64,000 bases of DNA from Chloroflexota bacterium (GTDB lineage: Bacteria > Chloroflexota > Dormibacteria > DASZGP01), in NCBI GenBank assembly GCA_034666405.1, contig JAXDLW010000028.1:3295-67294 (forward strand). The letters run 5' to 3'. Shown one piece after another: positions 1 to 64,000 of the stretch. The notes beneath the pieces are model-generated. The model was not told where the DNA came from. It made no database searches and saw nothing but the letters and a program-made list of their open reading frames with translations. Each line of letters starts with the position of its first letter. The stretch's first letter is position 1. Position numbers and translations under genes: made by a program.

Positions 1-2
1 CG

Positions 3-1034
3 AGCCTGCGTCCGACCCTCAAGCAATCGGAGAGCCAACTGGCATTCAAGCTCAATGACCAGCTCGGCATGCACAGCGCCCTCGCCCCCCTCAAGGACCT
101 CTGGACGAAGGGTCACCTGGCGGTGGTCGAGAACGTCGGCTACCCCAATCCCAGCCTCTCACATTTCCAGTCGATGGACATCTGGGAGACCATGAACCTC
201 GACGGTCGCGAGGGGTGGTTGGGGAAGTACCTCAGCGGACTGGTCGACAAGGACGGACACCCCCTCGCCGGGATCCAGGTGGGGAACGCGATGAACCCGG
301 CGCTCCGCGCCCTCTCCGCGCCGGTCGCGACCTTCAGCGATCCCCGCACCTTCACGATCGAGGGAACGGGCAGCTCAACCGCCGAGACCGACCTGCGGGT
401 GGCCGCCCTGGAGAAGGTCTACCGGGCATACCCGGAGTCGGCCCCGTACGCCGCCCTATTGCAACAGACCGAGGCGAACACCATCGCTTCGTCACGCCTG
501 CTCCATGCGGCGACCGCGGCGTACAAGCCACTGGCGAAGTACCCCGCCGGGCCGTTCGGCAACGGGCTCCAGGTCCTTGCCGAGGCAATCGTCCAGGACC
601 TCGGGATGAGGGTTGGATACATAACCCTGGGGGGCTTTGACACGCACCGCGGCCAGGGCGCCGCCCACGACAAGCTCCTGGCCCTGCTGGCGGGCGGCAT
701 CGAAGCCCTGATGGCGGACCTCGGCGCGCATGGCAAGAGCAAGGATGTCACCGTGATGACGTGGTCCGAGTTCGGCCGGCGGGCGCAGGAGAACGGCAGT
801 GGCGGGACCGACCACGGCACGGCGGCACCACTGTTCATCGCGGGCGAGGGAGTCAAGGGCGGGGTGTACGGAGACCCGCCTGCGCTCGACAAGCTGGACA
901 AGAACGGCAACCTGCCCTTCCAGACCGATTTCCGGCAGGTCTACGCGACGATGCTCGAAGGTTGGCTCAAAGTCCCTGCCGACACCGTCATCCCGGCCGG
1001 CTACCGGCCCCTCCCTCTCCTGCTGGCGAGCTAG
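3..1034 (+). CDS. DUF1501-family protein (5'-truncated by window edge)
   Basis: Frame is open from position 3. Motifs VGYPNPSLSHFQSMDIW, GGFDTH, SEFGRR, NGSGGTDHG and TDFRQVYAT are typical of DUF1501. Confidence 0.85.
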   Translation, partial: SLRPTLKQSESQLAFKLNDQLGMHSALAPLKDLWTKGHLAVVENVGYPNPSLSHFQSMDIWETMNLDGREGWLGKYLSGLVDKDGHPLAGIQVGNAMNPALRALSAPVATFSDPRTFTIEGTGSSTAETDLRVAALEKVYRAYPESAPYAALLQQTEANTIASSRLLHAATAAYKPLAKYPAGPFGNGLQVLAEAIVQDLGMRVGYITLGGFDTHRGQGAAHDKLLALLAGGIEALMADLGAHGKSKDVTVMTWSEFGRRAQENGSGGTDHGTAAPLFIAGEGVKGGVYGDPPALDKLDKNGNLPFQTDFRQVYATMLEGWLKVPADTVIPAGYRPLPLLLAS

Positions 1035-1132
1035 TCCGCACGCCGTTGCGGCGGGCGGATGCTTTCCCCCCCGACCTCTGGCAGAATCCGCTGCGGAGGG
1101 GCCTCCCCCTGGGTCGGCTCAGGAGACACACA

Positions 1133-4100
1133 ATAGATAGAGTCCTTTGCCCGGTCCTGGTCGGCCGACAGGAGGAGCAGGCGGTGCTCGAGGAAGCACT
1201 GCGCTCGGCCATGCTCGGCGAGGGCCGGGCCGTGCTGATCGCGGGCGACGCCGGGCTGGGCAAGAGCCGCCTGTGCACTGTCATCGCGGACCGCGCCGAG
1301 GCACTGGACTGTGTCGTGCTGCGCGGCGCGTGCAGCGATGGCGAGCTCTCGCTGCCATACCTCCCGTTTGTCGACGCCATCGGCTCCTACCTCGTGGGCG
1401 TCGACAAGAAACAGCTGCGCGAGGAGCTCGGCGAGTCCCGCCGCGAGCTGGCCCAGCTCTTCCCCCAGTTGGAGAGCGAGGGCGCCCCGGAGATCGACGA
1501 CCCGGTGCGGGCCAAGCTGCGCCTGTTCGAGGCCATTACCGCGCTCTTCCAGGTCGCCGCCGGGAACCAGGGCCTGGTGCTGGTCATGGAGGACCTCCAC
1601 TGGGCCGACGCGTCGACCCGGGAGCTGCTGGATTACATCGTCCGCCGCCTGCCCCGCGCGGGCTGGCTGCTCATCGGCACCTACCGCTCGGACGAGATCC
1701 ACCGCCGCCACCCCCTGCAGCCACTGCTGAACACCTGGGAGCGCGGCCGATTGGTCGACAGCCTGGAGCTCAAGCCGCTGACCCGGGAGGACGTCGCGGA
1801 GATGGTCAAGGCCATCTTCGACAAGCCCGATGTCACGCGGGAGTTCCGCGACTACTTCGCCGCTCGCAGCGAGGGCAACCCGTTCGTGATCGAGGAGATG
1901 CTCAAGCAGCAGGTCGAAGAGGGCTCAATCCGCAAGAACGACGGTGGCGGCTGGGAGCGCAACGAGATGAGCGACCTGCGACTGCCACGGACGGTCAGCG
2001 ACAGCATCCTCATGCGCCTTGAGCGCCTCGAGCCCCCCGAGATCGAGGTCCTGCGCGCGGCATCTGTGCTTGGGCCCTCGTTTGCGTATGACGCGCTGGT
2101 CGACCTCACCGAGGAGGCGCCCGCGGTGGTCCAGCGCGCGCTGCAGGCGGGCGTTCAGCAGCAGATGATCCAGGCCGACGACCAGTTCACGTCGCGTTAC
2201 CGCTGGCGCCACGCGCTCACCCGTGAGGCGATCTACTCCGACATGATCGAGCCGCAACGGAAGGAACTGCACCTGCGCGCGGCCGGCGTCCTGCGATCCC
2301 GCCCCGGCACCCCAGCGGTCGAGCTGGCCGGCCACCTGCTGGCGGCCGACCACTGGGAGGAGGCGCTGCCGCTGTGCCTTGACGCCGCGGCGGACGCCAT
2401 GCGGCGACGGGGGTACCGCGAGGCAGCTGAGCTGTACGAGCGGATCCTGCCGCACATGACGGACAAGCTGGAACACGGCCGGACCCTGAGCCGTCTTGGG
2501 GAGGCGAACTGGCGCGCGGGTGAGCCGGCCTCGGCACAGCGATACCTGGAGCAGGCCATTGAGGTCCTCGATGACGCGGGAGAGAAGCTCGAGGGGGCGC
2601 ATTACCGCCTGACATTGGCGCGCTGCTATTGGGAGACGTCGCAGCTGGGCCGGGCGCACGAGGCCTATGAGGCCAGCCGGGTCATCCTCGCCGCCGCGGG
2701 CCCCAGCGAGGACCTCGCCGTCGCCTGCTGCGGACTCGCGGGGCTCTACGCCTTCGAACTGAAGGGGCCGGAGGCCCAGCAGATGGCCGAGCTCGCCGTG
2801 GCGATCGGAGGTGAGGTGGGCGCCTACTCCCCGCTCATCCGGGCGTACAACTTCCTCGGGATCTCGCTGGTGTTCCAGGGCCAGGTCACCGAGGGCATCG
2901 AGTTCATGGATCGCAGCTACCAGGAGGCCCTCACCCGGGACTTCGACTGGAACGCCCTGACCGCGCTCTACAACTCGATCATCATCCGGCTGTGGCACCT
3001 GCGAGCCTCGGACTGCCCGCCGCTGGTCGAGAAGCTGCGCCAGCTGCCCGAGGGGTGGTGGCGCGACCTGGCCTACGGGCGCGCCCGCGCCATGATGTCG
3101 CACCGGCTCGCGGACCTCGAGGCCTCGCTGGAGTCCTCCCGGGCGGTCAAGACGCTGGGCGAGGAGGGCGGGGCCTCCACGTTTGTCGCCTGGGCGCGAC
3201 GGCAGGAGGCCATTGTGCTGACCGAGATGGGGACCCCCGAGGAGGCGCTCTCGGTACTGCCGCAACAGCGCACGGGTGACGACCGGCAGGAGCTCTTCTT
3301 CGACTACGAGGTGAGGATCCGGACCCACCTGGCCCTGGGGCACCCGGAGGAGGCGGCGGCGGTCGCCAACCTGGTGCGGGACGCGGGTGAGTGGGCCCAG
3401 GATGCCATCGTTATCGACGCCGCCGCGGAGGCCTACACCGCCGCGGGCAAGCTCGAGGAGGGCCGCAGGCTGCTCGCGGCCGCGGTCACCGACGGCATCG
3501 ACCCGGCGAGCCCGTACTTCGAGATCTCGGCTGCCCGGCTGGACCTCGCCGAGGGCGACGCGGCGGCCGCCGCGGTCAGGGCCAGGTCGGCTGCGGCGCT
3601 GTTCGAGAAGGCCGAGTACCGCCTCGACGGCATGCGAGCCCGGCTGGTGGTGGCTCGGGCGCTGGTCGCACTGGGCGAGCGTGATGCCGCCGCCAACGAG
3701 CTGGCTGCCATCTCGGACGTCGCCAGGTCGCGCCAGTGCCGCCAGGTCGTGGTCGAGGTCAACCACCAGGCGGACCTGGCGGGCATAGAGCTGGTGGAGG
3801 CTGAGGCCACGCCCGCCGCGACCGCGCGCCCGGCTTCGGGAGGCGGAGGCGACCGCATCAGCATCGTGGCCGAGCTGCGACAGGCCATCCGCCAGAACGA
3901 GTTCGTCCTCTACTACCAGCCCAAGCGAAACCTGGCGACCGGCGAGATCGATTGGGCCGAGGCGTTGATCCGCTGGCAGAACCCCCGCCGCGGCATGGTG
4001 CCGCCCGACCAATTCATTCCCATCGCGGAGTCACTCGGGCTGATCCGGTCCCTGACGATCTGGGTCGTCGACACCGCGGTCACACAGCTGCGTCGCTGGC

Positions 4101-4627
4101 TCCACCAGGGCCGGCGGATCGGGATGTCGGTGAACATGTCGGCCCTGGACCTGGACGAGCCACGCTTCACCGAGACGGTGGCCCGGGCGCTGGAGGCCAG
4201 CAATGTCCCGCCCAGCCGGCTCATCCTGGAGATCACCGAGAGCGGTGCGATGCAGAAGCCCGAGGTGGCCATGCGGACGATGCGTGACCTGCGCGCCCTC
4301 GGGGTCAGCCTCAGCATCGACGACTTCGGCACCGGCCACTCGTCCCTCAGCTACCTGCGCCAGCTGCCGGTCTCGGAGCTCAAGATCGACAAGAGCTTCT
4401 GCATGGAGATGGACCAGAAGAACCTGGTGATCATCCGATCGGCCATCCGCATGGGCCACGACCTCGGCCTGAAGGTCACCGCCGAGGGGGTCGAACAGCC
4501 GGAGAGCCTGCAGCTCCTTTCCGCGCTGGCCTGCGACTACGCGCAGGGATACCTCATCGGCCGTCCGATGCCTGCCGCCGACCTCGAGCAGATGGTCGAG
4601 CCGACCGCGGAGGTCATCGGCAAGTAG
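1133..4627 (+). CDS. STAND-type AAA ATPase with TPR-like helical region and C-terminal EAL (c-di-GMP phosphodiesterase) domain
   Basis: Walker A GDAGLGKS, Walker B LVMEDLHWAD and GNPF motif; C-terminal WAEALIRW, DDFGTG, KID, EGVE. Start placed at in-frame ATA 7 nt after AGGAG (1121-1125); start uncertain. Confidence 0.85.
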   Translation: MDRVLCPVLVGRQEEQAVLEEALRSAMLGEGRAVLIAGDAGLGKSRLCTVIADRAEALDCVVLRGACSDGELSLPYLPFVDAIGSYLVGVDKKQLREELGESRRELAQLFPQLESEGAPEIDDPVRAKLRLFEAITALFQVAAGNQGLVLVMEDLHWADASTRELLDYIVRRLPRAGWLLIGTYRSDEIHRRHPLQPLLNTWERGRLVDSLELKPLTREDVAEMVKAIFDKPDVTREFRDYFAARSEGNPFVIEEMLKQQVEEGSIRKNDGGGWERNEMSDLRLPRTVSDSILMRLERLEPPEIEVLRAASVLGPSFAYDALVDLTEEAPAVVQRALQAGVQQQMIQADDQFTSRYRWRHALTREAIYSDMIEPQRKELHLRAAGVLRSRPGTPAVELAGHLLAADHWEEALPLCLDAAADAMRRRGYREAAELYERILPHMTDKLEHGRTLSRLGEANWRAGEPASAQRYLEQAIEVLDDAGEKLEGAHYRLTLARCYWETSQLGRAHEAYEASRVILAAAGPSEDLAVACCGLAGLYAFELKGPEAQQMAELAVAIGGEVGAYSPLIRAYNFLGISLVFQGQVTEGIEFMDRSYQEALTRDFDWNALTALYNSIIIRLWHLRASDCPPLVEKLRQLPEGWWRDLAYGRARAMMSHRLADLEASLESSRAVKTLGEEGGASTFVAWARRQEAIVLTEMGTPEEALSVLPQQRTGDDRQELFFDYEVRIRTHLALGHPEEAAAVANLVRDAGEWAQDAIVIDAAAEAYTAAGKLEEGRRLLAAAVTDGIDPASPYFEISAARLDLAEGDAAAAAVRARSAAALFEKAEYRLDGMRARLVVARALVALGERDAAANELAAISDVARSRQCRQVVVEVNHQADLAGIELVEAEATPAATARPASGGGGDRISIVAELRQAIRQNEFVLYYQPKRNLATGEIDWAEALIRWQNPRRGMVPPDQFIPIAESLGLIRSLTIWVVDTAVTQLRRWLHQGRRIGMSVNMSALDLDEPRFTETVARALEASNVPPSRLILEITESGAMQKPEVAMRTMRDLRALGVSLSIDDFGTGHSSLSYLRQLPVSELKIDKSFCMEMDQKNLVIIRSAIRMGHDLGLKVTAEGVEQPESLQLLSALACDYAQGYLIGRPMPAADLEQMVEPTAEVIGK

Positions 4628-4630
4628 ACC

Positions 4631-5398
4631 TCAGCGGACCAGGCGGATGGTCCAGAAGTCGGCGGAGAGCGGCCGCTGCAGCAGGTATTGGTAGGGCATC
4701 GTGAAATACCCGTCCATCCCGAACGCGGTGCCCCAGGAGTTACGCACGATGAACCGGCGCTCACGGTCGACATAACCCACAGCCAGGACCGCGTGGCCGC
4801 CGATGACCCGCTCGCCGGCGCGCGGCATGCTCATCCGCCCGGTGCGCCGGACCTCGGGGCCTTCGAACGACTCGTAGACGGCAAACCCCAGGATGAAAGG
4901 GAACCCTGATGCGAGGCACGCCCGCATCTGGTCGAGGTCCCGCGGCAGGCGCTGGTACAGGGCGATGCGGTGCTTGGCGGCGTCCCGGAAGGCCCGCTCG
5001 GGCGGTCGCTCGGCAAAGCGCTCGATATCGTACGGCCAATCGGGCTCGGGCGGTGCCCCGGAGGATGCGACCACCTTGATCCCGTCGCGCGGCATGGCCC
5101 CTGCATCGACATCGGTCGAATGCTCGACGAGGCGCTCGTTGTAGTAGATGAAGAGTCGCGACGGGGTGAACTCGGCCAGGTCCTGGCGGCGCTGGTCGAA
5201 CTCGATCGCACCCGCGATCGCCTGCGCGGTGCAGCTCCCCAGCTCACCCTGGTCGTACACCGGCGGGCACGCCGGTCGCAGGTCGACACGCGCCGGCAGC
5301 TCGCTGGTAACTCCCGCGGGCACGCTGTAGCGATGATCACGCTGGTCCGGGAGATCGGGAACCCAGCCGTAGCCCTTGACCTTTCGGGGCCTGGTCAT
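4631..5398 (-). CDS. Papain-like (C1A) cysteine peptidase
   Basis: YGWVPDLPD, DQGELGSCTAQA (catalytic Cys), GGHAV (His), RNSWG (Asn). ATG at 5398. Confidence 0.9.
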   Translation of the reverse strand: MTRPRKVKGYGWVPDLPDQRDHRYSVPAGVTSELPARVDLRPACPPVYDQGELGSCTAQAIAGAIEFDQRRQDLAEFTPSRLFIYYNERLVEHSTDVDAGAMPRDGIKVVASSGAPPEPDWPYDIERFAERPPERAFRDAAKHRIALYQRLPRDLDQMRACLASGFPFILGFAVYESFEGPEVRRTGRMSMPRAGERVIGGHAVLAVGYVDRERRFIVRNSWGTAFGMDGYFTMPYQYLLQRPLSADFWTIRLVR

Positions 5399-5422
5399 TG
5401 CGTCGTACTGTAAGCCCCCGAC

Positions 5423-6433
5423 ATGGTCCCCAAGCACACCCAGCGGCATCCGTTCCGGGCGCTCGTGGTGCCCTTCGCGATCCTGCTGTCGCTGCTGGTC
5501 TACGGAACCGTCGGGTACATGGCGCTCGAGCATTTCACGGTTCTCGACGCCTTCTACATGACCGTCAGCACCATATCGACCGTCGGGTTCGGCGAGATCC
5601 ATCCCCTGGACACCGCGGGACGGGCATTCACCATCACGGTGATCGTCATGGGGGTGGCCGGCTTTCTCTACACTTTCGGCGTCCTGATCGAGTCGGTGTC
5701 CGCGGGGCGCTGGCAGGCTCATCGGAGGTACCGGCGGATGGAGGCCCAGCTCGAGGCGCTGACCGGTCACGTGATCGTCTGCGGTTACGGTCGCACGGGC
5801 GAGCAGGTCGTGCGCGAGCTGGAGCAGGCCGAGCAGCCCTACGTGGTTGTCGAGATCAATGAGCTGCCGCTGGAATTCCTCCGCCGTGATCGGCGTCTCC
5901 ACGTCGTGGGTGACGCGGCGTCCGATGACGTGCTCAAGCTTGCCGGGATCGACCGGGCTGTGGCCCTGGTCACCGCGGTCGACAGCGACGAGCGCAATGT
6001 CTACATCGTCCTGACCGCCCGGGCCATCAACCCGGAGCTATTCATCGTCGCGCGGGCCGGCTACCGCGACTCCGACGCCAAGCTCCACCGGGCCGGCGCC
6101 GACCGCGTCGTCAGCCCCTACACCCTGAGCGGTCGCAGGATGGCGGCGCTGGCGCTGCAGCCCGCGGTGGTCGATGTCCTGGACGTCGTCATGACCGGCG
6201 GCAGCGCCGCGATGGCGATAGAGGAACTGCTCGTCCCGGACCGCGCCACCCCTGGCCTCACGCCGGGCGTCCTGCGGCGGTCCGGCGCCGTGCTCCTGGC
6301 GGTGTGCGAGCCCGACGGCGCTATGGACGTCGGGCCGGGCGACAGCCGGGTGCTCAACGCCGGGGACCTGGTGATCGCGATGGGCACCCGCGACCAGCTT
6401 GGGGCGCTTGCCTCCGCGATGCTGCCCACCTGA
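5423..6433 (+). CDS. 2TM potassium channel with RCK (TrkA-N/TrkA-C) domains
   Basis: TISTVGFG selectivity filter between two hydrophobic helices; HVIVCGYGRTG Rossmann motif. Confidence 0.9.
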   Translation: MVPKHTQRHPFRALVVPFAILLSLLVYGTVGYMALEHFTVLDAFYMTVSTISTVGFGEIHPLDTAGRAFTITVIVMGVAGFLYTFGVLIESVSAGRWQAHRRYRRMEAQLEALTGHVIVCGYGRTGEQVVRELEQAEQPYVVVEINELPLEFLRRDRRLHVVGDAASDDVLKLAGIDRAVALVTAVDSDERNVYIVLTARAINPELFIVARAGYRDSDAKLHRAGADRVVSPYTLSGRRMAALALQPAVVDVLDVVMTGGSAAMAIEELLVPDRATPGLTPGVLRRSGAVLLAVCEPDGAMDVGPGDSRVLNAGDLVIAMGTRDQLGALASAMLPT

Positions 6434-6444
6434 TCTCGAGCGCC

Positions 6445-6566
6445 CTCAGCGAATCGGCGGCACCGATACCCCGAACCCGACGAGGTTGATGGACACCGCA
6501 AGAGAGATCTCCGGCGACGATCCAGCCGTAGTGCAGCCGGCCGGGACCACGCGCAACTCCACTCAT
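6445..6566 (-). pseudogene. Remnant of an MFS transporter N-terminus
   Basis: RLHYGWIVAG is followed, in another frame, by ISLAVSINLV. Both recall MFS N-terminal segments normally ~30 aa apart; a stop follows. Confidence 0.45.
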
Positions 6567-6656
6567 GGTTCGAAAGTAATGGCTTTCAGCCATCAAATGT
6601 TCCCCGTCGCCTGTGCGCTAATGCCTAGCCCGGGACCCCTCGTTCAAGCTACTCTC

Positions 6657-7505
6657 ATGTCACATGTCGGTGATCAGCCCACCCGGCCGAGAGCGGCGGC
6701 CCTGACGCTGCGGGTACGCGTCGGTTGTGAATTCGTCTTCGAGAGCGGCGCCCCTTCCCCGTCTGTCATCCAGGTCCAACCTCACCCAGACTCCGCGCAC
6801 GAGCTGGTCGACGAGGGCTGGGCGTCCGAACCTTCGATCCCGATGCGCGAGTACGCGGACGGCTTCAGGAACCGCTGCCAGCGGGTCGTTCTCCCCGCCG
6901 GCAGGGCTCGGTTGCGCTACTCAGCGGAGGTCGAGGTCGGCGACGACCCGGACGCGGTGGCCCCCGGCGCCAGGCAGGTGCCTTCGGACGAACTTCCCAA
7001 CGAAGCCCTCGAGTACCTGCTCCCCAGCCGATATTGCCTGCCGGACCGTCTCGGCGGCGTCGCCATTGACAACTTCAGCCGGTTCGAACCCGGTTGGTCA
7101 CAGGTCGAGGCGATATCGCACTGGGTGCACGAGCACATCGTCTACACCCTCGGCTCGACCGACTCGCTGTCGGACGCGGCGGACGTCTATGTGCAGCGGC
7201 AGGGCGTCTGTCGGGACTATGCCCACCTCGCCATCAGCTTTTGCCGTGCCCTCAACTACCCGGCGCGGTACGCATGCGGCTACATCCCGCTGATGGGCCG
7301 ACCCCTTCCGGAGGAGGGCGTGGACTTCGCGGCCTGGATGGAGGTGTACCTCGGGCAGGCCTGGTACACGTTCGATCCTCGCAACGACGTGCGGCTCGCG
7401 GGCCGTGTGCTGATCGGGCGCGGCCGTGACGCCGTTGACGTGGCCATGGTCACCAGCGAGGGCGCGCCCCGCCTGGACTCGATGACGGTTTGGGCGGACG
7501 CCTGA
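6657..7505 (+). CDS. Transglutaminase-like protein
   Basis: YLLPSRYC, GVCRDYAH, DFAAWMEVY, FDPRN, IGRGRDAVDV. ATG at 6657. Confidence 0.85.
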   Translation: MSHVGDQPTRPRAAALTLRVRVGCEFVFESGAPSPSVIQVQPHPDSAHELVDEGWASEPSIPMREYADGFRNRCQRVVLPAGRARLRYSAEVEVGDDPDAVAPGARQVPSDELPNEALEYLLPSRYCLPDRLGGVAIDNFSRFEPGWSQVEAISHWVHEHIVYTLGSTDSLSDAADVYVQRQGVCRDYAHLAISFCRALNYPARYACGYIPLMGRPLPEEGVDFAAWMEVYLGQAWYTFDPRNDVRLAGRVLIGRGRDAVDVAMVTSEGAPRLDSMTVWADA

Positions 7506-7506
7506 G

Positions 7507-8409
7507 GTGATAGACCCGCAGTCGATCGACCCGAAGTCCGTTGACTGGACGCAGGTTACGCATTCGTCCTACCTGATCCACCAGCGCATGCAGTACGACT
7601 ACCCGGAGCCGATCGACGAGCTCAAGCATCACCTGGTGGTGTTCCCACCGAGGAACCACGGGGACCAGCGGCGCCTGACCTACCAGCTCGACGTTTCGAG
7701 CGCCGACCACGAGATGACCACGCGTCGCGACGCCTTCGGCAACCTGGTGGTGGACCTCTCGGTGCCCAGGGTGGAGCGGAAGATCAACTTCGAGGCCTGG
7801 ATGCTCGTCGAGCGACGAGCAACATCCATGCCCCACCGGGTGCGCGGCGCCTGGTTGGGCGACCGCCGCCTGCTGGACCCTTCGCCACTGACGATGCCCG
7901 ACGAGGCGCTCCGCGAGACCGCCCACGACCTGGCGGCGACCGGCGCCGATCGATTGGAGCTGGCCGAGCGGATCAGCAGGTGGGTCCACGGCGCCGTCGC
8001 CTACGAGCACGGCATCACCAACGTCAGGACGGGCGCCTCCGAGGCCTATACCCTGCGCCGGGGTGTGTGCCAGGACTACGCCCACATCATGATCGCGCTC
8101 TGCCGCCTCTGCGGTATCCCCGCTCGCTACGTCTCCGGCCACCTCGTGGGCGATGGGCCGATGCATGCGTGGGTGGAGGTGCTACTGCCATCGGTTCGTC
8201 ACCCTGGCGAAGCGATCGCGTGGCCGTTTGACCCCACCCACGACCGGGTGGTCTCGATGAACTACCTGACCGTGGCGGTGGGCCGCGACTACTCGGACGT
8301 CTCCCCCACCCGCGGCACCTACCGGGCCGCGGCCGGCGGCTCGCTCTCGAGCCACGAATGCGTCAGCCTCACCACCGTGCAGTACGGGCTTCCGGTCGGC
8401 TCTTGGTGA
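7507..8409 (+). CDS. Transglutaminase-like protein (Cys-His-Asp triad intact)
   Basis: GVCQDYAH, PARYVSG, HAWVEV, FDPT, GRDYSDV. Confidence 0.9.
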   Translation: MIDPQSIDPKSVDWTQVTHSSYLIHQRMQYDYPEPIDELKHHLVVFPPRNHGDQRRLTYQLDVSSADHEMTTRRDAFGNLVVDLSVPRVERKINFEAWMLVERRATSMPHRVRGAWLGDRRLLDPSPLTMPDEALRETAHDLAATGADRLELAERISRWVHGAVAYEHGITNVRTGASEAYTLRRGVCQDYAHIMIALCRLCGIPARYVSGHLVGDGPMHAWVEVLLPSVRHPGEAIAWPFDPTHDRVVSMNYLTVAVGRDYSDVSPTRGTYRAAAGGSLSSHECVSLTTVQYGLPVGSW

Positions 8410-9071
8410 CACCGCAGGCTGAGGAGCTCAGGGTCATGCTCGTGGACGACCACGAGGTGGTTCGCGACGGCGTCAAGAGCCTGCTCGAGGCTGCGGGCGG
8501 GATCCTGGTCGTGGCCGAGGCTGCCAGCGTCAGGGAGGCGATCGCGAACGCGGACCGGTCATTTCCCGACGTCATCGTCATGGACGTGCGGCTCGCCGAC
8601 GGCAGCGGTATCGAGGCCACCCGTGAGATCCGTTCGCGCCGTCCCGGCACCGCCGTGATCATGCTCACCTCGTTCGCGGACGACGATGCATTGTTCGCCT
8701 CGATCATGGCGGGCGCCGCGGGTTACGTCCTGAAGCAGATCAGGGGTGACGACCTGGTACGGGCCATCCGCGCAGTCGGGCGCGGCGAGAGCCTGCTGGA
8801 CCCGGCCGTGACCGGCAGCGTCCTCGCCCGCCTACGCAAGGGCAAACACATGTTGGATGACGAGAAGCTCTCCCGGCTCTCCGCGCAGGAGGAGCGCATC
8901 CTCGGCCTGGTCGCCGACGGTCGCACGAACCGGGAGATCGGGGATGAGATGCACCTGGCCGAGAAGACCGTCAAGAACTACATGTCAAGTGTGCTCAACA
9001 AGCTCGAGGTCGCGCGTCGCGCGGAAGCCGCGGCCTACCTCGCGACCCACCGGCGTCTTCCCGGCACCTGA
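8406..9071 (+). CDS. NarL-family response regulator, DevR/DosR-like
   Basis: VDDHEVVR, DVRLADGSGIE, GESLLDP and LAEKTVKNY closely match mycobacterial DevR as recalled. GTG overlaps the upstream stop. Confidence 0.85.
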   Translation: MTPQAEELRVMLVDDHEVVRDGVKSLLEAAGGILVVAEAASVREAIANADRSFPDVIVMDVRLADGSGIEATREIRSRRPGTAVIMLTSFADDDALFASIMAGAAGYVLKQIRGDDLVRAIRAVGRGESLLDPAVTGSVLARLRKGKHMLDDEKLSRLSAQEERILGLVADGRTNREIGDEMHLAEKTVKNYMSSVLNKLEVARRAEAAAYLATHRRLPGT

Positions 9072-9078
9072 ACGACGG

Positions 9079-9116
9079 GGGCCGGAGGTCCCTTCGATGT
9101 GAGGCCCTTCGGTCCT
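9079..9116. promoter_or_regulatory. Candidate paired DosR-type boxes
   Basis: GGGCCGGAGGTCCC (9079-9092) and GGCCCTTCGGTCCT (9103-9116), upstream of the gene at 9192. Confidence 0.55.
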
Positions 9117-9191
9117 GAACCCGGTGTCCGTTCCCGAGGACGATGAGATCAACGAATTGATCAAACAAGTCCACAGGAGGTTACCCACACC

Positions 9192-9770
9192 ATGACCAGA
9201 GGTATGCGCATTCGAGTCTTCGTTCTCCAGGCCGGCCTGATCGGGATCTTTGCATTCGGATCGGTGCTTGCACTCGCAATGGGCTCGTTCATCCACGGGA
9301 TGATCACGGACCAGCTCACAACCCAGCAGATCTACTTCCCCGCGGCGGGCAGCAAGGCCCTCCCGGCCGCCGAGTTCCCCGACCTTCAGCAGTACGGCGG
9401 CCAGCAGGTCAATGACGGCGTCAAGGCCCAGGCATATGCCAACGGCTTTATCGGGCGCCACCTCCAGAGCGTTGCCGGGGGCCTGACATACGCCCAGGTC
9501 AGCGCCAAGGCACAGGCCGCCCCCACCGATACCAAGATCGCCGGCCAGGTCGCCACCATGTTCAAGGGCGAGACCCTGCGCGGCCTGCTGCTCAACACCT
9601 ACGGGTGGTGGACAGCCGGGACCTACGCCACCTACGCCGGGATTGGCCTGGCAGTGGCGACAGGAGCGATCCTGCTGGCGCTGTTGGTCGAGATCTTCCT
9701 GGCCGTGAAGGCCGGTGAGACCGCCAAGACCGTCGTGGCACCGGCCACCAGGCTGGCTCGCCAGGTCTAA
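9192..9770 (+). CDS. Conserved two-TM membrane protein
   Basis: AGGAGG RBS; N- and C-terminal TM helices; FKGETLRGLLLNTYGWW motif. Confidence 0.8.
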   Translation: MTRGMRIRVFVLQAGLIGIFAFGSVLALAMGSFIHGMITDQLTTQQIYFPAAGSKALPAAEFPDLQQYGGQQVNDGVKAQAYANGFIGRHLQSVAGGLTYAQVSAKAQAAPTDTKIAGQVATMFKGETLRGLLLNTYGWWTAGTYATYAGIGLAVATGAILLALLVEIFLAVKAGETAKTVVAPATRLARQV

Positions 9771-9788
9771 CGACCCGCGTACCTCAGG

Positions 9789-9818
9789 AAGGGCGGCCCG
9801 CAAGGGCCGCCCTTTTTT
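9789..9818 (+). terminator. Rho-independent terminator
   Basis: GGGCGGCCC-GCAA-GGGCCGCCC hairpin followed by TTTTTT. Confidence 0.9.
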
Positions 9819-9890
9819 CTGTGGTGCGCGTCGGCACAGCAATCGCGGTTGCTGAATTTGTTATGGGCCCCGGAGCAGGCTCGGCAACGA

Positions 9891-10292
9891 ATGATTACGC
9901 ATGTACCGGGCCGGACCAGCCAGACGACCAGCCGGGACGCCCAGGACTTCACTCGACCAGTCCACCTCGTGGACCTCGACCAGGAGTCCGAGGCGCTGTT
10001 GCTTGAGGCTGCCGGGAACCCCAGCCACCGCGCCGCCAAGACCCTGTCGAAGGACCCGTCGATGGCCGTTACGATCCTGGCCATGACGGCGGGCACCGAG
10101 GTCAGGGACCACCGCGCCCACGGGTCGGCGATCCTGCAGACGCTGCGAGGGCAGGTCACCGTATCACTGACCGACACCGAGCTCCAGCTTCAACCCGGTC
10201 AGCTCGTGGCACTGGCCCGGCAGGTACCACACTGGCTCAGGGCCGATGTCGACAGCGTCGCCCTTCTCGTTGTAACCGCCGATCCCACTTGA
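9891..10292 (+). CDS. Cupin-fold protein
   Basis: DHRAHG...LQTLRG...VPHWLRA cupin-like motifs. Confidence 0.75.
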   Translation: MITHVPGRTSQTTSRDAQDFTRPVHLVDLDQESEALLLEAAGNPSHRAAKTLSKDPSMAVTILAMTAGTEVRDHRAHGSAILQTLRGQVTVSLTDTELQLQPGQLVALARQVPHWLRADVDSVALLVVTADPT

Positions 10293-10302
10293 GGTCAATG
10301 AA

Positions 10303-10683
10303 ATGACGAATGAGGTCCAGGTTCCCGTCGTTACCGAACGCGCGGTCGTCGAGACCAGCGTGGTCGAGCCGGCAACCCACAATTTTCGCGCCGTCCAGGC
10401 GATCTGGCTGGTGACCAGTGTCATCACGACGTTGATCGCCATAAGGTTCGTCCTAAAGGTCCTGGGCGCATCCCTGCAATCAGGATTTGTGACGCTGCTC
10501 TACAGCCTGACCGACGGCCTCGTGGGCCCCTTCCAGGCGATATTCCCACGGGCCTCAAGCCAGGGATCCACTGTCGACATGGCCGCGCTTGTGGCGATCG
10601 TGATCTACGCGCTCGTCGGCCTCGGGCTCGTGTCGGCCACCAAACTGCTGACCACACCGCGCGGAGCCCGCTCGGTCAGCTAA
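10303..10683 (+). CDS. YggT-like membrane protein
   Basis: IRFVLKVLGA, LTDGLVGPF, LVAIVIYA. Confidence 0.75.
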   Translation: MTNEVQVPVVTERAVVETSVVEPATHNFRAVQAIWLVTSVITTLIAIRFVLKVLGASLQSGFVTLLYSLTDGLVGPFQAIFPRASSQGSTVDMAALVAIVIYALVGLGLVSATKLLTTPRGARSVS

Positions 10684-10746
10684 TCACCGCGCCCCGGTCC
10701 TGAGCGACCTTCAGGGCCTCGCTGCGAGGTTTGGCCACACTTCCAG

Positions 10747-11034
10747 GCCGTCACTGCGGCACACCGCTGCACAGCTGCGTCATCGAAGACCAGCAGGTTT
10801 CTCAGAGGGACTGCCGCTCTCCCGACCCCGGCCAATGAGACGGGGCGCGTGCGCTGACCGGTTGGGCCAGGTCCTCATGCGCCGATGGGCCCATCAACCA
10901 CGGGCCTGGTGGCCCTAATCGGGGCCTTCGCTCGCGGCGAGACTTGGAGAAGAGGTGGTGATTTTCATGACAAAAGCCAAAGAGGTAATCGAGCAGCCCA
11001 CGGAATCGTGGGCGGTTTGTGCCGCAGTGACGGC
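10747..11034. repeat. 17-bp perfect inverted repeat pair
   Basis: GCCGTCACTGCGGCACA (10747-10763) and its exact reverse complement TGTGCCGCAGTGACGGC (11018-11034). Confidence 0.85.
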
Positions 11035-11146
11035 GGCCGTCCCGCGGCTGGACCGGCCGCAGGCCCCGCGCGGGCCGGCGATGCCGGTGCGGTCGCAGTA
11101 TCCAACTCGGCTGAGCCGTTTCGCAGTGGTGGCGGGCGAAAGGTAA
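10967..11146 (+). CDS. Small hypothetical protein (59 aa)
   Basis: GAGGTG RBS before ATG; lies downstream of a DosR-like box at 10902-10915. Confidence 0.45.
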   Translation: MTKAKEVIEQPTESWAVCAAVTAAVPRLDRPQAPRGPAMPVRSQYPTRLSRFAVVAGER

Positions 11147-11177
11147 TTGCGTCGCCCGACACCCGGAGGTCGCGAGG

Positions 11178-11477
11178 TCAGGCCGTCTTCGACGCCCTGG
11201 CTGCTGCCGAGTTGGTCGCAGCGACCGGCTTCAGGGTCTCGGCCAGGCTGACCAGGTAGTCCTTCTGCAGCTCGAGGACATTGCCGGTGAAGGCGAAGCT
11301 CCTCTCGATGAACTGCTTGGGGTCATAGTCCACTGGCAGCGATGCCGGCATCGGGAGCATCGAGCCCGCCGAGCGGCTGAAAGTAGCGGCCAGCTGGAGG
11401 CTGGCGGCCTGGAATTGCTTGATGCCGTCCAGGACCTGGGCCTGGACCTTGTCGGTGGCTTCGGTGTAGGTGGTCAT
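11178..11477 (-). CDS. Small helical protein, possibly phasin-like
   Basis: GAGGT RBS; amphipathic Ala/Gln-rich sequence with an Ala/Lys tail; PHA gene neighbourhood. Confidence 0.65.
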   Translation of the reverse strand: MTTYTEATDKVQAQVLDGIKQFQAASLQLAATFSRSAGSMLPMPASLPVDYDPKQFIERSFAFTGNVLELQKDYLVSLAETLKPVAATNSAAARASKTA

Positions 11478-11581
11478 TGGTTTACCTCTGATGGGCTTCA
11501 GGACAGGGTGTCCGCTTCCTCCATCATGCTAAGTATACCAAGCGGTTGCTATGGATATCAAGGGCCGAACTCGCCGGCCAC

Positions 11582-11932
11582 CTACCTGCCGAGCAGACCC
11601 CTGTAAACCCGGATCAATGTCTCCTTCTGCTCCGTGCTGAGGTCCCCATCGAGGCGAATCGCGACCTCGACGTCGTTCACCTGGTCGGCGCCCTCGCCGT
11701 CGAGAAGTCCAGCCCTCGCATACATCGTCTGTGCCGAGAGCTTGAGAGCGTCGGCAATGCCCTTGAGCACCTCAGCGGATGGCTTGTAGAGGCCTCGCTC
11801 GACCTGGCTGAGGTATGGATTGGAAACCTGCGCCAGATCAGCGAGCTGGCGCAGCGAGAGGTTGGCCAGCTGTCGCTGGGCCCTGATGAACTCCCCGAGC
11901 GTCGTCCATTGGTCGCTCTGCCGGCCCTTCAT
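11582..11932 (-). CDS. XRE-family HTH regulator
   Basis: LGEFIRAQRQLANLSLRQLADLAQVSNPYLSQVERG. TATGCT 6 nt before ATG suggests a leaderless start. Confidence 0.9.
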   Translation of the reverse strand: MKGRQSDQWTTLGEFIRAQRQLANLSLRQLADLAQVSNPYLSQVERGLYKPSAEVLKGIADALKLSAQTMYARAGLLDGEGADQVNDVEVAIRLDGDLSTEQKETLIRVYRGLLGR

Positions 11933-12023
11933 GTGGTCAGCATAACGCCCGCTTGGGATACCAATTGAAAAGCACAGCGGGAGATGGTGGCTGGACCGGC
12001 TGGACTGGGCGAAAACCCGCCGT

Positions 12024-13997
12024 CTAATCTTCGGCGGCCACCGACTCCCTTCCACGCGCCGCCAGTTCGTCGACAACAGTCGGGTCGGCGAGGGTTGTGG
12101 TGTCGCCGAGACCCCGGTTTTCCGCAACGTCCCGCAGGAGTCGACGCATGATCTTCCCGGAGCGCGTCTTGGGTAGCTCCGGCGTGAAAACGATGTTGGC
12201 CGGCGCTGCGAACTTGCCGATCTTCTGGGCAACATGGTTGCGCAGTTCGGCGAGCTTCTCCGGGGTGCCTTCGCGTCCGCCCTTGAGCGTCACGTAGGCC
12301 ACGATCGCCTGGCCGGTCTGGGCGTCGCTTCGGCCGCAAACAGCCGCCTCGGCAACGTCGGGATGGTCAACCAGCGCGCTCTCGACCTCCGTGGTGGAGA
12401 TCCGGTGACCAGAGACATTCATGACGTCGTCGATCCGGCCCATGAGCCAGAAGTCGCCGTCCGCGTCGACCCGGCAGCCGTCGCCGACAAGGTAGACGCC
12501 CTCGTACTTCGACCAATAGGTGTCCACGAACCGCTGATGGTCCTTGTAGATCCCGCGGAGCATCGCCGGCCATGGCCTGCGGATGACGAGGTAGCCCCCA
12601 GCCCCGGGCGCCACTTCGTTGCCGGCCTCGTCGAAAACGGCGGCGTCGATCGTTGGGAAGGGGCGCGTCGCCGACCCGGGCTTCAGGGTGGTCAGTCCCG
12701 GCAGCGGGGCGATCAGGATCATGCCGGTCTCGGTTTGCCACCACGTGTCGACGACAGGTGTGATCCCGCTGCCGATGCGGTCGCGGTACCAGATCCAGGC
12801 TTCGGGGTTGATTGGCTCGCCGACGGTGCCAAGCACCCTGAGCGAGCTGAGGTCGTGCTTGTCGGCATGGCCGTGCCCCCATTTCATGTGGGTGCGTATG
12901 GCGGTCGGGGCGCAGTACAGAATGTCCACCTTGTAGCGCTCGACAATGTCCCACCAGCGGTCCTTGTCTGGGAAGTCGGGCGTGCCCTCGTAGAGCACCC
13001 CCGTCGTGCCGTTGCACAGGGGCCCATACACGATGTAGCTGTGGCCGGTGACCCAGCCAACATCCGCCGCGCACCAGTACACCGATTCGGGCTTGATGTC
13101 GAAGACGTAGTGATGTGTGCTGCTGACCCCGACGAGGTAGCCACCTGTCGTGTGCACGATGCCCTTGGGCTTGGCAGTGGTGCCACTGGTGTACAGCAGG
13201 AAGAGCAGGTCCTCGGACTCCATCGGCTCGCACGGGCAGGATGCGGGGTCCCCGCTGAGACCAGCGCAGAGTTTCTGCCAGTACACGTCACGTCCGTCGG
13301 CCATTTCGACCTCAACACCGGTGCGGCGGTAGACAACCGACCTCTTCACTGACGGCGACTGCGCCATGGCCTCGATGGCTGTGGTCATCAGGGGGACCGG
13401 CTTGCCGCGACGGAGACCCTCATCCTGGGTGATGAGCACCTCGCACTCCATCCCGTTGAGGCGGTCGGCCAGGGCATCGGCGCTGAACCCGCCGAAAACC
13501 ACGGTGTGCGGCGCGCCGAGCCGCGCGCAGGCCAGCATGGCGATCGGCAGTTCCGGCACCATGCCCATGTAGATGCCAACAGGGGTGCCCTTCTTCACCC
13601 CGAGCTTCTTGAGGCCGTTCGCAAAGCGCACCACGTCATGCTGAAGGTCGGCAAAGGTGATTCGCCGCCGCTCGCCGGCCGGCTCGCCTTCCCAGAAGTA
13701 GGCAACCTTGTCGCCTCTCCCCTGCTCAACGTGACGATCGACGCAGTTGTAGCAGACGTTGAGCTTGCCCCCGAGGAACCACCTGGCGTCTGGCGGGTTC
13801 CACTCCAGCAGGTCCCCGAATGGCTCGATCCACGTGACGCGTTCGGTGGCTTCCGTGCGCCAGAACTCATCATGGTCCCGCTCGTAGATCCCTGGCTGGG
13901 CATTGGCTTCCTGCGCCGTTTTTGGATCTGGCGGGTACCGCCGGAACTCTTCGAAACTCGTCTCGATCGCGGGCATGGTCAGGGTGTCTGCGCACAT
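12024..13997 (-). CDS. acs: Acetyl-CoA synthetase (AMP-forming)
   Basis: YTSGTTAKPKG, VDTWWQTETG, PKTRSGKIMRR (acetylatable Lys). Confidence 0.95.
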   Translation of the reverse strand: MCADTLTMPAIETSFEEFRRYPPDPKTAQEANAQPGIYERDHDEFWRTEATERVTWIEPFGDLLEWNPPDARWFLGGKLNVCYNCVDRHVEQGRGDKVAYFWEGEPAGERRRITFADLQHDVVRFANGLKKLGVKKGTPVGIYMGMVPELPIAMLACARLGAPHTVVFGGFSADALADRLNGMECEVLITQDEGLRRGKPVPLMTTAIEAMAQSPSVKRSVVYRRTGVEVEMADGRDVYWQKLCAGLSGDPASCPCEPMESEDLLFLLYTSGTTAKPKGIVHTTGGYLVGVSSTHHYVFDIKPESVYWCAADVGWVTGHSYIVYGPLCNGTTGVLYEGTPDFPDKDRWWDIVERYKVDILYCAPTAIRTHMKWGHGHADKHDLSSLRVLGTVGEPINPEAWIWYRDRIGSGITPVVDTWWQTETGMILIAPLPGLTTLKPGSATRPFPTIDAAVFDEAGNEVAPGAGGYLVIRRPWPAMLRGIYKDHQRFVDTYWSKYEGVYLVGDGCRVDADGDFWLMGRIDDVMNVSGHRISTTEVESALVDHPDVAEAAVCGRSDAQTGQAIVAYVTLKGGREGTPEKLAELRNHVAQKIGKFAAPANIVFTPELPKTRSGKIMRRLLRDVAENRGLGDTTTLADPTVVDELAARGRESVAAED

Positions 13998-14049
13998 GTT
14001 GTTGTCCCCTTTAAAGTGGTGGTGGTTGGGTCGTCGCGCAGGACCGGTG

Positions 14050-14694
14050 CTAGGCGTGCGCCTCTGCCAGCTTGACCGCCGGCACGGACTCGGGAATGTC
14101 GCCCCAGAGCGGGCTGCCAACGGGCAGGACCGGGTGAGACGACATGCCGTTTACCACGCCGGCTGCCGACGTGTACCAGGCGACCGCCGCTGTGACGAGG
14201 CCCATGTAGCCACCGAGCGCGACGAGGCCGGAGCCGGCGGCGTTGTGGTTGAAGTTCCCGACGAACAACAGGATCTCGGTTACCTCCAACGTCAGGAAGA
14301 CCGCGAACACCGCGAGGTTGACGCGGCTCGCCCACATCAGCATGTAGGTGTTGAAGATCGCAAACGCCAGCAGGATCCACGCGAGCGAGGGGGCGACGTC
14401 AGCTGCGACCACCTTGCCCTGGAGGACCAGGATCACGAACGCGGACAATCCCATCCAGAACGCGCCATACGTCGAGAACGCTGTGGCCCCGAAGACGTTC
14501 TTGTTACGAAACTCGAGCATCCCGGCGGCAAACTGGGCCAGGCCGCCGTAGAAGAGGCCGAAGCCTAGGAATGCAACCAGGGGCACCGTGCCCCCGCCGA
14601 ACGCGTTGTGGGCGCTCAGCAGGAACGTGGTGAGGGCAAAGGCTCCAAGACCCAGGGGCGCCGGGTCTGCGAAGTGCTTGGTGTCCTCAGCCAT
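14050..14694 (-). CDS. satP: Acetate uptake transporter, GPR1/FUN34/YaaH (SatP) family
   Basis: ADPAPLGLGAF signature, YGAFW, six TM segments. Confidence 0.9.
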   Translation of the reverse strand: MAEDTKHFADPAPLGLGAFALTTFLLSAHNAFGGGTVPLVAFLGFGLFYGGLAQFAAGMLEFRNKNVFGATAFSTYGAFWMGLSAFVILVLQGKVVAADVAPSLAWILLAFAIFNTYMLMWASRVNLAVFAVFLTLEVTEILLFVGNFNHNAAGSGLVALGGYMGLVTAAVAWYTSAAGVVNGMSSHPVLPVGSPLWGDIPESVPAVKLAEAHA

Positions 14695-14696
14695 AA

Positions 14697-15188
14697 CTAA
14701 GTGACCGTCACGATGGTGGCCATCCCCTGCTTGAAATGGGTGGGGATGTTGCATGTGAAGAGGTACCTGCCTGGTGTCGACAGGTCGATGGTGCGGGTCT
14801 GGGAATTGCCCACCGCGATGTTGTCGCCATCGCTGGTCTTGGCGATGCTGGCGTCCTCTTCCTTGATTGCGCCGGCATCATCGACGGGGTATCCGGCGAT
14901 GGCCTTGTCGGCCTTGAAGACGAGCAACTCGTGCTCAATTCCGCCGCCGTTGACGATCTTGAAACTGACCTGCCCGGCCTTGATGGAAGACTGCACGGCC
15001 ACTTTCCATTCGCTCAGGGTGATCATCTGGTCCCCGGAGGCCGGGGCGATGGTCGGGTTATTGGCCGGTGCGGCCGCGGTCGTTCCACAGCCTGCAAGGC
15101 CCGCGATCAGTGCCAGGAGGGCGCCGCCGCTGAGGATCCTTCTCAGATACCTCGGGGTTGATGTTCGTCGATTGCTGTTGGGGTTCAC
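14697..15188 (-). CDS. Cupredoxin (type-1 copper) lipoprotein
   Basis: Lipobox LAGC; His in EHEL and C-terminal CNIPTHFKQGM ligand set. Confidence 0.85.
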   Translation of the reverse strand: MNPNSNRRTSTPRYLRRILSGGALLALIAGLAGCGTTAAAPANNPTIAPASGDQMITLSEWKVAVQSSIKAGQVSFKIVNGGGIEHELLVFKADKAIAGYPVDDAGAIKEEDASIAKTSDGDNIAVGNSQTRTIDLSTPGRYLFTCNIPTHFKQGMATIVTVT

Positions 15189-15455
15189 CAGGGTTCCTCC
15201 GAAAGGTCCCTCTGGTGTTCAGAGCGACCGGGTGGTAGAGCAGGGAGTCAGCATTTTCAGGTCCACTCCGAGTCATAAGCCGAGTCACAGAACAAGGTCA
15301 GCAACAGGGTTGCCCCTCAGCCTGCGGGGCCCAGGCGCACAGGTTCAGGGCCAGAGGTCCTGAAGCCACAGGGACCTTCGCCGGAAGTCTCCGCAAGCAT
15401 CCACTGCGCTGTTGCCACCTCTGTTGGGTGGGGCTTCATCGCAGCGTAGTAACTC

Positions 15456-16496
15456 TTGATGCTCGCCACCGAGCCGGGGCACCCCGGCCGTAAGACAGTC
15501 GAACCCGGCTCGGCACCCGGTTGGGTGGTCCAGGTGCCGGCCGAGCGCATCCGAGCGTACGGGACCATCGTTCGCCCCCTCGCGGCGCGTGCCGATGCGC
15601 CCGCCTGGTTCCGGCGAGGCATGATCCTGTTTTCGGCCTGGGTGATCCTCGGCGCTTACTCCGATACGTGGGCCCACCATCATTTCCTGTTGACCTCGGT
15701 GGTCACGCCGTTTCATGCGGTGGTCTTTGGCGGACTGTCGTGCGAGGGCGCTTTTGTGGCGTGGGGCCTATGGCGCCTGGGCGCGCGACCGCGTGCGTGG
15801 CAACAGGCCATCCCCCGGGGCTACGGCCTGGCGGTGGCCGGGTGCGCCCTGGCGCTGGTCGGCGCCCCACTCGACCTTTGCTGGCATCTCCTTTTCGGGA
15901 TCGACCAGGGCTTCGGATCGGTGACCAGCCCGACGCATATTTTAATCGGTTGCAGCACCGGTCTGATGACGACCGGCCCGCTGCGCAGTGCCTGGGGTGG
16001 GCGCGTCGCGAGGGCTCCCTGGTCGGCGCTCCTGTCGGCGACGCTGGCCTTCTCCATGCTCTTCTTCTTCGATGAGGCCACCCACCCGCTGCTCGCCCCG
16101 TGGGCCGCGAACTTCTACCCCCGGATGATGCTGCCGGACACCGCCCAGCAGCTGGGAACCATCGAGATCGTGCTCTGGGCGATCCTCATCAGCGCCTGCA
16201 TCCTGCCCCTTCTCCTGCGCTTCGACCTGCCGTTCGGAGCTTTCACATGTCTGCTCGGCGTAACCGGCGTGCTGACCACGCTGATCGTCGCACCCCAACC
16301 GCTGATCGTCGTCGGACCCATCGGCGGGCTTGTCGCGGACGAGCTGTACCGCGCCCTCAAACCTTCGCGGACCCGCGCGGTCCAACTCCGGGTCTTTGCG
16401 CTGGTCGTGCCGATGACCATGGTCGCCATCTATTTCCTCATCCTGGCGGCGGCCGGGGGGACCTGGTGGCCGGTGAACGTATGGGCCGGGTGCTAA
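15456..16496 (+). CDS. Polytopic membrane protein (last TM apparently frameshifted; continues to 16561)
   Basis: Repeated D.W.H / D..WH motifs, SPTH, many TMs. A hydrophobic continuation lies in the -1 frame. Start uncertain. Confidence 0.7.
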   Translation: MMLATEPGHPGRKTVEPGSAPGWVVQVPAERIRAYGTIVRPLAARADAPAWFRRGMILFSAWVILGAYSDTWAHHHFLLTSVVTPFHAVVFGGLSCEGAFVAWGLWRLGARPRAWQQAIPRGYGLAVAGCALALVGAPLDLCWHLLFGIDQGFGSVTSPTHILIGCSTGLMTTGPLRSAWGGRVARAPWSALLSATLAFSMLFFFDEATHPLLAPWAANFYPRMMLPDTAQQLGTIEIVLWAILISACILPLLLRFDLPFGAFTCLLGVTGVLTTLIVAPQPLIVVGPIGGLVADELYRALKPSRTRAVQLRVFALVVPMTMVAIYFLILAAAGGTWWPVNVWAGC

Positions 16497-16662
16497 CCGC
16501 CGCGGGCATCACAGGCGGACTGGTGAGCGTCCTGGTCCTGCCGGGATCGCGCCGAACGTGACCGACGCCCCCGGCCGTTGCTGAAATTGTTACGGCCCGC
16601 CCGACAGGCTGGATTGGACCGACCGTCACAGTTGGAGTCATCGTGCTCCAGGGAGGCCGACC

Positions 16663-17481
16663 ATGACCTCGATCCTCGAGGTGCCGAAACCGACCCCAAC
16701 CCCCATTCCGAGCCCATTGCAGGCGGCTCCCGCATCCAGGATCTTCGACCATCGCGTGGCGGTGGTCACGGGCGGCGCGCGCGGCATCGGCTGGGCGATC
16801 ACCCAAGCGCTTGCGGCGGCCGGCGCCCACGTGGCGGCCGGCTACCACCATGATCGCGGCGCCGCCGAAAAATTGATGGAAGAGGTGACGCGCGCCGGCG
16901 GCTCGATGTCGATCCACTCCGGCAACGTCGGTGAGCCCGCTGACTGTCAGCGAGTCGTGGACGAGGTCCTGGCCGCCAACGGTCGCATCGACTTCCTGGT
17001 CAACAACGCCGGGGTTACGGTCGATAAGACCGTGAGGCGAATGACCACTGATGACTGGCACGCGGTCCTTCGGATCAACCTCTCCGGCCCGTTCTACATG
17101 ACCAAGGCAGTCCTTGAGCACATGATCGACCGTGGTTCCGGGCGCATCGTCAACATCAGCTCCGTGATCGGCCAGACCGGCAGCATCGGTCAGGCCAACT
17201 ACGCCGCCTCGAAGTCGGGGCTCTTCGGGTTCTCGCAGAGCCTGGCTCTGGAGATGGCGCGCAAGGGGATCACCGTCAACTGTGTCGCCCCCGGCTACAT
17301 CGAGACCGAAATGGTCGCAGCGGTGCCCGCGGATGTCCTGGGCAAGCTCGTCGCGAAGATCCCGGTCGGTCGACTGGGTCAGGGCAGCGAGGTGGCCCGG
17401 GTGGTGAAATTCCTGCTGGAGGACGAGTCAAGCTACATCACCGGCGCCGTCTACACCGTGAACGGCGGCCTGGAGATGTAG
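16663..17481 (+). CDS. phaB: Acetoacetyl-CoA reductase / FabG-like SDR
   Basis: TGGARGIG, NNAG, YAASK, PGYIETEM, VNGGLEM; GGAGG RBS; PHA context. Confidence 0.75.
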   Translation: MTSILEVPKPTPTPIPSPLQAAPASRIFDHRVAVVTGGARGIGWAITQALAAAGAHVAAGYHHDRGAAEKLMEEVTRAGGSMSIHSGNVGEPADCQRVVDEVLAANGRIDFLVNNAGVTVDKTVRRMTTDDWHAVLRINLSGPFYMTKAVLEHMIDRGSGRIVNISSVIGQTGSIGQANYAASKSGLFGFSQSLALEMARKGITVNCVAPGYIETEMVAAVPADVLGKLVAKIPVGRLGQGSEVARVVKFLLEDESSYITGAVYTVNGGLEM

Positions 17482-17491
17482 CCAGGGCCAC

Positions 17492-17890
17492 CTATCGGCC
17501 GAGTGGGAGCTCTTTCAACAAGGTCTCGACGCGCCTGCCGATCTCATCGCGTGTCCGCCGCACCTCCGCGATAGGCCGACCCTTTGGGTCTGGGAGGTCC
17601 CAGTCGATGTAGCGCTTGCCCGGGATGTACGGACACTCGTCGCCGCAGCCCATCGTCACCACAACGTCGGCCCAATGCCCGAGCTCATCAGTGAGCTGCT
17701 GCGGTTTGATGCCTGCGATCTCGATGCCCACCTCCCGCATCGCGGCGGCCACCTCCGGGTGGACCCGGTCACCCGGGGTCGTGCCCGCCGACCTGGCGAC
17801 ATGTGCGCCACCGGCTGCGCGCTCGAACAGCGCCCGGCTCATCTGCGAGCGTCCCGCATTGTGCAGGCACACGAACAGCACCCTGGCCAT
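17492..17890 (-). CDS. arsC: Arsenate reductase (LMW-PTP type)
   Basis: VLFVCLHNAGRSQM, TMGCGDECP, WDLPDP. Confidence 0.9.
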   Translation of the reverse strand: MARVLFVCLHNAGRSQMSRALFERAAGGAHVARSAGTTPGDRVHPEVAAAMREVGIEIAGIKPQQLTDELGHWADVVVTMGCGDECPYIPGKRYIDWDLPDPKGRPIAEVRRTRDEIGRRVETLLKELPLGR

Positions 17891-17907
17891 CGCGCGGTGA
17901 TCCGGGC

Positions 17908-18666
17908 TCAGCGCCTGGGCTTGGTCGCCCGGATGGCGGCGCTGGCGATCTTGCCCGCGAACGGCTCTGGCGCGAACTCGCGCGAAACCTCGATGTCGAC
18001 CGCGTCGAAGCCCACCTCCACCAGCAGCCGGCGGTAGTCCTCCACCGGGATCGTTCCCGCAATGCAGCCGGCCCACGAGTCCAGCTCCCTTTTGATCGGG
18101 GCCGGAAGGGCACTGATCTCCACCATGTCGGACACGGCCAGCCGCCCACCCGGGCCGAGCACGCGGTAGGCCTCTGCGAGCACCGCTCGCTTATCTTCTG
18201 CCAGGTTGATCACGCAGTTGGAAATCACGACGTCAACGCTGTTCTCGGCCAGCGGGATCTCTTCGATTTGCCCCTTCAGGAAGGTCGCGTTGCCGACTCC
18301 CGCCCGTTCCTTGTTCTGGTTGGCGACGGCCAGCATTTCATCGGTCATGTCGAGCCCATAAGCGTGCCCGCCAGGGGCGACACGCCGCGCCGACAGGAGC
18401 ACGTCGAGGCCCGCGCCGCTGCCGAGGTCCAGGACCTTCTGGCCTGGCCTCAGGTCCGCGAGTAGGAGCGGGTTGCCGCACCCGAGGCTGACCCGGGGAT
18501 CCATGCCGACCTCGGCGGCAAGATCGACGGAATAGTTGCCGCCGCTGTCTACCGAGCCTTCGGATGGACCACAACACTCAGGGCCACAGCACGAGGCGTC
18601 GCCGCCGACCATCTGGAGCGCCGCCGCGGCATATCGCTCGCGGACGGCTTCTTGGATCTCGGTCAT
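17908..18666 (-). CDS. arsM: Arsenite S-adenosylmethyltransferase
   Basis: SLGCGNP, LDLGSGAG, ISNCVINL, WAGCIAG, N-terminal CC motifs. Confidence 0.92.
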   Translation of the reverse strand: MTEIQEAVRERYAAAALQMVGGDASCCGPECCGPSEGSVDSGGNYSVDLAAEVGMDPRVSLGCGNPLLLADLRPGQKVLDLGSGAGLDVLLSARRVAPGGHAYGLDMTDEMLAVANQNKERAGVGNATFLKGQIEEIPLAENSVDVVISNCVINLAEDKRAVLAEAYRVLGPGGRLAVSDMVEISALPAPIKRELDSWAGCIAGTIPVEDYRRLLVEVGFDAVDIEVSREFAPEPFAGKIASAAIRATKPRR

Positions 18667-18683
18667 GAATGGGCCTCCCAAGG

Positions 18684-18749
18684 CATTGACGAACTTCAAT
18701 GAGATCATAGCATTGAGACATCGATGACCATCTATGCCAGTGCTATGAT
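18684..18749. promoter_or_regulatory. ArsR operator repeats and extended -10 for arsR
   Basis: CATTGA-N6-TCAATG (18684-18701), CATCGA-N6-TCTATG (18719-18736), TGcTATGAT (18741-18749). Confidence 0.65.
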
Positions 18750-18755
18750 GCTGTC

Positions 18756-19118
18756 GTGCAGGTGACCCTCCCAGTCCGTCAGCGCGGCAACTGCTGCGAT
18801 GTCAACCTGGGCCTCAAGCCGGCGGCGGTCGATGCGGCGGTGGACGTACTCAAGGTCCTGGCCGACCCGGCCCGCCTGCAGATGCTCGCGGCGCTCCGCG
18901 AGGCGAGCGCCCCGATCTGTGTTTGCGACTTCACCGCCGCCCTGGGCTTGTCCCAGCCGACAATCTCGCACCATATGGGCAAACTCCGGCGGGCAGGCCT
19001 CGTCAAGGTCACCCGGAGAGGGGTCTGGTCTTTCTACGAGCTGGACGCCGGGGCCCCAGCTGCCGTGCTGGATCTCCTCGCCCAGGCCGTGGCCCTCGGA
19101 TCCGCATCATCGTCTTGA
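18756..19118 (+). CDS. arsR: ArsR/SmtB-family repressor
   Basis: LADPARL, CVCD, LSQPTISHH; divergent from arsM. Confidence 0.9.
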   Translation: MQVTLPVRQRGNCCDVNLGLKPAAVDAAVDVLKVLADPARLQMLAALREASAPICVCDFTAALGLSQPTISHHMGKLRRAGLVKVTRRGVWSFYELDAGAPAAVLDLLAQAVALGSASSS

Positions 19119-19119
19119 T

Positions 19120-19347
19120 TCAGACCGCCTTCCTACCGTCTCGATAGCCGTCAACCTCGGCGACGTCCTCGCACTCCGCGCATATCGCGCGGAACGATGG
19201 GAACTGCCCACCGCATGAGGCGCACTCCGTCAGGTACAGGTCCACCTCTGGGGCAGGAACTGGCTCCGTGACAGGCGTGTCGGAGGAGACCCATGGGTGG
19301 GCGGCCGGCCTGACGGCCTGGGCGGCGGATGGTTGCTGGTACGACAT
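19120..19347 (-). CDS. Small zinc-ribbon protein
   Basis: GAGGT RBS; CASC...CAEC motif. Confidence 0.5.
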   Translation of the reverse strand: MSYQQPSAAQAVRPAAHPWVSSDTPVTEPVPAPEVDLYLTECASCGGQFPSFRAICAECEDVAEVDGYRDGRKAV

Positions 19348-19578
19348 GGGAACCTCGCTTTGGTCGTCCCGAGCCCAGCGCGGGCGGATGACCTCATTTT
19401 CCCCAGGGCTCTGGGGGTTGATCTCAGCATCAGCCCGCTGGCCCGGTGTGCAATAGGGTCGTAGTGCCCGAGTGCGGCGGGGCTTCCTGCGCCGCACCCG
19501 CCGCGGACCTGTCCGGGGGGCGCTGGTGGCCGCCACGGTGCGCGCACCGCAGCGGCCCGACCGTGACTTATGTCTGAC

Positions 19579-20670
19579 TCAGGCGATCGCGCCCGTCACT
19601 GCAGGTAGCAGGTGCTCCGTCCTGGACCCCCCCGGGGTGAGGACCACCTTCAGCGCCCCTGTCTCGCCCGCCCGTGCGAACGTGTCGTACGCGGCGACCA
19701 TGTCGTCCAGCCCGAAGCGCTGAGTCACCAGCGCGCTGGTCGGCAGCTGACCGCCCGCGAGGAGTCGAATCAACGTGGGCGTCGAGTAGGTGTCGACGAG
19801 GCCCATCGTGATGGTCACATCGCGAATCCACAGCTTCTCCAGGTGGAGGGTCGCGGATTTGCCATGGACACCGATATTCGCAACCCGGCCGCCTGGACGG
19901 ATGAGGTCGGTCGCGAGCTCGAAGGTCTCCGGGAGCCCGACGGCCTCCATTGCCACGTCGGCGCCTAGCCCTCCGGTAAGGGTGCGGATCACGGACAGGG
20001 CGTCCGAGCGGGTGGTGTTGACGACGACGTCCGCGCCGAATTTCTTGGCGGCCTCGAGCCGAGCATCCACAAGGTCGATTGCGACAATGTGCGCGGGGCT
20101 GAAAAGCCTGGCAGTCATGACCGCCGCCAACCCGATCGGGCCGGCGCCAACGATTGCCACGACGTCACCAGGTGAGACCTGGCCGCTCAGCACGCCGACC
20201 TCGTAACTCGTCGGCAGGATGTCCGCGAGCATCAGCATGTCCTCATCGCTCACGCCCGGGGGCACCGGGTACGTGGACGTGTCCGCGAAGGGAACGCGGA
20301 CAAATTCGGCCTGCGTGCCGTCAATGACGTGACCCAGTATCCAGCCTCCTCCGCCCAGGCATTGACCGTATCGGCCTTCGCGGCAGAAGCGGCACGCCCC
20401 GCAAGCGGTTATGCACGAAACCAGGACGCGATCCCCTGCCCGGACATTCTTCACCGCCGAACCGACGGACTCCACGGTGCCCACGGCTTCGTGGCCCAGG
20501 ATGCGGCCGTCGGTAACTGCCGGCACATCACCTTTGAGAATGTGGAGGTCGGTGCCGCAGATGGTGGTTGCGTCGACGCGGACGATCGCGTCGGTGTCGG
20601 CTGAAATCCCCGGCTTCGGGACATCCTCCCAGGCCTTCTGCCCGGGGCCGTGATAAACAAGCGCCTTCAT
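19579..20670 (-). CDS. Zinc-dependent alcohol dehydrogenase
   Basis: ICGTDLH, GHEAVG, CGACRFCREG..C, GAGPIG. Confidence 0.93.
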   Translation of the reverse strand: MKALVYHGPGQKAWEDVPKPGISADTDAIVRVDATTICGTDLHILKGDVPAVTDGRILGHEAVGTVESVGSAVKNVRAGDRVLVSCITACGACRFCREGRYGQCLGGGGWILGHVIDGTQAEFVRVPFADTSTYPVPPGVSDEDMLMLADILPTSYEVGVLSGQVSPGDVVAIVGAGPIGLAAVMTARLFSPAHIVAIDLVDARLEAAKKFGADVVVNTTRSDALSVIRTLTGGLGADVAMEAVGLPETFELATDLIRPGGRVANIGVHGKSATLHLEKLWIRDVTITMGLVDTYSTPTLIRLLAGGQLPTSALVTQRFGLDDMVAAYDTFARAGETGALKVVLTPGGSRTEHLLPAVTGAIA

Positions 20671-20752
20671 GTTGGGTCTCCTTTGAGAAGATGTGGCCGA
20701 GCGAGGTCGATGAACGACCGCTGAAACCCGGCCGAGCAAGTTGCAAGCGGCT

Positions 20753-21667
20753 TCATGCCGCGGAATGGGCGATCAGGACCGGGCCCTGGGCACCGTGCAG
20801 GACCGCCATCGATACGCTGCCGAGCGCCAACCGTCGCAGCGATCCTTCGCCGCGCGATCCCACCGCGAGTAGCGCCGGGGCGCAGTCCTCCGCCAGCGAG
20901 ACCAGGGCGGGGGCCGATTCCCCACTCAGGACAGTTGTCTTGATCGAGATCTCGTAGACCTCAGCCAGTTCGTCGGCCATCCGTCGAACCAGCGTCTCGC
21001 CGGCGTGCATGGTCTCCGTAGGTACGGTCGCGGCCAGGGCATACGGGTTGATCACGATGGCCAGCGTTACCTCAGCGCCGGTCGCCTTACCGATTACAGC
21101 GGCACACGCAGCCGCTCCGCGCGAGCTCTCTGACCCGTCGTAGCCGACAAGGACCCGATCGGGCGGCCAGGCTTCGTCGCCACGACGGACGACGAGGACG
21201 GGGGCCGTGGAATGATTGACCACACCCTCGGAGACGCTGCCCAGTGCCAGCCGCTTGATCAAGCCGAGACCACGGCTGCCGGTGACCACGAGCTGGGCAC
21301 CGATCGTGGTGGCGAGTCCGGCGATTTCCTCGGCCGCGACGCCCATCAACAGGTGCTCCCCGGCCACCGCGACGCCATCCCTGCGGAGCGCAGCGACCTG
21401 CGCGTGCAGGACCTCCGCGGCAGGCTCCGCGTAGACCGACTCAATGTCCGCGAGCGGAGCGCCGGCGGGGCCGAAGGCGGTGTTCAGCGGCATCCAGCTG
21501 TGCACGACGTGGACACCGACGTTCAGGCCACGCGCAAGATCGCCGGCGGCCAATGCGGCGGCCGCGCAATCGGGGGAACCTGAGATCGCCAGGAGGATTG
21601 GACCCGTACTGGGCGCACCTAGGGCTGTGGCGGCGGACCTGGCTTCGCGGGCGATGGTTGCTGGCAT
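20753..21667 (-). CDS. Tandem universal stress protein
   Basis: Two GSRG...LGSVS motifs. Confidence 0.92.
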   Translation of the reverse strand: MPATIAREARSAATALGAPSTGPILLAISGSPDCAAAALAAGDLARGLNVGVHVVHSWMPLNTAFGPAGAPLADIESVYAEPAAEVLHAQVAALRRDGVAVAGEHLLMGVAAEEIAGLATTIGAQLVVTGSRGLGLIKRLALGSVSEGVVNHSTAPVLVVRRGDEAWPPDRVLVGYDGSESSRGAAACAAVIGKATGAEVTLAIVINPYALAATVPTETMHAGETLVRRMADELAEVYEISIKTTVLSGESAPALVSLAEDCAPALLAVGSRGEGSLRRLALGSVSMAVLHGAQGPVLIAHSAA

Positions 21668-21773
21668 TTCTGATTTCCTCCGGCTCCGTGCGTGATGCAC
21701 AGGCTTTCCCCCACCGTCGCGCACCCCAGACCCACTGGCTAGGGCCGATCGGCCGCCGCGCTCGGGACCCTCT

Positions 21774-22484
21774 CTACCTGAGCGGGGGCCCGCTGTAGCT
21801 CAGGGCTTGCGCCGGTTCGGTTGCGAACTTGGGGTACCGGTCATCGAGGCGGTTGTCCAGCGCATTCACGACAGTGACCACGCCCGGGACAGCACCCACC
21901 ATCCGCACGGCCATCTCGCCCAGGCTCCACGACTCGACTTCCCCCTTGAGAAAGACCTTGCCCTCGCGGACCACGACAGTCACCGCTGCCGGGTCAATGG
22001 CGAGGGCGCCGGCGAGGATGTCCTCCGCCACCTCGCGATGGATCGCGGCGTCGTCACGGACAAAGCTCCGCAACAGGTCCCCGCGACTGACGATCCCCAC
22101 CAGGCGCCGCTCCGAATCGAGCACAGGCATCGACTTGAGGTGGTTGACCATCATCCGCTGCGCGGCTTCATTGACAGAAGCGTCCGGGCCGACCGCCTCC
22201 ACGTCCAGGGTCATCACCTGCGACGCCAGGGTGCCTTCGGCCTTGCGCAGCTGGTCGTCAAGCAACAGCCAGCGCTCGATCCGACCCGGGTGCCGCCCCT
22301 GCCATTGGACCTTCGCCAGCAGGTCCGCCTCCGACACGACGCCAACCACGCGCCGCTCGTCGTCGACGACCGGCACGAGGTCGATGTGGTGGCTCCTGAG
22401 CAACTGGGCCACAGATTTGAAGTCGGCGTTGGGGGTTACGGTCTCCACCCCGGTGGTCATCACTTCACTAACTCTCAATGTCAT
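21774..22484 (-). CDS. CBS-pair plus BON domain protein
   Basis: PVVDD..VVGVVSEADLL and LVGIVSRGDLL, then a BON-like GKVFLKGEV..VPGV. Confidence 0.9.
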   Translation of the reverse strand: MTLRVSEVMTTGVETVTPNADFKSVAQLLRSHHIDLVPVVDDERRVVGVVSEADLLAKVQWQGRHPGRIERWLLLDDQLRKAEGTLASQVMTLDVEAVGPDASVNEAAQRMMVNHLKSMPVLDSERRLVGIVSRGDLLRSFVRDDAAIHREVAEDILAGALAIDPAAVTVVVREGKVFLKGEVESWSLGEMAVRMVGAVPGVVTVVNALDNRLDDRYPKFATEPAQALSYSGPPLR

Positions 22485-22579
22485 CCCTGCTCCTTCTGGT
22501 GACGATCCAGGTCACCCTTCATCGGTGTGCGTCTCCGTCACCTCCATTCAGCGTGCAGGGCCCGCGACCGCCGGGGTAA

Positions 22580-22593
22580 GGGTCCAAAGGCCC
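22580..22593. promoter_or_regulatory. Candidate DosR-type box
   Basis: GGGTCCAAAGGCCC upstream of the CBS-BON/USP/ADH genes. Confidence 0.6.
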
Positions 22594-22619
22594 CTCAGAC
22601 GGGGGCCCTGACCTCCCCG

Positions 22620-23123
22620 TCAGGCTGCCGGCGCATCCCGGCGCGAGTGATCGTCCGGGTCAGCCTCGATGCCGGCCTGGACCCGGACCGCGACGCGATC
22701 GAGGAAATCTTTGATCGTCGCCTCCGCGACCCGGCGCATGAGAGCTCGGTCCGAGACGGCGCCCACCCAACCCAGGGGAGGCCGGTAGGTCGCACTGATC
22801 GCCAGTTGGGCGCGATCATCCGCGAGTGAGCAGACCTCCAGCTGGCCCTCGAGCGATGGCAGCATGGACCGCTCGGCGACCGGACGCCAGGCGATGGGTA
22901 TCGTCCAGGTGGCACCCTGTTGCCGGCCGTCAGAGACGGTCAGTGCCACCTCGCGGTCAATACGCCGCGGGCCCAGGTTGACGCCGACCTTCGACAGGAC
23001 CTCGAGGCCACGATGGTTGCTGTCACCAACGATCGCGGGAAGCCAGGCCCGAGGCTGAAGGCTCAACACCGCTTTGACGGCCGTAGCCGGGCATGGGATT
23101 TCGAGGTAGTAGCGCACCAGCAT
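22620..23123 (-). CDS. Hypothetical protein, possible SRPBCC-like fold
   Basis: YRPPLG..G...DRALMRRVAEAT motif; DosR-like box GTGCCAAAGGTCCC at 23159-23172. Confidence 0.75.
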   Translation of the reverse strand: MLVRYYLEIPCPATAVKAVLSLQPRAWLPAIVGDSNHRGLEVLSKVGVNLGPRRIDREVALTVSDGRQQGATWTIPIAWRPVAERSMLPSLEGQLEVCSLADDRAQLAISATYRPPLGWVGAVSDRALMRRVAEATIKDFLDRVAVRVQAGIEADPDDHSRRDAPAA

Positions 23124-23248
23124 GCGATCCACTCTGGGCCGCACGACGTTTCCGTCCAGTGCCAAAGGTCCCAAGATCGACGGGACCCCCCTCCGGGTAC
23201 GGCTCGTCGGGCTTCTTGGGTACCCCCGCCGCCGCACATACTGGTGGG

Positions 23249-25945
23249 ATGGTGGGCAGCAAGCAAGGACCAGAGCCTGGCTCGTCGGACGTCGTGCTCC
23301 GGGACGGGTCCACGATGCATGTCCGGCAGGTGGCCGCGCCCGACGAGGATGCCCTCGTCACCTTCCTTGAAGGGTTGTCGCCCGAGACGCTGCGCCTGCG
23401 TTTCTTCTCCGCCGGGATGGACGCGCGCACCATGGCCCGAACCATGATCGCGATCACCGGCAAGACCGGGGTCGGACTCGTGGCCACGGCTGGATCGGAT
23501 GGCGGCATATTGGCCCATGCGGTCATGGCCGTCACAGCAGCCGGTCGCGCCGAGGTCGGGTTCGCTGTGGCCGACGATCATGCGACCCTGGGGCTGGGCA
23601 CCGTGCTGCTCGGCCAGCTGGCCGAACTGGCCCCTGCGTTCGGTGTATCGATCTTCGAGGCCGTCGTGCTTCCCGAGAACCACCGGATGATCGGGGTCTT
23701 CAGGAAGAGCGGGTTCAGTGTCACGACCCGCCCGACGCCCGGGGAGATCGAGGTGGAGTTCCCCGTGGCTTTAAACGATGCCGCCCTCGTGCGCTTCTAC
23801 GAACGCGAGCACATCGCCGCAATCGCCGCCATGCGGCGCCTGCTCTATCCGAGGTCCGTCGCGGTCATCGGGGCCTCGAACAACCGAGGACGGATTGCGG
23901 CCGAGGTCTTCCACAACATCGTGTCGACCGGGTTCCCAGGCCCCATCTACCCGGTGAACCCCAGCTCCGCCCAGGTCCAGTCCATCCCGGCCTACGGCTC
24001 CGTGCTCGATATCCATGGAGACGTGGACCTCGCCGTCGTCGTGGTCCCCGCAGCGGCGGTGATGGACGTCGTGCGGGACTGCGGGGCGAAGCGCGTGCAC
24101 TCACTCGTCGTCATCTCCTCGGGGTTCGCCGAGACCGGGCCTGGTGGCGTGCGACTGCAGGAGGAGCTGGTGGATGAGGTGCGCCGGTACGGTATCCGAT
24201 TGGTCGGCCCCAACTGCATGGGGATCATCAACACGGCGCCAGACGTGCTGTTGAATGCCACCTTTGTCCCCCGCTTTCCAAAGGCCGGCTCAATTGCCTT
24301 CATGTCTCAGAGCGGCGGACTCGGTCTTGCGATCATCGACGTCGCCTCGCGGCTCGGTTTGGGGCTCTCGTACTTCCTTTCGGTCGGGAACAAGGCCGAC
24401 TTCTCCGGCAATGACCTGCTCGAGCTCTGCGAGGACGACCCCGCCACGGAACTGGTCCTGCTCTACCTCGAGAGTTTTGGGAACCCCCGCAAATTCGGCC
24501 GACTCGCCCGCCGGGTGAGCATGAAGAAGCCGATCGTCGCCGTGAAGGCCGGCCGGACCAGTGCGGGGATCCGTGCCGCGGGATCGCACACCGGGGCCTT
24601 GCTGGCCGCCTCCGACGTTGCGGTCGATGCATTGTTCCGTCAGTCAGGAGTGATACGTACCGAAACGCTGTCCGAAATGTTCGGAGTGGCCTCCCTGCTC
24701 AGCAACCAGCCCGTCCCGCGCGGCAACCGCGTCGTGGTCGTTACCAATGCCGGCGGTCTCGGTATCCTCTGCGCTGACGCGTGCGAGGCCGGTGGACTTG
24801 TCCTGGCCGAATTGCCGGGGGCGTTGCGCGAGCAACTTCTGCAGCTCCTGCCGCCGAACGCTTCAGCCGCGAACCCGATCGATATGACAGCGGCTGCTTC
24901 CGCCGAGCACTACGCCGCGTCGGTGGCCGCAATCGCGGACTCGGGTGTGACGGACTCGATCGTCGTGATCTTCGTTGCCCCCCTGGTGACTGACCCCACC
25001 GACGTCGCCCGGGCGCTTCGCGAAGTGGCCAGGGAACTCGATGAATCCATCACCCTCAGTGCCGTCTTCATGTCCGCGGAAGGGGTGCCGGCTGACGCCT
25101 CCGGGCAATCTCGCCACATTCCGTCCTTCGCCTTCCCGGAGGAGGCCGCCAGTGCCGTTGCGCTGGCTGTCGCCTATGGGGCCTGGCGGGCCGCGCCCAG
25201 GGGTCAGATTCCAACCCTGACCGGCATCAACCAGGACCTGGCCTCCGCCCTGCTTGCCGAGGCACTACTGGATCCGGGGTGGATGCCGATCGAAAAGGCG
25301 GCAGCGGTCCTGGCTGCCTATGGGATTCCGCTGTCGCCATGGCGGGTCGCCCGCAGCACCGCGGAGGTCGGCACGGTTGCCCGTGAGCTCCATGGCCGAT
25401 TGGCTCTCAAGGCGATATCCTCGCGCCTGCTCCACAAGTCTGACGTCGGCGGCGTCCGACTCGACCTGGATGGGGCCGCCGCCGCTTCCGCGGAAGCCCA
25501 GAAACTGCAGGCCTCCCTAGGCTCCGACAACGAGCTGGCCTTCCTGGTACAGGAGATGGCGGACCCGGGTGTCGAGCTCCTGGTCGGGGTGGTCCACGAC
25601 TCCCTCTTCGGGCCTCTGCTGGCCTGCGGGGCAGGCGGCACAATGGCGGAGCTTCTGGGTGACGTGCAGGTACGCCTGACCCCGGTGACTGATGTCGACG
25701 TCACTGAGATGCTGTCAGGGCTGCGCACATTCCGCTTGCTCCAGGGCTACCGTGGCCAGCCGGCGGCCAATATCGGCATGGTCGAGGACGTCCTCCTGCG
25801 GGTCGGTGCGATGGTGGAGAATCACCCCGAGATCGCCGAACTTGATCTCAATCCGTTGATTGCCGGCCCCGGCGGCGCCATGGTGGTCGACTGGAGAATG
25901 CGCGTGGCCACCTCATCGCCGCCGAGGCCGCTCGGCTCCCGCTAG
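23249..25945 (+). CDS. GNAT + NDP-forming acyl-CoA synthetase-like protein lysine acetyltransferase (N-terminal GNAT, PatA type)
   Basis: VVLRDG, RLRFF, GLGTVLL GNAT; then VIGAS, GPNCMG, SQSGG, HKSDVGGV, ELDLNP. Confidence 0.9.
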   Translation: MVGSKQGPEPGSSDVVLRDGSTMHVRQVAAPDEDALVTFLEGLSPETLRLRFFSAGMDARTMARTMIAITGKTGVGLVATAGSDGGILAHAVMAVTAAGRAEVGFAVADDHATLGLGTVLLGQLAELAPAFGVSIFEAVVLPENHRMIGVFRKSGFSVTTRPTPGEIEVEFPVALNDAALVRFYEREHIAAIAAMRRLLYPRSVAVIGASNNRGRIAAEVFHNIVSTGFPGPIYPVNPSSAQVQSIPAYGSVLDIHGDVDLAVVVVPAAAVMDVVRDCGAKRVHSLVVISSGFAETGPGGVRLQEELVDEVRRYGIRLVGPNCMGIINTAPDVLLNATFVPRFPKAGSIAFMSQSGGLGLAIIDVASRLGLGLSYFLSVGNKADFSGNDLLELCEDDPATELVLLYLESFGNPRKFGRLARRVSMKKPIVAVKAGRTSAGIRAAGSHTGALLAASDVAVDALFRQSGVIRTETLSEMFGVASLLSNQPVPRGNRVVVVTNAGGLGILCADACEAGGLVLAELPGALREQLLQLLPPNASAANPIDMTAAASAEHYAASVAAIADSGVTDSIVVIFVAPLVTDPTDVARALREVARELDESITLSAVFMSAEGVPADASGQSRHIPSFAFPEEAASAVALAVAYGAWRAAPRGQIPTLTGINQDLASALLAEALLDPGWMPIEKAAAVLAAYGIPLSPWRVARSTAEVGTVARELHGRLALKAISSRLLHKSDVGGVRLDLDGAAAASAEAQKLQASLGSDNELAFLVQEMADPGVELLVGVVHDSLFGPLLACGAGGTMAELLGDVQVRLTPVTDVDVTEMLSGLRTFRLLQGYRGQPAANIGMVEDVLLRVGAMVENHPEIAELDLNPLIAGPGGAMVVDWRMRVATSSPPRPLGSR

Positions 25946-25995
25946 GCCTGACCTCCCCGGGGCGTGCTCGAATAGCCCTCCGGCCCGGGCGGGTT

Positions 25996-26009
25996 GGGAC
26001 GAACGGCCC
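25996..26009. promoter_or_regulatory. Candidate DosR-type box upstream of phaC
   Basis: GGGACGAACGGCCC. Confidence 0.6.
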
Positions 26010-26077
26010 TACGCGGGACAACCAGCTGCCGGGCAAGCTGGTACCAGGCCGATGCCATTCACATGCGAGGAGCCAAC

Positions 26078-27895
26078 ATGATCACGCGAGAATTGAGCCC
26101 CCCCCCAACCCGTCCCCCCGATGAGGATCACCTGATGGCCGTCCTGTCGCCTGCGAGAAGCGCCAATCGCCGCCCCAAGCCTGCCACTCGGCGCGCCGCG
26201 CCCTCGGCGCTGCCGTCCGACATTCACGCGACTCCCTCCCCAGCGGAAGGGGTGACCGGGGTCATCGGCGGCGCCAACCCCCTCGTCGGCCTGTCGCCCG
26301 TACAGGTTGCCGCAGCGGCCGGGCGTTGGGGTCGCCACATCCTCACCGACCCCGCGGTCGCATTGGACCACGGGCTCCGGCTGGCGCGCGACCTCGCGCG
26401 CATCGCCGCCGGGAGCTCTGAGCTCGCAGCCGATCCCAAGGATCGGCGGTTTGTCGATCCAACGTTCACTCGGAACCCGGTTTATCACCGTGTCATGCAG
26501 GCGTACCTGGCCTGGCGTGCGGAGTTGCTGGCCACGATTGACGACCTCCCGATGGACGAGAAGAGCGGCGATCGAGCACGGTTCGCGCTCTCGCTGGTCA
26601 CCGAGGCCATGGCCCCAACGAACACGTTGCTGGGGAACCCGGCAGCAATGAAACGCGCACTCGAGACTGGTGGTGGCTCCTTGCTGAGGGGCGCCCGCAA
26701 CCGCCTCAGCGATGTGCGCAGCAATGGTGGTATGCCGACCATCGTCGACTCCAGGCCGTTCCGCGTGGGCGAGACGGTGGCCGTGTCACCCGGCGCCGTG
26801 GTGTTCCGTAGCGACGTCCTGGAGCTCATCCAATATGCCCCGACGACGCCCACCATCGGTGCGCGCCCGACCCTGCTGATCCCGCCCCAGATCAACAAGT
26901 TCTACATCCTTGACCTCGCCCCGGGGCGCAGTTTCATCGAGCACGTGGTGGCCCAGGGCGTGCCCTTCTTCGCGATCAGCTGGCGCAACCCGACGGCCGA
27001 CCAGCGCGACTGGGGCCTGGACACATACCTGGGCGCGATCCTCGAGGCCATCGATGTCACCCTTGCCATCAGCCGCAGTCGCGACCTGAACCTCCTGGCG
27101 ATGTGCGCCGGCGGTCTGACCGGCGCATGCCTCCTCGGCCACCTCGCCCATATTGGAGACAAGCGCGTGCGGTCCGCCTCCCTGGTGGTGACGGCCATCG
27201 ATATCTCGGTGCGCTCCCAGATCAACATCTTCGCCTCAGAACGTGCGGTGAAGGCGTCCATTCGGGGATCGCGCAAGAAGGGGATTCTGGAGGGCACCGA
27301 ACTCGCCAAGGTCTTCGCCTGGATGCGCCCCAACGACCTCGTGTGGAACTACTGGGTGAGCAGCTATCTCATGGGTGAGCAGCCTGCGGCGTTTGACGTG
27401 CTGGCCTGGAACGTCGACAGCACCAACCTGCCGGCGAAACTCCACGAGGATTTCATGCACATGTTCCTCGAGAACCCGCTGGTTACCCCTGGCGCCATGA
27501 CCGCGCTGGGCTCGCCGGTCGACCTCGGTGCGATCACCTGTGACCTGTACGCCGTGGGCGCGCTCACCGACCACCTCGTGCCGTGGCAGGGGGCCTACCA
27601 GGCGACGCAGTTGTTCGGGGGTTCGCGGCGCTTCGTACTCAGCTCGAGCGGCCACATCCAGGCCATCGTCAACCCTCCTGGGAACCCGAAGACCCGCTAC
27701 TTCACCAATGACGACTATGTCGCCGACCCCGGGGAATGGCTGAAGGGCGCTTCCGAGAACGCCGGCAGTTGGTGGGACGACTGGGCAACCTGGACCATGG
27801 ATCGCTCAGGTCCCGGGCGCCCTGCGCCACCGCGCCTCGGCAGCCGGGCGTTTCCCGTGCTGGAGCCCGCCCCAGGACGGTACGTGCGTGAGTAG
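26078..27895 (+). CDS. phaC: Polyhydroxyalkanoate synthase (class II-like)
   Basis: PPQINKFYILDL, lipase box AMCAGG, WMRPNDLVWNYW, TDHLVPW, SSGHIQ. Confidence 0.93.
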   Translation: MITRELSPPPTRPPDEDHLMAVLSPARSANRRPKPATRRAAPSALPSDIHATPSPAEGVTGVIGGANPLVGLSPVQVAAAAGRWGRHILTDPAVALDHGLRLARDLARIAAGSSELAADPKDRRFVDPTFTRNPVYHRVMQAYLAWRAELLATIDDLPMDEKSGDRARFALSLVTEAMAPTNTLLGNPAAMKRALETGGGSLLRGARNRLSDVRSNGGMPTIVDSRPFRVGETVAVSPGAVVFRSDVLELIQYAPTTPTIGARPTLLIPPQINKFYILDLAPGRSFIEHVVAQGVPFFAISWRNPTADQRDWGLDTYLGAILEAIDVTLAISRSRDLNLLAMCAGGLTGACLLGHLAHIGDKRVRSASLVVTAIDISVRSQINIFASERAVKASIRGSRKKGILEGTELAKVFAWMRPNDLVWNYWVSSYLMGEQPAAFDVLAWNVDSTNLPAKLHEDFMHMFLENPLVTPGAMTALGSPVDLGAITCDLYAVGALTDHLVPWQGAYQATQLFGGSRRFVLSSSGHIQAIVNPPGNPKTRYFTNDDYVADPGEWLKGASENAGSWWDDWATWTMDRSGPGRPAPPRLGSRAFPVLEPAPGRYVRE

Positions 27896-28715
27896 CGCCG
27901 GATATCAGACGTCAGAGCGGGTCGTGATGATCGACGGGCTGCGCCTGAAGGTATCGATCGCGGGTCGGCGCGGCCCTGCGCCCCTGGTCTTGATCAGCGG
28001 GATCGGGGCGCCGCTGGAGTTGTGGGATCCCTTCAGACGCGCGCTGGGGGCTGAGACCGTCGCGATCGACGCGCCCGGGGTCGGAGGCTCGGACACGATG
28101 CGATTTCCCCGCACCATGTGGGGGATAGCGGGCCTGGTCGACGAGCTCCTCGACCGGCTGGGTTACGAGACTGTTGATGTCGTAGGCCTGTCGTGGGGAG
28201 GCGGCGTCGCCCAGCACCTGGCGTTACGTCGCAGAAGCCGGGTCCGGAAGCTCGTGCTGGCGTCGACCGGCTTTGGACTGTGGAGCATCCCTGGCGACCT
28301 GCGCGCACTCGCTCACCTGCTCACGCCGGCGCGCTACTTTTCCCAGGGCCATTTCCTGCGAGTCGCTCCCGCCATGTACGGCGGCGAGACCCGCCGGCAC
28401 CCCGAGCGGCTGTCGGCCCAGGCCGCTGCGCGGTCAGCGCACCCGCCGAGCGCCGTCGGGTATATCCACCAACTGGCTGCCGCCTGGACCTGGGTGGCCC
28501 TGCCCCTGCTGCCGTTCATCCAGGCCGAGACGCTGGTCCTCTCAGGTGACGACGACCCCATCGTCCATGTCACGACCGCACGAGTCATGGCCGCGGCGCT
28601 GCCCCATGGACACCTGCATATCGCACCCGGCGGGGGCCATCTATTCATGGTCGACGAGGCCGCCGAGGCTGCGCGCGTCGTGTCCGGGTTCCTCGGCAAG
28701 CCCGGCCCGGGTTAA
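27888..28715 (+). CDS. phaZ: Intracellular PHA depolymerase (alpha/beta hydrolase)
   Basis: GIGAPLELW, DAPGVGGS, GLSWGG, GDDDPIV, GGHLF; overlaps the phaC stop. Confidence 0.85.
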   Translation: MSSAGYQTSERVVMIDGLRLKVSIAGRRGPAPLVLISGIGAPLELWDPFRRALGAETVAIDAPGVGGSDTMRFPRTMWGIAGLVDELLDRLGYETVDVVGLSWGGGVAQHLALRRRSRVRKLVLASTGFGLWSIPGDLRALAHLLTPARYFSQGHFLRVAPAMYGGETRRHPERLSAQAAARSAHPPSAVGYIHQLAAAWTWVALPLLPFIQAETLVLSGDDDPIVHVTTARVMAAALPHGHLHIAPGGGHLFMVDEAAEAARVVSGFLGKPGPG

Positions 28716-30010
28716 CCCGAGCCGGACGCGTCGATGGCAGGCGCGTCCCGGAAGCGCGCGGGGCTCGCCATGAAGCGATCGTGGCAATGGTCTGAGCAGA
28801 AATAGACGGCGTGTCCTTCATGCTCGCCTCGCGCAGGTGCATGCGCGGTCTCGACCTGCATCCCACACACCGGGTCGAGGGCATAGCCCTGGCCACCACC
28901 AAGCTTCTCGCGGTTCCTGTACAGGTAGAGGATGCCGGCGAACACCACCAGGAACACCAGGTTCAGGAACGTCGTGTAGTTCCAGTGAAACGCGGGCTCG
29001 ACAACCTGCAGTGGGCGGGCAGCCGGCACCAAACGAGCCCACTGAAACAGGTATTCGGTGATCAGCCCAGCGATTGACATCACAGTCCACATCAGGGCCA
29101 CGAGCCGGAGCGTCAGCGCCCACCCGTAGAACTTGCGGTAGATCAGGACCAGGGGCAGCGAGATCAGGTCGGCGAAGATGAAGCTGACGACGCCTCCGAA
29201 GCTGATCCCGCCCTTCCAGAGCGCGGCTGCGAGCGGGACGTTGCCGATGGAGCAGACGAAGCTGATCACCGCGATGAACGGCCCGACCAGCACGTTCTCG
29301 AGCGACGTCCAGAACCCGTGGCCGCGGAAGAAGACGACGTTCCACGCGGTGTCGGGGATCACCACCGCCAGGAAGCCGGCGACGACATAACCAATGACCA
29401 GCTCACGCCGCAGCATGTTGAGGTCGGCCATGGTGTAGCTGGCAGCGTCGGCCCAGCCGGCGACCGAGCGGATCCGCTGCCGCCAGGGCATTCCTTCACG
29501 TTCCTCCCCCATGCCCGCATGCGCCTCGTGCCCGGACATCGCGCCCTGGCCGGCCTCGAGTCGTTCCCGGGCCGCGCGGATCAGCGCAGGCTTCAGGAGG
29601 AACCTCGCCAGGATCGCCAGCAGACCGATCATGATCGCGCCGCCGATGTACTCACTCAGCGCGAACTGCCAGCCCAGCAGGATCCACAGCACCAGACCCA
29701 GTTCGAGCACGAGGTTGGTCGAGGCGATCATGAAGACCATCGCCGCGGTGAAGTCCGCTCCCTTCTGGAACAGCGATTTGGCCATGGCGCTGGCCGCGTA
29801 AGAGCAGGAGGACGACACCATCCCGAAGACGCTGGCGCGCGCCAGGGTCCTGGGACTGTGGTCCCCCATGAGTCGACGCATGTCGTCGCGCGAGACAAAT
29901 GCCTGGACCACCCCCGAGAGACCGAAGCCCAGGACCAGTGGCCAGAGCGTGTCCCAGAACATGAAGAAGGCCATCCGCAGGCTGCTGATCACGAGCTGCA
30001 GAACCTGCAT
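28712..30010 (-). CDS. Metal-resistance permease (DUF318-like) with C-terminal YHS domain
   Basis: SSSCSYAA, FVCSIGNVP; DPVCGM...YFCS. Confidence 0.88.
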   Translation of the reverse strand: MQVLQLVISSLRMAFFMFWDTLWPLVLGFGLSGVVQAFVSRDDMRRLMGDHSPRTLARASVFGMVSSSCSYAASAMAKSLFQKGADFTAAMVFMIASTNLVLELGLVLWILLGWQFALSEYIGGAIMIGLLAILARFLLKPALIRAARERLEAGQGAMSGHEAHAGMGEEREGMPWRQRIRSVAGWADAASYTMADLNMLRRELVIGYVVAGFLAVVIPDTAWNVVFFRGHGFWTSLENVLVGPFIAVISFVCSIGNVPLAAALWKGGISFGGVVSFIFADLISLPLVLIYRKFYGWALTLRLVALMWTVMSIAGLITEYLFQWARLVPAARPLQVVEPAFHWNYTTFLNLVFLVVFAGILYLYRNREKLGGGQGYALDPVCGMQVETAHAPARGEHEGHAVYFCSDHCHDRFMASPARFRDAPAIDASGSG

Positions 30011-30034
30011 CCCTCTTCCCTCCCCTACTTGAGG

Positions 30035-30310
30035 TCAGGCACGAGCAAAGCGCGCGACCGCCGCGACGAGCTCATCCACCTTGTCCATGTCGCCGCCGCG
30101 AACCGCGTCGACCACGCACCCCTTGACGTGGTCCTCGAGGAGCAGAAGGGCCACCTGGTCAAGTGCCGCCTTGATCGCGTTGACCTGCGTAAGGATGTCG
30201 ATGCAGTACTTGTCCTCAGCGACCATCCGGGAAATGCCTCGAACCTGTCCCTCGATGCGGCCGAGCCGGGCCGCAAGCTTGTCCTTGTCATTCGCATAGC
30301 CGTGCTTCAT
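30035..30310 (-). CDS. csoR: CsoR/RcnR-family metal-sensing repressor
   Basis: RLGRIEGQVRG, YCIDIL, HVKGC. Confidence 0.9.
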   Translation of the reverse strand: MKHGYANDKDKLAARLGRIEGQVRGISRMVAEDKYCIDILTQVNAIKAALDQVALLLLEDHVKGCVVDAVRGGDMDKVDELVAAVARFARA

Positions 30311-30318
30311 GCCGCCAA

Positions 30319-30345
30319 CCATACCACTAGGGGGTACTGGTATGG
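30319..30345. promoter_or_regulatory. CsoR operator
   Basis: CCATACCA-ctagggggtac-TGGTATGG inverted repeat around a G-tract. Confidence 0.7.
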
Positions 30346-30379
30346 CACCTCTGGCTGGTGAACGATCCGAGGTCCGGTG

Positions 30380-31390
30380 CTAGGCGGCAGGCGTCCGAAC
30401 GGCAGGCAGAGGTTCAAGGCTCACCACCGCATCGGCGGCGATGATGGCGGGGTCGCGCACCTCATCCCAGCGGACGAGCGCGATCCCGGCGAGGACGAGG
30501 ACGCCCCCGACCAGCTGGATGACCTCCAACCTCTGGCCGACCAGGAGCCACGCGAAGGCGACCGCGGCAAGGACCTCTGTCAGGCCGAAGAACGACGCGA
30601 GCTTGCTACCCAGCAGGCGCACCGCCGCGATCCCGGACAGGTACGCCACGACACAGGCAATGAGGGAGAGTCCGAGGATCGGAAACAGCCAGGAGACATG
30701 TCCCCCGAGGAGAGCGACGTCGTCGGTGGTGGTGCGCATGGGCAAAACCCCGGCAGCACCGGCGAGGGCCAGGACGACCGCCGCGACCGCAAGGCCGCCC
30801 CAGGCGACGACCAGCGGCGGGGCGCTCTCCTCTGTCTCGGCGCTCAGGACGAAGTAGGTCGCGAGGCCGACGGCAGCCCCGATCGCCCACAGCACACCCA
30901 GCACGTCAACCTGGTGGACGCCGGCCAGGTTGAGGACCATGGCGAGACCGGCAAGCGCAACCAGGCTGGCGACCAGCGTCAGCCGGCGCGGCCGGTGATC
31001 ATTCCGAACCCAGCCCCACAGGATCACCAGGAGGATGCCGGCGGCGAACTCCACCAATAGAGCGATTGCCACCGGCAGCCGGGCGACGGCGTAGAAGTAG
31101 AACAACTGGGCTCCGGCGACCGCGACCACGCCGTACAGCAGGATCTGCCGGGCTGCGGCCCATGCCAGCCGGCTGGTCCAGACCAGGTACAGGGCAGGCC
31201 CGGTGAGCACGAGCGCCGCCACCGTCACCCGTGCCGTGACCGCGGCGCCCGGCGTCCACCCGGCGGCAATGAGGCTTTCGGCGAATGAGCCTGACGTCCC
31301 GAACGTCACTCCCGAGACCACCGCCATGAGCAGGCCGAGGTTGCTGAATGAGCGCTTGATGGTCCCCTCCTCCAGGTCGGCCGTAATCAC
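30380..31390 (-). CDS. EamA/DMT family transporter
   Basis: Ten TM segments; QLFYFYAVARLPVAIALLVE. Confidence 0.88.
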   Translation of the reverse strand: MITADLEEGTIKRSFSNLGLLMAVVSGVTFGTSGSFAESLIAAGWTPGAAVTARVTVAALVLTGPALYLVWTSRLAWAAARQILLYGVVAVAGAQLFYFYAVARLPVAIALLVEFAAGILLVILWGWVRNDHRPRRLTLVASLVALAGLAMVLNLAGVHQVDVLGVLWAIGAAVGLATYFVLSAETEESAPPLVVAWGGLAVAAVVLALAGAAGVLPMRTTTDDVALLGGHVSWLFPILGLSLIACVVAYLSGIAAVRLLGSKLASFFGLTEVLAAVAFAWLLVGQRLEVIQLVGGVLVLAGIALVRWDEVRDPAIIAADAVVSLEPLPAVRTPAA

Positions 31391-31445
31391 CAATCGACGT
31401 CGACGCCACTTACAAGGGTAACGGTGCCGGCAGTAAGATGTCAAC

Positions 31446-31982
31446 GTGGTCTTTGCTCATGACACCGAGGTCGCGCTGCGGGGCGCCGCGGCGCTGATCA
31501 ACAGCGACGAGACGGACGGCGACCGCCTCACAGATATCGCCGCACTTGCTTCATTCGTGAAGGAGTGGGGTTGGACGGGAAGCCGGACCAACGACCAGGA
31601 CGAGCTCGAGCAGGTCCGTGCCTTGCGCCCTCGCCTACGCCGGCTGTGGCAACTGGACGAGGACGGCATCGTCGCGGAGGTCAACGCCATCCTGAGCGAG
31701 GCCGGGGCCATGCCGCAACTGGTGAAACACGACCAGTGGGATTTCCATCTCCACGCCGTGCCTCCCAACGCACCTCTCGCCCGGCGAATGGCGGTCGAGG
31801 CAGCAATGGCCTTCGTCGACGTCGTGAGGCAGAAGCAACTGGAGCGCCTGCGTATCTGCGGTGCCGGCGACTGCGAGGACGTGGTCGTGGACCTCTCCAA
31901 GAACCGCTCCCGCCTGTATTGCAGTACGACATGCTCGAGCCGCATGAACGTTGCCGCTTTCCGCGCGCGCCGACGCTCGTGA
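31446..31982 (+). CDS. ABATE / CGNR zinc-finger protein
   Basis: RICGAGDC..VVDLSKNRSRLYCSTTCSSR. Confidence 0.88.
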   Translation: MVFAHDTEVALRGAAALINSDETDGDRLTDIAALASFVKEWGWTGSRTNDQDELEQVRALRPRLRRLWQLDEDGIVAEVNAILSEAGAMPQLVKHDQWDFHLHAVPPNAPLARRMAVEAAMAFVDVVRQKQLERLRICGAGDCEDVVVDLSKNRSRLYCSTTCSSRMNVAAFRARRRS

Positions 31983-31998
31983 GCGACCGGGGCTTCGG

Positions 31999-32910
31999 CT
32001 AGACCCTCCCGGCCTCCCGCTCGCCGTTGACGAACGCTTCGACCAATTCGTCCAGGCCCTGTTGCGGCTTCCAGCCAGTCCGGCTCGTGAATGCCGAGCT
32101 ATCGATCTCGATGCGGGAATGTGGGACCCTGGCATCGTTTGATCCCGGAGGACGAACGGCGTACTGCGCGTTGGTGCCCGCCACCCTGTTGATCGTCTCC
32201 AGCAGGTTGCGCCAGGTCACAAAGCCAGATGCCACGGGGTATGCGGTGGTCTCGCCGCGGTCGAGAGCGGCAACCACCGCCCGCCCAAAGTCCGCGTCCC
32301 CGATGTAGGACGCCCCTCCCCCCTCCACCGCGGCATCCATGTCGAAGGTAAAGGTGTGGCCCGCCAACGCGTGGTGAAAGAACCTGTCGAGGTACTGGTT
32401 GCGCGGTTTCACGCGGCTACGTCCGAACACGAGGCTGGGGCGGAGGCTGACGCCCGGTCCTCGGCCGTTCGCGCCCTCTTCCGCCGCCCTGGTGACCTGG
32501 AACTCGTTGACCACCTTGCCCGCGTTGTACCAATCCAGGATGTGGACGGGTGCGGAGGCGTCGAGAACGGCTTGCGGCTCACCATGGATGGTCGACGAGC
32601 TGGCATACACGAATGGGCCTCTCTGCCACGCATCGAGCAGCTCACCCGTGCCGAGGATGTCGTCAAACAGGACCCGCTCACGCTGGTCGGTCCGTTCGCT
32701 GGCCAGGTGCACTATCGAGCCGGCGGCCCCGATCTCATCAGTCAGGTCGTCGAGGAACCCGAGCATTCCCACCACCGAGCGCGCTCCCGAAAGCACCGCG
32801 GGCTCACGCACGAGGGCGGTGACTGTGCGACCGGATTTCGAAAGCTCGTGAAGAACGGCAGGCCCCACGTGGCCGGTCGCCCCGGTCAGGAATACGTCAG
32901 AAGGATTCAT
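31999..32910 (-). CDS. NAD-dependent epimerase/dehydratase
   Basis: LTGATGHVG, YNAGK. Confidence 0.8.
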   Translation of the reverse strand: MNPSDVFLTGATGHVGPAVLHELSKSGRTVTALVREPAVLSGARSVVGMLGFLDDLTDEIGAAGSIVHLASERTDQRERVLFDDILGTGELLDAWQRGPFVYASSSTIHGEPQAVLDASAPVHILDWYNAGKVVNEFQVTRAAEEGANGRGPGVSLRPSLVFGRSRVKPRNQYLDRFFHHALAGHTFTFDMDAAVEGGGASYIGDADFGRAVVAALDRGETTAYPVASGFVTWRNLLETINRVAGTNAQYAVRPPGSNDARVPHSRIEIDSSAFTSRTGWKPQQGLDELVEAFVNGEREAGRV

Positions 32911-32930
32911 TTGATCTCCAGAATTGGCCA

Positions 32931-34664
32931 TCACATCCGGCCGGCGGCCCCGCTGCTCGCTATCGCGCCCAACCTGACCGGCCGCCCGTCGCCCTGGTCC
33001 CGGGGCGGGTTGCTCTCCCAGTACTTGATCATCTTGTCGAAGTACGCGTTCTCCATCTTCTGGAGGCCCGGCCCGTCATTCTTCGAGAGGGGGTTCTGTG
33101 CGTATTCACGCTTCCGATCCCTCATTCCCTGGGCCCTGTCGCGGTTGTCCTTCTCGCGCTTCTGGCGGTCGTTGTCGGCCTCGGGCGGTGGAGGTCCGGG
33201 CGGGGTGTGAGGGGGAGGTGCGGGGGGTGGGGGTGGCTGCTTGGCCGGCCTCATCGCCGCGGCCATGGCCATGGGCAACCCGCCTCCGGCGAGGGCGGCG
33301 AGCAGCGCCGTGGGCCAGCAATCGGTGAGGCCCGAGCAGTTGTCGGCGAAGGCGGCGACGGGGGTAATGAGGATTAACGCCAAGAACGCACCGCCCACCA
33401 CCATCAGGGTTGTTGCGGTGGAGGCCACCGAGGCTTTGGTCCGCCGACTGGCACCTGGCGTGGTCACCAGCGCGATGAGGAAGAACGCAACGGCAAGGGC
33501 GAACAGGACGGAGAAAAACTCCGAGGCAGGATTGCGGATCGTGGCCGCGACATTCGACTCGTAGAGGGAGCCGATGACGGTGACCGAGACGCCAAAAGAG
33601 ATCCCCGTGGCCACAACGTAGCGCAGGAGAAGCGGTGTGACACGGACCAAAGAACCCAGGATCGTACGATCGGCTACAAAGCGGGCCAGTGGGCCAGCGG
33701 ATGCCAGCACGGCGAACATTGCAACGGCTTCCAGGGGGCTTGCCAATACACCTCCCAGCGCGGTCGTGAGCAGGGCTGCCACAGTGAGCGTCCTGGCGAT
33801 GCCAAGGCCCCGCCCGAGGTCGATGCGCGAGTCGACGTCCGAACCCTCGATCAACAGGCCGCTCGCGCCACGTGACAGAGCAACGGCGCCGGCGACCACC
33901 GCCGCGCAGATGGCGAACACGGCACCGGCGCTCTGCACCGGCATGACGGCCGCAAGCGATACCCTGCCGATGTTCGACCAGACAAACATCGGTCGAATCA
34001 GGATCGGTGCCGCCTGCGTCCAGAACCAGGTGAATGCGCCAGTGACCACGGCGGCAAGCACCGCCAGGACGACCCGGTTTCTCGAAAGAGCGCGCGATGA
34101 AACCGCGAGTGATCGGGCGAACACGGGGATTTCCACCACCAGGAGCCACAGCAGCCAGAACGAGACGAGCCGGCCGGCCAGGGCGCCCGGTAAGGGCGCC
34201 GTCTGGTCCGGCTGCGATCCGGACGCGACGATATCGAGCCCCGCGTACATGAGCACGAACACGACGCCCAGGGGCGGCGAGACGACGCCGACCAAGATCG
34301 CCAGGAACAGGAAGATCGGGAGCTCCAGATAGGTGTTCGCCACGGACAGCCGCGCCCATTCGACGTTCGGTTGGGTGGAGTAGTACTGATGCAACCCGTG
34401 AAGGGCCGCAAACGTCGCAGCCAGCACTACCACGAGCACTACCGGCACCGTTTCGGCAAGCTGTCGGGGGAGTCGCTCGATTCCCCGTGCATCCGCAGCG
34501 GTTGCCGCCCGTAGCCCGGGCCTCAAGCGCCCGATCTCCCAGGCAGGAATCATCCAGAGTGGACGCGGCCTATTCGACGCCGCGACGGGAGTGGCCCCAC
34601 GCGTCATATTCGTGGCTTGACGCTCGGTCACGGGGTCGTCAAAAACCAGGGGCAGCTCGTTCAT
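32931..34664 (-). CDS. Polytopic membrane protein with Cys motif, Pro-rich linker and charged C-terminal tail
   Basis: About ten TMs, AFADNCSGLTDCW, poly-Pro, hydrophilic tail. Confidence 0.7.
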   Translation of the reverse strand: MNELPLVFDDPVTERQATNMTRGATPVAASNRPRPLWMIPAWEIGRLRPGLRAATAADARGIERLPRQLAETVPVVLVVVLAATFAALHGLHQYYSTQPNVEWARLSVANTYLELPIFLFLAILVGVVSPPLGVVFVLMYAGLDIVASGSQPDQTAPLPGALAGRLVSFWLLWLLVVEIPVFARSLAVSSRALSRNRVVLAVLAAVVTGAFTWFWTQAAPILIRPMFVWSNIGRVSLAAVMPVQSAGAVFAICAAVVAGAVALSRGASGLLIEGSDVDSRIDLGRGLGIARTLTVAALLTTALGGVLASPLEAVAMFAVLASAGPLARFVADRTILGSLVRVTPLLLRYVVATGISFGVSVTVIGSLYESNVAATIRNPASEFFSVLFALAVAFFLIALVTTPGASRRTKASVASTATTLMVVGGAFLALILITPVAAFADNCSGLTDCWPTALLAALAGGGLPMAMAAAMRPAKQPPPPPAPPPHTPPGPPPPEADNDRQKREKDNRDRAQGMRDRKREYAQNPLSKNDGPGLQKMENAYFDKMIKYWESNPPRDQGDGRPVRLGAIASSGAAGRM

Positions 34665-34804
34665 CCGCCCACGACCCCGTTGCCGCATTGCGGGCGCCGG
34701 CGGTCCATCCGCCCGCCCATGGACGGCGTCCCCGACCTCCAACTCATCTCCCACCACAATGACACGGATCGGGCTGTCCGCACGGATCGATAGACTTTCG
34801 ACCA

Positions 34805-36331
34805 ATGTTGGGGATTGCAGTCTGCGGGTCCCTGCCGGGCACCGGGACCGGGCTCATCGGCCCCGCCGGGGCATTGCTGTTGATCCTGGGGATTTTTGGA
34901 GCAGTGGCGGCATGGCGAGGCCTCCGCGCGCGGCGCGCCTCCACGGCAATCGTCGCGGTACTCCTTCTCGTCCTCGCTGGACAGACCAACCTCCCCGTAA
35001 GCGCGGCGGATTGTGCCGCCGCCCCGGCGACGTCGCCAGTGCCGGCCGCGCCGACCTTCGGCACCACGGTGTTCAAGAAAGGAGGCGGCGAACCGAACAT
35101 CGCCATCTCGCCGAGCGGCCGCTACATGATCGCGGATGGCCTGGGCGGCACTCCCGCGGGGCAGCCCGCCAACATCTTCCGCTCGACGGACTTCGGTAAG
35201 ACGTTCCAGGCCATAACACCCGCGTTCGCCAACACCGGCGGGGGTGACTTCGACATTCATTTCCTCGACGAGCACACGGTGGTCGCCGCGGACCTCGCGA
35301 CCCTCAACCTGCCGGCGAACGGCGTCTACGTCGACCGCTCGACGGACGACGGCTCGACCTGGACCCAGGTGAACGTGAACCAGGAAATCTATGACCGGCC
35401 GTGGCTGGACCATTTCGGGCCCAACAACGTGTACCTGGCGACCAAGGGATTCGATGGGATCGGCTACCTGTATACGTCAACAGATGGTGGGCAGAGCTTT
35501 GGCACCGTCCCGACCGTGATCTACGGCAACCCGCTCTTTGGGGGCCCCGACCCGACCGCGATCCCCCTGAGCTCCAATAACGCTTACGTGGACCACATCA
35601 CGGTCGATCCCCGTAGTGGGGATGTCTACGTGCTGTACGGCATCGAGGCTCCAACAACGTTCGGCATGGGCCAGCCGGCTGGTGCAGCCAACCAGCTCTA
35701 CGTGGCGCATCTCGTCGCGGGCGTAATGCATAGTGCTCCGGTCTACCTCGGCGCCGGCGACGACAGCTTCCTCGCGGGGTTCAATTGGATGACGGTGGAC
35801 CAGGCCGGAACTCTGTATGTCCTGACGAATGGGCGCATCCACGGTCACTGGTCGACCCGCCTCGCCTACTCCAAGGACAAGGGCGCCACCTGGTCCCCGC
35901 AGGTCGACCTGGGGGCTCCTGGGGCCTCGAATGTCTACGGCTCGATTGCCGGCGCGGCGGCCGGCAACCTCTCATTGATCTACCTGCGCGGCAGCAACGA
36001 GAACCCGAGCAGCGCCCAGAACTGGTACGCCGAGATGGCGACGGTCGCGTCCGCTGACACCTCATCCCCCGTGGTCGCCCGGAGCCGTCCATTTGACAAG
36101 GCGATGCACACGCAGGACATCTGCTTCGACGGCATTCTCTGCGGCTTACCCGGCTTCGGATCCGACCGCAACCTGCTTGACTACATCTACAACGCCGTTG
36201 GGCCGGATGGGACTGCGTGGGGCGTCTTCTGCTCCGACGGCCCGCTCACCGGCAGCACCTCGAACACCACCCCTGACGTCGTGATCGTCAGCCAGCCGGG
36301 TCAGCACCTCGGGAGCGGCGTCCAGAGCTAA
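34805..36331 (+). CDS. Exported BNR/sialidase-like beta-propeller protein
   Basis: Asp-box repeats STDFGKTF, STDDGSTW, STDGGQSF, SKDKGATW. Confidence 0.8.
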   Translation: MLGIAVCGSLPGTGTGLIGPAGALLLILGIFGAVAAWRGLRARRASTAIVAVLLLVLAGQTNLPVSAADCAAAPATSPVPAAPTFGTTVFKKGGGEPNIAISPSGRYMIADGLGGTPAGQPANIFRSTDFGKTFQAITPAFANTGGGDFDIHFLDEHTVVAADLATLNLPANGVYVDRSTDDGSTWTQVNVNQEIYDRPWLDHFGPNNVYLATKGFDGIGYLYTSTDGGQSFGTVPTVIYGNPLFGGPDPTAIPLSSNNAYVDHITVDPRSGDVYVLYGIEAPTTFGMGQPAGAANQLYVAHLVAGVMHSAPVYLGAGDDSFLAGFNWMTVDQAGTLYVLTNGRIHGHWSTRLAYSKDKGATWSPQVDLGAPGASNVYGSIAGAAAGNLSLIYLRGSNENPSSAQNWYAEMATVASADTSSPVVARSRPFDKAMHTQDICFDGILCGLPGFGSDRNLLDYIYNAVGPDGTAWGVFCSDGPLTGSTSNTTPDVVIVSQPGQHLGSGVQS

Positions 36332-36646
36332 GAGTTCCCGACCTTCTGCCGCCGCTTGCTCCTCGGCGGCGACCTGTTGCGCATCCTCCCATAGGCCCTT
36401 GACGATCCAGTACCCGATGACACCCATGCCGGCCACCGGGATCAGCGCGAAGAAGCTTGAAACCACGATCAACAACAGCGGTGCTCCTCCCGGCCGGCAC
36501 TCGCCGATGCACACGAAGTACTGGGCAACGAAGAACTCCGTGGCCACGAGAAAAGCGATAAAACCGAGGGCCGTCAGAACCGCCGTGACCCACAGCACGC
36601 GCGGTGATCGATTGAACCATGAGCCGGATTTCAGGTAGTTGTCCAT
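36146..36646 (-). CDS. Small two-TM membrane protein
   Basis: Two hydrophobic helices flanking CIGEC; the 3' end overlaps the convergent gene. Confidence 0.6.
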   Translation of the reverse strand: MDNYLKSGSWFNRSPRVLWVTAVLTALGFIAFLVATEFFVAQYFVCIGECRPGGAPLLLIVVSSFFALIPVAGMGVIGYWIVKGLWEDAQQVAAEEQAAAEGRELLALDAAPEVLTRLADDHDVRGGVRGAAGERAVGAEDAPRSPIRPNGVVDVVKQVAVGSEAG

Positions 36647-36732
36647 GCATTCAGTCTGGTCTCGGATCCGACGGTGCGTAAGCGTCGAACGTCGCCCCCG
36701 CCAGCGCGACTTAAGTCGCGCCTCCACGACTG

Positions 36733-37371
36733 TCAGCGCGAGACGATACCCCTACGGATCGCGATCATGGCCGCCTGCGTCCGGCTGGTCACACCGAGCT
36801 TCTGAAAGATGTTCCCCATGTGGCCCTTGACCGTCTTCTCCGATATCCCGAGCTCTGTGGCAATCTGCTTGTTACCGCGACCATCCACCACCAGCCTGAG
36901 CACCTCGGTCTCCCGCGGACTCAGGGACTCGGCGGCCGTTTCCGGGGATATTGATCGAGCCAGGCCGGCGGCGGCCTCTGGCGTGAGGTGTACCCGCCCT
37001 GCCGCCGCCGCGCGAATCGCCTGGAGCAACTCGGGTCCGCGGGAGTCCTTGTGGACGTACCCGGTCGCCCCGGCCCTGATCGCGTCCGCGACGTCCCGGT
37101 CCTCGAGAGAACTTGTCAGCGCAACCACTCGGACCTCGGGTAGCTCATTGCGAATCGTCCGGGTCGCCGTAACGCCATCGACTCCGGCCATGCGCAGGTC
37201 CATCACCACGACATCAGGCCGCAACTCGCGCGCAGCTGCGACCGCGGCGGCTCCGTCCTCCGCGTCGCCGACCACCGCGATATCCGGCACACCCGCCAGG
37301 TACGCTCGCAGGCCATCACGGACAACCCAGTGGTCGTCCGCGATCAACACCCTTATCGGGTCAGGCATCAT
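36733..37371 (-). CDS. NarL-family response regulator
   Basis: IADDH, MDLRM, LSPRETEVL, ISEKTVK. Confidence 0.92.
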   Translation of the reverse strand: MMPDPIRVLIADDHWVVRDGLRAYLAGVPDIAVVGDAEDGAAAVAAARELRPDVVVMDLRMAGVDGVTATRTIRNELPEVRVVALTSSLEDRDVADAIRAGATGYVHKDSRGPELLQAIRAAAAGRVHLTPEAAAGLARSISPETAAESLSPRETEVLRLVVDGRGNKQIATELGISEKTVKGHMGNIFQKLGVTSRTQAAMIAIRRGIVSR

Positions 37372-37380
37372 CCTATTGTC

Positions 37381-38502
37381 GTGGAGTGGAGCCCGGATCC
37401 AGCGCTTGACCAGGTGCGCCGGTTGCTGCGGGCACTGAGCGCGGCGGTCGCCGGCGGCGGTGGCGCCGAGGCAGTACTGCAGGAGTGCTGCCAGGCGGTC
37501 GTGGACAACCTGGACGCCGCTTTTGCGCGTATCTGGACGCTGGATGGCCAGGGACAGACTCTGCAGTTGCGCGCCAGTGCCGGCATCTACACTCGCCTGG
37601 ACGGCAGGTTCGCGGAGGTCCGCCTGGGCGAGTTCAAGATCGGTCGCATCGCGTCCGAGCGAGCGCCGCACCTGACGAATGACGTCCTCCACGACGACCG
37701 CATCGAGGACCATGCCTGGGCTGCAGCCGAAGGGATGGTGGCCTTTGCCGGGCACCCCCTGGTGGTGGACGATCAAGTTCTTGGCGTCCTGGGCCTGTTT
37801 GCGCGACAGGCGCTGCCCGAGGTTGTCCTCGACGAGCTCGCCTTTGTCGCCGGGATCATCGGGCAGTTCATCGAGCGCGATCATGCGGCGGCACGCGAAC
37901 GAAGCCGCCTCGCCGAGGAGCTCCACGACACGGTCTCGCAGGATCTCTACGGCATCAGCCTTGCCGCCCAGACGGCGATTCGCAACCGGGATGAGAACCT
38001 CCCCTCACGCGGCCTGGACGACATTCTCGACCTCACCGAGCGCGCCCAGGCCGAACTTCGTGGGTTACTCGTCCGGGTTCGACCGGAGAGCATCGAGCGG
38101 GGTGGGCTGGGGATGGCCCTGCAGCAGCTCGCTGCTTCGTTCACCGCCCGTCACCGAATCCCGATCACGACCCGGATTGAGGGCGAGCCGGCGATCGGGT
38201 CAGCAGGGCGCCAGGCCGTCTACAGGATCGCCCAGGAGGCCCTGTCAAATGTCGCCAGGCACGCCCACGCCACAGCGGTGGAACTCGTCCTGCGACCGGC
38301 GGATGCCAGCACGTATCACCTCGAAGTGAGCGACGACGGTGACGGGTTCGACCCTCACCGCGATCGGCCGGGGCACTTCGGGCTGCGAACCATGAGCAGC
38401 CGCGCCGCCGGCCACGGCTGGAGCCTCGGGATCGTGAGTGCAGCGGGTGCCGGAACCCGCGTCACGTTGGACTTCCCGGGCGAGCGAACGCCCGCGCCGT
38501 AG
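37381..38502 (+). CDS. GAF-domain NarX-like histidine kinase
   Basis: GAF domain; ELHDTVSQ H-box; QEALSNVARHA; DDGDGF. Confidence 0.9.
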   Translation: MEWSPDPALDQVRRLLRALSAAVAGGGGAEAVLQECCQAVVDNLDAAFARIWTLDGQGQTLQLRASAGIYTRLDGRFAEVRLGEFKIGRIASERAPHLTNDVLHDDRIEDHAWAAAEGMVAFAGHPLVVDDQVLGVLGLFARQALPEVVLDELAFVAGIIGQFIERDHAAARERSRLAEELHDTVSQDLYGISLAAQTAIRNRDENLPSRGLDDILDLTERAQAELRGLLVRVRPESIERGGLGMALQQLAASFTARHRIPITTRIEGEPAIGSAGRQAVYRIAQEALSNVARHAHATAVELVLRPADASTYHLEVSDDGDGFDPHRDRPGHFGLRTMSSRAAGHGWSLGIVSAAGAGTRVTLDFPGERTPAP

Positions 38503-38553
38503 TTCTTCTGCTGGCTGCCGCCGCCGAAGGCGTGCTCTATAGTTCGTATTACG

Positions 38554-39003
38554 ATGAGGAACCAATTCTTCATGCCCGGGGAGCTGCCGCTCGTCCTCCT
38601 CGATCTCCTCTCCGATCGCCCACGGAGCGGCTACGAGTTGCTGGGCGAGCTTGAGCGACGGTTCGGCCCGGGCTATCGGCCTTCCCCCGGAGGCGTCTAC
38701 CCGGCGCTCTCCGCGCTACGAGCCGAGCAGCTCATCGAGCAGGAGCCAGGCGGAGGCAAGGCGTCGTATCGCGTGACAACACAAGGTCGCCGCATGCTCA
38801 CCGACCAGCGCGTCGTGTTTGAGAGGATCGAAGCGCGCACGAGCGCTGCCCTCGACTCCGACGCCTGGCCGCAGCTCCTTCTCGACAGGTTCGTGACTCG
38901 CATCACCAAGCTGAGCAGTCGCGTCGATCGCGCCGCCCTCGAGCGGATCCTCGACAACGCCGCGAAGGCGGTCGCCGACCTGGAGGTCACCCATGGACGG
39001 TGA
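38554..39003 (+). CDS. PadR-family regulator
   Basis: SGYELL, PSPGGVYPAL. Confidence 0.88.
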   Translation: MRNQFFMPGELPLVLLDLLSDRPRSGYELLGELERRFGPGYRPSPGGVYPALSALRAEQLIEQEPGGGKASYRVTTQGRRMLTDQRVVFERIEARTSAALDSDAWPQLLLDRFVTRITKLSSRVDRAALERILDNAAKAVADLEVTHGR

Positions 39004-39556
39004 AGCGCAGTTCGATCAACTGGCGAGACGCGATGAGGAGCTTCGCGTGCTGACGTCGCGAGGACGACGGCGATCGCTGTTGATCATGATCCTGGCCTTC
39101 GTGCCGAGCCCGTTCCTTGTCATGTTGACCAATGACGACCGCAGCGTGGTGAGTGTCATTCCCGTCGGCATCGCCGCCGTCGTCGCCATCTCCTACTCAT
39201 GGACGAAGTGGCAGCGTCGACCGGAGGACTCCCAGTCGGTCGCCTTCGTCGGGCTCGACCGAAGGCGGCGATGGGCGACCTACCGCTCGCTGCGGGATGG
39301 AACCGGAATCGACGATCCCGTCGTACTGACCATCGTCGAGTCGATCCACCACCATCTGGGTCGGAGCGCCCTGGCGGTCGTGGCCACGATGGTCGTTATC
39401 GCGGCGATGGCCGTCGCACTCGTCGAGGTCGCCGGCAATGACGTCAGCATCTGGGTACCCGCGGTGATCGTGATGGTCGCTGGCGGAGCGATCGCCGGAC
39501 ATCGCTGGGTCATGAACCGGGCGGGGGTCGTCATCGACCGCAGCCGGCAGCATTGA
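38993..39556 (+). CDS. Membrane protein
   Basis: Four TM segments; GGAGG RBS; coupled to padR. Confidence 0.7.
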   Translation: MDGEAQFDQLARRDEELRVLTSRGRRRSLLIMILAFVPSPFLVMLTNDDRSVVSVIPVGIAAVVAISYSWTKWQRRPEDSQSVAFVGLDRRRRWATYRSLRDGTGIDDPVVLTIVESIHHHLGRSALAVVATMVVIAAMAVALVEVAGNDVSIWVPAVIVMVAGGAIAGHRWVMNRAGVVIDRSRQH

Positions 39557-39581
39557 CAGGGAGTCGCGGGAGGCTGATGCC

Positions 39582-40145
39582 ATGCGGAAACTGACCTTTG
39601 GCATGAACATGAGCCTGGACGGCTACATCACCGCGTCCGGCGACGACCTCGGCTGGAGCGTGCCGAGCGACGAGTTGTTCCAGTGGTGGTCCGACCGGGT
39701 GGGGGCCACGGGCCTGGCGCTGTACGGGCGCAAACTGTGGGAGACGATGAGCTCCCACTGGCCGACCGCCGACCAGGCGCCTGGCGCCACAGCGGCGCAG
39801 ATCGAGTTCGCCCGCCGCTGGGGGGACATGCCGAAGGTGGTGTTCTCCTCGACGACCAGCGCGGTCCACTGGAACGCCCGCCTCGTCACCGGCGACGCTG
39901 TCACCGAGATCACCCGGCTCAAGACCGAGGATGGCGGTCCCATGGACGTCGGCGGGGCCACCCTCGCCGCGGCGGCCATGCGGGCCGGGCTGATCGACGA
40001 GTACGCGATCGTCACCCACCCCGTCCTGGTGGGCGGCGGCACGCCGTTCTTCACGGCCCTGGACAACTGGGTGAACCTGGACCTCGTGGAGACCCGGACG
40101 TTTCCCGACGGCGTGCTCCTGACCAGGTACGAGACCAGGCGCTGA
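39582..40145 (+). CDS. Dihydrofolate reductase-like (RibD C-terminal) protein
   Basis: SLDGYI, YGRKLWE, GGATLA, LIDEY. Confidence 0.9.
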   Translation: MRKLTFGMNMSLDGYITASGDDLGWSVPSDELFQWWSDRVGATGLALYGRKLWETMSSHWPTADQAPGATAAQIEFARRWGDMPKVVFSSTTSAVHWNARLVTGDAVTEITRLKTEDGGPMDVGGATLAAAAMRAGLIDEYAIVTHPVLVGGGTPFFTALDNWVNLDLVETRTFPDGVLLTRYETRR

Positions 40146-40224
40146 ATACCCGACCTCGGATCGGCGCGGCCTCAGGCCACCCAGGGACCCCGGGCCGTCG
40201 GCTGAACGCTTTGAAGCTGGTGGC

Positions 40225-40267
40225 GTCGGGGAGGCGGGATTTGAACCCGCGACCCCCTGCTCCCAAA
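40225..40267 (-). repeat. 3' half of tRNA-Pro(TGG), distal attR-like copy
   Basis: TTTGGGAGCAGGGGGTCGCGGGTTCAAATCCCGCCTCCCCGAC, identical to 48817-48859. Confidence 0.9.
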
Positions 40268-40513
40268 ACACAAGCGCTACCTAAGAGGGCACTTTTGATC
40301 TTAGGAGCACCTCCTAATTCACCAACTGCGGCCTGCAGCGCGACCTGCCTCAACTTGTAACAGATGCCCAATAGACCCCAAAAACGGGCAAATTGGTAGC
40401 GCAATTTCGTGCGGATTAGGCAGGTCCAGGCCGGCCCATTTGCCTGTGCTTGCCACCGCCGTTCGAAGTCATATACATGCCGCCGAACCGGCGGCGCGAC
40501 GGCCACCCTTTGG

Positions 40514-41206
40514 TCACCCTGTGGGGGAAAGGGGTACGGGTCCAGGGAGTGGTCTCACCAAAGCGCGGGGTCGGCGTCGGATGACGTACTCAACGACCGC
40601 CAGGTTGATGACCCAGCCCGCGCCCAGCATCAGGCCGGTGGTGATGTCACTGGTGCCTAGGACGGCGTGCCCCACGCCCAGAGTGAATGCCTGGGTGCCG
40701 GCGGCGAGCGCTAGGGCGTAGGCCCGCGCCATCCATGCGCGGTGGCGCTTGACGTCGCCGCGTCGGATCGCGTTGAACCCGAGGATGATGCTGGCGGCCA
40801 TTCCGCTCCCGAATGCCATCCGGAACCCATAGGCCAACACTCCGCCGGGCGAGTGGGGGTAAAACGCTGTCATCCAAAGACCTGAGAACGCCACTGCCAA
40901 GCCCAGCGCCACCAGCGCCCGGCCACCGACCCGGTGCCACGCGGGCCAGCGGCGGCGCAGCCCGGTGGAGAACTGGAAGGCGCCGAGGACGGCGTACAAC
41001 AGGGCGCACGCGATGTGCACTGCCACGGGGATGGGCGAGGCGGTGATACGCGGGTTGGCGGGCATCAGGTGGGGACCGCCGGCCAGCTCTACCAGTCGCA
41101 TAGAGCCGGCGATGGCGGGGACTACGATGACGGCGATCAGTGGGTACGGCACCCACCCGATCGACGGAGTCGACCGGGTGGGGCGCACCGCGGATTGGGC
41201 GGTCAC
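40514..41206 (-). CDS. DUF2306-like membrane protein
   Basis: GAFQF, WHRVGGR, HRAWMARAY. Confidence 0.8.
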   Translation of the reverse strand: MTAQSAVRPTRSTPSIGWVPYPLIAVIVVPAIAGSMRLVELAGGPHLMPANPRITASPIPVAVHIACALLYAVLGAFQFSTGLRRRWPAWHRVGGRALVALGLAVAFSGLWMTAFYPHSPGGVLAYGFRMAFGSGMAASIILGFNAIRRGDVKRHRAWMARAYALALAAGTQAFTLGVGHAVLGTSDITTGLMLGAGWVINLAVVEYVIRRRPRALVRPLPGPVPLSPTG

Positions 41207-41889
41207 CCGGCACCGACCGCAGCGAGCTGCGAGGTGACGGGGTTGGAGACGGGCGAAGTGACCGGCGCGCTGCGCTGGCGCCACAGGGAGTAGCCAAGTC
41301 CGATCATGGCGATGCCAGTGGGAATGGGGAACAGCCTTTCGTATTGAGGCAAGATGGCGGCCCCGATGCTTGCCACGGTTCCGACAGCAAGCAGCGCGGC
41401 TGCCCACCTGGGGAGGACGTTGGCCCGGAACATTGCGATGCCGAACAGCAAGCCGCCGGCCAGGTAGCCGATGCCGGTGAGGTAAATGACGGTCTGCATA
41501 AGGCCGATGTCGCCGATGGCCTTGCCATTGTTAGCTGCGGCAATGAGGTCGGCCGTGTAGGCGGGTGCAGTGTGAGCGAGGGTTGGAAGGACGAAGGCAG
41601 CGACGAAGGCTGTGCAGGCGATGCCGAGGTACCCGGCGGTGAACAGGACAAAGCCGACCAGGCCCAGCACACCCATCTTCGTCACCTGGCGCGCGTACAT
41701 CCCGGTGATGCCAGCCAGGGCCAGCGCGGCCATGAGCAGCTTCAGGCTATCGCGGACGAGCACGTCATTGGTGGTGATCGACCTGATGTCCATATGGGGG
41801 TGCTTGACCTGGACGCCGATGAAGATGAGTCCCGACAGAGCTGCGGCGACTCCCGCAGCTCTGGTGATCTTGGTAGGGGTGATGGTCAT
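41203..41889 (-). CDS. Membrane protein
   Basis: AAGGAG RBS; FGIAMFRANVLPRWAA. Confidence 0.8.
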   Translation of the reverse strand: MTITPTKITRAAGVAAALSGLIFIGVQVKHPHMDIRSITTNDVLVRDSLKLLMAALALAGITGMYARQVTKMGVLGLVGFVLFTAGYLGIACTAFVAAFVLPTLAHTAPAYTADLIAAANNGKAIGDIGLMQTVIYLTGIGYLAGGLLFGIAMFRANVLPRWAAALLAVGTVASIGAAILPQYERLFPIPTGIAMIGLGYSLWRQRSAPVTSPVSNPVTSQLAAVGAG

Positions 41890-41918
41890 GTGGTTCTCCT
41901 TGTGTTGTTGGTTGGTTG

Positions 41919-42083
41919 TCATCTCGACTCCGGACCTCGTCCGAAACGAATCGCCGCGTCGACGCGGGCTTCTCGCCTGGCCGAAACCTCGCAGGCCCAG
42001 ACGAACTCGATGAGCTCCAGCAGTTGGGCATCGAGGGACGTGATTTGGGCATCCTCCGGTGGACCCTTTCGGTCGTCCTTCAT
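41919..42083 (-). CDS. Small hypothetical protein (54 aa)
   Basis: Start overlaps the upstream stop (ATGA); its own stop overlaps the next possible start. Confidence 0.4.
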   Translation of the reverse strand: MKDDRKGPPEDAQITSLDAQLLELIEFVWACEVSARREARVDAAIRFGRGPESR

Positions 42084-42301
42084 TGCTGTCCTGCCGGGAG
42101 TGCTGGCGAAGATGCCAGGGTGATGACCTCGTAGCCGTGGAGGGCCTCGAGGAATGGCTGGACGCTGCCGCGAACGACACAGCGCAGGTGCTGGCGGTCG
42201 ACCACTACGTCGCTGACTCCGGACGCCCGTTCGACCTGTCGCGTGGGCAGCGAGCCCACGAACGTGACCTCGACTCTGTAGATCGGTAGGTGCTGGTTCA
42301 T
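42080..42301 (-). CDS. Small protein resembling an ABC-ATPase C-terminal domain
   Basis: GVSDVVVD..LRCVVRGSVQPFLEAL; leaderless start. Confidence 0.6.
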   Translation of the reverse strand: MNQHLPIYRVEVTFVGSLPTRQVERASGVSDVVVDRQHLRCVVRGSVQPFLEALHGYEVITLASSPALPAGQQ

Positions 42302-42330
42302 ACTGGCTAGCGTGGGTTCTGAGCTCGAAC

Positions 42331-42364
42331 GCGGCATCGGCAGAATTGCTGATTCGATGCATAG
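42331..42364. promoter_or_regulatory. Repeated operator, copy 1
   Basis: GCGGCATCGGCAGAATTGCTGATTCGATGCATAG, 31/34 identical to 46491-46524. Confidence 0.75.
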
Positions 42365-42408
42365 TCGACGGGGGACGAGCGGGCCGGCGGGACAAACTCG
42401 CATACAGG

Positions 42409-44694
42409 ATGGCCAGGCCTAGCCACCGCGTAGGAAACCTCCCCGCAGAGGCAACGACGTTCGTCGGACGCCGACGCGAGCTCAGCGAGATCAGAACGAG
42501 ACTGGCGACCGCCCGCCTGGTCAGCCTCGTCGGGCCGGGCGGTGTGGGCAAGACGCGACTCAGCCTGCGGGCTGGAAGCGACCTCGCACGCGGCTTCTCC
42601 GACGGTGCCTGGTTCGTAGAACTCGCTGAGGTCCGGGACCCTGCGCTGGTACCGAACGCCGTCTCGGCCGCTCTCGACCTCAGGGACCAGGCCTCCACGA
42701 GCCCGATGGCGATCCTCGCCGCATATCTAAAGGACCGACAGCTGCTGCTCATCCTTGACAACTGCGAGCACGTTTTGAGAGCCGCCGGTCAGGTAGTGGC
42801 CGAAATCCTGCGGGCTGCGCCGAAGGTCCGCGTGGTCGCGACCAGCCGCGAGCCGCTCCAGGTGGCGGGAGAGCAGGTCGTAGCTGTGGCGCCGCTCGAG
42901 CTACCCCAGGAGGCCGGCACCGAACCTCTCGCCCAGCTTCGCCAGAACGAAGCGATCGCCCTTTTCACCGAGCGAGCCGTGGCGGCGTCTGGATCGTTCG
43001 AAATCACCAGCGCTAACAGGAGGGCAGCCGTGGCCCTGTGCCGGCGGCTCGACGGTCTGCCTCTGGCGATCGAGCTGGCGGCCGTGCGGACGCGGGTGCT
43101 CAGCGTGGAGCAGATCCTCGTGCGTCTGGGCGACCGCTTCGCGCTCCTCACCGGAGGGGACCGCGCCGCACTCCCCCGCCACCAGACGCTCCGCCTGGCC
43201 ATCGACTGGAGCTTCGACCTGCTTGCCGAGCCGGAACAGGTGCTGATGAGACGCCTCTGCGTCTTCGCGAGTCGCTTCACCCTTGAGGACGTCGAGGGTG
43301 TGTGCATTCTGGATACCGAGCCGAGCGCGGCGGCCCTGGAGCTGGTTGCATCCCTGGTCGACAAGTCGCTGGTGAGCAAGGAGGATATCCACGGCACGGC
43401 CTGTTACCGGCTCCATGAAACGATGCGTGAGTACGCCGGAATCAAGCTCCGTGCGGCAGGTGAGGAGGAGACCCTCGCGCGGCGCTACCTGGAGTTCTAC
43501 GCGAAGTCCGCTCTGCGGTCGGCGGAGGACGGTCGTTACCGACTCATCGAATGGATGCAGTGGGCGGAGTTGGAGATCGACAATATCCGAGCTGCGCTGC
43601 AGCAATGCGTGGTCAGGGAGGACCGCGCCCGCGGACTCGATATCGTCGCCTCCCTGCGCTACTACTGGCTAACGCATGGAACCACCGAGGCCGTTGGCTG
43701 GCTGGATCAGCTGCTGGATTCGGAGGTGGCGTCAGCCTCGGCCCTGTACCTTCGGGGCTGGCTGAGCCTGGCCCAGGCCGATCCCCCGACCGCCAGGCAG
43801 TGGCTGGCGCGAGCGATATCCACCGCACGTGATGAAGGTCAGCTGGTATTGCTGACCGAGGCTTTGTCGATGGCGGTCATCGCTGACCACCTGGCCGGGG
43901 ACGATGCCTCGGCAAAGCTCCACCTCGACGAGGCGGAGGCCGTCGGCGCGGGCCTGAAGACTTACCCCGCGATGATCGAGGTATTACAGGCCCAAGCCGT
44001 CCACGCGATGTTTGACAGTGATTTCGAATCGGTCAGAGCAAAGTCTGCTGAGGGGGTACGCCTGGCCCGCGACGCCGGCGACCTGTACCTACTGGAGGCC
44101 ATGCTGCGAAGCCTGGCCACGGCCGCGATGATGTCGGGCGACACCGCAGCGGCCAACTCGTCGTTCTCGGATGCGCTCCGGGTCGCGCGACGCGTCGACA
44201 ACCGGTTGGCCCAGTCCTACGGCCTTGCGGCGGCCGGCTGGTACGCCGCCACGTCCGGCCATGCCCGCCCCGCGGCCCAGCTGCTTGGGGGGGGCGAGGC
44301 TCTGGCCAGGCAGACCGGGGCGGACATCAGCGGACCGTCCATACCGTACGTTGTGAAGGCGCGGGAGGCTGCGGTAACGGAACTCGGTGCCGTCGCCTTC
44401 GACGCTGAATTCACGGCGGGAAAGCAGCTCAGCCGAGAGGAGGCCGTACGGCTGGCGCTGGGGGAATCCGGGATGGAAAATGCGGGCGCAGTCGATGCCC
44501 CGGCGGCGGGACCGCTCGCCCGGCGGGAGATGGAGGTCTCGAAGTTGATCGCCGAGGGCCTGACCAACAAGCAGATCGGGGCGCAGTTGTTCATCTCAGA
44601 GCGAACCGTCGCGAGCCACGTCCGCAGCATCATGGACAAGCTTGGGTTCAACAGCCGCGCCCAGATCGCCGTCTGGATGACGACGCCCGCCTAG
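42409..44694 (+). CDS. ATPase-TPR-LuxR HTH (STAND/LAL-type) regulator
   Basis: GPGGVGKT, LDNCEH, LDGLPLAIELAA, C-terminal GLTNKQI..ISERTV. Confidence 0.92.
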   Translation: MARPSHRVGNLPAEATTFVGRRRELSEIRTRLATARLVSLVGPGGVGKTRLSLRAGSDLARGFSDGAWFVELAEVRDPALVPNAVSAALDLRDQASTSPMAILAAYLKDRQLLLILDNCEHVLRAAGQVVAEILRAAPKVRVVATSREPLQVAGEQVVAVAPLELPQEAGTEPLAQLRQNEAIALFTERAVAASGSFEITSANRRAAVALCRRLDGLPLAIELAAVRTRVLSVEQILVRLGDRFALLTGGDRAALPRHQTLRLAIDWSFDLLAEPEQVLMRRLCVFASRFTLEDVEGVCILDTEPSAAALELVASLVDKSLVSKEDIHGTACYRLHETMREYAGIKLRAAGEEETLARRYLEFYAKSALRSAEDGRYRLIEWMQWAELEIDNIRAALQQCVVREDRARGLDIVASLRYYWLTHGTTEAVGWLDQLLDSEVASASALYLRGWLSLAQADPPTARQWLARAISTARDEGQLVLLTEALSMAVIADHLAGDDASAKLHLDEAEAVGAGLKTYPAMIEVLQAQAVHAMFDSDFESVRAKSAEGVRLARDAGDLYLLEAMLRSLATAAMMSGDTAAANSSFSDALRVARRVDNRLAQSYGLAAAGWYAATSGHARPAAQLLGGGEALARQTGADISGPSIPYVVKAREAAVTELGAVAFDAEFTAGKQLSREEAVRLALGESGMENAGAVDAPAAGPLARREMEVSKLIAEGLTNKQIGAQLFISERTVASHVRSIMDKLGFNSRAQIAVWMTTPA

Positions 44695-44716
44695 GCTGAC
44701 GGGCGTCCCAGGCAAC

Positions 44717-45538
44717 TCAGGTCACGTCCCTGAGCCTCAGAAGCCCTGCAGAGAGCACCACGAATCCGACGACGTAAGCGCCCAAGACAAGTACTGCCTG
44801 TCCGGACCCGATGGCCGGCGCCGGCATCGGGCCGAAAGCTGGCGAGGTGAAGGACTGGAGCAGGGCGCCCGCATTCTGTCCGACGAACAGCTTCGCGATC
44901 CATTTGTAGGCACCGTCGTTGAGGCTGCCGATGACACTCACGCCGAGAAGCTCCACTGCCAGAACGTAGACCAGGCCGACGCTGATGGCGGCCGCGGAGT
45001 GGCGGAGCAGGACGCCGAGCGTCATGCCCAGCGCCCCGTTTGCCATGAAGACCAGCCAGACGGCTCCAAGACCCGTGAAGATGGTCTGCACTGCCGGCCA
45101 TGCGATCCCGTGACCCTCGGATGAGGCCACGATGAGACTGCTGGCGGCGCCGGTGGTGAAGAGGACGATGGCCATGACGACCATCCAAGCTCCGAAGACG
45201 ACGACCCGGCCGGCCCAGTTCGTGAGGCGCCCAGGGCCCTGTGTCAGCGTGGTCTTGGTGGTACCCCACGCGTATTCCGACCCGGTGAGCAGGGCCCCGA
45301 GCACGACCGCCATGACCTCGCCGAGGAACAGGCCGGGGTTCATCACATTGTTGACGAACTCGTGCGGGTAGAGAGAGAGGAGCGACACGCCCTGGCTCTG
45401 TTTGGCGCCAGGGTGAAGCGCCAGGTACCAGACGAAGCCGTAGACCGCCACGGTGATCGCGGCGACGGCACCAAGGGACAAGAGGAAAGCGGGCCGGGAA
45501 CGGCTCTTGCGCCATTCGGCTTTGATGGTTGCGATCAT
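44717..45538 (-). CDS. ABC-2 type permease
   Basis: GSEYAWGT, six TMs, RLRDVT end. Confidence 0.88.
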   Translation of the reverse strand: MIATIKAEWRKSRSRPAFLLSLGAVAAITVAVYGFVWYLALHPGAKQSQGVSLLSLYPHEFVNNVMNPGLFLGEVMAVVLGALLTGSEYAWGTTKTTLTQGPGRLTNWAGRVVVFGAWMVVMAIVLFTTGAASSLIVASSEGHGIAWPAVQTIFTGLGAVWLVFMANGALGMTLGVLLRHSAAAISVGLVYVLAVELLGVSVIGSLNDGAYKWIAKLFVGQNAGALLQSFTSPAFGPMPAPAIGSGQAVLVLGAYVVGFVVLSAGLLRLRDVT

Positions 45539-46461
45539 GATCCTTGCTTATCTCCTGTGAGCTGGAAGAAGACGTCCTCCAGCGAACGGTCCAATGGACG
45601 GAGCTCGCTGACGCCGATGCCGGATGCGGTCAACTGCCGGTTGATCTCCAGGCTCTGCCCTGGGTCTGTCCTGACGTTGAAATGGCCGTTCTCGCGGACG
45701 ACGGCCGCGGTCCCGAACATGCGCGTGAGCACCTCCTGTGCGCGGTCCGATGAGTCGGCCCGGACGAAAACGCCCTCGTCGCCAAGCAGGTCCTCCACCG
45801 TGGACTCCCGCACGAGCTTGCCGTTGGCGATCACCCCGACGCGGTCACAGGTCTGCTGGACTTCGCCGAGCAGGTGGCTGGAGATCAGAACGGTCCGGTC
45901 TCCCTGGCCGGTCTGGGTGATGAGCTTGCGCATCTCGGCCATGCCCTGCGGGTCGAGTCCATTCGTAGGCTCGTCCAGGATCAGCAGGTCCGGGTCCTTG
46001 AGCAGGGCCGCTGCGACCCCGATCCGCATCCTCATGCCAGTCGAGTAGGTTCCGAATTTGCGCCCGGCGCGTGATGTCATCTCTATAAGGTCGAGGACCT
46101 CGTCGACCCGCTTCTGGCTCACGCTGGCCAGGTCGGCGACGACGCGCAGGTTGTGGCGGCCCGAGAGGTACGGGTAGAAGCCGGGCCCTTCGATGAGGCA
46201 TCCGATCTTCGCCAGCCCCGCCGGGTCGCCGGGTGGGTGGCCGGCGATCTTGATGGTTCCCGATGTCGCGCCGATGAGGCCGACGAGCATCCGGAGCGTC
46301 GTGGTTTTTCCAGCCCCGTTGGGGCCGAGGAATCCGTAGACCTCGCCGCGTCTGACTGTCATATCGACACCATCAACCGCGAGGAATCCGCTTCCGAATC
46401 GCTTGCTGAGACCGCGGGCCTCGAGAATCGCTTCGTGTTGGTTTATCGAGTTGTCGTTCAT
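45535..46461 (-). CDS. ABC transporter ATP-binding protein
   Basis: GPNGAGKT, YSTGM, ILDEPTNG. Confidence 0.93.
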   Translation of the reverse strand: MNDNSINQHEAILEARGLSKRFGSGFLAVDGVDMTVRRGEVYGFLGPNGAGKTTTLRMLVGLIGATSGTIKIAGHPPGDPAGLAKIGCLIEGPGFYPYLSGRHNLRVVADLASVSQKRVDEVLDLIEMTSRAGRKFGTYSTGMRMRIGVAAALLKDPDLLILDEPTNGLDPQGMAEMRKLITQTGQGDRTVLISSHLLGEVQQTCDRVGVIANGKLVRESTVEDLLGDEGVFVRADSSDRAQEVLTRMFGTAAVVRENGHFNVRTDPGQSLEINRQLTASGIGVSELRPLDRSLEDVFFQLTGDKQGS

Positions 46462-46490
46462 GTTGGCCAGCGTGACGCAGCCGGGGAAGC

Positions 46491-46524
46491 GCGGCATCGG
46501 CAGAATTGCTGAGTCGGTGCGTAG
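46491..46524. promoter_or_regulatory. Repeated operator, copy 2
   Basis: Same 30-nt offset from the ATG as copy 1. Confidence 0.75.
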
Positions 46525-46573
46525 GGCAGACAGGAAGCGCCCTATCTGCGCCCGCAGGGCGCAGACTTGACCC

Positions 46574-47845
46574 TTGAAGCTCCGACCTGCCACCGAGGCT
46601 GCTCTGCCCCTTCAGCCTCCGGCGGTAGCCCGGGTCGGCTGGGGCTTCATCTCGCTCTACGCGATGGCGTTCATGAGTACCAGCCTGGTGTTCATCGCGC
46701 CGCTGCTGGTCACGCTGCCCCTGAAGATCAACGCCCTCGTGGGGATCGGACGGGCACCGGCCAGCCTGGCGCTGGTAGCCGGGGTCGGCGCCCTGGTGGC
46801 CATGGTCGGCAATCCGTTCTTCGGCAGGATGAGCGACCGGACCACGTCGCCGCTGGGCATGCGGCGACCGTGGATGGTCATCGGTCTGGTCGGTGGTTGT
46901 CTGGGAATACTGATCGTCGCGCTGGCGCCAAGCATCCCGGTGGTCCTCGTCGGCTGGTGTACCGCGCAGCTGTTCTTCAACGCTCTGCTGGCCGCACAGG
47001 TGGCGGTGCTGCCCGACCAGGTGCCCGTCGCTCAACGCGGTCTGGTCTCTGGGGTCCTCGGCGTCTGCCTGCCGGTCGCGGCCGTCGGCGGCACCCTGCT
47101 CGTGAAATTGCTCACCGGCAACCAGCTGGCCACCTTCCTGGTGCCATGCCTGGTGGGAGGGTTCTTCGTCCTCCTTTTCGCGGTCCGGCTCAAGGATCGC
47201 CGGCTCGCCACCATCGACCGGCCAACCTGGTCGCTCCGTGAGTTCGCAACCACGTTCTACGTCAAGCCTCGGACCAGCCCCGATTTCGCCTGGGCATTCG
47301 CCAGCCGCTTCATGTTCCTGATGGCGTATGCCTTCTTGACGACGTACCAGGTGTACTTCCTGCTCGACAAGATCGGCACCTCAAAGTCCGACGTGCCCCA
47401 GCAGATATTCCTGGGGACGCTCGCCCAATCCGCCGTCGTCGTCCTGGCATCGCTGATTGGAGGAAAGCTCTCCGACTGGACTGGACGGCGAAAGATCTTT
47501 GTCTTCACCGCCTCACTCGTCTACGGCCTGGCTATGTTCGCGGTCGCGGTCGCGACGAACTTCAATGGCTTCCTGGTCGGGATGGCCATCAGCGGACTCG
47601 GTTTCGGCATGTACGTCGCTGTCGACCTGGCCCTCGTCGCGGACGTGCTACCCAAGCGAGCCGACGCCGCCAAGGATCTCGGTGTGTTCAACATAGCCGG
47701 CGCACTCCCCTTCTCCATCGCGCCGGCGCTCGCGCCGATCATCCTCTTGATCGGCCGGGGAAGCTATAGCGTGCTGTATGCGGTCGCAGGCGTCTGCGCG
47801 ATCATCGGGGCGGTCGCCATCCTGCGCGTGAGAGGGGTGCGGTGA
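46574..47845 (+). CDS. MFS transporter
   Basis: [24 protein letters not shown], 12 TMs. Confidence 0.9.
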
Positions 47846-47863
47846 CCGGTCGCGCGGATCCGC

Positions 47864-47992
47864 TCACGAAGGGGCTAGCGTAAGCAGGCCGTTCCCGGTC
47901 TTCTGTTGCGTCTCGACGTATCGCGTGGCTTCGATGACCTCAGCCAGTAGATAGGGGCGATCTGTGACCGCCCGGTACCTCCCGTTCTCCAT
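47864..47992 (-). pseudogene. C-terminal fragment of an MDR-family (quinone oxidoreductase-like) dehydrogenase
   Basis: GRYRAVTDRPYLLAEVIEATRYVETQQKTGN. Confidence 0.55.
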
Positions 47993-48727
47993 GAGCAACC
48001 TCGACGGGCACGTGCCCATCGATGAGGCGGTGGGCACCCCAGAACTCGAAGTAGGTCCGGATCACGAGCTGTTCAACCACCTCCAGGTTGGGGCTTTCGG
48101 GGAGGACTGAAGTCTTCTGCGCCGCCTCCATTCGCTTGAACCCGCGGTCCGCCTCCCGCTGGACCTGGCCCAGCGTCCACTTGCCGCTCTTGATCTCCTT
48201 GAGCTCCTCGGCGTCGATGTTCGTCCGGTCGACGTGGAGCTCGCCGGTCTCCATCAGTTCGCAACCCATGCGCAGCAGCCGCAGGCAGTGCGCGGCGTTC
48301 TTTAGGTCATAGCCATGGCGGAGGAAGAGCTCCTTGCGCTCGCGGCCCATGTACCCGCGGGTGTTCGGAGAGCCAAGCCGGTGCAGGACGCATCGCTCCG
48401 GCAGCCAGAACATCCCCATGACGTTGGGATTGCCCTTGATCAGCAGCTTGGTGAACTTCTTGACCGTGTATGAGAGACCACGTCCAGTTCGTCCTTGTGC
48501 CAAACCCAGTGCTCGAACTCCTTCAGGCCCAGGATCGCCTCCGGCGGCGGCACCACGGCCATCATGATGTCGACGTCATCGATGTGGAGCGGATCCGCCT
48601 TGGGGACGTAGGTGCCGTGACTGATCGAGTCCATGTTGGCCGCGATCAGGCATTCGTTGATCGGATCCCAGGGGTGAGGGAAGGCAGCCTGAACTCGGAC
48701 CTTCCAGTCGGACGGCGCCAGATTCAT
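47940..48727 (-). pseudogene. Disrupted Pol-beta-superfamily nucleotidyltransferase (Nuc-transf/RlaP-like)
   Basis: DSISHGT..DDVD, KGNPN, GYDLKNAAHCLRLLRMG. Frameshift at a TCTC duplication near 48470; apparent internal deletion. Confidence 0.75.
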
Positions 48728-48814
48728 GCGGCGGAGCCTACGGGGTCCTGCGGCCCCGAGGTGTACTCCGCCTACTCGAAGAATCGCCTCGGCACCACCA
48801 CGGTACCAATCGGT

Positions 48815-48859
48815 TGGTCGGGGAGGCGGGATTTGAACCCGCGACCCCCTGCTCCCAAA
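48815..48859 (-). repeat. 3' half of tRNA-Pro(TGG) ending in CCA, attR-like copy
   Basis: Anticodon loop through ...CTCCCCGACCA. Confidence 0.9.
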
Positions 48860-49034
48860 TTACTTGCGCTACGAAACGGACCAGTTTTGAGTTCAGGAGC
48901 AGCACCTAATCCAACGAAAGCCGCCTGTAGGACGGCATGCTTAATTTTGTGACGATCGCCTAATACAGGTTCATGGGGCCTTCAGAACGGTTCATCCGGC
49001 CGGTTGAATGAGGCTCCCGCTGCGCATCGGAGAA

Positions 49035-49250
49035 TCACCGCGAAGCGAGCTTCTCTAAGAGCCTGCGGTTCCTTTGGAGCGAAGCGCGCAACCGCGCCTG
49101 GAATGCCTTGTCCTTGCGTCGGCTCTCGATATGACCCCCGATCGCCTGCCGTACGGCCTCGGCGACGGACATGCCGTCGGTCGCGGCGACCGCCTCCAAC
49201 TCGGCCGCCTGCTCAGCTGGCAGCCGCACCGTCATCGACTTGTCTGCCAT
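49035..49250 (-). CDS. Ribbon-helix-helix antitoxin-like protein
   Basis: KSMTVRLP...GMSVAEAVRQAI; upstream inverted repeat TGCCACC/GGTGGCA overlapping a TAGCGT -10. Confidence 0.8.
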   Translation of the reverse strand: MADKSMTVRLPAEQAAELEAVAATDGMSVAEAVRQAIGGHIESRRKDKAFQARLRASLQRNRRLLEKLASR

Positions 49251-49302
49251 GCCACCACGCTACCACGGTGGCACCCTCGAAACCGTCGGCTGTGGGTCTA
49301 AG

Positions 49303-49515
49303 TCACTGAGCGGCTGCGGTCTGCGCGGAACAGACGCTCGAACTCCGCCACAATCCCACCAGCATGCTTCCGGCCAGAAGGAGCACGCCGGTAACTGCTA
49401 GAGGAACCGTCAGCCAGTCGTAAGGGCCGCCGCTCGCCAGGACGCCGACAAGCGCCAATCCAAAGCCCAGAACCAGGACCAGAACGCGAACGTAGAAGAG
49501 CGAGCGCCGGCTCAT
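49303..49515 (-). CDS. Small two-TM protein
   Basis: Two hydrophobic helices. Confidence 0.5.
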   Translation of the reverse strand: MSRRSLFYVRVLVLVLGFGLALVGVLASGGPYDWLTVPLAVTGVLLLAGSMLVGLWRSSSVCSAQTAAAQ

Positions 49516-49569
49516 GGTCACTCGCACAGGCGCTTGGGCAACCCGCGTGCGAACCTGAGCAAAGAAGAC

Positions 49570-49905
49570 CTATTCGGTTGACGACGCCGGGATGGGCAGT
49601 GACACTCGTTCGTCACCGAAGACCGCCGCAACCTCGAGCTTTCCGTCGATCGCCTCCAGATAGGCAGCAAGAGTTCCGAGATCCACGACCTCCTGGTGCT
49701 CAATCCGGGACACATTGCCCTGTGTTCTGTTCAGGCGTTCCGCAACGGCGCTCTGAGTTAGTGCCTGCTGCTCCCGAAGACGCTGAAGCGCCTCACCGAT
49801 ACTGTACGCCGCCAGATCAGCGTCGACCCGCCCCCGCCGGGCTGGGTTCTCGTCGATTTCCCTGGCCAGCTCGCTGAACTTACCGTGCCTCTTCATGACT
49901 GCCAT
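49570..49905 (-). CDS. HigA-like XRE antitoxin
   Basis: LTQSAVAERL..TQGNVSRIE; coupled to the toxin gene. Confidence 0.85.
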   Translation of the reverse strand: MAVMKRHGKFSELAREIDENPARRGRVDADLAAYSIGEALQRLREQQALTQSAVAERLNRTQGNVSRIEHQEVVDLGTLAAYLEAIDGKLEVAAVFGDERVSLPIPASSTE

Positions 49906-50261
49906 CAGAGTTCTCCTTCGGATCTGAGTTCATCCAGGTATTCGTCGTAAAGGCCCTCAGCCTTGGGCACGTTCTCCGCATACCAGGTGTTCCACTGGCC
50001 GGCTTTGTCGCCACCAAGGAGCAGAACGGCGGTACGGCGCGGGTCAAACACGAACAGGATCCTGATGGAGCTCCCAAGGGGCCTGAGCTCCTTCAGATTC
50101 GAGACGGATGAATACACCAGGGTGTCCACCAAGGGTCGCCCCAAGGTCGGCCCATCCTGCACGAGCTTCTCCACGGCCGCACGAATCCGCTCTTGATCCC
50201 GACCGCTGACTGTCTCGTACCACCGTCTGAACTCCTCCGTGACCTCAGGGTCGCGGTCCAT
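49905..50261 (-). CDS. RelE/HigB-like toxin
   Basis: GPTLGRPLVDT, LKELRP, IRILFVFDPRR, LLLGGDK. Confidence 0.88.
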   Translation of the reverse strand: MDRDPEVTEEFRRWYETVSGRDQERIRAAVEKLVQDGPTLGRPLVDTLVYSSVSNLKELRPLGSSIRILFVFDPRRTAVLLLGGDKAGQWNTWYAENVPKAEGLYDEYLDELRSEGEL

Positions 50262-50270
50262 TAGCTCCGC

Positions 50271-50299
50271 ATAGTATCAGGCCGGCATAATATCTGCAA
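50271..50299 (-). promoter_or_regulatory. Sigma-70 promoter of the higBA-like operon
   Basis: TTGCAG-17 nt-TACTAT, overlapped by direct repeats GCATAGTATC/GCATAATATC. Confidence 0.7.
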
Positions 50300-50332
50300 G
50301 CCGGCCGAGGGTCTCCCAAGACATCCCACACC

Positions 50333-50575
50333 CTACCTGGATGCCCCGTCGTGATCACGGAGGAGCCTCAGGGCTTTGGCGTGTTTCTCGACCATCTTCC
50401 CTGCAAGAACGTCGATCCCTTCCGTGAGGTCGCCTGCCCGGAGCATGCGTATCTCCCCCGTGGGATCGCGCTCGACGAGGACATAGGCTCCGGGTCCAAA
50501 ACCCGACTCCTCCCACTGCTTGGGCAGGGCGACCATGTTGCTGTTCCCGATGCGGCGAATCTTGAGCATCTTCAT
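50333..50575 (-). CDS. AbrB/MazE-type antitoxin
   Basis: LKIRRIGNSNMVALPK. Confidence 0.82.
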   Translation of the reverse strand: MKMLKIRRIGNSNMVALPKQWEESGFGPGAYVLVERDPTGEIRMLRAGDLTEGIDVLAGKMVEKHAKALRLLRDHDGASR

Positions 50576-50590
50576 GCCGAATTCTATCCA

Positions 50591-50611
50591 GCGGATATCT
50601 GGGATATCCGC
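50591..50611. promoter_or_regulatory. Palindromic operator upstream of the AbrB-like gene
   Basis: GCGGATATC-TGG-GATATCCGC. Confidence 0.65.
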
Positions 50612-50634
50612 GCGAAGCGAGGGACGAAGACGAT

Positions 50635-50693
50635 GGCCGGATTTGAACTAGCGACCCCCGCGTCCCAAACGCTGTGCGCTACCGGGCTGCGCC
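50635..50693 (-). pseudogene. Degenerate tRNA-Pro(TGG) copy lacking the acceptor stem
   Basis: 56/59 identical to the core of the tRNA at 55652-55728. Confidence 0.85.
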
Positions 50694-50793
50694 CACCTCG
50701 GAACCCGGCGCAAGGGCAAGGTCTTCCAGGCAGGGCTGCGGGCGTCTCTCGAGCAAAGTCGGAAGATCCTCGAGGCAGTTGTCGTTTCAGACC

Positions 50794-50871
50794 CCTGGGG
50801 TGCGGAAAGGCAGCGCGAACCCGATCCTTCGAGTCGGCGGGTGCCAGGTTCGTCCCGGTCAGCGCCCCGGG
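50794..50871 (+). ncRNA. Candidate structured RNA
   Basis: Outer stem CCTGGGGTGC/GCGCCCCGGG and inner stem GCGAACC/GGTTCGT. Confidence 0.35.
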
Positions 50872-50933
50872 CGAGGGGTTAGGTGCGAAGCGTTCACGCG
50901 GGTAGACTAGCGACTCTTCCTGGAGGAACCGCC

Positions 50934-51176
50934 GTGGGCAACGAGTTCGACGCCGACGCGCCCCGCTTTCGAGCGGAGCAGCAAGCGCCGCAAGGGCTAC
51001 CCGTCCGAGACGCACGTCAAGCGTGGCGTGCGGATCGTTCACGGCTTTCAAAGAGCTAGAGGAAAAGCTCGGACGCAACGATCCCTGCCCCTGCGGGTCA
51101 GGTCGCCGCTTTCAAGCGGTGCTGCGCTGGCAGCGGCCGCTTCGACGGCTCGCCGAGGAACCACTACTCGCGGTGA
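50934..51176 (+). CDS. SEC-C zinc-binding protein read through three +1 frameshifts
   Basis: GGAGG-7 nt-GTG start. Reassembled product: [79 protein letters not shown]. Confidence 0.75.
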
Positions 51177-51189
51177 TGGACGCCGGCCG

Positions 51190-51786
51190 TCAGAGAGGGG
51201 CCCCCTCAAGGATTCGCTTCAGGCACCTGAAGTCGGGACTTCGGTAGATCCAGCCTATCGCGGAGCTGGCGCACGCCGCTACGGCTGGTAGGCCATCCAC
51301 AGTCGCATCGAGCAGGACCCGGCTTTGCTCCCCCATGTCCTCAACTATGTAGGCGGAGACAACGCTCATACCTCTGCCGGCCGCAGTGATCTCGACCAGC
51401 CGTGGGGGCTCCAATCGGCTGAACCTATGCATCATGCGGGATTGCTTGCGCCACCGCCGTTTCGACGCGAACGTCCATTCCTGACCCACTTCCGGCGGGA
51501 CATCGGCAGGCTGACAGGCGCCCACCCGTGGATTCCACAACGGCTGATTGGCCGGCCTGGCAAGAAACTCGAAGACCTGCCCGGCTGGGCGGTCGATCGT
51601 CACGCTCTGACGGATTCGGGCGGTGACCGGGAACGGATAGTAAAGCGCTACACCCCACAGCGCGATGGCGAGAAACACCCAATACCCCAGCTGGAGTGGG
51701 TACAAGGCCAGGCCCACCACCGCACCGACGGACACGAAGGACCAGACCACGAATAGCGGCCAAACATGAGCTCTCCGAATGCTCAC
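51190..51786 (-). CDS. Membrane-anchored SRPBCC-family protein
   Basis: [26 protein letters not shown] after two TMs. Confidence 0.75.
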
Positions 51787-51868
51787 TGATGCCCCCGCAA
51801 CTGAGATCCCATCACCTCCGGGTCCCTCCGCACCATCGGCTGACTAGCGGATGCCGCCCCGTTGGGGC

Positions 51869-52372
51869 TCACCGCCGCTCCGGGGGACGGATCGTGCTCC
51901 GCAGGATAGACCGTAACTTCGGATCCTGGACATCCGGCAGACCACCATCGAACGGTCCGGGAGGTAGTTCGCCGGACCGCTTCTTCCGGGCGATGTCCCC
52001 CCACATGGCCAGAAGGGCATCCCACGCGGTAGTAGATGCCGGGCCCAACCAGGGGTGCAATGCCAACGGGTCCAGGTCGGCCCAACCGAGCGATCCTTGG
52101 AGGTCCTCGAGAACGCCAGTGACGGCCAGTTCGGTCTCGTCTGACTCGTTGGCGACGTACTCCTCCATTGTCCTGAAGAAGGCCGGGAAGCAGTCGGTTT
52201 CATCGCGGGCCAGCGCCTGGACGACCACCTCCGCGAGGGCCGCAGCCTGCATATAAGGCAGCGGCTCAGACTCGTCGTCGGCTCGCTCGGATTCCCAGGC
52301 TGCGCGGAGCGCGGGGCAGGCGCTCAGCAAACGCTGAATCAAGCCTTCGCGAAGGTCCGAGGGCTCGTCCAT
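51869..52372 (-). CDS. Hypothetical protein (acidic, helical)
   Basis: Long ORF; ELAVTGVLEDLQ..PWLGP motif. Confidence 0.7.
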   Translation of the reverse strand: MDEPSDLREGLIQRLLSACPALRAAWESERADDESEPLPYMQAAALAEVVVQALARDETDCFPAFFRTMEEYVANESDETELAVTGVLEDLQGSLGWADLDPLALHPWLGPASTTAWDALLAMWGDIARKKRSGELPPGPFDGGLPDVQDPKLRSILRSTIRPPERR

Positions 52373-52587
52373 GGTGGCAATTGTGGCGGACCCGACCCGG
52401 ACGGCTGGGCTCTGAGCTGATCGGTGACGTTCGTCATGCCCTTTCAGGTGACGAACTTGACTTTTCGAACAGCCTGGACTTCTATACCGTGGCGGCATAG
52501 GAAACACAGCCGGGAAGGTAAAGAGCCGGGGCGGCCGGGCGACGCCAAGCGGGCTCCGCGACTGACATGGTGTGATTCACTATCGCC

Positions 52588-53100
52588 GTGCCGACGGTTC
52601 GGATCCCACTCGGTCTAATGATCGCGGGCCGGCTTCCTGATGTCTGTGTTAAGACGGGGGCCCCGACAACTGACCGGGTTCGCGTAGTGTTCACCCCTCG
52701 GTCAGGAGCGCTGGCTGTCGTAGCCATGACGGCGGGACTCCCGGCTGACCTCGACGTCGCATGGGGACCGATTCCGCTTTCAGCACGAGCCGCGAACCGG
52801 CTGACGAGGATCAACCGACTTACAGGAGGCGGGTTGGCGATCGGTGGCCTAATGATGCTGTTCGTTGTTGCTCGGGCATTCCTGTCCGGGAGCGGGATCA
52901 GCCCCTTAGGGGTTGTGCCAGTCGCGATCCTGCTGGTGGTGGTGATGGCACGACTATTCGTGGCTCCGCGCGTGGGCATTTACGGGGTCTACAAGAAGGC
53001 CCGGGGTACGGACCCTGACATGATCGAAATTCAGCGGGCCCACCCCGCCTTCATTGCTGCGCTGCCGCAAGACTGGTCTCCAGCAGACTCGCCCGATTAG
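52588..53100 (+). CDS. Hypothetical membrane protein
   Basis: LPDVCVKTG...AHPAF motif, two TMs. Confidence 0.65.
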   Translation: MPTVRIPLGLMIAGRLPDVCVKTGAPTTDRVRVVFTPRSGALAVVAMTAGLPADLDVAWGPIPLSARAANRLTRINRLTGGGLAIGGLMMLFVVARAFLSGSGISPLGVVPVAILLVVVMARLFVAPRVGIYGVYKKARGTDPDMIEIQRAHPAFIAALPQDWSPADSPD

Positions 53101-53152
53101 CCGCGACCCGGCCCACTTCTTGAACAACCCGCACCCCGTCCAAACCAGGCTA

Positions 53153-53926
53153 ATGGCCATCGAATCGCTGGCCGGGGTGCTGGCTTCGGCATTCGGGTTG
53201 GTGTTCGTGGCTTTCGCCGTCTTCGCGCCGATTGTCGTCTCGGGTAAGCGGTTCGTCGCTCACTCGGCTCAGCAGTGCATCTCCGGGATACAGACGAATC
53301 TCAGCACCCCGGGGCATGTCAGCATCGTGAGCCGAGGCGAAGCTCTCAACTATCTGCCCGCCCTCATCTTCTTCCTGCTCCCGGCTCTCGCGGCTATCAG
53401 ACACCAACAGACGGATCATCATCGCTGGCTCGTTCTGCCTTGGGCGGTGGCGGGACTGACCGGAATCGGGGCCACAGCCGGCGGCTGCAACAGCCTCGTC
53501 CTGAATCCGCTCGCGGCTGTTACCTTCGTATCAGCCAGCGCCGGCACGACGGCCGCGGTCCTCAGTCGAGGGCGCAAGGACATGCGACCCGCTGAGACAA
53601 GCCGTCGATACGTCGTCCTGACTCTGGTTCTCCTCGTCCTTCTGTGGCCGTTGGGAGCTGCAATGGTCCTCCTTTCGCGGAGCTGGACCGTGCACCAGAA
53701 GATCGTCGGTGTAGCATCCTCGGCCTTTGCGGTCGTCATCTACCCGATTGGTTTCATCGCCACCGTTGGTCCGCTCGGACAAGCCCTCCATGCGAGCGAA
53801 GGTTGGAAGGTTGCCATGACGTTCGCGGGAGGCGTGCCACTGTGGGCCATCCTGATCTGGTCGGTGGTCTACCTGGCCAAAGGAAGACAGCGCAGCGGCA
53901 CGAGTGAAGTCCATCCCGATCTTTAA
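53153..53926 (+). CDS. Hypothetical polytopic membrane protein
   Basis: About seven hydrophobic segments. Confidence 0.6.
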   Translation: MAIESLAGVLASAFGLVFVAFAVFAPIVVSGKRFVAHSAQQCISGIQTNLSTPGHVSIVSRGEALNYLPALIFFLLPALAAIRHQQTDHHRWLVLPWAVAGLTGIGATAGGCNSLVLNPLAAVTFVSASAGTTAAVLSRGRKDMRPAETSRRYVVLTLVLLVLLWPLGAAMVLLSRSWTVHQKIVGVASSAFAVVIYPIGFIATVGPLGQALHASEGWKVAMTFAGGVPLWAILIWSVVYLAKGRQRSGTSEVHPDL

Positions 53927-54425
53927 CCCGATGGCGCGAAGACTCGGCGCGTTCGTCGTATTGGGCATGAGTGCCCTCGTCGGATGTTCTCCGCCGCCGA
54001 CGACGGCTCCAACGTCCTCGCTGCCGACAGTGATCGTGTCTCGCCTCGGCCCAAATCCGCCTGGCGGATACATCCTCGAGGCGACAGACATTGCGGGAAT
54101 GAGGGCTATGGCCTGTAAAGCGGAAGCTGCACCCGCGACGGCCTGCTGGCCCGACGCTCAGCCGTCCGCGCAGCTAGTCCTTCTCGCCTTCGGCGGGTTC
54201 ACTCCGTGCCTGCACCTAGATCGCGTCCACGCGGTCAAAGGACCAAGCGCCGTGACACTTCACATATATCGGCGGCGAGAATCGTGCCTGACCAACTCCC
54301 CTGACAGACCTATGGCGCTGATCGGAATCCGCAGCGACGACCTGCCCCCATACGCCCGAGCTGACCTGCCGCGAGCGATCGATGGAGTCGAGCCGCCGAT
54401 CGTGCCCGACTATATCGACGAGTAG
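53904..54425 (+). CDS. Hypothetical Cys-containing lipoprotein
   Basis: Lipobox LVGC followed by a Pro/Thr linker. Confidence 0.55.
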   Translation: MKSIPIFNPMARRLGAFVVLGMSALVGCSPPPTTAPTSSLPTVIVSRLGPNPPGGYILEATDIAGMRAMACKAEAAPATACWPDAQPSAQLVLLAFGGFTPCLHLDRVHAVKGPSAVTLHIYRRRESCLTNSPDRPMALIGIRSDDLPPYARADLPRAIDGVEPPIVPDYIDE

Positions 54426-54687
54426 CCGAGACGTCCGACCCTAGAGGGCTGGATCGAGCGGTTTACTCTCGATTGCCAGGACGCCAAACACGCATTCGTG
54501 GACCCGATGGAGAGGCTCCATGACGACGAACCGATCAAGCGCCTCATCGGCGAGGGCGAACTCGCGCTCGGCCAGTGAGCTTCCGCCCTGGATCGGTTCC
54601 CAAGCCGCTAGAGGTCGGCCTCTGCATATATATATGTTGCGGGCCGTGAATGATCTGGCACAACGGCAGACCGTGCGTCCTGCGCCG

Positions 54688-55506
54688 CTATCGATAGAGG
54701 GCAATCGGCGTGATGATTCCGCCTGGACCCTTGACCACTATTGGTCCGACGACACCCGCGGCGTCGCCCTCGGGTTTGGCTCCCCTGACCAACTTCCTTC
54801 GCTGCGCCCGGGGGACCATCTCGATGCCAGGAAAACCGCCCGGGATAGCAAATTGCTCAGTCGGGGCAAACTTTCGCTGCACCATCCCGAGGAGGGTCAT
54901 CTCCCCGTCCATCGCATCGGCATCGATAAGCAAATGGCTAACGTCGAGTTCTGAAAAGAAGTGGAATCTTCTCGCGCCGGCCAGGGTCGCTGCAAGGGGA
55001 AGCTTGTTGTTGTCTGCTGAGCCGAGCGCCGAACCCCACATCTTCACCTGATCAAGCTGGGATTCATCGGCCGCACCGAACGCCCTCAGAACCGGCGCGA
55101 GCCGCTCAGCTGTGCGCAGGAACTGGGTGGCCTTCGCCATGCCCGCTACCTCCACGACAACCTCGAGCTCAACGACCTCATTCTTTTGAATCTGACCCCA
55201 GATCCCATCGTCCATTGCGGCGAGAGGCTGTATACCGTCAGCCTCCGTCATCAGTCGGTGAAGACGGGCGAACTCTGACGCCGGCGTCTGGCTTACGGTC
55301 TGCGACACCTCGTGCCCAGCAGTTTTCCTTAAGTCCACGCGACCGGTCATCGGACCCGCGGTCACCCCGCCGCCGGCGCCCTTCGAGCCTCCGCGCGTCG
55401 TCGTTGTCTGAGCGTCTTGGGTCAGCCCTTCCTCGAGTTGACCCAAGAACCGTTGAACCAAATCGCGATTCAGGTATGTGAAATCACGAAGAATCAACCT
55501 CGGCAT
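54688..55506 (-). CDS. Hypothetical protein (DUF6414-like)
   Basis: LRDFTYLN..V..FLGQLEEG start and ITPIALYR end; GGAGG RBS. Confidence 0.75.
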   Translation of the reverse strand: MPRLILRDFTYLNRDLVQRFLGQLEEGLTQDAQTTTTRGGSKGAGGGVTAGPMTGRVDLRKTAGHEVSQTVSQTPASEFARLHRLMTEADGIQPLAAMDDGIWGQIQKNEVVELEVVVEVAGMAKATQFLRTAERLAPVLRAFGAADESQLDQVKMWGSALGSADNNKLPLAATLAGARRFHFFSELDVSHLLIDADAMDGEMTLLGMVQRKFAPTEQFAIPGGFPGIEMVPRAQRRKLVRGAKPEGDAAGVVGPIVVKGPGGIITPIALYR

Positions 55507-55651
55507 CGCAGTCTCCCTCCATGCTCAGTCTATGGCGACCCAGCGAACAGTACCAGAACATGCGTTCGTGATCGTACTGCTGCCGATCGATCCCGGTACC
55601 TCCCCCACGACCGGCCACTCAGGAGTCGAAAATGGTGTTCGAAATCAGCAT

Positions 55652-55728
55652 TGGTCGGAGAGGCCGGATTTGAACCGGCGACCCCCGCGTCCCAAACGCG
55701 GTGCGCTACCGGGCTGCGCCACTCTCCG
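55652..55728 (-). tRNA. tRNA-Pro(TGG), complete with encoded CCA
   Basis: CGGAGAGTGGCGCAGCCCGGTAGCGCACCGCGTTTGGGACGCGGGGGTCGCCGGTTCAAATCCGGCCTCTCCGACCA folds as a cloverleaf. Confidence 0.97.
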
Positions 55729-55770
55729 CCGTATTTGATTCTGCCTTCAAGGAGGTTGAACTCGGCGCTA

Positions 55771-55809
55771 TCCCAAAGCAGGTGCGCTACCGGGCTGCGC
55801 TACTCCCCG
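55771..55809 (-). pseudogene. 5' half of the original tRNA-Pro(TGG), attL-like
   Basis: CGGGGAGTAGCGCAGCCCGGTAGCGCACCTGCTTTGGGA; TACTAT -10 at 55821-55826. Confidence 0.9.
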
Positions 55810-55848
55810 AAGGTCGAGAGATAGTATCCGGCCCTAGACTGGCGCCGG

Positions 55849-56907
55849 ATGAAAGCCCTGGCTCCGTTCAAGGACCTGCGCCTGCGCGTCTCGGTCGTGA
55901 TCATGGGACTCCAGGTCCTGGGGCAGGTCGCCTTCGGGTTCAAGGTGTCGATCGCCCAGATCCTGGTAGCGATCGCCCTCTGCGTGGTCATCGAGGTCGG
56001 TGTGGGCTGGTGGCGGAGGCAGACACTCACCTGGCCCGCCAGCGCCATCCTGACCGGGAATGGCATCGCCCTGATCCTGCGGGCCACGGGGACCCACCAT
56101 GGCGATTGGTGGAGCCTGAACGGGATCCATTACTTCGCCCTCGCGGCCGTCATCGGGATCGGCTCCAAATACCTGGTCCGGTTCCGCGGTCGCCACGTGT
56201 ACAACCCATCCAACCTCGGCCTGGTCTTGTGCCTGCTCGTTGCCGGGCCGCTGGATGTCTTTCCGCAGTACCTCTGGTGGGGGAACGTCACGCCGGCCCT
56301 GCTCATCGCCTTCGTGCTCATCCTCGTCGGCGCCGCCTGGGTGCTCGTGCCGCTGCGAATGGTCCCCATGGCTTTCGCCTTCCTGGTCCCGTTCTTCACG
56401 GGGATGGCGCTCTTCGCGGTCACCGGGCATTGCTTCGTGGCGATCTGGAACCCCGGGCCCGCGTGCGGGCTCGACTACTGGGCGGCGATCTGTCTCTCCC
56501 CGGAACTGCTGGTATTCGTCTTCTTCATGCTCACCGACCCCCGCACGACCCCTGAGGGCGCAACGGCGCGCCTCGTCCACGCCGCCCTGACAGCCCTCCT
56601 GGCGTTGGGCTTCATCGCGTTCCAGCCCACCGAATACGGCATCAAGCTCGGCCTACTCGCTGCCCTGACCGTGTCGTGCTCGGTAAACGGCCTGGGCCGT
56701 GGCGCGGCGGCGTGGCGGGCACGCGACCTGGTGCCGTCCTCGGCGCCGGAGGATCGCCGCCCGCTTCCGCTGGTGCCGGGCACGATCGCACTGGTGGTCG
56801 TCATCGCGCTGGCGGTCCCGCTCTACCTCGCCGGCCTGTCGGGGAACCAGGACCTGCGGGCCGTGGAGAAGGGGCGCCCGCCCCCCGGGATCCGGGGACA
56901 GGCCTAG
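55849..56907 (+). CDS. RnfD/NqrB-like (UnbU-like) membrane protein
   Basis: PASAILTG, SKY...HVYNPSN, FFMLTDPRTTP. Confidence 0.75.
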   Translation: MKALAPFKDLRLRVSVVIMGLQVLGQVAFGFKVSIAQILVAIALCVVIEVGVGWWRRQTLTWPASAILTGNGIALILRATGTHHGDWWSLNGIHYFALAAVIGIGSKYLVRFRGRHVYNPSNLGLVLCLLVAGPLDVFPQYLWWGNVTPALLIAFVLILVGAAWVLVPLRMVPMAFAFLVPFFTGMALFAVTGHCFVAIWNPGPACGLDYWAAICLSPELLVFVFFMLTDPRTTPEGATARLVHAALTALLALGFIAFQPTEYGIKLGLLAALTVSCSVNGLGRGAAAWRARDLVPSSAPEDRRPLPLVPGTIALVVVIALAVPLYLAGLSGNQDLRAVEKGRPPPGIRGQA

Positions 56908-58172
56908 CCGCGGACCAGCGCCGCCAGCCGCGGCATGAGCTCCGGTCCCATCAGCCAGCCGAAGCTGCCGCCGGCCGCGTTCGCCTCGGTGAACGCGCTC
57001 GCGCTGCCCGGCTCCAGGCCCCCCGTCACGAGGAACGGCACCGGGTCGTTGGAGTGCGATCCGAGGATCACGGGCGTCATGTGGTCCACCGTCACACAGA
57101 CCAGCAGTGCGTCCATGTCCACCAGTTCGGCCAGGCGGCCGAAGTAGAAGCGCTCGATGTCCTCGATGGCCTGGCGCTTCTGGTCGGCATCACCGTCATG
57201 CGAAGGCACATCGGCCGCACGGATGTGGACGTAGGCGCCGTCCATGCTGGTCAGCGCCTCGTCGGTCCGCAACGCCCAGTCGTTGTAGTCACGCTCCGGG
57301 TTGCCGGTGGCGCGCGCCAACCGCATCAGCTCGAGGCCGCTGAGCTGGGCCAGTGCCTTCTCTACCGACGTCTCGACCACGGCGCCCAGGCGAAGCCCGT
57401 AGCGGTCGACAAACGGCGGCAGCCTTGGCAGCCTGTCGCCGGCGTCCCGCAGGAGAAGGAAATTGCCCGGCAGGAAGCCAAGGTCGCGGCGCCGCAGGTT
57501 GACGGGGTGCTGGTCCAGCACCTCGAATGCCTGCTCGACGAAGCTGTTGCTCAGGTCGGCGGCCCGCTGCGCGGCCGCGCTCTCGTCCAGGGGTCGAGCC
57601 CGCGCCGCGGTCATCCCGGGTGTCGGGACCGCGACGCTGAACGGCCCGCGCCGCTGGTAGGCGGGGTCGATGTTCTCGACCGCGCTGCTCAGCGCCCCCT
57701 CCGTCGACCGGATGACCAGGCAACCGCGATGGCCGGCCGACTGGACGAACTGGATGCTGGCCCCTGGGAGGTGAACGTCCTTCTGGACCGCATCAGCCAG
57801 CTCCCGAGCCTCGGTGTCGCCCAGGCTGCGGCCGGCCCTGCGGTCGACGATGTTCCAGCCGCTGTCGCCGGTCGCGAAATTCGCCCGCCAGGCGAGGTCG
57901 CCCTCCTGCATGTCGAGGCCGTTGCCGAGTGCCTCGAGCGGACCGCGCCCGGTGTAGTACTGGTCCAGTTCGTACCCCAGCAGGCTCATCGCGGCCGCGT
58001 CCGATTCGGGGGCGATGTCCGGGGCGACGGCCCAGAGCTGACCCATCTGCCCGGACGCGGCCAGGCCGTCCAGCAGCGGCGTCCGGGCAGCCTCCATCGG
58101 GGTGCGGTCGCCAAATTCCGGGAGTGGTCGGTCGGCCATCCCCGAGAGGACGACGAACAGCAACTTCCTCAC
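56904..58172 (-). CDS. apgM: Cofactor-independent phosphoglycerate mutase, ApgM-type
   Basis: TPMEAARTP, PESDAA, YTGRGPLEA, SHDGD, DHMTP, HSNDPVP. Confidence 0.8.
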   Translation of the reverse strand: MRKLLFVVLSGMADRPLPEFGDRTPMEAARTPLLDGLAASGQMGQLWAVAPDIAPESDAAAMSLLGYELDQYYTGRGPLEALGNGLDMQEGDLAWRANFATGDSGWNIVDRRAGRSLGDTEARELADAVQKDVHLPGASIQFVQSAGHRGCLVIRSTEGALSSAVENIDPAYQRRGPFSVAVPTPGMTAARARPLDESAAAQRAADLSNSFVEQAFEVLDQHPVNLRRRDLGFLPGNFLLLRDAGDRLPRLPPFVDRYGLRLGAVVETSVEKALAQLSGLELMRLARATGNPERDYNDWALRTDEALTSMDGAYVHIRAADVPSHDGDADQKRQAIEDIERFYFGRLAELVDMDALLVCVTVDHMTPVILGSHSNDPVPFLVTGGLEPGSASAFTEANAAGGSFGWLMGPELMPRLAALVRG

Positions 58173-58175
58173 AGG

Positions 58176-58820
58176 CTAGGGATTATCCGATAGCGATCCC
58201 TGCCCGGCGGCCCAGCCGGCGAGGTCGAACTGGGCGAGCAGCTCGGCAACCGCCTGGCCCCGGTGGCTCAGGACATCCTTCTCTTCGGCTGGGACCTCGG
58301 CCATCGTGCGGCCCTCCTCCAACACGAACACGGGGTCATAGCCAAAGCCGCCGGTCCCGACCGGGTGGCGCCCGATACGGCCCTTGCAGCGCCCCATGAA
58401 GACCTTGCCGGCCGGGCCTCCCGGCCGGGCGAGCGCCAGGACGCACACATATTCGGCCTGGCGGTCGGCCCGCCCCTCCATCTCCTCCAGGAGCAGCCGG
58501 TTGCGCGCCGCGGCATCGAGTCCCTCACCGCCATAGCGCGCCGACTGCACGCCGGGTCGCCCGCCGAGCGCGCGCACCACCAGGCCGGAGTCATCGGCCA
58601 GCGCCGGCAGGTTGGCTGCCCCGGCATATTCGCGCGCCTTCTTCTGCGCGTTGGCGAGGAACGTGAGGCCATCCTCGTCGACAGCCATGTTCAGCCCCAT
58701 CTCACGGGGCGACACCAGCTCCACCCCCGCGCCCGCCAGGAGCCTGCGGAACTCCTCCAGCTTCCCGGCGTTGTCGCTGGCCAGCAGCAGCCTGGGACGG
58801 CTGGAGGCCGCCTCGGTCAG
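58176..58820 (-). CDS. rdgB: Non-canonical purine NTP pyrophosphatase
   Basis: ASDNAGK, ADDSGL, GFGYDP, SHRG; inferred CTG start overlapping the rph stop. Confidence 0.92.
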
Positions 58821-59536
58821 AGGCCCAGGGCCTGGCGCTGGACGGCGGCCAGCCGCACGATGCCCTCGGACGCCAGGGTCAGCAACTGGTCACCCTCGTC
58901 CCGGCTGAAGGGCCGGCGCTCGGCGGTTCCCTGGATCTCGATGAAGTTGCCTGACTCGGTCGCGACACAGTTCATGTCGACCTCGGCGCGGTAATCCTCG
59001 GCGTAGTTCATATCCAGGCGCACCTGGCCGTCGACGATACCGACACTCACGGCCCCGATCATCTCCTTCACCGGCACCGCGGGCAGGAGCCCCTGCTCGT
59101 GGACCTTCTTGAGGGCGAGGTACAGGGCGACGAACCCGCCGGTGATCGCCGCGCAGCGTGTCCCGGCATCGGCCTGGATCACGTCGCAGTCAACCGTGAT
59201 GGTCCTCTCCCCCATGGCCGACATGTCCACGCCGGCGCGGAAGGCCCGCCCGATCAGGCGCTGGATCTCGGCGCTGCGGCCGTCCACCCGACCCTGGCGG
59301 CCGTCCCGGTTCCCCCGGGTGTTGGTGGCGCGGGGCAGCATCGCGTACTCGGCGGTGATCCAACCCAGCCCGCTGCCCTTGCGGAACTGGGGCAGCTTCT
59401 CCTCCACGCTGGCCAGGCACAGCACCCTGGTGTTGCCGGCGGTGATCAGGGCAGAGCCCTCGGCATAGATGTTGACGCCGGTCTCGATCGTGACCGGGCG
59501 CAGGGCGTCGACCTCCCGGCCGTCCGGACGGGTCAC
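58817..59536 (-). CDS. rph: Ribonuclease PH
   Basis: [30 protein letters not shown]. Confidence 0.97.
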
Positions 59537-60330
59537 TTGCCCATCCGGCGGATCACCTGGATCGAACCCTCGTAAAGCAGCACCAGCGGCACCGCGAGGG
59601 CCATGGGGGTCACCGGGTCCACGCCCGGGGTAACGATCAGCGCCACGGCGATGATGATAAAGATCGCCGCCAGACGCTTCTTCCTGAGGGACGCCGAGGA
59701 CACCAGTCCCGCCGAGGCCAGCAGCACCAGCGCCACCGGGAACTCGAACGTGACGGCGAAGGCCAGCATGAGGATGACGACAAAGCCGAGGTACTCGTCA
59801 GCCCCGGTGAACAGGACGAGGTCCGGGCCGCTTACGAACGGGGCCAGGAAGCGCACCGCGATGAAGAGAAACACGTAGGCGAGCGCTGCGCCCAGGGCGA
59901 AGAGGGTGAGCGAGCTGATCAGCAGCGGCCTCGCGAACCTCCGCTCCTGGGGCCGCAGGCCAGGCGAGATGAAGGACCAGAATTGCTGCAGGATGACGGG
60001 CAGGGCGATTGCCAGGCCCACCGCCAGCCCAACCTTGAGGCGAATGCCGAAATAGCCGAACAGCCCGAAATAGTGCAGCTTGGCCGCATCCGGGTTGGTC
60101 GTGGCCAGGTATCGCAGCGGCCGGACCAACTGCTCGATCACCCAGGCGGAGGCCGCGATGCCGATGATCGACGTGACGGCCCAGGCGATCAGCGAGATGA
60201 TCAGCACCTTGCGAAGCTCCTCGAGGTGCTCGATCAGGGTCATGCGACTCTGGTCCCAGTCGTCCGCGACGTCGTCCGCCGCGACGGACGCCAGCGGCGC
60301 GGGCGCGACGAAGACGGGGGGCTCGCTCAT
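59533..60330 (-). CDS. tatC: Twin-arginine translocase TatC
   Basis: [27 protein letters not shown]. Confidence 0.95.
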
Positions 60331-60360
60331 CTCAGGAGGCAGCCGTGATGGGCCGCCAGG

Positions 60361-60648
60361 TCAGGAGCGGGGCGCCTCGGGCGGCGGGGCCGCAACAGGC
60401 GGAGGGGTGACCGCGACAGGTGGCGCGGCGGCCGGCTCGACCGGTGCCGGCGCGGTGTAGGTGGTCCCGGTCGCGGTGTCGGGCTTGCGAACCTCGTCGC
60501 GCAGCGTGTCACCCATCTCGGTGGTCGCCTTGCGGAACTCCTTGATGGCCTTGCCCAGGCCCTCGCCGAGCTCCGGCAGGCGCTTGGGCCCAAAGATGAT
60601 CAGGGCTATGACCGCCAGGATGATCAGGTATCCCCAGTGAAAAGACAT
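60361..60648 (-). CDS. tatA: Twin-arginine translocase TatA
   Basis: [23 protein letters not shown]. Confidence 0.95.
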
Positions 60649-60733
60649 TGCTCACCTCGAGTTCGCCAGACAAGGCCAGTATACGTTCGGGAGCGTCCCC
60701 GTAACCCTTAGACCGAGTTGAGACCGGGAGTTC

Positions 60734-62008
60734 TCAGAGGCCCGCAATCGCGGCGGTCACGAACTCGTCCAGCGCCTCCTGGTGCTCCGTTGTCAGCGGC
60801 AGGGAGACGAACCAGGCCTCGAATTGCGACGGGGCGACGTACACCCCGGCCTGGCGCAACCGGTTGAAGAGGCGCGCGTACATCGCGGTGTCCGACCTGG
60901 CGGCCGACGCGTAGTCAGCGACGGTATCCGGCGTCATGAAGGGCGTCAGCATCGAACCCACCCGGTTGACCGTGATTCCGAGACCCTTCGAGTTCGCGGC
61001 CGCCACGATGGTGTTTTCGAGCGCCGCCCCGCCCCGCTCCAGCACCTCATAGGGGTTCTCTCGCTCCAGCACCCGAAGGGTCGCGAGCCCGGCCGCGGTC
61101 GCCAGCGGGTTACCGGACAGCGTCCCGGCCTGGTAGACCTGCCCCTCGGGGGCGACGTGCCGCATCAGCCCCGCTTTGCCACCGTAGGCCGCCAGCGGAA
61201 GCCCGCCACCGATGATCTTGCCCAGGCAGGTCAGGTCCGGGGTGATGCCAAGGAGCGCCTGCGCCCCGCCCAGTCCCACCCGGAACCCGCTGATCACCTC
61301 GTCGAAGACCAGCACGGTGCCGTGTGCGGCCGTCAGCCGCCGCAGCCCCGAGAGGAACCCTCGACTCCCGGGAACCACGCCCATGTTGCCGGCGACGGGC
61401 TCGACGATGACCGCTGCCACCTCGCCGCCGCGCTCCGCGAACAGCCGCTCGGCCGCCTCCAGGTCGTTATACGGCAGCACGGCGGTCAGCGCCGTGAACG
61501 CCCGAGGGACCCCCGGGGACCCGGGAATCCCAAGCGTGGCCATGCCACTGCCGGCCTCCGCCAGCAGGTAGTCCTGGTGCCCGTGGTACCCGCCCGCGAA
61601 CTTCACGACCAGGTCGCGGGCCATGGCACCGCGGGCCAGCCGGATCGCCGACATCGTGGCCTCCGTGCCCGAGCTGACCAGGCGCACCATCTCAACGGAG
61701 GGGACATGCCTCACCAGCAACTCGGCCAGCTCGGTCTCGGCCTCGGTGGGCGCGCCATAGGTGGTGCCCAGCCGCGCCTGCCGAGTGATCGCATCCACGA
61801 CCTCGGCCCGCGCGTGACCCAGGATCAGTGGACCATACGATGCGACGAGGTCGAGGTAACGCGTCCCCTCCACGTCCAGGATGTGGGCGCCCTGCCCCGA
61901 CGCTACGAATATCGGGTCGCCCCCAACGGCCTTGAAGGCCCGGACGGGGCTGTTGACGCCGCCCGGCATCACGCGCCGGGCTCGCTCGAAGGGGCCTTCC
62001 GCGGTCAG
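60734..62008 (-). CDS. hemL: Glutamate-1-semialdehyde 2,1-aminomutase
   Basis: PGGVNSPVRAF, SGTEATMSA, LGKIIGGG, QAGTLSGNP; inferred CTG start. Confidence 0.96.
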   Translation of the reverse strand: MTAEGPFERARRVMPGGVNSPVRAFKAVGGDPIFVASGQGAHILDVEGTRYLDLVASYGPLILGHARAEVVDAITRQARLGTTYGAPTEAETELAELLVRHVPSVEMVRLVSSGTEATMSAIRLARGAMARDLVVKFAGGYHGHQDYLLAEAGSGMATLGIPGSPGVPRAFTALTAVLPYNDLEAAERLFAERGGEVAAVIVEPVAGNMGVVPGSRGFLSGLRRLTAAHGTVLVFDEVISGFRVGLGGAQALLGITPDLTCLGKIIGGGLPLAAYGGKAGLMRHVAPEGQVYQAGTLSGNPLATAAGLATLRVLERENPYEVLERGGAALENTIVAAANSKGLGITVNRVGSMLTPFMTPDTVADYASAARSDTAMYARLFNRLRQAGVYVAPSQFEAWFVSLPLTTEHQEALDEFVTAAIAGL

Positions 62009-62808
62009 CTGGGTGACGGCGACGGGGCCGCGGCGCTGGGCGAGGCCGCCGGGGAGGCCTGGGGCGATGCGGCCGGCGAAGCTGCCGGGGATGCCGACGG
62101 GTTGGGCGAGGTGACGGTGGCCACCTGGACCGCGAGCCAGTACATCTTGTCGCCCTTCTGCAGCTTTTGCGCCACGTCCAGGCCGGAGGTTATGTCGCCG
62201 AAGATGTTGAACACCGAAGGCTGGGGTGCCAGGACCGAGGTGTTGTCGGTGGTGTTGATGAAGAACTGGCTGCCGCTGACTGTGCTGCTCCGGGCCATCG
62301 CCACGGTGCCGACGCCGTACGGGCCCTTGGGGCCCTCATCACCGAGGCTGTAGCCAGGACCGCCGGTACCCGTCCCGAGGGGGTCACCGCCCTGGTCGAT
62401 CCCGAAGGTGGCGCCGCCGCAGGTGGTATCGGCGGCGTTCGGGCAAACGCGATGGAAGGTCAGCCCGTCATAGAAGCCGGCGTTCGCCAGGAAGATGAAG
62501 TTGCCGGCGGTGAGCGGCGCAGAGTCGCTACGCATGTTGATGACGATCGTGCCCCGGGTGGTGCACATCACCACGCGATAGGACTTCGTCGGGTCCAGCG
62601 TCAACGCGGGCGCGGTTGCGTAGGTGCGCACGGGGTTCACCTTGGGGTGGCCGGTTGGGGCGTTGGTGCAGACCGTGTCCTTCGCGGTCGAGGTGGACGG
62701 GTTGGTGACCGCGTTCAGACCGTATGCGGCAGCCCCCAATACCAGGGTGAGGATGAGCACAAAGCCCGCAAGCACCGCCGGATGGCGCTGGGGCGCGGTC
62801 TGGCTCAA
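62005..62808 (-). CDS. Membrane-anchored cyclophilin-type PPIase
   Basis: FYDGLTFHRV, QGGDP, VAMA, GSQFFI; SPAA-repeat tail. Confidence 0.9.
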   Translation of the reverse strand: MSQTAPQRHPAVLAGFVLILTLVLGAAAYGLNAVTNPSTSTAKDTVCTNAPTGHPKVNPVRTYATAPALTLDPTKSYRVVMCTTRGTIVINMRSDSAPLTAGNFIFLANAGFYDGLTFHRVCPNAADTTCGGATFGIDQGGDPLGTGTGGPGYSLGDEGPKGPYGVGTVAMARSSTVSGSQFFINTTDNTSVLAPQPSVFNIFGDITSGLDVAQKLQKGDKMYWLAVQVATVTSPNPSASPAASPAASPQASPAASPSAAAPSPSPS

Positions 62809-62833
62809 CTCGACATCTCCTTCGGGCGGGGCG

Positions 62834-63823
62834 TCACGCTTCGCGGAGCCCCTGCATGATACGGACGGCTTCCTTGGCGAAGTAGCTTATCAGCAGCTTC
62901 GCACCTGCCCGGCGGATTGAAACCAGGCTTTCCATCACCGCGGCGTCATGGTCCAGCCACCCTCTTTCGGCTGCCGCCTTGATCATCGCCATCTCCCCGC
63001 TCACCTGGTAGGCGGCGACCGGGACATCGACCTCCGCCGCCACCCGGGCGACGATGTCGAGGTAGGGCCCGGCCGGCTTGACCATGACGATGTCGGCGCC
63101 CTCGACAATGTCCAGCCGCACCTCGCGGAGAGCCTCATCGAGGTTGGCCCCGTCCATCTGGTAGGCGCGCCGGTCGCCGAAGGCGGGCACGGAACCCACG
63201 GCATCCCGGAATGGGCCATAGAAGGCGCTGGCCATCTTGGCCGAGTACGCCATGATCGCGACCTCGCCGAACCCCCCGCCGTCGAGCACCTCTCGGATCG
63301 CGCCGACCTGCCCGTCCATCATCCCGGAAGGCGCGACGATGTCGGCTCCGGCGCCCGCCTGGGAGGCGGCGATCTGCCGGTAGGCATCGAGGGTGGCGTC
63401 GTTGTCCACCTCCCGGCCGGAGAGGATGCCGCAGTGGCCGTGGGAGGTGTATTCGCACATGCAGAGGTCCGTGGCGACCAGCAGCCGGTCGCCGAAGCGC
63501 TCCTTGATGGCGGTCGTCAGGCGCTGCACCGCGCCGTCGTCCGCCCAGGCGGCCGTACCCCGCTCGTCCTTGGCGGCCGGGATCCCGAACAACAGGACCA
63601 TGGGAATGCCGAGGTCGATCGCCTGCTGACACTCGTCCAGGGCACTCTGGATGGAATGCTGGTGGTGGCCCGGGAGGCTCGAGATGGGAACGGGGGCGGT
63701 GGCTGTTTCCGACACGAAGAGCGGCAGGACAAAGTCCGACGCCGCCAGGGTGGTCTCAGCCAGTGCGCGCCTCAAGAGCGGCGAGCGCCGCAGACGGCGG
63801 GGGCGCGAAGCCGGGTAGCTCAA
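62834..63823 (-). CDS. hemB: Porphobilinogen synthase
   Basis: DLCMCEYTSHGHCG, SAFYGPFRDA, MVKPA, YQVSGE. Confidence 0.97.
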   Translation of the reverse strand: MSYPASRPRRLRRSPLLRRALAETTLAASDFVLPLFVSETATAPVPISSLPGHHQHSIQSALDECQQAIDLGIPMVLLFGIPAAKDERGTAAWADDGAVQRLTTAIKERFGDRLLVATDLCMCEYTSHGHCGILSGREVDNDATLDAYRQIAASQAGAGADIVAPSGMMDGQVGAIREVLDGGGFGEVAIMAYSAKMASAFYGPFRDAVGSVPAFGDRRAYQMDGANLDEALREVRLDIVEGADIVMVKPAGPYLDIVARVAAEVDVPVAAYQVSGEMAMIKAAAERGWLDHDAAVMESLVSIRRAGAKLLISYFAKEAVRIMQGLREA

Positions 63824-64000
63824 GCCGCCCGCCCGAAGTGGCGGGAGATGGCGTCGACCAACCCCTCGGCCGTGTGCTCCCCGGCCACGACCGCGACATC
63901 GAGGCCCAGGGTGCGCGCCGCGTCAGCCGCCACCGGCCCGATGCATGCGACGGGCGGAACCTGGAGTCCGGCCGCCGCCTGCGCCAGGCTGGCTGCCGCG
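63820..64000 (-). CDS. hemD: Uroporphyrinogen-III synthase C-terminus (partial)
   Basis: ACIGPVAADAA..LGL..HTAEGLV; stop overlaps the hemB start. Confidence 0.75.
   Translation of the reverse strand, partial: AAASLAQAAAGLQVPPVACIGPVAADAARTLGLDVAVVAGEHTAEGLVDAISRHFGRAA

Follow-up and report, generated by a model that had tools for sequence, protein, structure and literature searches.

Within the window, the 64,000-nt stretch of DNA analyzed here and the basis of all numbering, a tRNA-Pro(UGG) gene is divided at its anticodon loop, and all features of the split locus lie on the minus strand. The orphan 5' half (55771-55809; native positions 1-39, 39 nt) ends in TTTGGGA (55777-55771), the anticodon loop. 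Ahead of it is the host upstream region of the locus (55810-55837), in which a -10-like TACTAT (55826-55821) precedes the 5' half by 11 nt. Two native 3' halves occur 6.9 and 15.5 kb downstream. Number 1 (48815-48859) runs from TTTGGGA to ACCA at the junction of two islands, A and B, and number 2 (40225-40267) runs from TTTGGGA to AC, followed by G, at the distal end of the array. We compared these pieces with four congeneric Ca. Dormibacteria MAGs (G001-G004; G000 is the genome carrying the window). The 5' half is identical to the intact genes of G001, G003, and G004 at 38 of 39 positions in each case, and the 3' halves match the G001 gene completely (45/45 and 43/43). A scripted join of the 5' half with a 3' half gave 21 of 21 cloverleaf pairs, an agreement far beyond chance. 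The preliminary description, which placed a split tRNA-Pro(TGG) at these positions and had its joined halves forming a perfect 77-nt tRNA, was thus accurate. It was also right that the 5' half is not repaired in place, as a non-tRNA spacer follows (spacer Y, 42 nt, 55729-55770, on the island side of attL) where ARAGORN and Rfam call no tRNA. No second copy of the native 5' half was found elsewhere in G000.

Beyond the spacer is a complete tRNA-Pro(UGG) of the CGGAGAG type with an encoded CCA (tRNA'; 55652-55728), called by ARAGORN and scoring 65.3 bits against the Rfam tRNA model (gathering score 29). It forms all 21 cloverleaf pairs and shows 11 differences from the native tRNA-Pro over 77 positions. 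In five pairs both partners have changed (4:70, 30:42, 31:41, 32:40, and 52:64), and position 9 differs too, in agreement with the earlier claim of compensatory changes in a whole tRNA starting 42 nt downstream. A genome-wide check found no Pro-TGG gene besides tRNA' among the 49 tRNA genes of this 57-contig draft, which is 94.9% complete, so a second such gene could be unassembled. Among 40 relatives, the native genes nearest to tRNA' come from other genera of the family, with ~90% identity; judged by its sequence, tRNA' is foreign to its host. An exact 44-nt pattern from it matched a G002 contig as the sole hit in the genome contig collection.

The split gene is bound up with two recombinase-less islands, A (55770-48860) and B (48814-40268), each with an att-type junction at either end. 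The three att-type junctions of the array have no recombinase alongside that we could find. Each 3' half is preceded by ~105 nt of homologous sequence, seen as a 149-nt repeat with 75% identity between arm X1 (48860-48965, minus strand) and arm X2 (40268-40373, minus strand), the island-side attP arms of A and B. A 67-nt pattern built from these stretches had two matches in the window and none in 100 shuffles. X1 was 82% identical to the copy on contig C1 of G002 over 179 nt and 79% identical to the copy on contig C37 of G004. Four copies could be aligned, and among 11 genomes of the order just 3 contain the arm. X1 also contains GTAGCGCA, which resembles a tRNA D arm. Cargo was searched with Pfam (29 ORFs), PHROGs (18), NCBIfam (12), and PADLOC (13). 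In island A (48966-55651), it consists of DUF6414, the last 46 aa of a Pnkp gene, unknown ORFs, DUF7674, an SRPBCC protein, a MazE-like protein, a Gp49/HigB-like toxin with an HTH antitoxin, and an RHH/NikA-like protein. In island B (40374-48814), Pfam and PHROGs found a nucleotidyltransferase-like ORF, an MFS transporter, an ABC transporter pair, a LuxR-STAND regulator, an unknown ORF, and DUF2306. GC content is 0.61-0.64 in island A vs. 0.70 in the flank above 56000. Overall, the array looks like a set of decayed, att-flanked, accreted islands rich in toxin-antitoxin genes.

Three of the four congeners (G001, G003, and G004) carry an intact gene equal to the 5' half plus the 3' half at the syntenic site, and the syntenic block upstream of these genes corresponds to 58.2-62 kb of the window. 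All three are of the CGGGGAG type, so this is the native type. The reverse has been considered, that the CGGAGAG-type tRNA is native and the halves are scraps of elements with tRNA-like att sites, since the T stem (GCCGG) and position 9 of tRNA' match tRNA-Pro genes of other genera in the family. However, none of the three unsplit congeners carries a CGGAGAG gene, the type is confined to G000 and G002, each time behind a broken native 5' half, and joining the halves yields precisely the congener gene. The outcome that the preliminary description had named as refuting, a native CGGAGAG gene in relatives lacking the island, thus did not arise, and its core interpretation stands. We consider this reversal extremely improbable.

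Misassembly had also been raised, and a chimeric contig formed through the tRNA-half repeats is conceivable because this is a draft, MAG-like assembly in which the 43-nt 3'-half repeat is longer than the word size behind the Logan contigs, and those contigs break at it. Yet contigs from two sequencing runs bridge the left junction, from the host flank through the 5' half and the spacer into tRNA', with no differences (in run X1, record 7 covers 48830-55800; in run X2, record 16 covers 55679-57200), even if the assembly may have been built from these runs. Coverage stays level from host DNA into the islands (depth about 16-17 in run X1), and the independently assembled G002, a second species, has the same junction within a contig that carries its own host flank. 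Because of the bridging contigs and this second assembly, misassembly is unlikely, and we give an assembly or binning artefact next to no weight.

The G002 locus repeats the whole arrangement: the same split, spacer, and replacement tRNA stand behind its own, diverged host flank. Compared with G000, the 5' half is identical at 38 of 39 positions, the spacer at 37 of 42, and tRNA' at 73 of 74, and homology ends at the 3' end of tRNA'. Contig C1 of G002 holds a matching right end, with an RHH gene, an X arm, and a 3' half, at 77-82% identity to that of G000. The host DNA of the two genomes is 71.7% identical over 2110 columns, making G002 the congener least like G000. The same module behind a diverged flank suggests mobile DNA that entered the 7-bp loop on two occasions, and the comparison points to independent insertions in G000 and G002. 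A single ancient insertion in the ancestor of the genus, kept in these two genomes and precisely excised in the other three, would also leave an intact native gene in the latter, and the recurrence would then carry no message about recent mobility. The right-end identity is not far above the 72% host background, and the five-genome tree (bootstrap 57-63, based on 2.1 kb) is poorly resolved, both of which would suit this history. Under it, however, the non-functional halves should have drifted, and the probability of seeing at most one difference in 39 under drift since the host split (28.3% divergence) is only 3.8e-5. Both 3' halves are likewise still identical to functional genes. Moreover, the shared insertion would join G000 to its least similar congener, while the upstream flanks pair otherwise: the 20 nt immediately ahead of the G002 gene are those of G001, and 19 nt of the G000 flank are those of G004. 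We judge a single ancient insertion to be very unlikely.

Comparing the reconstructed attP (X1-core-Y) with attB, shared identity is exactly TTTGGGA, with mismatches on either side, and this motif in the 5' half is the putative crossover core (attL, host side). Integration sites sublocated to the anticodon loop were reportedly described by Williams in 2002. The reading we favor, at a probability of roughly 80%, is that two islands accreted here and that island A is of a non-restoring kind that cut the tRNA gene at the 7-bp loop and supplied its own tRNA-Pro(UGG). Island A would have entered by site-specific recombination with the TTTGGGA loop as its sole identity to the target, and because identity is limited to these 7 bp, the host gene would have been severed without being restored. 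Its 5' half would have been left behind the host upstream region, with native-type 3' halves both where A meets B and at B's distal end. The island would have brought a complete cognate tRNA-Pro(UGG), placed 42 nt past the crossover in the same orientation, and after insertion this replacement would be the cell's sole gene for the isoacceptor.

Enzymes for such an event were sought widely. A six-frame genome search with PF00589 gave two matches, none on contig C28 and none among the island ORFs, and a genome search with PF00239 gave none. No integrase was found on the short G002 and G004 contigs with att sites. PHROGs matches among the 18 island ORFs were limited to regulators, toxins, and a nucleotidyltransferase, with no structural or lysis genes, and no conjugation or mobilization genes were recognizable in the islands except the small RHH/NikA-like protein. 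With no recombinase found, we infer site-specific integration from junction anatomy alone. Neither the free attP form (X-TTTGGGA-Y-tRNA') nor a complete element turned up; three scans of viral contigs and two of metagenome contigs gave 0 matches. No excised island form was seen; contig joints that rejoin the halves do occur in sequencing runs and are not assignable to this strain.

The spacer offers a possible view of how the non-restoring form arose. Its segment CGCCGAGTTCAA..CCTCC can be aligned with the T arm plus acceptor strand of a family-type tRNA-Pro, and CTCCTTG is computed to pair 7/7 with the native 5' acceptor strand. Only 13 of 5000 shuffles reached the G000 spacer's score against the family-type tRNA-Pro (22 of 3000 in a separate shuffle test), vs. 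666 of 5000 for the G002 spacer, for which the relic signal is weak; against tRNA', 127 of 5000 shuffles reached the G002 score. Spacer Y is thus probably what a once restoring tRNA 3' half has decayed into. One way to such a relic is a canonical integration that rebuilt the tRNA with a spare tRNA' adjacent, after which the redundant rebuilt copy lost its 3' half in the chromosome. The spacer's likeness to a shortened T arm and acceptor strand would be expected from that history, as would restoring relatives with X arms: in G004 the tRNA is intact and C37 holds an X-plus-3'-half site, meaning that the target was regenerated, and both island B and the element in G004 seem to belong to the restoring type. 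But the same short spacer directly follows TTTGGGA in G002 beside a different flank, so identical decay would be needed twice, and the adjoining 5' half has stayed undecayed, with 38 of 39 positions matching functional genes. We give decay in the chromosome very little credence. These observations fit decay of the restoring half inside the element, before insertion. Under the non-restoring reading, the half would have decayed to the 42-nt spacer once the element possessed a whole tRNA.

TACTAT stands at the same distance from the gene in four of the five genomes (G000, G001, G002, and G004, and not G003), and no well-placed -10 was seen in the spacer. A consensus sigma-70 scan of 55400-56000 returned no promoters, so the promoter function of the host upstream region, from which tRNA' would be read, is something we infer. 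A search of RNA runs found none containing this region. The most likely product would be a precursor with a ~85-nt leader starting from that region, which RNase P would presumably trim. The preliminary description had held this end of the island to be indispensable. Because the native halves are still perfect, precise excision would rebuild the native gene, and indispensability would hold only against imprecise deletion. The further suggestion that a changed att site excludes competitors is speculation.

A tRNA-replacing strategy is already in print: Guerrero-Bustamante and Hatfull reported it in 2024 under the name tRNA-dependent lysogeny (mBio, PMC10865867), which makes the present case less new than first implied. 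The actinobacteriophages treated in that account include Fionnbharth (K4), Cluster L, Cain (K6), BrutonGaster/OneUp, Mollymur, and Gaia. As described there, and as here for tRNA-Pro, attB overlaps a host tRNA gene, the core is short (7 bp here), attL retains no functional tRNA, the element carries a tRNA (which here travels with the junction in G002), and close relatives of the element are restoring types. A further trait of that strategy is that the disrupted tRNA is the sole gene for its isoacceptor, making the element's copy necessary; in the present draft, one Pro-TGG gene was found among 49 tRNA genes at 94.9% completeness. In contrast to those phages, our islands have no tyrosine integrase and no phage genes, and their host belongs to Ca. 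Dormibacteria rather than Actinobacteria. The Fionnbharth tRNA is reported to lie elsewhere in the phage genome with its own demonstrated promoter (PMC10865867), whereas tRNA' lies 42 nt beyond the crossover and, pointing away from the host upstream region, may use that region. The array would thus represent a non-phage, integrase-less variant in a new lineage.

Other systems share parts of this anatomy. Islander (PMC4383910) deals with tRNA/tmRNA-gene islands. As in canonical islands of this kind, the target is a tRNA gene, crossover is at the anticodon loop, the islands form a tandem array, and a displaced 3' fragment marks the distal end, each 3' half here being preceded by a homologous X arm; unlike them, island A lacks both restoration of the disrupted gene and a tyrosine integrase. 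CIMEs (cis-mobilizable elements), defined in the account in PMC5704250 for decayed ICEs and IMEs of Firmicutes, similarly lose integration and transfer genes, keep attL and attR, and accrete in tandem at one tRNA gene, but our host is outside the Firmicutes and only the small RHH/NikA-like protein is recognizable for mobilization. The integrase of a related element can mobilize CIMEs in cis or in trans. Host tRNA genes substituted by prophage-borne tRNAs are described in Sinorhizobium meliloti (PMC11476347), and a similar substitution by the Lj965 prophage of Lactobacillus johnsonii is cited in PMC10865867. There too, an element tRNA replaces the host gene and resembles genes of other taxa, though those elements are described as prophage-related and carry integrases.

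Experimental demonstration of non-restoring, tRNA-replacing integration has so far come only from actinobacteriophages, and the present case would extend tRNA replacement to decayed non-phage islands of a poorly known soil lineage, with an element-derived tRNA left as the only tRNA-Pro(UGG) gene found in two species. Because the spacer resembles a decayed restoring half, it is a possible evolutionary intermediate that bears on a question of the 2024 paper, namely whether the element tRNA or the short core came first. A broader scenario, which we offer tentatively and think rather unlikely, is that X-arm islands are specific to Dormibacteria and are moved in trans, and that one branch switched from restoring to replacing with a recoded stem that closes the site. 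In that event, the attP 3' half would have decayed into the spacer, tRNA', sited at the crossover, would capture host upstream signals, and its recoded anticodon stem would no longer offer the core site of the X-arm family. Each insertion would then permanently swap the tRNA-Pro(UGG) gene and shut the site to related elements, amounting to tRNA gene turnover via mobile islands in uncultured soil bacteria. In practical terms, software that locates islands by a regenerated tRNA at one end would put such islands in the wrong place or overlook them, and tRNA phylogenies from MAGs are open to confounding by element-derived genes.

A fourth tRNA-like piece, absent from the preliminary description and outside the model proposed here, lies at 50635-50693 on the minus strand. 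Its flanks showed no homology to the tRNA' locus. This pseudogene lacks a working acceptor stem and scores 24.9 bits in Rfam, under the 29-bit threshold, and it is identical to positions 9-67 of tRNA' at 56 of 59 nt.

The split-and-replaced tRNA-Pro is a real feature of the genome under study (G000), and the core of the preliminary description, a proline tRNA gene broken at its anticodon loop and followed by a different, whole one, is right. All parts lie on the minus strand. A −10-like TACTAT (55826-55821) stands 11 nt before the 39-nt 5′ half of the native gene (55809-55771), which ends in TTTGGGA. After a 42-nt spacer (Y, 55770-55729) comes a complete tRNA-Pro(tgg) that we term tRNA′ (55728-55652; Rfam 65.3 bits), the sole tRNA that ARAGORN called in the window. 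Two 3′ halves starting with TTTGGGA lie at 48859-48815 and 40267-40225, and these coordinates held on checking. When the 5′ half was joined to a 3′ half, a scripted check found 21/21 cloverleaf pairs. The cloverleaf of tRNA′ also has all 21 pairs, although 11 of its 77 positions depart from the joined native gene: both sides are altered in five base pairs, bearing out the compensatory changes first described, and the remaining difference is position 9. Three of the five anticodon-stem pairs differ between the two. An X arm of ~105 nt precedes each 3′ half (arms X1 and X2), the homologous copies forming a 149-nt repeat at 75% identity. Our main explanation, to which we give roughly four chances in five, is that the locus holds tandem islands without a recombinase, and that the first (island A, 55770-48860, followed by island B, 48814-40268) cut the native tRNA-Pro gene and brought the cognate tRNA′.

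Relatives indicate which gene is native. An intact gene equal to the joined halves was found in three of the four congeners (G001, G003, and G004), adjoining the same syntenic block (58.2-62 kb of the window). The G000 halves match it at 38/39 positions for the 5′ half and at 45/45 and 43/43 for the 3′ halves. Four genomes from other genera of the family (G005, G006, G007, and G010) have a CGGGGAG acceptor, a CCTGC anticodon stem, and a GCCGG T stem. Among the relatives compared, none with an unsplit locus carries the CGGAGAG type of tRNA′, so the case that would have spoken against a replacement, a CGGAGAG-type native gene in relatives without the island, was not encountered. In the 3.24-Mb draft genome of G000 (57 contigs), ARAGORN found no Pro-TGG gene other than tRNA′ among 49 tRNA genes; proline is otherwise served by one GGG gene and two CGG genes. 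The native 5′ half occurs just once in G000. None of the conclusions draws on G032, a genome flagged as unpublished.

The arrangement occurs a second time, in the congener G002. There, a single 5334-nt contig carries a diverged syntenic block followed by the 5′ half, the spacer, and tRNA′, identical to those of G000 at 38/39, 37/42, and 73/74 positions, respectively, and homology between the two genomes stops at the 3′ end of tRNA′. No other contig in the genome_contigs collection matched the tRNA′ pattern. A matching right end lies on another G002 contig, with an RHH gene, a DUF6933 gene, an X arm (82% identical to that of G000 over 179 nt), and a 3′ half. In this stretch (L024, contig C1 of G002, 2613-3320), the DUF6933 gene separates the RHH gene from the X arm and is missing from G000, a difference of 508 nt; the G002 3′ half is cut in the T loop after GGGTT, with PIN-domain genes following it.

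We read G000 and G002 as two separate insertions of related elements. Across 2110 aligned columns, host DNA of the two shows 71.7% identity; G002 is the congener least like G000, and a tree leaves them apart (with weak support, 57-63). The 20 nt preceding the G002 gene are those of G001, whereas 19 nt of the G000 flank are those of G004. Moreover, the 5′ half has hardly drifted: had the orphan halves diverged since the host split, one or no difference in 39 positions would be expected with P = 3.8e-5. On the two-insertion reading, the Y-tRNA′ segment would belong to the element, and the cut right after TTTGGGA would come from site-specific recombination rather than chance deletion.

The assembled order recurs in sequencing runs. 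One contig of run X1 covers 48830-55800 with no differences, and in run X2 one contig covers 55679-57200 and another 48830-55708. Runs X1 and X2 are possibly the source data of the assembly; a stronger control is the G002 genome, which was assembled independently. In the search for a complete element or a free attP form, viral contigs matched neither tRNA′ nor the spacer as exact patterns, nor the X-arm pattern, and metagenome contigs gave no match to a 46-nt tRNA′ pattern or to the X pattern. In one contig of run X3, 48852 is linked to 55771 by way of the 7 nt that they share, giving an intact tRNA-Pro(TGG), and loose contig ends extend the 3′ halves into a 5′ half. Because congeners with an identical gene may share the same soils, neither the joint nor the loose ends can be assigned to the G000 strain. 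Where AACCCCATT stands between the two sides, the joint belongs to another tRNA.

The TACTAT element is kept in four of five congeners. We did not see a well-placed −10 in Y, and a consensus scan for promoters and terminators across 55400-56000 found nothing. A search for RNA runs that contain the region listed none. From this layout we infer that tRNA′ probably uses the host upstream region. The preliminary description had added that this end of the island is indispensable. This stands only against imprecise deletion, since a precise excision would leave the native gene whole again. It had also proposed exclusion of competitors; we speculate that the altered anticodon stem of tRNA′ may protect against the same integrase family.

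Spacer Y may record an earlier state of the element. With two deletions, it aligns to a tRNA-Pro 3′ half over the T arm and the acceptor strand (CGCCGAGTTCAA......CCTCC). When the family-type gene was the target, 13 of 5000 shuffles reached the score of the G000 spacer and 666 of 5000 that of the G002 spacer; with tRNA′ as target, 60 and 127 of 5000 did so, respectively. A separate shuffle test gave a comparable result. The CTCCTTG of Y, followed by A, can pair 7/7 with the native 5′ acceptor strand, and the predicted precursor fold contains this helix, but the fold is no more stable than those of shuffles (z = −1.3). These matches are suggestive of Y being the remnant of a restoring half: the element would first have carried a restoring 3′ half, which would have decayed once a whole tRNA had been gained. 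Such decay after tRNA gain is listed as one possible route in PMC10865867. It more likely took place in the element than in the G000 chromosome, since the 5′ half beside Y is undecayed.

Neither island was found to encode a recombinase in a Pfam search of their 29 ORFs, and PHROGs, NCBIfam, and PADLOC detected no recombinase and no phage structural genes among the island ORFs. A six-frame search of the whole genome gave two PF00589 matches, neither on the contig of the window, and no PF00239 match. The congeners G001-G004 hold 22 PF00589 matches, one of them on contig C4 of G003, 44 kb from that genome's tRNA, and none on the att contigs of G002 and G004. Of the 11 genomes of the order, 3 gave a match to the X arm: G000 with two copies, G002 and G004 with a single one. 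G004 has an intact tRNA and, on another contig of 2.8 kb, an X arm with a 3′ half; the X-arm family can thus include ordinary restoring elements. Relatives' islands are also rich in toxin-antitoxin genes, with no integrase on the available contigs. Taken as a whole, the array is consistent with a tandem accretion of decayed islands flanked by att sites, in the manner of CIMEs as these are defined in PMC5704250.

The strategy itself was already described in 2024, and the G000 case is a variant of what PMC10865867 calls tRNA-dependent lysogeny. There, a tyrosine integrase recombines at an attB lying in a tRNA gene, and the core measures just 8-17 bp; the gene stays broken, and its loss is made good by a phage tRNA of matching isotype, which the lysogen requires for survival. 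Restoring types are possible among close relatives of these phages. Shared with G000 are the short core (7 bp here), the unrebuilt gene, the cognate tRNA, and, as far as the tRNA genes of the draft show, an isoacceptor target with a single gene. By contrast, we found no integrase and no phage genes, and the host lineage is different. In the phage Fionnbharth, according to the same text, the tRNA lies elsewhere in the phage genome under its own demonstrated promoter, whereas in G000 the distance between tRNA′ and the crossover is 42 nt, and tRNA′ is directed away from the host upstream region. Substitution of a host tRNA by prophage-related sequences is reported for S. meliloti in sources including PMC11476347. 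Among the papers listed for the term, judged by titles and abstract openings, we found no case in non-phage islands or in Dormibacteria.

Island A encodes DUF6414, a truncated Pnkp, several unknown ORFs, DUF7674, an SRPBCC protein, a MazE-like protein, a Gp49/HigB-like toxin with an HTH partner, and an RHH/NikA-like protein adjoining arm X1. The Pnkp ORF (54441-54704, minus strand), near tRNA′, retains only the last 46 residues of the 851-residue bacterial polynucleotide kinase-phosphatase (TIGR04075, E = 4.9e-16), and so is a truncated RNA-repair gene. The Gp49/HigB-like ORF (49905-50261) abuts the HTH ORF (49570-49905) on the minus strand, probably as a toxin-antitoxin pair. The MazE-like ORF (50333-50575) is an orphan; its G004 homologue adjoins a Fic/Doc fragment. 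Island B encodes a nucleotidyltransferase-like ORF, an MFS transporter, an ABC transporter pair, a LuxR-STAND regulator, and DUF2306. A 35-nt direct repeat in island B (42330-42364 and 46490-46524, 91% identical) occurs where the LuxR-STAND gene begins and again where the ABC and MFS transporter genes start divergently, and may be a shared operator or promoter.

A tRNA′-like pseudogene (50693-50635, minus strand), 59 nt upstream of the MazE-like ORF, is identical to tRNA′ positions 9-67 at 56 of 59 nt. Its 24.9 Rfam bits are under the family threshold; its anticodon and T stems are broken, and the 3′ acceptor strand is missing. We considered whether an element nested within tRNA′ had left it as an attR, and rejected this because an attR would keep that strand and because flank homology is absent. 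It may be what is left of a second replacement module, or else of an older element accreted here.

The host flank below 40225 has no match in G001, G003, or G004, so the distal border is placed by the last 3′ half alone. Only a RibD_C-domain gene just past that half (39568-40146, plus strand) matches, and only in G002 (L031, 4204-4782), at 88% DNA identity compared with a host background of ~72%; it may have been recently exchanged or be a further island gene. At the other side, it is in G000 alone that a gene for a 352-residue membrane protein (55849-56907, plus strand) separates the tRNA locus from a phosphoglycerate-mutase-like gene. The tRNA of G001 and G003 directly follows the mutase gene, and homologues of the membrane-protein gene occur elsewhere in relatives.

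Follow-up and report, generated by a model that had tools for sequence, protein, structure and literature searches.

The locus at positions 50922–51176 of the window (the whole 64,000-nt stretch of DNA that was analysed) raises the question of how a protein could be made from a reading frame that has to be changed three times on the way. A sequence-only reading had proposed a hidden SEC-C gene decoded through three successive +1 frameshifts, and the proposal was followed up by comparison with homologous loci. The frame structure is conserved across phyla, and the shifted frames are under coding constraint. The explanation we regard as probable is conserved programmed +1 ribosomal frameshifting by slippage of tRNA-Phe in the P site, on which the selected product of a functional gene would depend.

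Gene layout and the SEC-C product

A product of 79 amino acids is obtained from positions 50934–51176 (+ strand) when one base is skipped after each of three TTT codons. The features of the locus are as follows.

50922..50926, + strand: Shine-Dalgarno-like GGAGG, 7 nt ahead of the GTG start at 50934
50934..50969, + strand: leader segment in frame 1, consisting of GTG, 10 codons, and TTT (11 codons precede TTT)
50967..50970, + strand: shift site 1, TTT_C; next codon in the 0 frame CGA, in the +1 frame GAG (Glu13)
50971..51048, + strand: segment 2 in frame 2, carrying the invariant residues K17, R18, R19, G21, P23, S24, E25, T26, V28, and G31
51046..51049, + strand: shift site 2, TTT_C; next codon in the 0 frame CAA, in the +1 frame AAA (Lys39)
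51050..51112, + strand: segment 3 in frame 3, with the first half of the SEC-C knuckle, CPC
51110..51113, + strand: shift site 3, TTT_C, between the CPC and CC ligand pairs; next codon in the 0 frame CAA, in the +1 frame AAG (Lys60)
51114..51176, + strand: segment 4, again in frame 1, with the stop codon TGA at 51174–76

The ribosome-binding motif and start were present as the sequence-only reading had described them, as was the termination of the unshifted GTG frame at TAG (51057–51059). Only three TTT triplets occur within 50934–51176, namely CGC-TTT-C-GAG (50964–73), GGC-TTT-C-AAA (51043–52), and CGC-TTT-C-AAG (51107–16). All three are shift sites, while the two TTC codons for Phe along the reading path (50946 and 51141) are decoded without a shift, exactly as claimed. 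At two further positions where the family shifts, site 4 (F69, here CGC-TTC-GAC) and site 5 (here TAC-TCG-CGG-TGA), the window is in frame.

The claim that the middle segment lacks its own start was borne out, no ATG, GTG, or TTG being found among the 25 open codons ahead of SKRRKG. Separate small open reading frames (ORFs) with re-initiation were rejected for the window, frames 2 and 3 having no start codon before their conserved parts. The three-shift product also ends, as had been stated, before the convergent neighbour: the ORF at 51190–51786 (− strand) lies 13 nt past the TGA.

In a Pfam profile search, SEC-C (PF02810) was recognized at residues 47–64 of the three-shift product with 35.9 bits against a cut-off of 20.4 (E 6.6e-9), which upholds the claim that three skips give a complete motif. 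Each single frame lacks the complete motif. The ligands C51-P-C53 and C62-C63 are present in the pattern CxC-x8-CC, and since site 3 separates the two Cys pairs, they are joined only after the shift.

Residues 46–65 matched the solved chains of YchJ-C (9l6b, E 6.6e-9) and the SecA metal-binding domain (MBD; 1sx0, 1tm6, and 1ozb), and the N-terminal 45 residues matched no Pfam family or solved structure. NCBIfam matches were confined to the SEC-C part, all of them under their cut-offs, and the AlphaFold2 model of the product had a mean pLDDT of 60.5. On sequence grounds, the window gene is a member of a widespread family of small (about 65–80 aa) basic proteins ending in a SecA-like SEC-C zinc knuckle, and its product is a putative zinc-binding protein by this motif. 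The family is unnamed; some NCBI records label its members 'nucleic acid-binding protein'.

Recurrence of the shift sites and coding constraint

The 79-aa protein gave 1796 database matches at E ≤ 1e-3, and among the 120 matches listed, identity was 64–87% over 68–97% of the query. The three-shift product retains every one of the 21 columns that are invariant in an alignment of 25 family sequences, and it shares 59–76% identity with the other 24 members; the conserved core extends from E13 to the CC pair.

The comparative set consisted of the window and 80 homologous loci from other genomes, plus seven metagenome contigs. Most loci come from metagenome-assembled genomes, and the cultured isolates in the set are Chthoniobacter flavus Ellin428, Stieleria magnilauensis TBK1r, Novipirellula sp. 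SH528, and Massilia pinisoli JCM 31316. The tally of relatives' genomes takes in one unpublished genome (G032), which contributed a single SecA-type match only.

Shifted junctions recurred across the family, nearly always as TTT followed by C or T, in phyla including Planctomycetota, Verrucomicrobiota, Acidobacteriota, Pseudomonadota, Cyanobacteriota, Chloroflexota, Gemmatimonadota, and Deinococcota. Site 1 (Leader-F|E) was classified at 81 loci as a clear shift in 55, a T7 variant in 15, another arrangement in 5, lacking a leader start in 1, and not assessable in 5, which gives a clear shift in 55 of 76 assessable loci. The motif TTT-[C/T]-GA[A/G] was found at site 1 in 71 of these 76.

Among 72 assessable genome loci, the window alone was shifted at site 2 (G-x38|K); of the 7 metagenome contigs, which had been found with a pattern blind to the 4-mer at this site, 6 had the shift. 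In two contigs, L107 and L108, the junction is that of the window (GGG-TTT-C-AAG and GGC-TTT-C-AAG, respectively); in L111–L113, the shift lies at GGG_C or GGG_A.

Site 3 (F59|K, inside the knuckle) was shifted in 14/76 assessable loci, 13 times at TTTC and once at TTTT (as TTT_TAA), site 4 (F69|DG) in 55/74, and site 5 (F78|R-E/D-stop) in 56/73. Because the loci are related, these counts and the Fisher test overstate independence. Members differ in which subset of the five sites they use: among 47 fully classified genes, three shifts were counted in 37, two in 9, one in 1, and zero in none.

At site 4, six loci were shifted without a homopolymer at the junction assigned by script (CTG_C, CTG_T, GTA_T, and ATA_T), although in two of them, L080 and L091, a slip at CTT_Y following Leu64 is more probable. 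The prfB shift sequence, CTT_TGA, is used at this site by three more loci. Position 69 holds Phe in loci with a shifted site 4 and mostly Tyr (14/19) in those that are in frame there.

A tree from 62 columns, poorly resolved with 40 of its 64 forks open, required at least 6 changes at site 3, 7 at site 4, and 9 at site 5. One pair of sister genomes (L076 and L094) differs by one T at site 5, which may reflect true turnover or an error in the homopolymer.

Judged from the alignments, the retention of 21 invariant columns together with homologues shifted at the same junctions is more than chance would give. The sequence-only reading had allowed that homologues might be uniformly in frame and the indels private to this genome; that possibility clearly fails, as homologues share the shifts.

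The leader is likewise a family trait. When a Shine-Dalgarno-like motif with a start codon was sought 5–25 codons upstream in the 55 loci with a clear site 1, it was found in the leader frame in 46 and in the other frames in 5 and 5. A length of 11 codons before TTT, as in the window, is modal in the family (range 9–14, with one of 18), and the window shares the Shine-Dalgarno-led leader ending in TTT-[C/T]-GA[A/G] in the −1 frame relative to the core. In many members from the Planctomycetota, an ATG stands two codons ahead of K17; in the T7 variant, the leader stop overlaps it as ATGA, and there site 1 may be bypassed by re-initiation.

An alternative CCC-C slip at site 1, also suggested earlier, does not agree with the conserved TTT-[C/T]-GAR motif and was rejected, the 'PAFE' that it yields being an out-of-frame reading of leaders ending in L-P-C-F. 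CCC_C had at first looked the better choice, as 'PAFE' in frame 2 resembles several database proteins. If the preferred explanation holds, current annotation misreads the family, database proteins opening with out-of-frame leaders ('PAFE...') or ending at F69 or F78. Three database proteins (P0015, P0017, and P0033) appear to have an in-frame leader.

Codon-position entropy past site 1 was 0.37/0.40/1.47 bits in the shifted frame. Past site 4, it was 0.64/0.51/1.19 in the +1 frame vs 1.17/0.64/0.51 in the unshifted frame. The +1 tails past site 5 were RE* in 23 cases, RD* in 14, and REKD* in 7, and correspond to the in-frame tails R*, RD*, and RE*. Between the window and L107/L108, all carrying sites 1–3, 57 codons contained 18–21 synonymous and 11–12 non-synonymous differences. 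Synonymous variation thus follows the shifted frames, in line with the check that the sequence-only reading had named. Upstream of site 1, two of the three substitutions listed for a variant contig from run X3 were synonymous in the GTG frame and none in the next frame. This favours the GTG frame and, with the motif in 71/76 loci, places the shift at TTT-C as proposed.

Three spurious T insertions, introduced by sequencing or assembly, would also produce such a layout, and the genome, assembled from soil metagenome data, is a draft of 57 contigs in which this stretch was checked against contigs and not raw reads. Such an artefact is extremely improbable. Logan contigs of runs X1 and X2, from which this DNA may derive, matched 50700–51400 with 0 differences and 0 gaps, and a contig from X3, a third sample, spanned 51010–51250 (sites 2 and 3) with 0 differences. 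These contigs were built independently from three soil runs, one of them from another sample and study, and no indels were listed in any of the four runs (contigs rather than raw reads, so that rare variants would be missed). The same sites recur across dozens of assemblies made by differing methods, isolate genomes included, and the same assembly carries prfB with its canonical site, AAGGAG-CAC-CTT-TGA-C. Assembly error was rejected on the agreement of the independent contigs.

Decay in this genome, with sites 1 and 3 as ancestral programmed sites and the extra T at site 2 as an inactivating insertion, is likewise very unlikely. It would fit the isolation of the window at site 2 among the 72 genome loci and the accessory nature of the gene, which was not found in four same-genus genomes (79–94% complete) and is therefore dispensable. 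Against decay, site 2 is shifted in most of the metagenome contigs, two of which share the TTT_C of the window and differ from it at 29–32 of 57 codons, mostly synonymously, so site 2 has survived a long divergence. All downstream invariant residues are intact. A truly decayed copy, L114 on a Manganitrophus plasmid, looks quite different, with an in-frame stop and lost invariants. A pseudogene was rejected on the intact invariants, the excess of synonymous over non-synonymous differences, and this contrast.

Slip-site sequences and the proposed decoding event

At TTT-type shift sites 3–5, TTT was followed by T in 81 cases and by C in 35, with neither A nor G in any. Where these positions are in frame, Phe was encoded by TTT in 10 cases vs TTC in 60. 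The re-pairing logic put forward earlier is borne out by this restriction to a pyrimidine, found also in 71/76 loci at site 1. All three window sites are UUU_C, which re-pairs to UUC in the +1 frame. A T as the fourth base places UGA, UAG, or UAA in the A site. The proposed context NGC-TTT-C holds for all three window sites but is not general in the family, where the shift codon is preceded by TTT, TGC, TCC, CGC, CGG, TAC, and others.

We infer that the event is slippage in the ribosomal P site. Initiation would take place at GTG 50934 behind GGAGG, followed by a 12-codon leader. At each UUU_C, peptidyl-tRNA-Phe (anticodon GAA) would sit on UUU in the P site through a G:U wobble and, while an infrequent A-site codon (CGA, CAA, and CAA, respectively) is awaited, could slip one base forward onto UUC. 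Decoding would then resume at GAG, AAA, and AAG. A missed shift would give a truncated or aberrant product without the second Cys pair.

The A-site codons may be slow; in the ORFs of the window, CGA accounts for 10.7% of Arg and CAA for 11.9% of Gln codons, which makes them infrequent but not very rare. ARAGORN predicted one normal tRNA-Phe(GAA) in the genome and no four-base anticodon reading UUUC, and a quadruplet-reading tRNA was rejected. Of 82 TTT codons read in frame in the ordinary ORFs of the window, 23 have C as the next base, so the TTTC tetramer alone is not an efficient shifter. Unstimulated UUU_Y has a low per-site shift efficiency in E. coli; as three serial shifts multiply the losses, such an efficiency would leave a tiny yield.

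No prfB-like Shine-Dalgarno element was found before the sites of the window. In the family, it was present at site 1 in 6/55, site 3 in 2/14, site 4 in 13/55, and site 5 in 19/56, and is not general. Shine-Dalgarno-like elements occur at site 3 of L104 and L106 (GGGAGG-CGT-TTT-C) and of L111 (GGGAGG-AAA-TTT-C), and a cis stimulator of this kind is not a defining feature of UUU_Y-type sites. Folding of the mRNA was unremarkable (z = −0.07), and an RNA structure stimulator was rejected on this score. A search for known RNA families at the locus gave only a sub-threshold tRNA match upstream, and a promoter and terminator scan of the locus returned 0 and 0. At 6 loci, the 10 flanking ORFs had no family in common.

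Removal of the extra base at the RNA level, by polymerase slippage or by editing that deletes one U (or one G) in a short run, is very improbable. In its favour, TTT+Y can equally be taken for T+TTY, a codon for Phe whose run has gained a T, and loss of one G would likewise account for GGG_A and GGG_C at site 2. Against it, the runs are just 3–4 bases long, and known polymerase slippage needs runs of about 7 or more. The A-site stops created by the excess of fourth-base T matter only to a ribosome, and the site-4 loci assigned a junction without a homopolymer, as well as the three with CTT_TGA, also speak against such a deletion.

A different doubt concerns function only, the decoding mechanism being common to both readings: frameshifting may be constitutive, the mRNA or nascent peptide making UUU_Y slippage efficient and single-T insertions at Phe codons nearly neutral, with the protein produced at all times and no switch involved. 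We hold this to be possible, though tentative. It is consistent with the repeated gain and loss of sites on the tree, with the one-T difference between the two sister genomes, with the differing subsets of sites among members, and with the three database proteins that seem to have an in-frame leader. The abundant +1 sites of Euplotes have also been ascribed to neutral evolution, in the part of that report consulted (PMC10235951). On the other side stand the complete lack of shift-free genes among the 47 classified, most having exactly three shifts, and the change of residue 69 between Phe and Tyr with the state of site 4. The enrichment of a stop-creating T as the fourth base also opposes it and suggests selection on the sites themselves.

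Programmed frameshifting by tRNA-Phe slippage is preferred as the mechanism, and on its use, a constitutive, non-regulatory reading and a conditional switch are equally possible. As a switch, the gene may make its protein only when reading-frame fidelity or tRNA supply fails.

Known recoding systems and possible significance

Very few chromosomal genes of bacteria are known to us to use programmed +1 frameshifting; prfB is the classic case, and each has a single site. Like the present family, prfB (release factor 2, CUU_UGA_C) lies on the bacterial chromosome, depends on a +1 slip in the P site, and is conserved across phyla, and many family sites are similarly 'shifty stops', with UUU_UGA at sites 1 and 4 and UUU_UAG at site 5. 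In contrast, prfB has one site, a Shine-Dalgarno-like stimulator 3 nt upstream, and known autoregulation, whereas the family has one to four sites, no general element of this type, and no known feedback. The A-site codons of the window also differ from prfB in being sense codons (CGA, CAA, and CAA).

If the preferred explanation is true, a conserved bacterial gene can depend on three +1 shifts in series, or as many as four in relatives, over about 80 codons, and the shifts recur at five fixed positions across many phyla. Studies of recoding would gain a compact natural test bed with several sites, available in cultured strains.

A more far-reaching reading is that the only functional product of the family arises through one to four (usually three) obligatory +1 shifts, at UUU_Y or shifty-stop sites located on conserved Phe positions, whose multiplied yields form an ultrasensitive sensor of A-site vacancy, with the SEC-C product feeding back on translation. 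We consider it rather unlikely. Vacancy would then signify that release factor or aminoacyl-tRNA is in short supply or that tRNA-Phe is under-modified, and the predicted ribosome binding of the SEC-C product would close the feedback.

The window product has SEC-C, with CxC-x8-CC, in common with the SecA C-terminal metal-binding domain, YchJ, and YecA, and differs from them in its N-terminal part, which is without a Pfam or structure match. We know of no frameshifting in SecA, YchJ, or YecA. The SecA MBD binds zinc, SecB, and ribosomes, according to the part of the report consulted (10.1101/613315).

Full-text literature searches returned no description of the family's frameshifts. The main text of a GeneTack study (PMC3711429), whose cluster lists are in supplements, contains no 'SEC-C' and one unrelated mention of 'SecA'. 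This way of making a SEC-C protein is apparently built-in and undescribed.

Sites of the UUU_Y type are described, in the portion consulted of a survey (PMC5009743), for influenza A PA-X (UCC_UUU_CGU), Yersinia YopN-TyeA, and ICE FseA. They have the same tetramer, UUU and a pyrimidine, and the same 0-frame A-site CGN as window site 1; TCC-TTT-CGA was found at site 1 in 11 of 55 loci. By that account, each of them has a single site giving a minor alternative product, whereas in the family the shifted product alone has the complete domain and several shifts follow in series.

The same portion of the survey mentions mitochondrial genes with 10 and 12 shifts (PMC5009743). Euplotes nuclear genes and some mitochondrial genes likewise have, as far as the sources were consulted, several +1 shifts per coding sequence, often with a stop in the A site. 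There, frameshifting is a genome-wide trait of unusual translation, whereas here it belongs to one small family in ordinary bacteria. The question raised is why this mRNA tolerates or exploits UUU_Y slippage and other genes of the cell do not; in the window, the other genes read TTT_C in frame.

The window gene and its protein family

The layout of the small SEC-C gene proposed by the sequence-only reading, with a ribosome-binding site, three TTT-C sites and a 79-residue SEC-C product, is as found in the sequence:

50922-26, forward strand: Shine-Dalgarno-like GGAGG, 7 nt ahead of the GTG
50934, forward strand: start codon GTG, the first of 11 leader codons ahead of the TTT of site 1
51057-59, forward strand: stop codon TAG, reached from GTG 50934 without a shift
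51174-76, forward strand: stop codon TGA of the three-shift product, with frame 1 regained

A sequence check found only three TTT triplets within 50934-51176, in CGC-TTT-C-GAG (site 1), GGC-TTT-C-AAA (site 2) and CGC-TTT-C-AAG (site 3). When each TTTC was taken as one step, the path ran from frame 1 through frames 2 and 3 back to frame 1 and gave the 79-residue product, which Pfam SEC-C scored at 35.9 bits (cut-off 20.4). None of the single frames of the gene holds the whole motif. The claim that frame 2 has no start of its own also held, with no ATG, GTG or TTG among the 25 open codons ahead of SKRRKG.

With the three-shift protein as query, 1796 of 1831 candidate proteins matched at E ≤ 1e-3, and identity among the 120 of these matches listed was 64-87% over 68-97% of the query. 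All 21 invariant columns of a 25-sequence family alignment (consensus [67 protein letters not shown]) are retained in the window product. Likeness to solved structures was limited to residues 46-67 (YchJ-C and the SecA metal-binding domain), and the N-terminal part matched no Pfam family. Where database proteins begin with "PAFE", a leader ending in ...L-P-C-F has been read out of frame; some entries (P0015, P0017 and P0033) appear to have an in-frame leader.

In 40 relatives of the window genome, only SEC-C-level matches were observed, most of them at the ends of frames as long as SecA. A related SEC-C gene lies on the minus strand at about 1400-1650 of locus L010 (G020:C35, from a genome of the window genome's class), with CRC in place of CPC, CGC-TTT-C-AAG within the knuckle and TAC-TTT-T-CGC-GAC-TGA at the end. 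Its N-terminus is different, yet the knuckle and end sites are present, and therefore the shift sites travel with the C-terminal module.

Shift sites and coding constraint in homologues

Scanning one genome per species yielded at least 595 confirmed loci; the 80 best, a sample biased to high tblastn scores, were retained. Five junctions were classified in the window and these loci, anchored on conserved blocks. Homologues were found to share the extra base at the same positions, as the sequence-only reading had proposed to check.

At site 1 (leader-F to E13), TTT-[C/T]-GA[A/G] was present in 71 of the 76 assessable loci. An upstream ATG 6-25 codons away, with no stop between, occurred in the leader frame in 56/76 and in the other frames in 11 and 16. 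Among the clear cases, a start codon with an SD-like motif lay in the leader frame in 46/55, compared with 5 and 5 in the other two frames. The TTT was preceded by 9-14 codons (mode 11, as from the window GTG; one leader with 18). Site 3 (F59 to K60, between CPC and CC) was shifted in 14/76 loci, by TTTC in 13 and by TTTT, as TTT_TAA, in one. Site 4 (F69 to D70) was shifted in 55/74, as TTTT in 42 (TTT_TGA), TTTC in 4, CTTT in 3 (CTT_TGA, the sequence of the release factor 2 gene prfB) and others in 6. Site 5 (F78 to R-E/D-stop) was shifted in 56 loci; a further 13 read in frame here, and 4 were unclear.

Of 72 genome loci, only the one in the window was shifted at site 2 (G37-x38 to K39). In metagenomes, scanning with a pattern that did not specify the four bases gave seven contigs: site 2 was TTT_C in L107 and L108, and GGG_C or GGG_A in L111-L113. 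L109 is also shifted there, but its gene looks degraded, and L110 was rejected as a false positive of the pattern scan. L107 needs four shifts (sites 1-4), and L108 the same three as the window. In L112, site 5 shows eight Ts ahead of AGG-GAC-TAG, which would be consistent with a homopolymer error or with two TTT_T slips in a row.

Three shifts are required in 37 of the 47 fully classified genes, two in nine and one in a single gene, and none of the 47 requires zero; with exactly three +1 shifts, start and stop codon share a frame. Only 2 of the 14 loci shifted at site 3 are also shifted at site 4. Both this rare coincidence and the prevalence of three shifts may reflect shared ancestry. Minimum changes on a poorly resolved tree were 6, 7 and 9 for sites 3, 4 and 5, respectively, which suggests repeated gain and loss of shift sites.

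Variation tracked the shifted frames, another check put forward with the original description. Downstream of site 1, codon-position entropy in the +1 frame was 0.37/0.40/1.47 bits (54 non-redundant loci). The leader frame gave 1.43/1.23/1.56 for the same number of loci, weakly conserved and in the order expected for coding, with a clear GA-N codon at -12. After site 4, values were 0.64/0.51/1.19 in the +1 frame versus 1.17/0.64/0.51 unshifted (38 non-redundant loci). The +1-frame tails after site 5 read RE* (23), RD* (14), REKD* (7) and similar others, and in-frame members end in R*, RD* or RE*. Sites 1-3 are common to the window, L107 and L108 at just 71-75% DNA identity; site 2 has therefore been retained through long divergence. 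Over 57 codons on the shifted path, these three differ by 18-22 synonymous and 7-12 non-synonymous changes. Judged by these substitution patterns, selection follows the shifted frames.

Assembly error, decay and the proposed slippage mechanism

The sequence-only reading had itself raised assembly error, and the window genome is a draft of 57 contigs (3.24 Mb, 94.9% complete). Part of the window is present in six soil-metagenome runs. Logan contigs of runs X1 and X2, possibly the source of the window DNA, showed zero differences and zero gaps over 50700-51400. In X3, a third sample from a separate study, one contig covering sites 2 and 3 (51010-51250) had zero differences and a second (50917-51007) had seven substitutions and zero gaps. 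Of three listed X3 substitutions, two are silent when read in the GTG frame, TTC>TTT (50948) and CGC>CGA (50966), and none of the three is silent in frame 2. No insertion or deletion was listed across four runs, contigs rather than reads being compared. As a control, the genome's own prfB was assembled with the canonical AAGGAG-CAC-CTT-TGA-C. Among the carriers are four cultured strains (Chthoniobacter flavus Ellin428, Stieleria magnilauensis TBK1r, Novipirellula sp. SH528 and Massilia pinisoli JCM 31316) and assemblies built by several methods. Real decay is seen for contrast in L114 (CP114562.1, Candidatus Manganitrophus plasmid), where the family copy at 1490-1760 of the locus, beside an integrase and a SIR2-family gene and absent from the annotated gene table, has an in-frame stop within the knuckle, TTT changed to TCT at site 1 and invariant residues lost.

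The base after TTT was C or T at every TTT-type shift site, never A or G, so the +1 codon remains a Phe codon; analogously, GGG_N at site 2 of L111-L113 retains a Gly codon. Where these positions are read in frame, the Phe codon is mostly TTC (60 vs 10 TTT); a mere additional T ahead of a normal Phe codon would therefore predict an excess of TTTC. Instead, TTTT prevailed (81 vs 35 TTTC; Fisher p = 6e-14, the loci being related). A fourth-base T puts UGA, UAG or UAA in the A site, a change of consequence for a ribosome but not for a polymerase. At residue 69, loci with a shifted site 4 have Phe, and those with an unshifted one mostly Tyr. Taken together, the comparative evidence of shared shifts and constraint supports the recoding interpretation, and the window gene and its family quite probably represent conserved programmed recoding; the conditional switch proposed by the sequence-only reading is a hypothesis.

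ARAGORN predicted a single ordinary tRNA-Phe (GAA) in the window genome, its loop 7 bases long and position 37 a G, and no tRNA with a four-base anticodon reading UUUC. It did call, on one contig of the genome, a 92-nt "tRNA-???" at c[34698,34789] with a four-base anticodon (ggtc); this call, possibly a false positive, is unable to read UUUC. In the window ORFs, TTT makes up 15% of Phe, CGA 10.7% of Arg and CAA 11.9% of Gln codons; TCC-TTT-CGA occurs at site 1 in 11/55 loci. From the Phe-retaining fourth base, the excess of T, the ordinary tRNA-Phe and codon use, the window is read as three P-site slips, in which peptidyl-tRNA-Phe would move from UUU to UUC at each site while CGA or CAA awaits decoding in the A site. 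TTT_C is common in frame in ordinary window ORFs (23 of 82 TTT codons), so either efficiency is raised here by more than the tetramer, or something makes a low yield tolerable; three serial shifts multiply losses. No SD-like element precedes the window's shift sites, nor is one general among family sites, and the mRNA of the window gene folds no better than shuffles.

A seven-T variant of site 1 (…TTT-TTT-T-CGAG) was found in 15 loci (L040, L043, L047, L056, L063, L068, L077, L079, L082, L085, L094, L096, L100, L103 and L105), mostly Planctomycetota, with L043 labelled Pseudomonadota and L056 unlabelled. In many members from Planctomycetota, an ATG lies two codons ahead of K17. In the variant, an SD-led leader lies in the third frame in 12/15 loci, and its stop overlaps this ATG as ATGA. 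Site 1 may be bypassed there by re-initiation, or it may be read with a -1 slip or with two +1 slips in succession (TTT_T TTT_C).

In full-text literature searches, frameshifting in this SEC-C family was nowhere described, and the main text of the GeneTack paper does not mention it. The slip mechanism is of a known kind; new, to our knowledge, are several obligatory +1 sites at fixed positions in one short bacterial gene across many phyla.

Genomic context and possible function

Flanked by a MazE/AbrB-like ORF and a convergent Polyketide_cyc2 ORF, the window gene stands by itself; ten flanking ORFs at six other loci had no family in common. Confidence in the AlphaFold2 model of the product was low (pLDDT 60.5). 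For the SecA metal-binding domain, binding to zinc, SecB and ribosomes has been reported (10.1101/613315); a ribosome-associated role for the product would be no more than a lead.

About 240 nt upstream of the gene, 50631-50697 (minus strand) gave a sub-threshold Rfam tRNA match (24.9 bits vs gathering score 29, E 0.011). ARAGORN calls no tRNA there, and the match may be a tRNA remnant or a genomic-island border. Just upstream, at 49570-50575 (minus strand), lie three small ORFs matching HTH_31, Gp49/DUF891 and, weakly, MazE/AbrB (E 0.0012, below cut-off), the first two of which resemble a HigB/HigA-like toxin-antitoxin pair.
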